Assembly: GCA_010093815.1 (NCBI GenBank)
Contig: ML996568.1
Reading direction: 5' to 3' (one strand)
DNA length: 31,960 nt
DNA from: Pseudovirgaria hyperparasitica
Lineage: Eukaryota
Position numbers and translations under genes: made by a program. The notes under the pieces are model-generated. The model did no database searches. It was not told the origin of the DNA and saw only the letters and a program-made list of their open reading frames with translations. Below are positions 1 through 31,960 of the stretch, piece by piece (the stretch's first letter is position 1; the number at the start of each line of letters is the position of its first letter).

Positions 1-148
1 AACCCTTTTAGTAGAAATCTAAGAGTATATATATAAAGGGACGCCGATCTATCTAGCACGTAACTATTTACCGCCCTTCACGTTACCTCCTAACCCTATT
101 AGCTAAGGTACGTGTAGATCGGGTTCTACCTAAGGCTAAGTCCTAACA
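1..148. mobile_element. Probable LTR fragment inserted into ORF1 of the left LINE copy (runs off window edge)
   Basis: LINE ORF1 homology stops abruptly at 149, at the first zinc-knuckle Q-C. The adjoining sequence ends ...TCCTAACA (reverse complement TGTTAGGA..., a typical LTR terminus) and has a TATATAAA-like box near 26-37. The partner LTR and TSD are not visible. Confidence 0.5.
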
Positions 149-1330
149 TTGCGTTATTATCTATGCCCTATCCCATGGTTCCGCCGTAAGTAGCTCTCCT
201 TCGGCTAGGAAGCCCTCCTATATTATTCTATAGGCGAGAGCGGGGTCCCTAAGCTCTACTATTATAGTAGAGTGCTTTTTCGATTTTATCTTAATCCCTT
301 AGACGTTCTTCTACTACGCCTTTACGATCTTAATCCCGGGGTACTTTAGTTCATTAGATTACTCTATTTACTCGATATCGTCTTCTCCGATAACGTGTCC
401 TTAGACGGGGATAGTATATATCTATATTAGGTACGTGGTTACGCGGACGGACGCGCTAGGGAAGATATTATTAATTACATTCGGGTCGCGTAAGATAGTC
501 TACTAGGCCGTATTAGTAGTGGTAGTTAGTACTATACCTTCTAGGGTAAGTTTGGTAGCTACTATATTTAACTACATCCCTTTCTATTCGTTAATCTTAT
601 TTATAATATCCTTTAGGGACGCTTACTAGACTTATACGAGTACTTCTTTATCCTAGATAGCGACTCGTATACTATATACCCCGTCTATAGGTGCCCTTAG
701 TATTTTAGCTAATATGGCTATTCTACTTATAGGTGCGGCGACCTATGCCCACGTGCTAGGGCGTTTTCCCTAGGTAAGGCCCTCCTAGATCCTCTATAGG
801 CTAGCCTCTATACGATCTAGTCTAGATTCTAGGTCTAGTTCCGGCGCCTATTTTACTTCTATAGTAAGCTCCCTAATATTCTAGATAAGGTTTTAGAAGA
901 TACTAAGGAGGGCCGTTTCTCCCTTCTTAACTTCCCTCTCTATACGTACTATCTAGTAGTTAATCTTATTTAGAAGGGTCTCCCCGGGTAGAGTCCTATC
1001 TATCTCTATTATCTATAGTATTATACGCCCTTAGTTATTCGTCGTTTATTAGACGGGGGTTTAATCGTTCTAGGATATGCCGCTATATAGCCGTTTCTAC
1101 CGTACTAGTATTAGGGGTATACCCGGTGGAAGCCAAGGTACGTCGGTGCCTAAGGCCGCTATAATTATTAGTAAAGGGCTACCCGTAACTAATAAAAAGG
1201 GGGTTAGCGTGTCGGCGTTTATTAGAGATAGTCTATACTTATATTATCGAAGAGCCTTCGAGTATATATATATAGTATCTCTATACATTGGTATCGTTAC
1301 GTATTATATACTATACGTACGTGCATGTAT
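149..1330 (-). mobile_element. Diverged Tad1-like LINE 5' end (5' UTR plus RIP-degraded ORF1 starting ~1162)
   Basis: Reverse complement is clearly homologous to ~3440-4495. Shared features: the hairpin, the ATAGCGGCCTTAGG start context, CGCGACCCGAA and GCGGAACCATGGGATAG (AEPWD). The 5' boundary is approximate. Confidence 0.8.
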
Positions 1331-1644
1331 TTAGTAAGTAAGTATAGAATTAAGACTTTAAGTAAATTATCTTATAAGTTCCCTTTTCTCTTATTAGGGC
1401 TAGTAAGTAATATTTCTAGATAAGAAGGTTTATTCTAAAAAGACTTATCTTAAGTTAGAGAAAGAATATACGGCTACTACTTAGCGAAAGGCTTAGTAGG
1501 ACGCTTAGACCGCCTTTACGTGTCTAGAGTATCTAGAGAAATAGTAGAAGCTATTAGAGCGTCGTTAAAATAATATACTTTATTAGAATCTATTAGTAAT
1601 AGATCTTAAGAAGAAGGAGAAGTAACTTAAATAATAATAGAGAG

Positions 1645-1798
1645 TATAAGGAGGCGGGCTCTATATACTAACTAACTACACTATAAAAGGACCGAATCTT
1701 AAAGCTACTACTTCAAGGGTAGAGCACACTACTTATATACGACTACTATATATATATATAATTAACTAGTAGGCCACGTGCTCCTCACGTGCCTAATA
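1645..1798 (-). repeat. TRIM 3' LTR
   Basis: 154-bp copy of 2096-2249, adjacent to the PPT. Confidence 0.9.
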
Positions 1799-2095
1799 TT
1801 ATCCCCCTTTTTAAAGGCGCGTGTCCTTACGCGTCGTGGGTATACTACCTTACGAAAGATAAACTAAACTAGCCGTAACGGGCCTAGTATAAACCATGTA
1901 CATATACAACCAATACTCGTAATGCCGCCTCTAGCACTAGACACGCTAACTTACCGTAGTAACGTTACTACCATGTTATCCGTTACGTGTATAAAGTACA
2001 CGTAACGTGGTAAGCTAAACGGAATCGTATGAAATTTAGTAACGGTTAACTAGACCGAGAGTTAAACCCGTAACCCCGTAGTAGCTTTAAGATTA

Positions 2096-2249
2096 TATAA
2101 GGAGGCGGGCTCTATGTACCAACCAACTATACTATAAAAGGACCGAATCTTAAAGCTACTGCTTTAAGGGTAGAGTACACTACTTATATACGACTACTAC
2201 ACACATGTATAATTAACTAGTAGGCCACGTGCTCCTTACGTGCCTAACA
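2096..2249 (-). repeat. TRIM 5' LTR
   Basis: 154-bp copy of 1645-1798; + strand ends CCTAACA. Confidence 0.9.
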
Positions 2250-2254
2250 GAGAG

Positions 2255-3228
2255 TTACCGTTAAGGAGGTTCCGAATTCTCCCTTAGGTTTTAATAATTC
2301 TTAGCTTAGTATAGAGGACTAGGTAAATCTAGGTTTATTTAATAGAACTTCTATAATAGTTACTAGTAGTTTATTAAATATTCTCTAGGTTCCTAAGTAT
2401 TTAATTCGTGTCCGTAGCCCTTCTATTTAATTAGGTATTCTAGTATTTTATTACTAATTCTAGATTCTAGAATCCTTTTAACTTTAAATTCTTTATCTAT
2501 AGCTTTAATATTAGTTTTAATTTTTATATTACGTTATACTAGTTCTAGTAATAAGATATAAAATACTAGGTATATCCTTATATTCTAAGGTAAAGATAGT
2601 TTATAATTAACTTCTAAAATTTTTTATTTTATTTAGAAAGGTCTAATCTTTTTAAAGTCTAATTTACTATTTAGTTATTATATCTTAATATTTTTCTATA
2701 TAAGGAATACTAGGTCTCCCCCCTTTAGAGATAGTCTTTTTATTCTCTTTTAATTTATATATTTTACTATTCTTTTGTTTATAAAAGAAAGTTCGGTCTA
2801 TAGCTCTAAGTATAGCTTATATAGCTATTCTACCTTAATCTTTACTTTCGGTATAGACTATTCTAGTCTATAATTATAGCTAGCTATAGGGTTAAATCCG
2901 TAGTTTATATAGAACGGTAAGGTTTTAGTTATTAAGGTTATCGCGCTATTATAGATGAATTAAGCTAATAGTAGTAGTTCTACCTTATTATCTTATTATT
3001 TATTAATATAATATTAGAGGTATTATTCTAGTATCCTATTTAGAATCTCTATTTATCTATCTATCTATAGATAATAGACTATTAATAGTTAGTAGTTCGT
3101 TCTAAGCTATCGTACTAGGCTTTTCTAAAAGTTTAATATAAAGAGCTTATCTCTATTAGATATAATACTATTAGATAAACTATAGTTTACTATAACTACT
3201 TATAGAAATACGTATACTATTTCTTCTA
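2255..3228 (-). pseudogene. pol: Chromovirus Ty3/Gypsy pol C-terminus: integrase core, GPF region and chromodomain (RIP-degraded)
   Basis: De-RIPed minus-strand translation gives NHGLPDSIISDRD, STAYHPQTDGQTE, IGPF...NYKL...HPVFHISLLE and the chromodomain EFEVERIL...YLIKWKGY...NTWEP (~2330-2490). Confidence 0.9.
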
Positions 3229-3496
3229 AAACTTCTTTTATATCTCTAAGAGACTAACTTGGTCCATTCGGGGTAATACAGCGAGATATATACCTTAATT
3301 AATAGAGTATACCGAGTACACCAACTACTACTACACGTACATATATATAGCGTCGAAACCAAGACGTTATCGCCATATAAAGATATATATATACCCTCTT
3401 AAAATCCTTACGGAGATAGAGGCACGGACCACGCTACTAGAACGCTAATACGCCGACCCCCTTTTATTAGTTAAGGGTAGCCCTTAACTAATAAAT

Positions 3497-4957
3497 ATAG
3501 CGGCCTTAGGTACCGATATACCCTAGTATATACCGGATATACCCCTACCGGTATAATAGAAAAGGCTATATAGCGATATTACTAAGGGTAGCTATATACC
3601 TATCTAAAACGTAGAATATACCTAAAGGCATATACTACTATAGATAGACGGAATAAAGGGGACCCCGAGAGGGGAAACCCTTCTAGATTATATTAACTAC
3701 TAGGTAGCACGTATAGAGAAGGAAGCCGGAGAGGGCTAGAAGACCCTTCTATATATATTCTAGAACCTTATCTAGAATCTAAAGAGAATTACAGAGAAGG
3801 AGAAGAAGATATAACTAGAAGGACCAGAGGGTAGGCTCGACCAAATAGAGGCTAGCCTACGTAGAATCTAGGAGGAACTTACTTAAGGTAAGCGCCCTAG
3901 TATATAGATATAAATAGTAGTAATACTAGAGGCTATACTACGGGCCCCCCGGACCGGTGACGTGGTATATAGTATACGCGTTATAATCTAGAATAAGAAT
4001 ACCCTAGTATAGGTCTAGTAAGTATCCCTAAAGGATATAGTAAGTAAGATTAATAAATAAAAGGGAATATAGTTAAATATTATCGTCGCTAAACTTATAC
4101 TAGAAGAAGTAGTACTTATTATAATAACGAATATCGCGTAGTAGACTATCTCGCGCGATCCGAACGTAATTAGTAGTATCTTTCTAGGCGCCTCTATTAG
4201 GGCGGCTATATACCCGATATAGGTATACTCTATATCTATAAGCGGATAGGTTATTAGAGAAGAGAATATTACGCGGATAGAATAGTTAAATAAGCGAAAA
4301 TACCTAGGGATTAAGATCGTAAGAGTATAGTAGAAGAATATATAAGGGATTAAAACTAGATTAAAGATATACTCTACTATAATAGTAGAGCTTAAGGACC
4401 CCGCCCTCGCGTATTAAATTATATAAGAGGGATTTCTAGCGGAAGGGGAGCTTCTTATAGCGGAACCATGGGATAGAGTATAGGCGATAATATAGTACTT
4501 TAACTATTAGGGATACGGGTATACGGTATAGCGGTACTTCTAAAAGACTAGGTATAGATAGTATTAATAAGAATATAGTACCTAGGAGTACCTCTACGGG
4601 ATATAAGGAGAGGGCTAGAGGGATAGGGATATGGCGAAGTACTCTAACTATAACGGTAAGTACCCGTCGTAGTCGACTACGTGTACGAAACGTAAATAGG
4701 TTACTAAATATATCTACTTAATCCGGATAAAGGGAGTAAGGTAGCTATAAACGATGCGACCTACTACCGTTCCTCTCTTTACTATAATACTACTACTATA
4801 GACTACCTCCTTACGAGGAAGCGGTTAGAAATAGTAAACTATCCCGAGAAAGCTAATAATAGAACGGCCCTAAGGAATTACTAAGGCCGCCGCTATACGA
4901 GGATAGTCGCGTCTTAGAGGAATAAATATATAGGCCTATATATTCTCTAGCACCTAA
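3497..4957 (+). pseudogene. LINE ORF1, gag-like with three CCHC zinc knuckles (RIP-degraded)
   Basis: De-RIPed QCFNCQGYGH..C, CGWC..H..C and CSNCNGKHPSW..C at ~4490-4685, all in the frame of the inferred ATG (now ATA) at 3497. Confidence 0.8.
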
Positions 4958-7900
4958 TAAGAGACTAAGATATACTTCTAATTATATAGATAAACGTATA
5001 GTATAAACGTAAGAACTAGGCGATACTCCTTAAGGAGACCGGAGCTATAATACTCGCTATATAGGAGCTATATAAATACTACTAGATAAATAAACTAATA
5101 ATACACCTAGAATATTATATAATATACCCCCTAGGACCGGAGAGGAGAGTCCTCTTCTATGTCTATAAGTCTATCCTACTCTTATTATAGTTATATACTA
5201 AACGGGATAACCTCCGGATAATACTACACCTCTAGACGAATATTAGACCCCTCTATATATATAATATATATAATTAGAACTAATCGCTTTAGGTAGATAA
5301 TATACTTAAGGGTACTACCGAGCTAGAATAATATATCCTTCTAGGAGACTTTAACCTCTATTATAGCTAGTAGGGTAGACTAACCGTTACCTACGAAGAG
5401 CTTCGAGCTAGAGAACTACGCACCTAATACTACTACTTTCTATACCTTCTTATACTAGTAGAATAGATTACCTAGCGAAAATATAAATAAGATAAGGGCG
5501 GATCTATACTCGACCTTACCCTAGCCACTAGATATATTTATAATAGAACTTAATACTACCGCCTAAGCCTTATATAGATAGACTCCGACCATGAATATAT
5601 AGAGACCGTAATAGATATATCTACCCCTTAAGACTAACGAGGGCGATAGCTATAGAAGGATACTAACTAGGAAAAGTACCTAAAGGATCTATAATCGACG
5701 ATTCTAGACCCGTCTATAGTTAATATATCTAATGGCCCGGCTATCGACTAGGCCGTGAATATACTTCTATAGGCGTACTAGGGAGTAAGAGATAAACACG
5801 TACCGTACCGAATATATAGACCCCTAGACCCGAAAAGTATACCTTAAGTATAAGAGTATAGGCGAGAAGTCCGGAGATTATATACACGCGTATACTATAA
5901 CTATATACCTAAAGCGTAGAATAAATAGAGAGAGGCGAGAAGATAATAAGATAAGGTTCTCCATAATAAGCGACGTAAATAGTAGTATATAGTTACGGAT
6001 AGATATATACGTAATACTACTAGACTATAGTATATAGTAAAATAGGCTAAAAGTACCGCCTCCCCGACACCTATACTACTTATACCTCCCCTTATATATT
6101 AAGAAAAGATATACTCTACGAGCCTTAAGAAAATAGAGATTCTATAAGAGGTTATGTTCCCTCTTCTAGAACCCGTAGATCTATTAGATATTAATAGTAC
6201 GGAATATCTAGAAGCCGTAAGTATCTCTAGGGAAATCACGGATAACGATATACTCGGCGCTATTAAGATACTCCCGAACGATAAAGCGCCTAGGCTAGAT
6301 AGAATTCTAAATTAATGCCTTAAGAGGACCATATAGGCGACCTTACTAATTATAGGCTATATATTCCGAGCGTGCGCCCGTATAGAATACCACCTATAGA
6401 GCTTCTAAACTATATATATAGTTATACTTCTAAAACTAGGGAAGAGCCTAAACACGCCGAAGGGATAGAGGCTAATCGCCCTCCTCTCCTACCTTAGTAA
6501 AATACTAGAAGCTATAATTACTAAGAAGATAAGTATAGTAGTATAGGTACACGGCCTTCTCCTAGTAAACCAGAAGGCGAAGATAGGAAGCTCCCTAATT
6601 ATAGCTATTTAATATATTCTCGAGGTTATCTAGACTATATAGAAATAAGGACGAGTTATTACGCTACTCTCCCTAGATATAGTAGGGGCGTTTAATAAGG
6701 TAAACCATATAAGACTTATCTATAACCTCCGGATAAGGCGAATACCTAAGTAGATTATACGATTTATATAGTCCTTCCTCGCGTAAAGGACTACTTAAAT
6801 ATATATCTCTAGATACCGAAGCGAATATAAGGAGACGGTATACGGCATCCCGTAAGGGAGTACCATCTCCCTAATCCTCTTCCTCTTCTTTATAGTAGAC
6901 CTTCTTTAGAGAATAGAATATATAAAGGTAGTCGGATACGCGGACGATATATACCTCCTTATAGTTAATAGTAGTACTAGTAGAATATATACACGACTCG
7001 AACGAGACCATAAGAAATACGTCTAGTAGATAAAGTACTACGGAGTAAAATTTACACCTAAAAAATACTAGCTTATATACTTTATTAACCGCTATAGAGG
7101 ATGGACTACTAGGGAGGGGGCACGTCGCCCCTAAATCGACGCCTTTATAGAACTACTAGTATAGAGTATACGCGTACTCGGCGTTATAATTAATAATAAG
7201 CTAAAATAGGGACCATAGGTGGCACACGCCGTCTCTAGAGCCCTCTAGATAGAAACTACTATATACTAGATTACGGCATCCACGTAGGGAATAGCCTAGG
7301 ATAAGGCGAGATAGCTATATATCTCCCTAGTACGCCTAGCCTTTATATACGGATACGAGTACTAGTATACGGCCCTTATATAAGCTTAGCGGGTAAAGCT
7401 TAAGTCTATATAAAACCGTATACTCCGCCTTATCTCCGGCGTATATAAAGCTACTAATATAACGCTCCTCCGACGCGAGATAAACGTAATAAGTATATAG
7501 AACTTCTACTAGATATAGAGACTTATATACTTTACTAAATAATAAGTATAAGAACGTAGAGGAGATAGGGTATATACCTTTACTATACTACGTACACGTA
7601 TCCGCGTGTATTACTAGGCCCTCCCTACTATAGAATAAACTCGAGTATAATATAAATACTATATAGAGGCGGACTCGAGCTAGACCGTGTAGGAGGTTTA
7701 AAATAATCTAGATACCGTCCTAAGCTAATAGAGCCCTAAGGAGCTTAGCCGCGTTATATAGTCGTAGATCTAGAATAAATAGAGGGAGATACTTAAAGCC
7801 TAGTAGGCCTCCTAATAGAATAGGTATCTAGAATAGATCTAAGGGCCTTAGAAGGAACCGAGTAAATAGATATATAAAGGGCTAACGAAGGCCTAAGTAT

Positions 7901-8280
7901 CTATACTTCTCTAAGCCCGAATAGGCGCTATAGGTCTCCTATATTACCTCTACTAGAGAGGTATCCTAGATATATCTCTCTAGTGCGAGGACTACGGCCG
8001 GAGAGATATAATACGCCACTACCTCGCGACGTACTCTAGCCTCTATACCCTAAGATAAGCCCTCGTCCGTATAACGAGGACCTCCGACATTACGCGATAG
8101 CTTAATAAGTACTCTAAGGACGTCACCTAATAGATACTTATATATCTTTCTCTCCCCTAGTTCTAGTAGACCCGCGTATATATACTAGAAGAAGCCCGAT
8201 ATATACTAGAAGAACCCTAGTATACGTCGGAAGAACCCCGGGAGAACCGCGATTATTAGTTAAGGGTAGCCCTTAACTAA
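4957..8280 (+). pseudogene. LINE ORF2: APE endonuclease, reverse transcriptase and C-terminal Cys/His motif (RIP-degraded)
   Basis: De-RIPed motifs ILAIQEP, LLGDFNLHH (5338-), DSDH (5581), KAPGPDGIP, WRPIALLS, LDIAGAFD, GIPQGS. Intact YADD at 6937-6948. No RNase H recognised. Confidence 0.9.
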
Positions 8281-8368
8281 TAATCTCCGCACCTATACGT
8301 GCTACCTAAGGGTAAACTATTATAATATAGGCTATAGGCCTATGGGTAGCCCCTAGAGCTATATATAT

Positions 8369-8739
8369 TATAGAAGGCCGTTCCTGCAGCCCTATATATA
8401 TATATCCCTAGCTCGATTACATAGCTTATTATATATTTAAGGAGGGCGTTTTCCTTGGTCATTCTACTCGGCACGCTTCCCCTATCACTAATATTCGACG
8501 ATTCGACCTTTCCTTACGTTTATAGGCCTCTATAGGTATTAATTATTAGGCTTAGCTATTAATAAATTAATTAAGAGTATTATATAGACCCGTTCTATCG
8601 TAAAAGAGAACTAATAAGAAGTCGTGCGTTTAAAGAGAACTTATAATACCTAGAAGAGATACTTATAAGTTCGTCGCGACTACTATACTAAGAATATAGC
8701 TATTTATAAAAGGGATATACGTAGCGATAGCTCATTATA
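8369..8739 (+). repeat. Outer Gypsy 5' LTR
   Basis: TATAGAAGG...CATTATA (RIP-altered TG...CA). Shares the A4 run and CCTTGGTCATTCTACTCGGC with 30830-31200. Confidence 0.95.
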
Positions 8740-9206
8740 ATTTTAGAGGTTGTACCTAGACTATAAACTTATAGGGGGAGATTAGGACTCCGAAACTAGC
8801 TTAGAGGAAGTATATAGTATGTCTAATAAGGTAGTCTAGACTTACTAGATCGAAGCTATAAGTCCGGAAAACAGGGAGTCCGGAGTCGCTAGGGGCTAGC
8901 CTCTTAAAAGTAGCTATAAAAAGTATATACATGCTAACACGGGTAATAGCGCGACTCGAAAATGTCTTAGGGGAATAGAATATAAAATAGAGCTAGATAA
9001 AGCGATAAAGAAGAGTTTAAAAACGATAAATATAACCTGTTTAGTACTACCATAGCTATTATTTATAAACACGGCTACACGAGTATACTACTTTAGGAAC
9101 GCCTCACACGAAGATAATAACATAAGTAGGATACTATAAACCTTATATCGATAAAGACGATAGTAATAGTTCACCTTATAAAGGGATTAATTAATATAGA
9201 GAAGGG

Positions 9207-12200
9207 ATAATAGGTATTATAGGTAGACGTATTAGGCTAACCTTTAGTTAAGGTAATCCCTTAACTAATAACCTTACCCCTAGCGTCTCTACTAGTATAT
9301 CTACTACTAGTAATAGTGCGATAGAAGCTTAAAATAACGATCTAGTAACTTATAGAGAGATACTTAACTTCTTCGTAGTATTTGCGCGATAAGGAAGAAT
9401 AGTATCTCTATCTACCCTAGCCCCTAAGCGCTTTAAAGGAATAAATATTATAGCCTTCCTTCGGAAGTACGAGGATATATATATAAACTATAAAGTTCCG
9501 TCTAATAAGAAGATAATCTCCCTACTATTATACTATAAGGACTATCTCCGTCCTACTATTAAAGGAATAGATAGGTTTTAGAAATAGTAGTAGGCTATAC
9601 TACGTGAAGAATTATTAAAGGAATTCTCTCTATTTAACTCCGCCCTTAAGGAAGGTACTATCTACTTTATCCGAAAATACGTGGAAATAGTTAAAGTAGA
9701 CCTATCCTACTCTCTCCCTATATACTACTCCCGGTATCGTGTTATTATAGAGAAACTTACGGCTAAAGGAAGCCTAAGCTCGTATTCGCGAATAGAGCTC
9801 TTCCTAGAAGGGCTATCTAATAGTCTTAAGGCTCGGGCTATAGAGAAATGTTAACTCACGATGGAAGCATATAGTTACGACTAGATAATTATCTATGGCT
9901 TTATATTACGAAAGGCTAGAGTACTTAAGGAACTAGCTCGTATTAATAAGCACTTAGCCGTATAGGAGCTAGCTATAGCTATATACTATAAATTAAAGAT
10001 AGAGAGTAAGAAGACTAGCTTAGAAGAGTAGTTATATAAAGAAAGAAGAACTAATAAATTTAGCTACCTCTCTCTAGTCAAAGTACACGTTACGCTAGAA
10101 TTAGATAAGTTTAACGAGATAGTAGAGAGATTTAGTAAACTAGACCTTACGTTAATTAAGATAAAGTCCTACTTTATCTCTAATCCCTTATTCTTATCTC
10201 TTAAGAAGTACGAACCTAAGCTTCTTTCGGCTATTATTAACTAGTAGGCGCGAAGGCTAAATCTTTTAATACACCCCTAAGTACGAGGCATGCCTATAGA
10301 ACTAACGTAAGTTTATCTATAGAATTATATATAGAATAGGGAATACGTCTCTACCCGAGACTCCTAAGGAGGCGTTATAGTCTAGAATAGGCCTTAAAGA
10401 CTAATTATATATATTACATGCGGAGGAGATTACCTAATATATAGATATCCGGAGATAGTAGGATACATTAGAGACGGATTACTAAATATTAACGGGGTAT
10501 AAGTATTCTAAGAGTGTTTCGGGGTGAACGGAGAAGAAATTCTATTACTACCCTCCTTAGTAGAGCTATAAGCTACCCTATAAGCTATCCGGAATTACGT
10601 AGTAATAGTTTAAAATAGTCTAAGCTAGTATAGAGGGGGAGTAAAGGTTTCTATATCTATAGTAAATATTAACGCTTTATAGAGAGTACTAGTATATAGT
10701 ATTAGTATAAAACCTACGAAGGGTCTCTACTAGGCCTTAGCGGATAGTAATTTAGAAGAAGAAGTTATATCGCCCGAGAGTAAGAAAGATAGATATATAG
10801 AATTCTATGAACGCTTCGATATAGCTAGTAATAGATATATCCGTAAGGAGATAGCCCTAGAAGAGTCCGCTATACTTATAATATCTAGAAGGGGGATTAT
10901 AAAGAGTATACCTAATTATACTAAGGAAAGAAAGATCGTCTATCTCTACGGAATACGTTAAGGGTAGTATATAAGGATTATTAAGGAATAGAAGGACGGC
11001 GAGAAGAGTAGTAACTAGAGAATATCTAAATAAGAGCTAATAGCGTCTAAGGATAAGATAGATAAAGGGGATAGCCTAAATCCTAGTTAAAAGGTACGTA
11101 TCCGAGGCGTTAAGCTTAATAACTATCTACGCGAGGGATAGCGGCTAAGTATAGAAGCTAGTAAAGCATAGCTAGTGCGCGTTCTAGGGATAACTATAAA
11201 TATTACTATTAGCGAACTATTAAGCCTTAATAGTAACTTATATCGTGCGGTATTTAAGAAGGGCGCCCCCGACTTTATAGCTAGAGAGATCTATAAGACT
11301 TAAGAGGGGAGAGCCGAGAAGAAAGAAAGAAACGACCATACTATGGCTCCTAAGATAAATAAACTTAATATATTAGTACCCCTCTATACCACGGGGACGG
11401 CTATTATATAATAAGATATTAATTAGCTTAAGGAAGGGATAGTAAGGCTAGTGGCCGAGTATCTAAGATACTCTATAGAAGTTAGTCCTAAAAGGGCGAC
11501 TAGTATAGTACTATTTAATAGTAGTATATAGATAAATAGTATTTAACTAGATACTATAAGGCGTCTCGGGCTAGCGATATCTTCGCTTCTACTATATATA
11601 AAGAACTTAAGTTTAGTTAGCGCTACTTAGTATAGTACTCTATTTATAGAAATAGTATAGTAATACCCTATCTATATAGGTCGGATCGTTATAGCTACTT
11701 CGATATTTATATATAGTAAACTTAATTATAACCTTATTCTAGGGGAGCTATATACTAGATAGACCTTACTTATAGCGCGGAGGTTAGCCTCCGGGTAAGT
11801 ACTCTTAATAGTCTACTCTATATATAGATAAGAACGAGTAACCTTCGAAACTAGTCTAGATAAGTATATTCTAGTCTTAGAGAAGAAGGGTAACTCTATA
11901 GCTAGAGACTAACTATATAGTAGAGTATGTCGCTAGAAGCCGGAGTTAAGCCGGATTATTAGTTAAGGGCTACCCTTAACTAATAATCCGTACTAAATAG
12001 AGTCTGGTAAACCCACTAATAAAGGGGATAGAATATATTTTTATACGGATATAGAAATAAGTTATATAGAGTTACTTTCCGAGAAAATCCGGCCTAAAAA
12101 TATTACTTAGTTATTAAGAAAAGATAACTTAGCCGCCCTAGTTACGGCGGTAAGGTACGCTACCTTCGTATATAAATAAGGCACGATAATAGAATAGCTT

Positions 12201-13752
12201 ATAGTAGGCTCTACCGGCCTCTAAAGACGGTATTTATCTAGGGTATTAAAGGAATTTAGTATAGCTACTATATATAAAAGAAAGGGAGTTAAAGTATATT
12301 CTATGGATAACTCCGAAGCCTACTAAAAGGTCTCTAGGAATCTATTAGGGTATCTAGACTAGCGTAAACGAGTAATCGCACGGTAGGTACTTCTTCTAGC
12401 CGTCTACCTAGGCCTTAACGCGTTTAATAGGCTAATAGAGCCTTAAAGGGTAACTATCCCGCTAGGAACACGTCTAACGCCTCTATATATAAGTTAGCTA
12501 AAGATTAGAATAGAGCTACGTCCTATAGAACTTAAGTTACTATATATAATCTTATTATATCGCGAGGAAGTACTAGTATAGGAATTCTTATACCTTAGTA
12601 AATTTAATAAAGAGATAGCATCTTCGTAGGAGATCCGAACGGTAGAATATAAGGTATAGTAGACTAAGAACTTTAATATTTCTAGAGCCCTTTATAGAAA
12701 GGTACTTATAATCCTAAAAGAGCGTCTTAATAGCGGAAGGCTCGAGCCCTATAGTAGTTCTTATCGAAACGCCTATTTTCTTATAGAAAAGAAGAAGGAA
12801 GCTAATAAGGAACGAGATTATAGGTTAATTAATTCGGTAATAGAAATTAACTAAGTTACTATTCGTAATGCGGCCACGCCGCCCTTATATAAAGAATTCT
12901 CGGAGTACTTTACGGGGATAGCCGTCTTAACGTTTACTAACTTCTTCTTAGAATATAATTAGATTCTATTAGTAGAGTATTACCGAGACTTAACGGGGTT
13001 TATAACGCCCCTAGAATTACTATATAGGATAATATTACCTTAAGGGGCCACTAATTTAGTAGCTTAGTTCGTTAGAATTATATTAACTATTATATAAGAA
13101 TATATCCCGGAGAGGGCTCTACTATTCCTAGATAACTTAGATATTAAAGGACCTATAACGAAATATAACTCTAAGGAGGCCCTGCCTAGAATTTATAGGT
13201 ATATCCTAGAATATTTAATTAATATAGATAAGGTTCTCGCGGATATAGAGCGCGCTAGATACGCCCTAAGTAGTAAGAAGACTTAGTAGTATATTAAAGC
13301 CGCTAATATTATAGAATATATCTACGGTATTAAAGGGAGGCGACCGAGTAATAAAAAGGTTACTACTATTAGGGACTAGAAACCCTATAAAAACACGACG
13401 AATATACGAGCCTTTCTTAGCGTTTATATATATTTCCGGATATAGATCCCCGGGTACGCTATTATTATATCGCTACTATTTATACTATTAAAGAATAAAT
13501 CGGTCTAGTAGTAGATAGCTAAGGAGTAGACCTTGATAGACGCGCTAAAGATAGCTCTAACTACTACTCCCGTACTAATAACGTTACGGTATAGAATAGG
13601 TATAGAAGATATAATTCTAGTAGTAGACTCTAGTAACGTTAGGTAGGGGGCTACGTTAATATAGGAGAACGAGAATTATAAATATTAGCTATCGCGGTAT
13701 AATAGAGGAATGTAGTTAAAAGCTAAGAGAAACTACGATACCGTGAAACTAG
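9207..13752 (+). pseudogene. Outer Gypsy gag-pol, N-terminal part (gag, protease, RT, start of RNase H)
   Basis: Copy of 14592-19137. De-RIPed LPQGATNSVAQF (~13035) and PFLDDLGIKGP (~13122). Broken at RNase H NYDTVKL|ECRAL. Confidence 0.9.
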
Positions 13753-14124
13753 TGTGGAAGGCCGTTCCTAGCGCCCTATATGTATGTGTCCCTAGCTCGA
13801 TTACATGGCTCATTGTATATTTAAGGAGGGCGTTTTCCTCGGTCATTCTGCTCGACACGCTTCCCCTATTACTAATATTCGACGATTCGACCTTTCCTTA
13901 CGTTCATGGGCCTCTAGAGGTATTAATTATTAGGCTTAGCTATTAATAAATTGATTAAGAGTATTATATAGACCCGTCCTATTATAAAAGAGAACTAATA
14001 AGAAGTCGTGCGTTTAAAGAGAACTTATAATACCTAGGAGAGATACTTGTAAGTTCGTCGTGACTACTATACTAAGAATATAGCCATTTATAAAAAGGGA
14101 TATACGTAGCGATAGCTTATTATA
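13753..14124 (+). repeat. Inner Gypsy 5' LTR
   Basis: Intact TG start. Shares the A5 run and CCTCGGTCATTCTGCTCGAC with 24796-25167. Confidence 0.95.
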
Positions 14125-14128
14125 ATTT

Positions 14129-14144
14129 TAGAGGTCGTACCCGG
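14129..14144 (+). promoter_or_regulatory. Primer-binding site, probably complementary to the tRNA-Gln 3' end (outer copy at 8744-8759)
   Basis: TAGAGGTCGTACCCGG, 4 nt after the LTR. Reversing two TpG>TpA changes gives TGGAGGTCGTGCCCGG, which fits a fungal tRNA-Gln acceptor end (...GACCT-CCA) as recalled, not searched. Confidence 0.6.
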
Positions 14145-14591
14145 ACTACGAACTTATAGGGGGAGATTAGGACTCCGAAACTAGCTTAGGGGAAGTATAT
14201 AGCGTGCCTAATAAGGTAGTCTAGACTTACTAGATCGAAGCTATAAGTCCGGAAAATAGGGAGTCCGGAGTCGCTAGGGGCTAGCCTCTTAAAAGTAGCC
14301 GTAAAAAGTATACGCATGCTAACACGGGTGATAGCGCGACTCGAAAATGTCTTAGGGGAATAGGATATAAAATAGGGCTAGATAAAGTAGTAAAGAAGAG
14401 TTTAAAAACGATAAATATAACCTGTTTAGTACTACTATAGCTGTTATTTATAAACACGGCTATACGAGTATACTACTTTAGGAACGCCTTATACGAAGAT
14501 AATAACATAAGTAGAATACCGTGAACCTTATATCGATAAAGACGATAGTAATAGTTTATCTTATAAAGGGATTAATTAATATAGAGAAGGG

Positions 14592-17500
14592 ATGATAGGT
14601 GTTATAGATAGACGCATTAGGCTAACCTTTAGTTAAGGTAATCCCTTAACTAATAACCTTACCCCTAGCGTCTCTACTAGTATACCTACTACTAGTAATA
14701 GTGCGATAGGAGCTTAAAATAACGATCTAGTAACTCGTAGAGAGATACTTAACTTCTTCGTAGTATTTGCGCGATAAGGAAGGATGGTACCTCTATCTAC
14801 CCTAGCCCCCGAGCGCTTTAAAGGAATAAATATTATAGCCTTCCTTCGGAAGTACGAGGATATATATATAAACTACGAAGTTCCGCCTAATAAGAAGATA
14901 ACCTCTCTACTATTATACTACGAGGACTATCTCCGTCCTACTATTAAAGAAATAGATAGGTTTTAGAAATAGTAGTAGGCTACGCTACGTGAAGAATTAT
15001 TAAAGGAATTCTCTCTATTTAACTCCGCCCTCGAGGAAGGCACCATCCACTTTATCCGAAAATATATGGAAATGGTTAAAGTAGACCTATCCTACTCTCT
15101 CCCTATATACTACTTCTAGTATCGTGTTATTACGGAGAAACTTACGGCTAAAGAAAGTCTAAGCTCGTATTCGCGAATAGAGCTCTTTCTAGAAGGGCTA
15201 CCTAATAGTCTTAAGGCTCGGGCTATAGAGAAATGTTAACTTATAATGGAAGCATATAGTTATAACTAGGTAATTATCTATAACTTCGTATTACGAAAGG
15301 CTAGAGCACTTAAGGAACTAGCTTATATTAATAAGTACTTAGCCGCATAAGAGCTAGCCATAGCTATATACTATAAATCAAAGATAGGGAGTAAGAAGAC
15401 TAGCTTAGAAGAGTAGTTATATAAAGAAAGAAGAACTAATGAATTTAGCTACCTCTCTCTAGTCGAAGTATACGTCGCGCTAGAATCGGATAAGTTTAAT
15501 AAGATGGTAGAGAGATTTAGTAAACTAGACCTCACGTTAATTAAGATGAAGTCCTACTTTACCTCTAATCCCTTATTCTTATTCCTTAAGAAGTACGAAC
15601 CTAAGCTACTTTCGGCTATTATTAACTAGTAGGCGCGAAGGCTAAATCTTTTAATACACCCCTAAGTACGAGGCATGTCTATAGAACTAACGTAAGTTTA
15701 TCTATAGAATTATATATAGAATAGAGAATACATCTCTACCCGAGACTCCTAAGAAGGCGTTATAGCCTAGGATAGGCCTCGAAGACCGATTATATATATT
15801 ACGTGCGGAGGAGATTATCTAATATATAGATATCTAGAGATAGTAGGATATATTAGAGACGGATTACTAAATATTAACGGGGTGCGAGTATTCTAAGGGC
15901 GTTTCGGGGCGAACGGAGAAGAAATCCTATTACTACCCTCCTCGGTAGGGCTATAAGCTACCCTATAAGCTATCTAGAACTACGTAGTAACGGTTTAAAA
16001 CGGTCTAAGCTAGTACGGAGGGGGAGTAAAGGTTTCCACGTCCGTAGTAAACATTAACGCTTTATAGGGAGTGCCGGTATATAGTATTAGTATAAAATCT
16101 ATAAAGGGTCCCTACTAGGCCTTAGCGGACAGCGATTCGGAAGAAGAAGTTATATCGCCCGAGAGTAAGAAAGATAGATATATAGAATTCCACGAACGCT
16201 TCGACGTAGCTAGTAATAGATATATCCGTAAGGAGATAGCTCTAGAAGAGCCTACTATACTCGTAATATCTAGAAGGGGGATTATAAAGAGTATACCTAA
16301 TTATACTAAGAAAAGAAAGATTATCTATCTCCGCGGAATGCGTAAAGGGTAGTATATAAGGATTATCGAGGAATAGGAGGACGGCGAGAAGAGTAGCGAC
16401 TAGAGAATATCTAAATAAGAGCTAACGGCGCCTAAGGATAAGATAGATAAAGGGGATAGCCTAAATCCTAGTTAAAAGGCACGTATCCGAGGCGTTAAGC
16501 TTAATAACTATCTACGTAAGGGATAGCGGCTAAGTATAGAAGCTAGCGAAGCATGGCTAGTGCGCGTTCTAGGGATAACTATAAATATTACTATTAGTAA
16601 ACTATTAAGCCTTAATAGTAACTTATATCGTGCGGTATTTAAGAAGGGCGCCCCCGACTTTATAGCTAGAGAGATCTATAAGACTTAAGAGGAGAGAGCC
16701 GAGAAGAAAGAAAGAAACGACCATACTATGGCTCCCGAGATAAATAAACTTAATATATTAGTATCTCTCTATACTATAGGGACGGCTATTACGTAACGAG
16801 ATATTAATTAGCTTAAGAAAGAGATAGTAAGGCTAGTAGCCGAGTATCTAAGGTACCCCATAGAAGTTAGTCCTAAAAGGGCGACTAGTATAGTACTATT
16901 TAATAGTGGCGCGTAGGTAAATAATATTTAACTAGATACTATAAGGCGTCTTAGGCTAGTAATATCTTCGCTTCTACTATATATAAAGAACTTAAGTTTA
17001 GTTAGCGCTACTTAGTATAGTACTCTATTCGTAGGAATAGTATAGTAATACCCTATCTATATAGGTCGGATCGTTACGGCCACTTTAATATTTATATATA
17101 GTAAACTTAATTATAACCTTATCCTAGGGGAGCTATATACTAGGTAGGCCTTACTTATAGTATAGAGGTTAGCCTCTAGGTAAGTACTCTTAATAGTCTA
17201 CTCCGTATATAGATAAGAATATATAACCTTCGAAACTAGTCCGGACGAGTATATTCTAGTCTTAGAGAAGGAGGGTAACTCTATAGCTAGAGACTAACTA
17301 TATAGTAGAGTATATCGCTAGAAGCCGGAGTTAAGCCGGATTATTAGTTAAGGGCTACCCTTAACTAATAATCTATACTAAATAGGGTCTAGTAAACCCA
17401 CTAACGAAGGGGATAGAATATATTTTTATATGGATATAGAAATAAGTTATATAGAGTTACTTTCCGAGAAAATCCGGCCTAAAAATATTACTTAGTTATC

Positions 17501-20500
17501 GAGAAAAGATAACTTAGCCGCCCTAGTTATAGTGGTAAGGTACACTACCTTTATATATAAATAAGGCATAATAATAGAATAGCTTATAGTAGGCTCTACC
17601 GGCCTCTAAAGGCGGTATTCATCCGGGGTATTAAAGGGATTTAGTATAGCTACTATATATAAAAGAAAGGGAGTTAAAGTATACCCTATAGATAACTCCG
17701 AAGCCTACCGAAAGGTCCCTAGGAATCTATTAGGGTATCTAGACTAGCGTGAACGAGTAATTATATAGTAGGTACTTCTTCCGGCCGTCCACCTAGGCCT
17801 TAATACGTTTAATAGACTAATAGAGCCTTAAAGGGTAACTATCCCGCTAGAAACACGTCTAACACCTCTATATATAAGTTAGCTAAAGATTAGAATAGAG
17901 CTACGTCCTATAGAACTTAAGTTACTATATACGATCTTATTATATCGCGAGGAAGTACTAGTATAGGAATTCTTATATCTTAGTAAATTTAATAAAGAGG
18001 TGGCACCTCTATAGGAGATCTGAACGGTAGAACATAAGGTATAGTAGGCTAAGAACTTTAATATTCCTAGAGCCCTTTACGGGAAGGTACTTACGATTCT
18101 AAAAGAGCGTCTTAATAGCGGAAGGCTCGAGCCCTATAGTAGTTCTTATTAAAACGTCTATTTTCTCGTAGAAAAGAAGAAGGAAGCTAATAAGGAACGA
18201 GATTATAGGTTAATTAATTCGGCGATAGAAATTAACCGAGTTACTATTCGTAATACGGCCACGCCGCCCTTATATAAAGAATTCTTAGAGTACTTTACGG
18301 GGATGGCCGTCTTAACGTTTACCGACTTCTTCTTAGGATATAATTAGATTCTATTAGTAGAGCATTACCGAGACTTAACGGGGTTTATAACGCCCCTAGA
18401 ATTACTACACGGGATAATATTACCTTAAGGGGCCACTAATTTAGTAGCTTAGTTCGTTAGGATTATATTAACTATTATATAAGAATACATCCCGGAGAGG
18501 GCTCTACCATTCCTAGATAACTTAGATATTAAAGGACCTATAACGAAATATAACTCTAAGGAGGCCCTGCCTAGAATTTATAGATATATTCTAGAATATT
18601 TAATTAACGTAGATAAGGTTCTCGCGGATATAGAGCGCGCTAGATACGCCCTAAGTAGTAAGAAGACTTAGTAGTGTATTAAAGCTGCTAACGTTATAGG
18701 ATACGTCTACGGCATTAAAGGGAGGCGACCGAGTAATAAAAAGGTTACTACTATTAGGGACTAGAAACCCTATAAAAACACGACGAATATGCGAGCCTTT
18801 CTTAGCGTTTATATATATTTCCGGATATAGATCCCCGGGTACGCTATTATTATATCGCCGCTATTTATACTATTAAAGAATAAATTGGCCTAGTAGTAGA
18901 TAGCTAAGGAGTAGACCTCGATGGTCGCGCTAAAGATAGCTCTAACTACTACTCCCGTACTAATAACGTTACGGTACGGGATAGGTATAGAAGATATAAT
19001 TCTAGTAGTAGACTCTAGTAACGTTAGGTAGGGGGCTACGTTAATATAGGAGAACGAGAATTATAAATATTAGCTATCGCGGTATAATAGAGGAATATAG
19101 TTAAAAGCTAAGAGAAACTATAATACCGTGAAACTAGAGTGCCGAGCCCTCCTCCACGCGTTATAGAAGTTCTAGTAATACCTCTATAGTACGTACTTTA
19201 TTATGGAAATAGATACGAATACTCTAGTTACTTAAATTAACCGTACTATAACTAACTTACTAGGGGCGCTCGTTACTAGGTGGCTCGCGTGGATTTAGCT
19301 ATAGAACTTTATAGTTAGGCATATATCTAGGAAGCGTAATATAGTCGCCGACGGTATCTTACGGATGCACGAAGGAGAAGAACTACTAGACGTCTCTATC
19401 TTTAACCTAGACGAGTTCGTGGATATGGCTCTATATATAGACGTACTAGAGACGTCGTTAATTAAGCCTATTAGCGGGAGAGATTACACGATAGGGATAC
19501 TCGACTATACCGCTATTAAGTCTCCCTTAATAGATAAATATAGTAATAAATAGTAGAGGATTACGAAGTATCTTACTATACTTAAGAGACTAACTAACCT
19601 AACCGACTAAGCGTATAAGGCCTTTATAACCGACTATCTAAAGTTCCTTATACGTAACTAAATACTCTAGTAGAGAGGAGATAGGCATCGCTAACACACA
19701 CGAGTAATTAAGGATCCGAATACTAGGGCGCGTATAATTACTACTACTTATAATAAGATAGATTATAGAGGTAGCGAAGGGACCCTCGGAAGGATTAAGG
19801 ATAAGTATTAGTAGGTAGGTATACGTAGAGACGTGCGATAGCACGTGAAAACCTATAATAAATATTAACGACGAAGTAAGCTCCTCGGAGGTCTTAATAA
19901 AGGGCTCTACCACGTTATAACGCCTATTCTTTAGTAAAGAATATACTTAGACGTAACGACACTACTACCTTCTATAGGGTATAGTAAAGTAGTATCTATA
20001 CGAGAATAGCTAAGCGGATAGACTAAGGCGGAGGCATGTACGGCGGCCACGTCTATAGTCGTCGTAAAGTTCCTCTTTAAGAACGTAATCTATAGATACG
20101 GAATTATTCCTAAAATTACCTATAATAGTGGTAGAGAAAATATAGGTGCCATAGAGGAGCTCCTCCGACTCTATAGAATTTATTAGAAGATTATATCTAC
20201 GTATAATCCCCGAGTAAATAGAATTATTAAGAGAAGTTTTATACTACTCGCTAATACTCTCGCGAAGATGACTAATAGCGGATTTAAGAACTAGCCCGAC
20301 CACCTCCATGCGGTTATCTAGGTAGATAGAATAATAATACGTACTAGTATAGGGTATAGTACTATATACCTCGTGCTCGGCTATAAACTAATTATGCCTA
20401 TTAAAGTCGAATTCGAGTCGCTCTAAATGCTCCCTTAGGACGAGGTGCGATTAACGTCCGACTTACTCGCTCTTCGAGCTAGATAACTTAAGAGAAGATC

Positions 20501-21008
20501 CGAGGATCTTAAGGAGGTCTATACCCACGTAATATAAACGCGTAAGGAATTAAGAGAGGCATAGAATAATAACTATCACCTTCGTCTAGAGTCGTTACTA
20601 GTTAATATAATTATCCTTCTATACGACTCGTAGCGATAGAAGAATATAGAGCGAAAGCTAAGGTAGTATTAGAGGGGGCTATATAGAATCTAGTCCGTGT
20701 TTAATTATACTTATAAGCTCGCGGAGCTTAATAGAGCCATGCTTAGAGGGACGTTTCCTAGCTATAGATTAAAGAAATATTTTATAAGAAATGCGAGTAA
20801 CGAGAGTTATAACGAGCCCTTACGACTACTAATTAGAAGAATTACCGAGGAAAATAAGGAGAGTAGTAATAAGGAAAACTATTATAAATAACTTACGGAA
20901 TACCTCGACGACGCTATACGAACCCGGGTAGAAGTGGTAATTCCTACTCCGTAAGACTTTAATAGAGAGGAATATTTATGTTTCCCTAGAATTAATATCT
21001 TCTTCTAG
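14592..21008 (+). pseudogene. Inner Gypsy single-frame gag-pol polyprotein (~2140 codons): gag with Zn knuckle, PR, RT, RNase H, IN; no chromodomain
   Basis: All de-RIPed motifs lie in one frame: CITCGGDHLMYRC (15795-15833), LFDSGAQVN (~16896), TMYKRKGVKV, LPQGATNSVAQF (18420), FLDD, VDSS..GWGA, KLECRAL, integrase HVKTCDKCQ, LSGWTEA, CDGGREN, YNPRANG. Start and stop are approximate. Confidence 0.9.
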
Positions 21009-21340
21009 GGGATAGAAGTTTTTTTAAGGAGGGAAGGGATGCTTATAAAAGTAGTCTTATAACGATGAACTCTATTATCGAAAGAGAATAATAAACCCTA
21101 TCATTACTATAAAATAATAAAACCTATTATTAAAGTAAGTAATGCTTGAAAGAAGACATAATGGCGTTTACGCGAAATTCCACCTATCATACATTAAAAC
21201 TAGTCGTGTAATCGAAGCCTACCTATCGAAGGTCTATTTCGTTACTATAGAACGGGCCCTATTAGAAACTAATAAGGAAGAAAAGAAGGAGAAGGTATAA
21301 GAGAAAAAGATACTTATAGGAAGTCTTATAGGGATAAGAA

Positions 21341-21441
21341 TATACCCGGTATCTATTTATTTATAGATTCCGCTATATACCCGGTAGATATATTTATTTA
21401 TAGATTTCCTATATACCTAGTATATATTTATTTATAGATTC
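21341..21441 (+). repeat. Three ~35-bp tandem repeats between pol and the extra ORF (outer copy ~27375-27475)
   Basis: Unit TATACC(C/T)(G/A)GTA..TATTTATTTATAGATT starting at 21341, 21376 and 21412. Confidence 0.75.
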
Positions 21442-21663
21442 GACACGTATACGGGCCTACGGCCGTTAGTAAGGATCATTTATAAAAATTACTATATACC
21501 CGGCATTCGAGGAGGCATAAAAAGAGAACTTAAGATAGTATATAACTCTTCCCTCTTATACCTCTCTATATCTCCTTAATTAATAAAACCTCCTCCTCTA
21601 CTTCCGCCTCGCTTAAACTACCTCTCCTTAGAACGTAACTCGCCGATAGAACTAATAATAATA

Positions 21664-24645
21664 ATAGCCCCGCTAAAGAAGAAAACGCCTACCCGTGAAG
21701 AGTTATAAGATTATTAAGCACTAATAAGATAGACGCGGTTCTAGTTAAGAGTCGTGAGTACTAAAGTAGGGCTATCGACGGCTATGGTAGTATTAAGGCT
21801 ATCTACTACTCTACACGGATAGGCTATAGAAGCTACGGAAATAAATAAGTCTACCATTAACTAAATTATCGCTATCTAGGACCCGTAAGAGCGATAGGAC
21901 TATATTCTAGACACGTTTAATAATCTCCTTTATATTACTAGCCTTATAGAATAGCTCTTAAGTAGTATAGTCGACCTCTTCTAGGAAGTAGGAGCCGTAA
22001 TAGGGTATAGTAAGGTAAAGATTAACTCCTCTATTCTAAAAGAAGTCTATAAGATAATTCGTCGTGGAAGAGATACTAACTCCCGTATTCTAAAAGCTAA
22101 AAATGCAATCCTATAAAACTAGCAAAAAGACCTCTCTAATAATAATAGCTAGTTACTCTAATCCGCCCTCGGACAGCTCTAGTAAATATAGAACTTTATA
22201 GAAAAGCTAGTAGCGCTCTTATAAGTGCGAACATGGGCGAGAGCGAGGAACTAGTTAAACGTATCTCTATAGTTCTAAATCGGCTAGGGATAGAAGGGAA
22301 GGGGAATTAAGGTATATCTTTAGAGCTCTAATATTAATACCGCCCTAGCTAGCGATAGTAACGAGGACGGCCTATCTCTCTAGTAACTCTTAAACTACCC
22401 TAGCCAATAAAATAAACTAATGTTCTATAATAAGATAGGACTTATTATCCCTACTAGTTAATAGTTACGGATAAGTAGAATGGTTCATAGGCCCGTTAAA
22501 TACTATCTATAAATTAAAGAGATAAGTATATCGCCTCCGCCTTAGACCTTACCGTCGCTAAAACTAGCGTAGGTAACGTCTATAGTAAAGTCCCCTCCAC
22601 GAAGCACGCCTTCTAGTTTAGTAGTATATCGTCTCTTCGAAGCTAGTCGTCCGTTCGAAGTAAGTATTCCTTCTACTACTACTAGTAAACGTCCCTTACT
22701 AGGCTATGCGAGAACGTCTTTAGTGCCCGTTACGGCTACGCCGATAAAATCTACTCGTGGGCGTGCCTTATCTACCGGCCCTTAGTAATTACTAGGGGCG
22801 CCTATATAGTAATCCCCGGTTATTCTTAGTTCGTACTCTAAGATAATAGTATTAGTCGAGGAAGAGGACGAGCCTAAGAAGTATTAATGCGCGCCTTTAG
22901 TGACGAAGACTTTTAAGGTAGCTACATTATTAAAGAAGAATTTCACGAGCATTAAGGGAATGGCCCTACTAGTACGCTAGAAAGCGTAGATAGGTAACAT
23001 GGCTATTCTATATAAAGTCTACTATAAGCATTACTAAGACGTGGCTAGAAAGAATAATATACTCGTTAGCGTGTCCTACTTAAACCTAGTAGCGAGACTT
23101 AAAATAGTATATAAGTTTAGAGATAACATGGGGGCCCTTAAAGTTTATAAGAACCGCTATACCTAGTTCGCGAAGTACGCGCGGCCACCTTATCCAATAG
23201 AGGCATTAGGTATCTATTATTACTAGGCCCTAGAGACCCCGAAGCAAGTTATTAATATTAAAACCATCCTTACTAGTATTATATTTATAATTTAGAAGGA
23301 GGATAGTAGAATAGGTAGGTAACTCTTCGACGAGTAGGAACGTACTAGAAGTATTAATATTAAAGGGCTCTTCGAGCTACTTAAAAAGACGACCTCTATA
23401 CTTAATAAGAGTATCCTAGAACTCGCGAGGGATGAATTTAATATGTACAAGTACTACTAGTGTATATTTAATAAGAAATCGAACTACGGCTAGCTACGAA
23501 CTATATACTACTCCTATATCTAATAGTTTATTAGGTAATACCTACTTTACTAGCTTATCTATATCGCTCTTCGGCCCGATCTTAACTACTATCTAATCTC
23601 GTACCTATACTATGCGAAGTCCTAGGATAGAGGCGATAAGACGGGTTTTAAGCATCTTAATAACGCTATCAATCGAATCCTCGATCCTAGTAATAGACAC
23701 GGGTTTAATATAATCTAGGGGAGTATTAGTCTCGATAACGAACGAAGTAACGACTATACTATAATCGTTCCCCGCTTCTATAAGTTCTTAAATAAATAGT
23801 AGTTAAAGGCTAAGCTCCGCGAGGGGGTCAATCGAAACGGTATAATTACGGCTATTAACGATAAGATCTATAATAAGGATAATAGGAAACGATTTGGTCC
23901 CTTCGTCCCGGTCCCCTACCAGTCCCTTAAAGTACGTATCTCTAGCCCCCTAATAATACACGGCGCCTAGGGTCCCGTAAAGGGTAGAAGATGTACGATA
24001 CTTCTATGGTATATCGCGATTAGCCCTAATTATATAATAATAGAAGTGCCTAAAATAGGTATATAGGAATAACTCGTAGTAGCTTATAGGAATTTAACTC
24101 CGGGACCTATATCTCTATCGGGATTTTCTAATAAATACAGCGCGATTCCTTTTACCTTCCTAGCCGTAGTTTAACTCCCGAGTTTTAACGCCGTTAGTAA
24201 CGTATTAGTTAGTCGTAAAAGATAGGATAGCTAGAAGGTAAAAGAAGAGGTAGCTACGTAGCTTAACGCAAGTCCTTAATAACTTAAAGCTAAGGTAGAC
24301 GCCTAGTTTAAGGAGGGCTCGAGGGTATTCGTAGAGACCTTTAAGAAAATAGTAAGATAGGAAAGGCTAGTCTATAGGGATAGGTCGTTCTAGAAGGAAT
24401 TTAACGAGGCGCGCGCCGCTAAGCGGCTAATTAATTTTAAGAAATTCGAGCCCGACGCGGGCCTAGATAACGTTAAAGAGAACTTCTACGGATAGAAGAG
24501 GCCTAATAAACTATCCGACGAGAAGGAATCTAACCTCTCTAAGATAAGCGATATAATTCTTTAGAAGCTAGCTCGCGACCTCGAGTACTAAGATTAGGCG
24601 CCTAAAAACCTACCTAATTATTAGTTAAGGGCTGCCCTTAACTAA
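21664..24645 (+). pseudogene. Extra ORF (~990 codons) of the inner Gypsy; C-terminal putative PhyH-like 2OG-Fe(II) dioxygenase domain
   Basis: One frame whose stops are all TAA/TAG, compatible with RIP. De-RIPed LISYPYYAK..GDKTGFKHL(D) (His 23653), NMIQGSVSLDDE...CT.IVPRFH, IHGAQGP (His 23959), RRTILPWY. Start and stop are inferred. Confidence 0.7.
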
Positions 24646-24779
24646 TAATCCGGGCTAAGGTTTACCCGCGCTAAGGGGTTTACTAGGGGCGTATTTTATT
24701 CGTATTAAGGTCTTTCTTTTGGGCGTTCTTCACACGGTTTCTTACACGGTTACTATACTACTAAGGGTAGTAGTTCTAT

Positions 24780-24795
24780 GGGCCGGGGAGGTATA
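24780..24795 (+). promoter_or_regulatory. PPT-like tract before the inner 3' LTR (outer copy ~30814-30829)
   Basis: GGGCCGGGGAGGTATA lies directly before the LTR start. Confidence 0.6.
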
Positions 24796-25167
24796 TATAG
24801 AAGGCCGTTCCTGGCGCCCTATATATATATATCCCTAGCTCGATTACATGGCTCATTATATATTTAAGGAGGGCGTTTTCCTCGGTCATTCTGCTCGACA
24901 CGCTTCCCCCATTACTAATATTCGATAATTCGACCTTTCCTTACGTTCATGGGTCTCTATGGGTATTGATTATTAGGCTTAGCTATTAATAAATTAATTA
25001 AGAGTATTATATAGACCCGTCCTATCGTAAAAGAGAACTAATAAGAAGTCGTACGTTCAAAGAGAACTTATAATACCTAGGAGAGATACTTGTGAGTTCG
25101 TCGCGACTACTATACTAAGAATATAGCCATTTATAAAAAGGGACATACGTGGCGATAGCTCATTACA
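24796..25167 (+). repeat. Inner Gypsy 3' LTR
   Basis: Intact CA end followed by TSD CTAG. Confidence 0.95.
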
Positions 25168-25171
25168 CTAG

Positions 25172-27042
25172 AGTACCGAGCCCTCCTCTATACGTTATAG
25201 AAGTTCCGGTAATACCTCTATAGTATATACTTTATTATAGAAATAGACACGAATACTCTAGTCGCTTAAATTAACCGTACTATAACTAACTTACTAGGGG
25301 CGCTCGTTACTAGGTGGCTCGCGTGGATTTAGCTATAGAACTTTATAGTTAGGCACGTACCTAGAAAGTATAATATAGTCGCCGACGGTATCTTATAGAT
25401 ACACGAAGGAGAAGAACCACTAGACGTCCCTATCTTTAACCTAGATAAGTTCGTGGATATAGCTCTATATATAGACGTACTAGAGACGTTATTAATTAAG
25501 CCTATTAGTAGGAGAGATTCTATAATAGGGATACTCGACTATACCGCTATTAAGTCTCCCTTAATAGATAAATATAGCGATAAATAGTAGAGAATTACGA
25601 AGTATCTTACTATACTTAAGAGGCTAACCGACCTAACCGACCGAGCGTATAAGGTCTTTATAACCGACTATCTAAAGTTCCTTATACGTAACTAAATACT
25701 CTAGTAGAGAGGAGATAGATATCGCTAATATACACGAGTAATTAAGGATCCGAATACTAGGGCGCGTATAATTACTACTACTTATAATAAGATAGATTAT
25801 AGAGGTAGCGAAGGGACCCTTAGAAGGATTAAGAATAAGTATTAGTAGATAGATATATATAGAGACGTACGATAGCACGTAAAAACCTATAATAAATATT
25901 AATAACGAAGTAAGCTCCTCGGAGGTCTTAATAAAGGGCTCTACTACGTTATAACGCCTATTCTTTAGTAAAGAATATACTTAGATATAACGATACTACT
26001 ACCTTCCATAGAGTATAGTAAAGTAGTATCTATATGAGAATAGCTAAGTAGATAGACTAAGGCGGAGGTATATACGGCGGCTACGTCTATAGTTATTATA
26101 AAGTTCCTCTTTAAGAACGTAATCTATAGATATAGAATCATTCCTAAAATCACCTATAATAGTGGTAGAGAAAATATAGGTACCATAGAGGAGCTCCTCC
26201 GACTCTATAGAATTTATTAGAAGGTTATATCTATGTATAATCCCTAAGTAAATAGAATTATTAAGAGAAGTTTTATACTACTCGCTAATACTCTTACGAA
26301 GATAACTAATGGCGGATTTAAGAACTAGCCTAACTACCTCTATACGGTTGTCTAGGTAGATAGAATAACGATACGTACTAGTATAGGGTATAGTACCGTA
26401 TACCTCGTGCTCGGCTATAAACTAATTATACCTATCGAAGTCGAATTCGAGTCGCTCCGAATACTCCCTTAGAACGAGATATAATTAATATCCGACTTAC
26501 TTACTTTTCGAGCTAGATAACTTAAGAGAAGATCCGAGAATCTTAAGAAGGTCTATACCCACGTAACACGAACGTATAAGAAATCGAGAGAGGCATAGAA
26601 TAACGACTATTACCTTCGTTAAGAGTCGTTACTAGTTAATATAATTATCCTTCTATATAACTTATAGTAATAGAAGAATATAGAGCGGAAGCTAAGGTAG
26701 TATTAGAGGGGGCTATATAGAATCTAGTCCGTGTTTAATTATACTTATAAGCTCGCGGAGCTTAATAGAGCTATACTTAGAGGGACGTTTCCTAGCTATA
26801 GGTTAAAGAAATATTTTATAAGAAATATAAGTAACGAGAGTTACGACGAGCCCTCGCGACTATTAATTAGAAGAATTACTAAGGAAAATAAGGAGAGTAG
26901 TAATAAGGAAAACTATTATAAATAACTTACGGAACACCTCGATAATACTATACGAACCTAGGTGGAAGTAGTAATTCCTACTCCGTAAGACTTTAATAGA
27001 GAGAAATATTTACGTTTCTCTAGAATCGATATCTCCTTCTAG
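25172..27042 (+). pseudogene. Outer Gypsy pol, C-terminal part (rest of RNase H and integrase)
   Basis: Copy of 19138-21008 at offset 6034. Resumes exactly after the TSD. Confidence 0.9.
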
Positions 27043-27697
27043 AGGATAGAAGTTTTTTTAAGGAGGGAAGGGATACTTATAAAAGTAGTCTTATAACGAT
27101 AAACTCCATTATCGAAAGAGAATAATAAACCCTATCATTACTATAAAATAATAAAACCTATTATTAAAGTAAGTAATGCTCGAAAGAAGACATAATGGTG
27201 TTTACGCGAAATTCCACCTACTATACATTAAAACCGGTCGTGTAATCGAAGCCTATCTATTAAAGGTCTATTTCATTACTATAGAACGGGCCCTATTAGA
27301 AACTAATAAGGAAGAAAAGAAGGAGAAGGTATAAGAGAAAAAGATACTTATAGAAAGTCTTATAAGGATAAGAATATACCTAGTATCTATTCATTTATAG
27401 ATTCCGCTATATACCCGGTAGATACATTCATTTATAGATTTTCTATATACCTAGTATATATTTATTCATAGATTCGACACGTATACGGGCCTACGGCCAT
27501 TAGTAAGAATCATTTATAAAAATTACTATATACCCGGTATTTAAGGAGGCATAAAAAGAGAACTTAAGATAGTATATAACTCTTCCCTCTTATACCTCTC
27601 TATATCTTCTTAATTAATAAAACCTCCTTCTCTACTTCCACCTTACTTAAACTATCTCTCCTTAGAACGTAACTCGCTAATAGAACTAATAATAATA

Positions 27698-30679
27698 ATA
27701 GCCCTACTAAAGAAGAAAACGTCTACTCGTAAAGAGTTATAAGATTATTAAGTACTAATAAGATAGACGCGGTCCTAGTTAAGAGTCGTGAGTACTAAAG
27801 TAGGGCCATTAATAGCTATTATAGTATTAAGGCCATCTACTACTCCGTACGGATAGGCTATAGAAGCTACGGAAATAAATAAGTCTACTATTAACTAAAT
27901 TATCGCTATCTAGGACCCGTAAGAGCGATAGGACTATATTCTAGATACGTTTAATAATCTCCTTTATATTACTAGCCTTATAGAATAGCTCTTAAGTAGT
28001 ATAGTTAACCTCTTCTAGGAAGTAGAAGCCGTAATAGAGTATAGTAAGGTAAAGATTAACTTCTCTATTCCGAAAGAAGTCTATAAGATAATTCGTCGTA
28101 GAAGAGATACTAACTCCCGCTTCCTAAAAGCTAAAAATGTAATCCTATAAAACTAGCGAAAAGACCTCTCTAATAACGACGGCTAGTTACTCTAATCCGC
28201 CCTTAGATAGCTCTAGTAAATATAGAACTTTATAGAAAAGCTAGTAGCGCTCTTATGAGTACAAATATAGGCGAGAGCGAGGAACTAGTTAAACGTATCT
28301 CTATAGTTCTAAATCGGCTAGAGATAGAAGGGAAGGGGAATTAAGGTATATCTTTAGAGCTCTAATATTAATACTACCCTAGCTAGTAATAGTAATAAGG
28401 ACGGCCTATCTCTCTAGTAACTCTCGAACTACCCTAGCTAATAAAATAAACTAACGTTCTATAATAAGACGGGACTTATTATCCCCGCTAGTTAATAGTT
28501 ACGGATAAGTAGAATGGTTTATAGGCCCGTCGAATACTACCTATAAATTAAAGAGATAAGTATATCGTCTCCGCCTTAGACCTTACTATTACTAAAACTA
28601 GTATAGATAATATCTATAGTAAAGTCCCCTCCACGAAGTACGCCTTCTAGTTTAGTAGTATATTATCTCTTCGAAGCTAGTCGTCCGTTTAAAGTAAGTA
28701 TTCCTCCTACTACTACTAGTAAATATCCCTTACTAGGCCATATAAGAATATCTTTAGTGCCCGTTATAGCTATACCGATAAAACCTACTCGCGGACGTGC
28801 CTTATCTACCGGCCCTTAGTAATTACTAGGGGCGCCTATATAATAATCCCCGGTTATTCTTAGTTCGTACCCTAAGATAATAGCATTAGTTAAGAAAGAG
28901 AACGAGCCTAAGAAGTATTAATACGCGCCTTTAGTAACGAAGACTTTTAAGGTAGCTATATTATTAAAGAAGAATTTCACGAGTATTAAGGGAATAGCCC
29001 TACTAGTACGCTAGAAAGCGTAGATAGGTAACATAGCTATTCCGTATAAAGTCTACTATAAGTATTACTAAGACGTAGCTAGAAAGAATAATATACTTAT
29101 TAGTATATCCTACTTAAACCTAGTAGCGAGACTTAAAATAGTATATAAGTTTAGAGATAACGTAGGGGCCCTTAAAGTTTATAAGAACCGCTATATCTAG
29201 TTCGCGAAGTACGCGTGGCCACCTTATCTAATAGAGGCATTAGGTATCTATCGTTACTAGGCCCTAGAGACCCCGAAGTAAGTTATTAATATTAAAACCA
29301 TCCTTACTAGTATCGCATTTATAATTTAGAAGGAGGACGGTAGAATAGATAGGTAACTCTTCGACGAGTGGGAACGTACTAGAAGTATTAATATTAAAGG
29401 GCTCTTCGAGCCACTTAAAAAGACGACCTCTATACTTAATAAGAGTATTCTAGAACTCGCGAGGGATGAATTTAATATATATAAGTACCACTAGCGCATG
29501 TTTAATAAGAAATCGAACTACGGCTGGCTACGAACTATATACCACTCCTATATCTAATAGTTTATTAGGTAATACCTACTTTACTAGCTTATCTATATTA
29601 CTCTTCGGCCCGATCTTAACTACTATCTAATCTTATACCCGTACTATGCGAAGTCCTAGAATAGAGGCGATAAGACGGGTTTTAAGTATCTCAATAACGA
29701 TATTAATCGAATCCTTAATCCTAGTAATAGATATGGGTTTAATATAATCTAGGGAAGTATTAGTCTCGACGACGAACGAAGTAACGACTATACTATAATC
29801 GTTCCCCGCTTCTATAAGTTCTTAAACGAATAGTAGTTAAAGGCTAAGCTCTATAAGGGGGTTAATTAAAACGGTATAATTACGGCTATTAACGATAAGA
29901 TCTATAATACGGACGATAGAAAATGATTTAGTCCCTTCGTCCTGGTCCCCTACTAGTCCCTTAAAGTATATATCTCTAGCCTACTAATAATATACGGCGC
30001 CTAGGGTCCCGTAAAGGGTGGAAGACGTATAATACTTCTATGGTATATCGCGATTAGCCCTAATTATATAATAATAGAAGTATCTAAAATAGGTATATAG
30101 GAATAACTCGTAGTAGCTTATAGGAATTTAACTCCGGGACCCATGTCTCCGTCGGGATTTTCTAATAAATATAGTATGATTTCTTTTATCTTCCTAGCCG
30201 TAGTTTAACTCCCGAGTTTTAACGCCGTTAGTAACGTATTAGTTAGCTATAAAAGATAGGATAGCTAGAAGATAAAAGAAGAGGTAGCTACGTGGCTTAA
30301 CATAAGTCCTTAATAACTTAAAGCTAAGGTAGACGCCTAGTTTAAGGAGGGCTCGAGGGTATTTATAGAGATCTTTAAGAAAATAGTAAGGTAGAAAAGA
30401 CTAGTCTATAGGGATAGGTCGTTCTAGAAGGAATTTAATAAGGCGCGCGCCGCTAAGCGGCTAATTAATTTTAAGAAATTTAAGCCCGACGCGGGTCTAG
30501 ATAATATTAAAGAGAACTTCTATAGATAGGAGAGGTCTAACGAACTATCCGATAAGGAGAAATCTAACCTCTCTAAGATAAGCGATATAATTCTTTAGGA
30601 GCTAGCTCGCGACCTCGAGTACTAAGATTAGGCGCCTAAAAACCTACCTAATTATTAGTTAAGGGCTACCCTTAACTAA
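27698..30679 (+). pseudogene. Extra ORF of the outer Gypsy (putative 2OG-Fe(II) dioxygenase domain protein)
   Basis: Copy of 21664-24645 at constant offset 6034. Retains SLDDE, FDEWERT, YGWLR and ISYPYYAK codons lost in the other copy. Confidence 0.7.
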
Positions 30680-30829
30680 TAATCTAGGCTAAGGTTTACC
30701 CGTACTAAGAGGTTTACTAGGGGCGTATTTTATTTATATTAAGGTCTTTCTTTTAGGCGTTCTTTACATAGTTTCTTATACGGTTACTATACTACTAAGA
30801 GTAGTAGTTCTATAGGCCGGGGAGGTATA

Positions 30830-31200
30830 TATAGAAGGCCGTTCCTATAGCCCTATATATATATATCCCTAGCTTAATTATATGGCTTATTATATATTTA
30901 AGGAGGGCGTTTTCCTTGGTCATTCTACTCGGCACGCTTCCCCCATCACTAATATTCGATAATTTAACCTTTTCTTATGTTTATAGGCCTCTATAGGTAT
31001 TAATTATTAGGCTTAGCTATTAATAAATTAATTAAGAGTATTATATAGACCCGTCCTATCGTAAAAGAGAACTAATAAGAAGTCGTGCGTTTAAAGAGAA
31101 CTTATAATACCTAGGAGAGATACTTATGAGTTCGTCGCGACTACTATACTAAGAATATAGCCATTTATAAAAGGGATATACGTGGCGATAGCTTATTATA
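30830..31200 (+). repeat. Outer Gypsy 3' LTR
   Basis: 371 bp, followed by TSD ATAT. Confidence 0.95.
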
Positions 31201-31340
31201 ATATATAAAGAACGAGAGGATAGATAGAGCGTAGTTATGGATATAAGGGAGTTTTTCCTATTCGTAGGTTTCTTCTTATATAGTAGCTTAGACTAGAGGA
31301 GGCATGCGCCTATAGAGTGGTACTCTACCTAGTTTACTAA

Positions 31341-31364
31341 TATTATTATTATTATTATTATTAT
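31341..31364 (+). repeat. (TAT)n microsatellite tail of the LINE
   Basis: About 8 trinucleotide units abutting the LINE TSD. Confidence 0.8.
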
Positions 31365-31960
31365 ACTATTTCTTCTATATCTATATCTTTTTAATAGGAT
31401 ATAAAGTAGACGTCCTTCGTAAGCTTATTAACTACTACTAGTATAGTATTATACTATACTTACGAAACTAGTTCCCTTAAGAGTAGTAGATCTATTATAA
31501 AGTCTATAGAGATTATTTCCTAAGTATATAATAGTAGAGGAATTAGTTAGAGTTCTCTATATAGTTTATATCTATTAGATTAGCTTTTACTATATAGAAT
31601 ATAGTCTTATATAACTTCCTTAATAACTTATCTTTCCTTATAAGTTATATAGTATCTCTTAAATCTTTTATAAGTTTTTATTTCTCCTTAATATCTATAT
31701 ATTAGATCTTTATAGAATTCTTTAATAAAATAGTAGGCCTCGTCTCTTGGGATTATACTTCTTCCCTCTAGATTCTTAAGTATAAATTCTTTCTATATTA
31801 CTATAATATATCGCGTTAGTCTAAGGTTTCTATCTTTAGTAACCTCTAATATAGTCTATTCTATAGTAGGTTCTTTTTACTTATATTCCGCTTATTAGCT
31901 AAGGGCGTTAGCTCTTCCGTTTTCGGATCCTTTATAGTATATAATTTAGATATTAAATTC
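31362..31960 (-). pseudogene. pol: Chromovirus pol continued: end of RNase H, integrase Zn finger and start of the core
   Basis: De-RIPed GSENGRADALS, CILCSKS..RHKPYGELQP, WEIISMDFITDLP, ILVVVDKLTK. Joins in frame to the 2255-3228 fragment across the LINE TSD (…EEMAYVFL…). Confidence 0.9.

Follow-up and report, generated by a model that had tools for sequence, protein, structure and literature searches.

A short palindrome common to a LINE and a Ty3/Gypsy retrotransposon at the borders of their coding modules

Individual retroelement families are known to carry cis-acting hairpins. The palindromes through which retroviral and Ty1 genomic RNAs dimerise are short (~6-10 nt) and exposed in 5'-leader loops. 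Small inverted-repeat units also occur between genes as MITEs, foldback elements and REP elements; eukaryotic MITEs are several times larger than the unit described here, and bacterial REP elements are of the same size class and come without target duplications. In fungi, the CHS of GalEa Copia elements is a hairpin of which an 'extended' form of 33-62 bp is common to different Copia families of one species. In the 2017 report it is found in one Copia clade only, immediately downstream of the 5' LTR, where it replaces the primer binding site. Its two 9-nt boxes are separated by 12-41 nt and have a fixed A/A mismatch, and the authors note RIP variants of them (PMC5445492). The stringent-type LINEs UnaL2 of eel and ZfL2 of zebrafish are reported to carry a 3' stem-loop (PMC1636434, PMC4176376); in such LINEs the element sharing it is a SINE mobilised in trans.

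We analysed a stretch of 31,960 nt from Pseudovirgaria hyperparasitica (contig ML996568.1; hereafter, the window), which holds members of two very abundant, RIP-inactivated retroelement families. The first is a LINE, present as two head-to-head copies. LINE-b (3326-8368, plus strand) contains an ORF1-like part, in which a coiled coil and a zinc knuckle were read by eye, and an ORF2 with an endonuclease domain (nt ~5254-5602) and a reverse transcriptase domain (nt ~6457-7188). LINE-a (155-1336, minus strand) is an inverted copy of 3326-4492, with the 5' part only; the window contains one LINE 3' end, not two. The second is an 11.4-kb Ty3/Gypsy element with an extra, dioxygenase-like ORF, one copy of which is inserted in the pol gene of another, both on the plus strand. 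The complete inner Gypsy (13753-25167, LTRs 13753-14124 and 24796-25167) is bounded by the target duplication CTAG (13749-13752 and 25168-25171). It separates the 5' part of the outer copy (8369-13752: LTR 8369-8739, gag, protease and reverse transcriptase) from its 3' part (25168-31200: RNase H, integrase, extra ORF and LTR 30830-31200). In Pfam, the LINE matched Exo_endo_phos_2 and RVT_1, and the Gypsy matched RT_RNaseH; the extra ORF matched no Pfam family and no relative with a solved structure. Relatives of the Gypsy pol numbered 22,095 at E<=0.001.

The pattern TTAGTTAAGGG-NNN-CCCTTAACTAA, with at most 3 mismatches, matched the window nine times (starts 1168, 3467, 8256, 9244, 11959, 14629, 17344, 24621 and 30655), at exactly the nine places that an earlier, sequence-only reading of this DNA had named. 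Mismatches were absent from six copies, single in two and double in one; the chance expectation was 0.00, and 100 dinucleotide shuffles gave a maximum count of 0. The unit has arms of 14-18 nt around a 3-nt centre, with half-sites of 14-16 bp, and in seven of the nine copies the arms were perfect over 15-18 nt, meaning that terminal inverted repeats are present. The nine copies represent five independent sites, three in the Gypsy and two in the LINE: self-BLAST, together with the analysis of LTRs and target duplication, showed that the pairs 9244/14629, 11952/17337 and 24617/30651 reflect the insertion of one Gypsy copy in another, and the palindromes at 1165 and 3463 are one LINE site in two inverted copies. 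Searching the window with a single arm gave 16 arm matches, all belonging to the nine palindromes; two weak matches to solo arms, against 2.05 expected by chance, left no solitary copy. These results confirm that the palindrome common to the LINE and the Gypsy is real, non-random and far above chance, as had been claimed.

Each site has a family-specific position. In the LINE, site S1 (3463-3495, plus strand; arms of 15 nt, centre TAG) lies in the 5' UTR of LINE-b, ~137 nt inside the detectable LINE homology, and its hairpin is part of a fold that spans 81 nt and has an energy of -26.5 kcal/mol (z -4.0). The S1 copy of the inverted LINE-a (1165-1195, minus strand) has decayed through two transversions and folds with a z of -1.0. 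Site S2 (8251-8285, plus strand; arms of 16 nt, centre TAG, fold z -4.9) is found in the 3' region of LINE-b, ~85-115 nt upstream of the LINE 3' end (~8368). All Gypsy sites are on the plus strand, and the second copy of each was recognised by pattern match and self-BLAST. P1 (outer 9244-9268, inner 14629-14653) lies near the gag start, beginning ~505 nt past the 5' LTR's end (8739), and has a degenerate centre (GGTAATCCC). P2 (outer 11952-11990, inner 17339-17373) occupies the linker between protease and RT; the perfect 18-nt arms reported for its outer copy proved correct. P3 (inner 24617-24649, outer 30651-30683) falls at the end of the extra ORF, in the inner copy ~145 nt upstream of the 3' LTR, with a CTG centre that is still unmutated.

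The location of the palindromes at the edges of coding modules was supported by comparison with protein relatives. P2 lies ~95 residues before the conserved block where relatives align. The ten best relatives all start upstream of this block, by 41-126 residues, which places P2 at a module or ORF border. Similarly, the C-terminal tail before P3 measures 75 residues against 65 and 69 in the two homologues, so that P3 falls at the natural end of the ORF. P2, and perhaps P1 too, is in the single open phase of the gag-pol frame; both would fall in the stop-free phase by chance in 1/9 of cases. None of the 150 best HMMER hits (<=46% identical) carried a peptide resembling that encoded by the palindrome, and a word-based search for closer protein relatives spanning P2 found none. 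For the DNA of Gypsy relatives, viral contigs yielded nothing and genome contigs a single 3.1-kb sequence running from RT to integrase only, without the borders. The proposal that LINE ORF2 and the extra Gypsy ORF end alike in DQSRAALD-stop was not supported: the ORF2 frame contains nine stops in the last 75 codons before S2, and ORF2 therefore probably ends upstream of this palindrome. If TTATTAG is native at S2, that phase stops at its TAG.

Outside the palindrome, the sites have little in common. The extent common to all of them is ~31-35 bp only, and the flanks were unrelated in 47 of 48 ungapped comparisons and, at the 1% level, in 40 of 40 local alignments. The one exception paired the 40 nt left of S2 with those left of P2 (22/40 matches in register, p 0.0004, uncorrected for 48 tests); homology of these flanks was rejected by a RIP-aware local alignment, in which the pair scored 21 and the null averaged 23.3 (p 0.72). 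Compared with random places, four sites showed site-specific extra pairing of the flanks (p 0.01-0.05), which was also rejected, composition-matched shuffles giving a Fisher p of 0.26; the apparent pairing arises because the flanks are richer in G+C. The sequence-only reading had suggested looking for flanking target-site duplications, empty sites and compensatory substitutions. No direct repeat flanked any of the five sites, with the limit that a TA duplication hidden within the arms would escape detection. The comparisons show that the palindrome is a sharp unit: the module alone is common to the sites, not its flanks.

Among the differences listed, the least mutated S2 contigs depart from the window only at 8261 (T>C), 8262 (A>G), 8267 (T>C) and 8275 (A>G), giving the inner arms GTCGAGGG / CCCTTGAC around a CAG centre; none of the listed changes falls in the outer TTATTAG / CTAATAA. 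The pre-RIP form suggested earlier was therefore partly wrong, as the less mutated LINE copies differ from it. The single arm mismatch of the least mutated S2 copy, G opposite T, forms a G-U pair in the sense RNA, and RIP itself made the palindrome perfect. Because different dinucleotides converge on one end state under RIP, an imperfect inverted repeat can become a perfect palindrome, a practical warning that such repeats can mislead de-RIP reconstructions. The loop reads CAG on the LINE sense strand, CTG on the Gypsy sense strand and TAAT in P1; should the Gypsy unit simply be an inverted LINE unit, an A-C mismatch would take the place of the G-U pair. Hairpins folded with z-scores of -4.0 to -6.5 at four of the five sites, and P1 retains a 10-bp stem with a different loop. 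Covariation, and with it compensatory substitution, was absent among the sites: the arms are the same at all of them, and neither of the two changes in LINE-a is compensatory. Conservation after inactivation is uninformative here, since hardly any RIP-susceptible dinucleotide remains in the mutated unit. Rfam gave no match at gathering score in the window and none at E<=1 in 11850-12100. A metagenome scan with a RIP-degenerate pattern returned seven loci with four distinct sequences, one of which (four of the seven loci) is part of a bacterial gene for a recG-type helicase; with no CWG centre and no RIP-like composition in any of them, we took these matches as chance.

Fixation of the palindrome was assessed in contigs from two DNA runs of one sample (X1 and X2), aligned over 3441-13756 at >=80% likeness and covering four palindromes. 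Not one of 26,775 contigs (X1) and 9,556 contigs (X2) skipped a palindrome at any of the four sites, so that no empty site was seen, and none of the nine joints listed, some from a single contig, removes one. Since thousands of contigs from two runs have the unit at homologous positions, an assembly or adapter artefact was rejected. These data show that, at the four tested sites, the module is present in every copy of either family that could be detected in the sample; such fixation would be equally expected if the module merely predated one burst. The read-out depth was 561,245 at the palindrome (8261) against 104,665 at 7923 and 40,262 at 8860, and the palindrome depth roughly equals the sum of the five TE-borne sites, indicating no large population elsewhere. 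Two further runs, X3 and X4, contributed only 11 and 4 contigs, covering both LINE palindromes at depth 31-130, which may be transcripts or unmutated copies.

The reading that we tentatively prefer, somewhat short of even odds, is that both families acquired a discrete hairpin module in their ancestors, before they expanded, that retrotransposition spread it, and that it functions as a stem-loop in the sense RNA. Entry would most plausibly have occurred by template switching of a reverse transcriptase at a stable hairpin, between retroelement RNAs, and retrotransposition would then have multiplied the module passively. In the sense transcript, a predicted stem of 15-16 bp with a 3-nt loop would serve an RNA-level step common to both elements, and would be kept for this reason. 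Candidates for this step are recognition by a single factor common to both, and pairing between copies, either 5' to 3' or RNA to RNA; such pairing is possible because every copy is complementary to every other. RIP would later have erased CpA, TpG and CpG differences, leaving the perfect palindrome. If the module is functional, either two otherwise independent parasites both rely on one host or RNA-level step, or the two retroelement classes exchange sequence directly during reverse transcription.

Nearly as likely is a neutral passenger, a tiny foldback unit that settled in harmless positions of two master elements and was copied along without function. The sharp boundaries and unrelated flanks fit this possibility, as does the tolerance of all five positions to an insert (UTRs, a tolerant open-phase linker, an ORF end): P2, perhaps also P1, occupies the only open phase, as would harmless in-frame insertions that survived. 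It would also account for the lack of covariation and of significant site-specific stem extension, and the conservation seen after inactivation, carrying no information, does not speak against it. However, five separate entries into ~17 kb of master sequence are needed, yet the window holds no solitary copy, none of the four tested sites is missing from any subfamily, no target-site duplication was found, and we know of no mechanism that would mobilise such a passenger. If this account is correct, a very small unit is able to enter retroelements repeatedly.

A bolder reading, which we regard as improbable, is that of a self-complementary 'handshake' module travelling between unrelated retrotransposons and kept by both. 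Judging from the complementarity of the copies, the 5' and 3' units could circularise the LINE RNA, and LINE and Gypsy RNAs could be joined, either to be packaged together or for template switching, and this would in itself propagate the module. It could even be a eukaryotic REP-like mini-element inserting into single-stranded retroelement cDNA, which would explain its presence only in retroelements.

Slightly less probable still, the palindrome may act in double-stranded DNA, as the place where a dimeric protein binds or recombines (a host factor, a tyrosine-recombinase or an HUH-type enzyme) or as a cruciform. Its two-fold symmetry around a single asymmetric centre base and its half-sites of 14-16 bp are suggestive of such a role, and an orientation-independent sequence would fit both CAG and CTG centres. 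Nevertheless, the palindrome is imperfect in its least mutated form, Pfam detected retroelement domains only and no partner enzyme in the window, and the nested insertions of the window are not at palindromes. Equally unlikely, in our view, is that the Gypsy sites are fragments of LINE 3' ends gained by recombination, the LINE being the sole true owner. The 22/40 matches left of S2 and P2 (p 0.0004 before correction) would argue for such borrowing, but this pair scored at the null mean in the RIP-aware local alignment (p 0.72), the other Gypsy sites show no flank similarity, and LINE and Gypsy have different centre bases. Finally, a free-living MITE spread through the genome and present in these elements by chance matches the small size and inverted-repeat structure, but is very improbable given only five fixed, family-specific positions, no contig with an empty site, a unit depth close to the sum of the TE-borne sites, no flanking duplication, and a length of 31-35 bp, far below that of any MITE known to us; the random spread that the sequence-only reading had considered was not observed in the window or in these contigs.

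All together, the literature that we searched contains no description of an identical hairpin in a LINE and an LTR element of one genome, placed where their coding modules begin or end. The unit differs from MITEs, foldback elements and REPs in that no dispersed copies, empty sites or duplication were found and no partner transposase is known. Like the dimerisation sequences of retroviruses and Ty1 (PMC6844567, PMC5454406), it is a palindromic retroelement RNA able to pair with a second copy; unlike them, the palindrome here forms the stem, with only 3 nt looped, and occurs in several places, including a LINE. With the CHS, the unit has in common that it is a short conserved hairpin in a non-coding part of a fungal LTR retrotransposon, and that different families of one species have it. 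However, its hosts are a LINE and a Ty3/Gypsy rather than GalEa Ty1/Copia elements, none of its five positions is next to an LTR (P1 is ~505 nt past it), and its 14-18-nt arms enclose a 3-nt centre with no A/A mismatch. The likeness to stringent-type LINEs is a stable stem-loop in the LINE 3' tail that is common to an unrelated mobile element; here, in contrast, the sharer is an autonomous Gypsy inserting with LTRs and a 4-bp CTAG duplication, and the LINE carries the unit in its 5' UTR too.

Nine matches to a palindromic pattern, TTAGTTAAGGG-NNN-CCCTTAACTAA with up to three mismatches, were found in the window, and none in 100 dinucleotide-preserving shuffles, which confirms every place at which a sequence-only reading of this DNA had listed the palindrome. 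In an inverted-repeat scan, seven of the copies had perfectly matching 15-18-nt arms on either side of a 1-3-nt centre; the 18-nt arms claimed for 11952-11990 were recovered and are the longest of all copies. A lone arm-like match with one mismatch, lacking a partner arm, is also present at 31892-31905, in unrelated sequence past the outer Gypsy element, no more than chance would give.

The window is saturated with RIP mutations (TA/AT 1.74; (CA+TG)/(AC+GT) 0.17), and no ORF of at least 100 codons survives in it. Its layout was established by self-BLAST, Pfam scans in which stop codons were translated as X, LTR alignment and reading of the junctions. Two LINE copies lie head to head, LINE-a on the minus strand (155-1336) and LINE-b on the plus strand (3326-8368, with Exo_endo_phos_2 and RVT_1 domains); in a more sensitive comparison their homology reaches 1336 and 3326. 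The facing 5' ends are separated by about 2 kb (1337-3325), containing a very A+T-rich stretch and a direct repeat of 152 bp (1645-1796 and 2096-2247, 92%) whose ends contain CACGTG. Next to LINE-b lies the outer Gypsy element (8369-13752 and 25168-31200), whose pol is interrupted at the RT/RNase H border by a complete inner copy of the same family (13753-25167) with a CTAG target duplication (junctions 13749-13756 and 25164-25171). The 5.4-kb and 6.0-kb "tandem" repeats thus result from the nesting of one Gypsy copy inside another and, given the two LINE copies and the nested Gypsy copies, the nine palindromes represent five sites. The LINE carries S1 in its 5' UTR (3463; in the inverted LINE, 1165) and S2 in its 3' region (8251). 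The Gypsy element carries P1 near the gag start (9244, equivalent to 14629), P2 between protease and RT (11952, equivalent to 17339) and P3 where an extra ORF ends, about 145 nt ahead of the 3' LTR (24617, equivalent to 30651). Arms of 14 nt are common to all five sites; S2 and P2 have 16-nt arms (GATTATTAG... / ...CTAATAATC), as does P3 once a single RIP-type change is permitted, and P2 has a few additional complementary bases past them.

When 40-nt flanks anchored on the unit were compared between all pairs of sites in both orientations, likeness was at chance level in 47 of the 48 comparisons. The lone exception, S2 versus P2 on the left side (22/40, p 0.0004 uncorrected), was unsupported by RIP-aware local alignment (p 0.72), in which none of 40 flank pairs reached the 1% level. 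The flanks being unrelated, the unit shared between sites is therefore discrete. Flanking target-site duplications, which the sequence-only reading had proposed to look for, are lacking, as no direct repeat borders the unit at any of the five sites. Extra pairing of the flanks seemed in excess when compared with random places; this excess was gone with composition-matched shuffles (Fisher p 0.26), the flanks simply being richer in G+C.

The stretch is present in two DNA sequencing runs of one sample (X1 and X2), with next to none of it in two other runs bearing the same species label (X3 and X4). Contigs were aligned at 80% likeness or more to 3441-13756, a segment that includes four of the five sites; 9,556 contigs of X2 and at least 26,775 of X1 matched. 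At these four sites, inspection of the "left out" rows revealed no X1 or X2 contig that omits a palindrome, and none of nine listed contig joints removes one, though single-contig joints are included; the empty sites that had also been suggested as a test were thus not encountered. The unit is carried, at these four sites, by every copy of both families detectable at 80% likeness or more. Summed depth was 561,245 at the unit (at 8261), against 104,665 (at 7923) and 40,262 (at 8860) beside it; by this measure, which is weak because depth is uneven along the stretch, unit depth roughly equals the sum of the five TE-borne sites, with no sign of a large additional population of the unit. A LINE-Gypsy junction that recurs elsewhere in the genome, away from the palindromes, is also seen in contigs of X1 and X2, where LINE position 4394 is joined across 12 other letters to Gypsy position 10313 (depth about 450-600).

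A less mutated form of the unit was visible in the runs. On 3441-13756, X3 and X4 gave only 11 and 4 contigs, respectively, which span S1 at 3450-3493 with 4 other letters and S2 at 8231-8316 with 11, at a depth of 31-130; their flanks appear unmutated and their loose ends are CA-rich. A few of the contigs on 3441-8340 seem to come from an unmutated LINE of this family, among them one of 4,383 nt in X4 with patches of LINE similarity, and an intact or expressed member of the LINE family may exist. At S2, these contigs and, at about 0.7% of depth, five to six X1 contigs carry C at 8261 and 8267 and G at 8262 and 8275, giving inner arms GTCGAGGG and CCCTTGAC, a centre CAG and a single position where G faces T; in LINE sense RNA these two bases would pair as G-U. 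The outer TTATTAG / CTAATAA of S2 showed no change among the best-supported rows listed, beyond which there are 790 more. On these readings, the pre-RIP form reconstructed from the window (TGATCAG...CTGATCA, with TCAAGGG) finds no support at S2. RIP has itself contributed to making the palindrome perfect.

In the Gypsy gag-pol frame, stop density is lowest from about 14427 to about 21900, the surroundings of P2 included. P1 and P2 share one phase (..S-X-G-L/N-P-L-T-N-N..), the sole stop-free phase of the unit under any possible original spelling, and the chance that both would fall in it is 1/9. The best 10 pol relatives (P0001-P0010, compared with 16578-20177) all begin 41-126 residues before a conserved T-L-Y-K-R-K block, and P2 lies about 95 residues ahead of that block; judged from these relatives, which are automatic gene models at most 36% identical, P2 appears to coincide with an ORF or module border. 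None of the 10 contains a protease, and protease and RT may occupy separate ORFs in this Gypsy clade. For the extra ORF, after integrase (about 22620-24626 and 28650-30660), the protein collection searched contains two homologues, each about 900 aa long (P0151 and P0152, E 6e-56 and 5e-49); the ORF has neither a Pfam family nor a solved relative, and HxD...H motifs as in 2-oxoglutarate/Fe(II) dioxygenases were recognized by eye. Its tail ahead of P3 is 75 residues long and those of the homologues 65 and 69, which places P3 at its natural end, in agreement with the sequence-only reading. The corresponding proposal for the end of LINE ORF2 found no support: between a CX2CX7HX4C motif, which shows RIP-type changes of Cys to Tyr, and S2 lie 75 codons that include 9 stops, and S2 is thus probably in the 3' UTR rather than at the ORF2 stop. 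The extra-ORF region of both Gypsy copies also contains a different imperfect palindrome (22769-22808 and 28802-28843; arms 23-24 nt, 78-79% complementary, centre AATT).

Folded as RNA, S1, S2, P2 and P3 form isolated hairpins (z -4.0 to -6.5), P1 (z -2.1) retains a stem of 10 bp that closes a 5-nt loop, and the decayed LINE-a copy folds at chance level. The unit had no match in Rfam, metagenome contigs matching its RIP-degenerate pattern were bacterial and chance-like only, and the protein search found no closer relatives.

Identity over 31-35 bp in unrelated elements, between unrelated flanks, requires that a discrete unit was transferred, into both families at the least and probably to each individual site. 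We propose that the unit passes between retroelements during reverse transcription, where a strong hairpin could cause pausing and template switching; such transfer would account for its restriction to retroelements and its sharp borders. Once inside the families, it may have been kept as an RNA stem-loop signal. A functional RNA hairpin is a plausible reading, if somewhat short of probable, and is favoured by units that flank the LINE coding region on either side and lie at three Gypsy module borders, by the stem remaining in the diverged P1 and by an S2 mismatch compatible with G-U pairing. The unit might instead be a passenger, tolerated and with no function of its own, a reading that is only somewhat less likely and agrees with the differing loops, with P1 and P2 both lying in the open phase and with the absence of covariation, the compensatory substitutions envisaged earlier not having appeared. 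That it acts as a site at the DNA level is improbable, and equally so that it is a borrowed LINE tail. A free MITE, inserting randomly as a DNA element, is very improbable given five sites within about 17 kb of master sequence, the absence of solitary copies, empty sites and duplications, and a unit depth explained by the two families.

We found no description of the unit in the literature searched. Its nearest published likeness is the Conserved Hairpin Site known from GalEa Copia elements of fungi, whose extended form is common to different families within a species (PMC5445492), but it has none of the defining features of that site.
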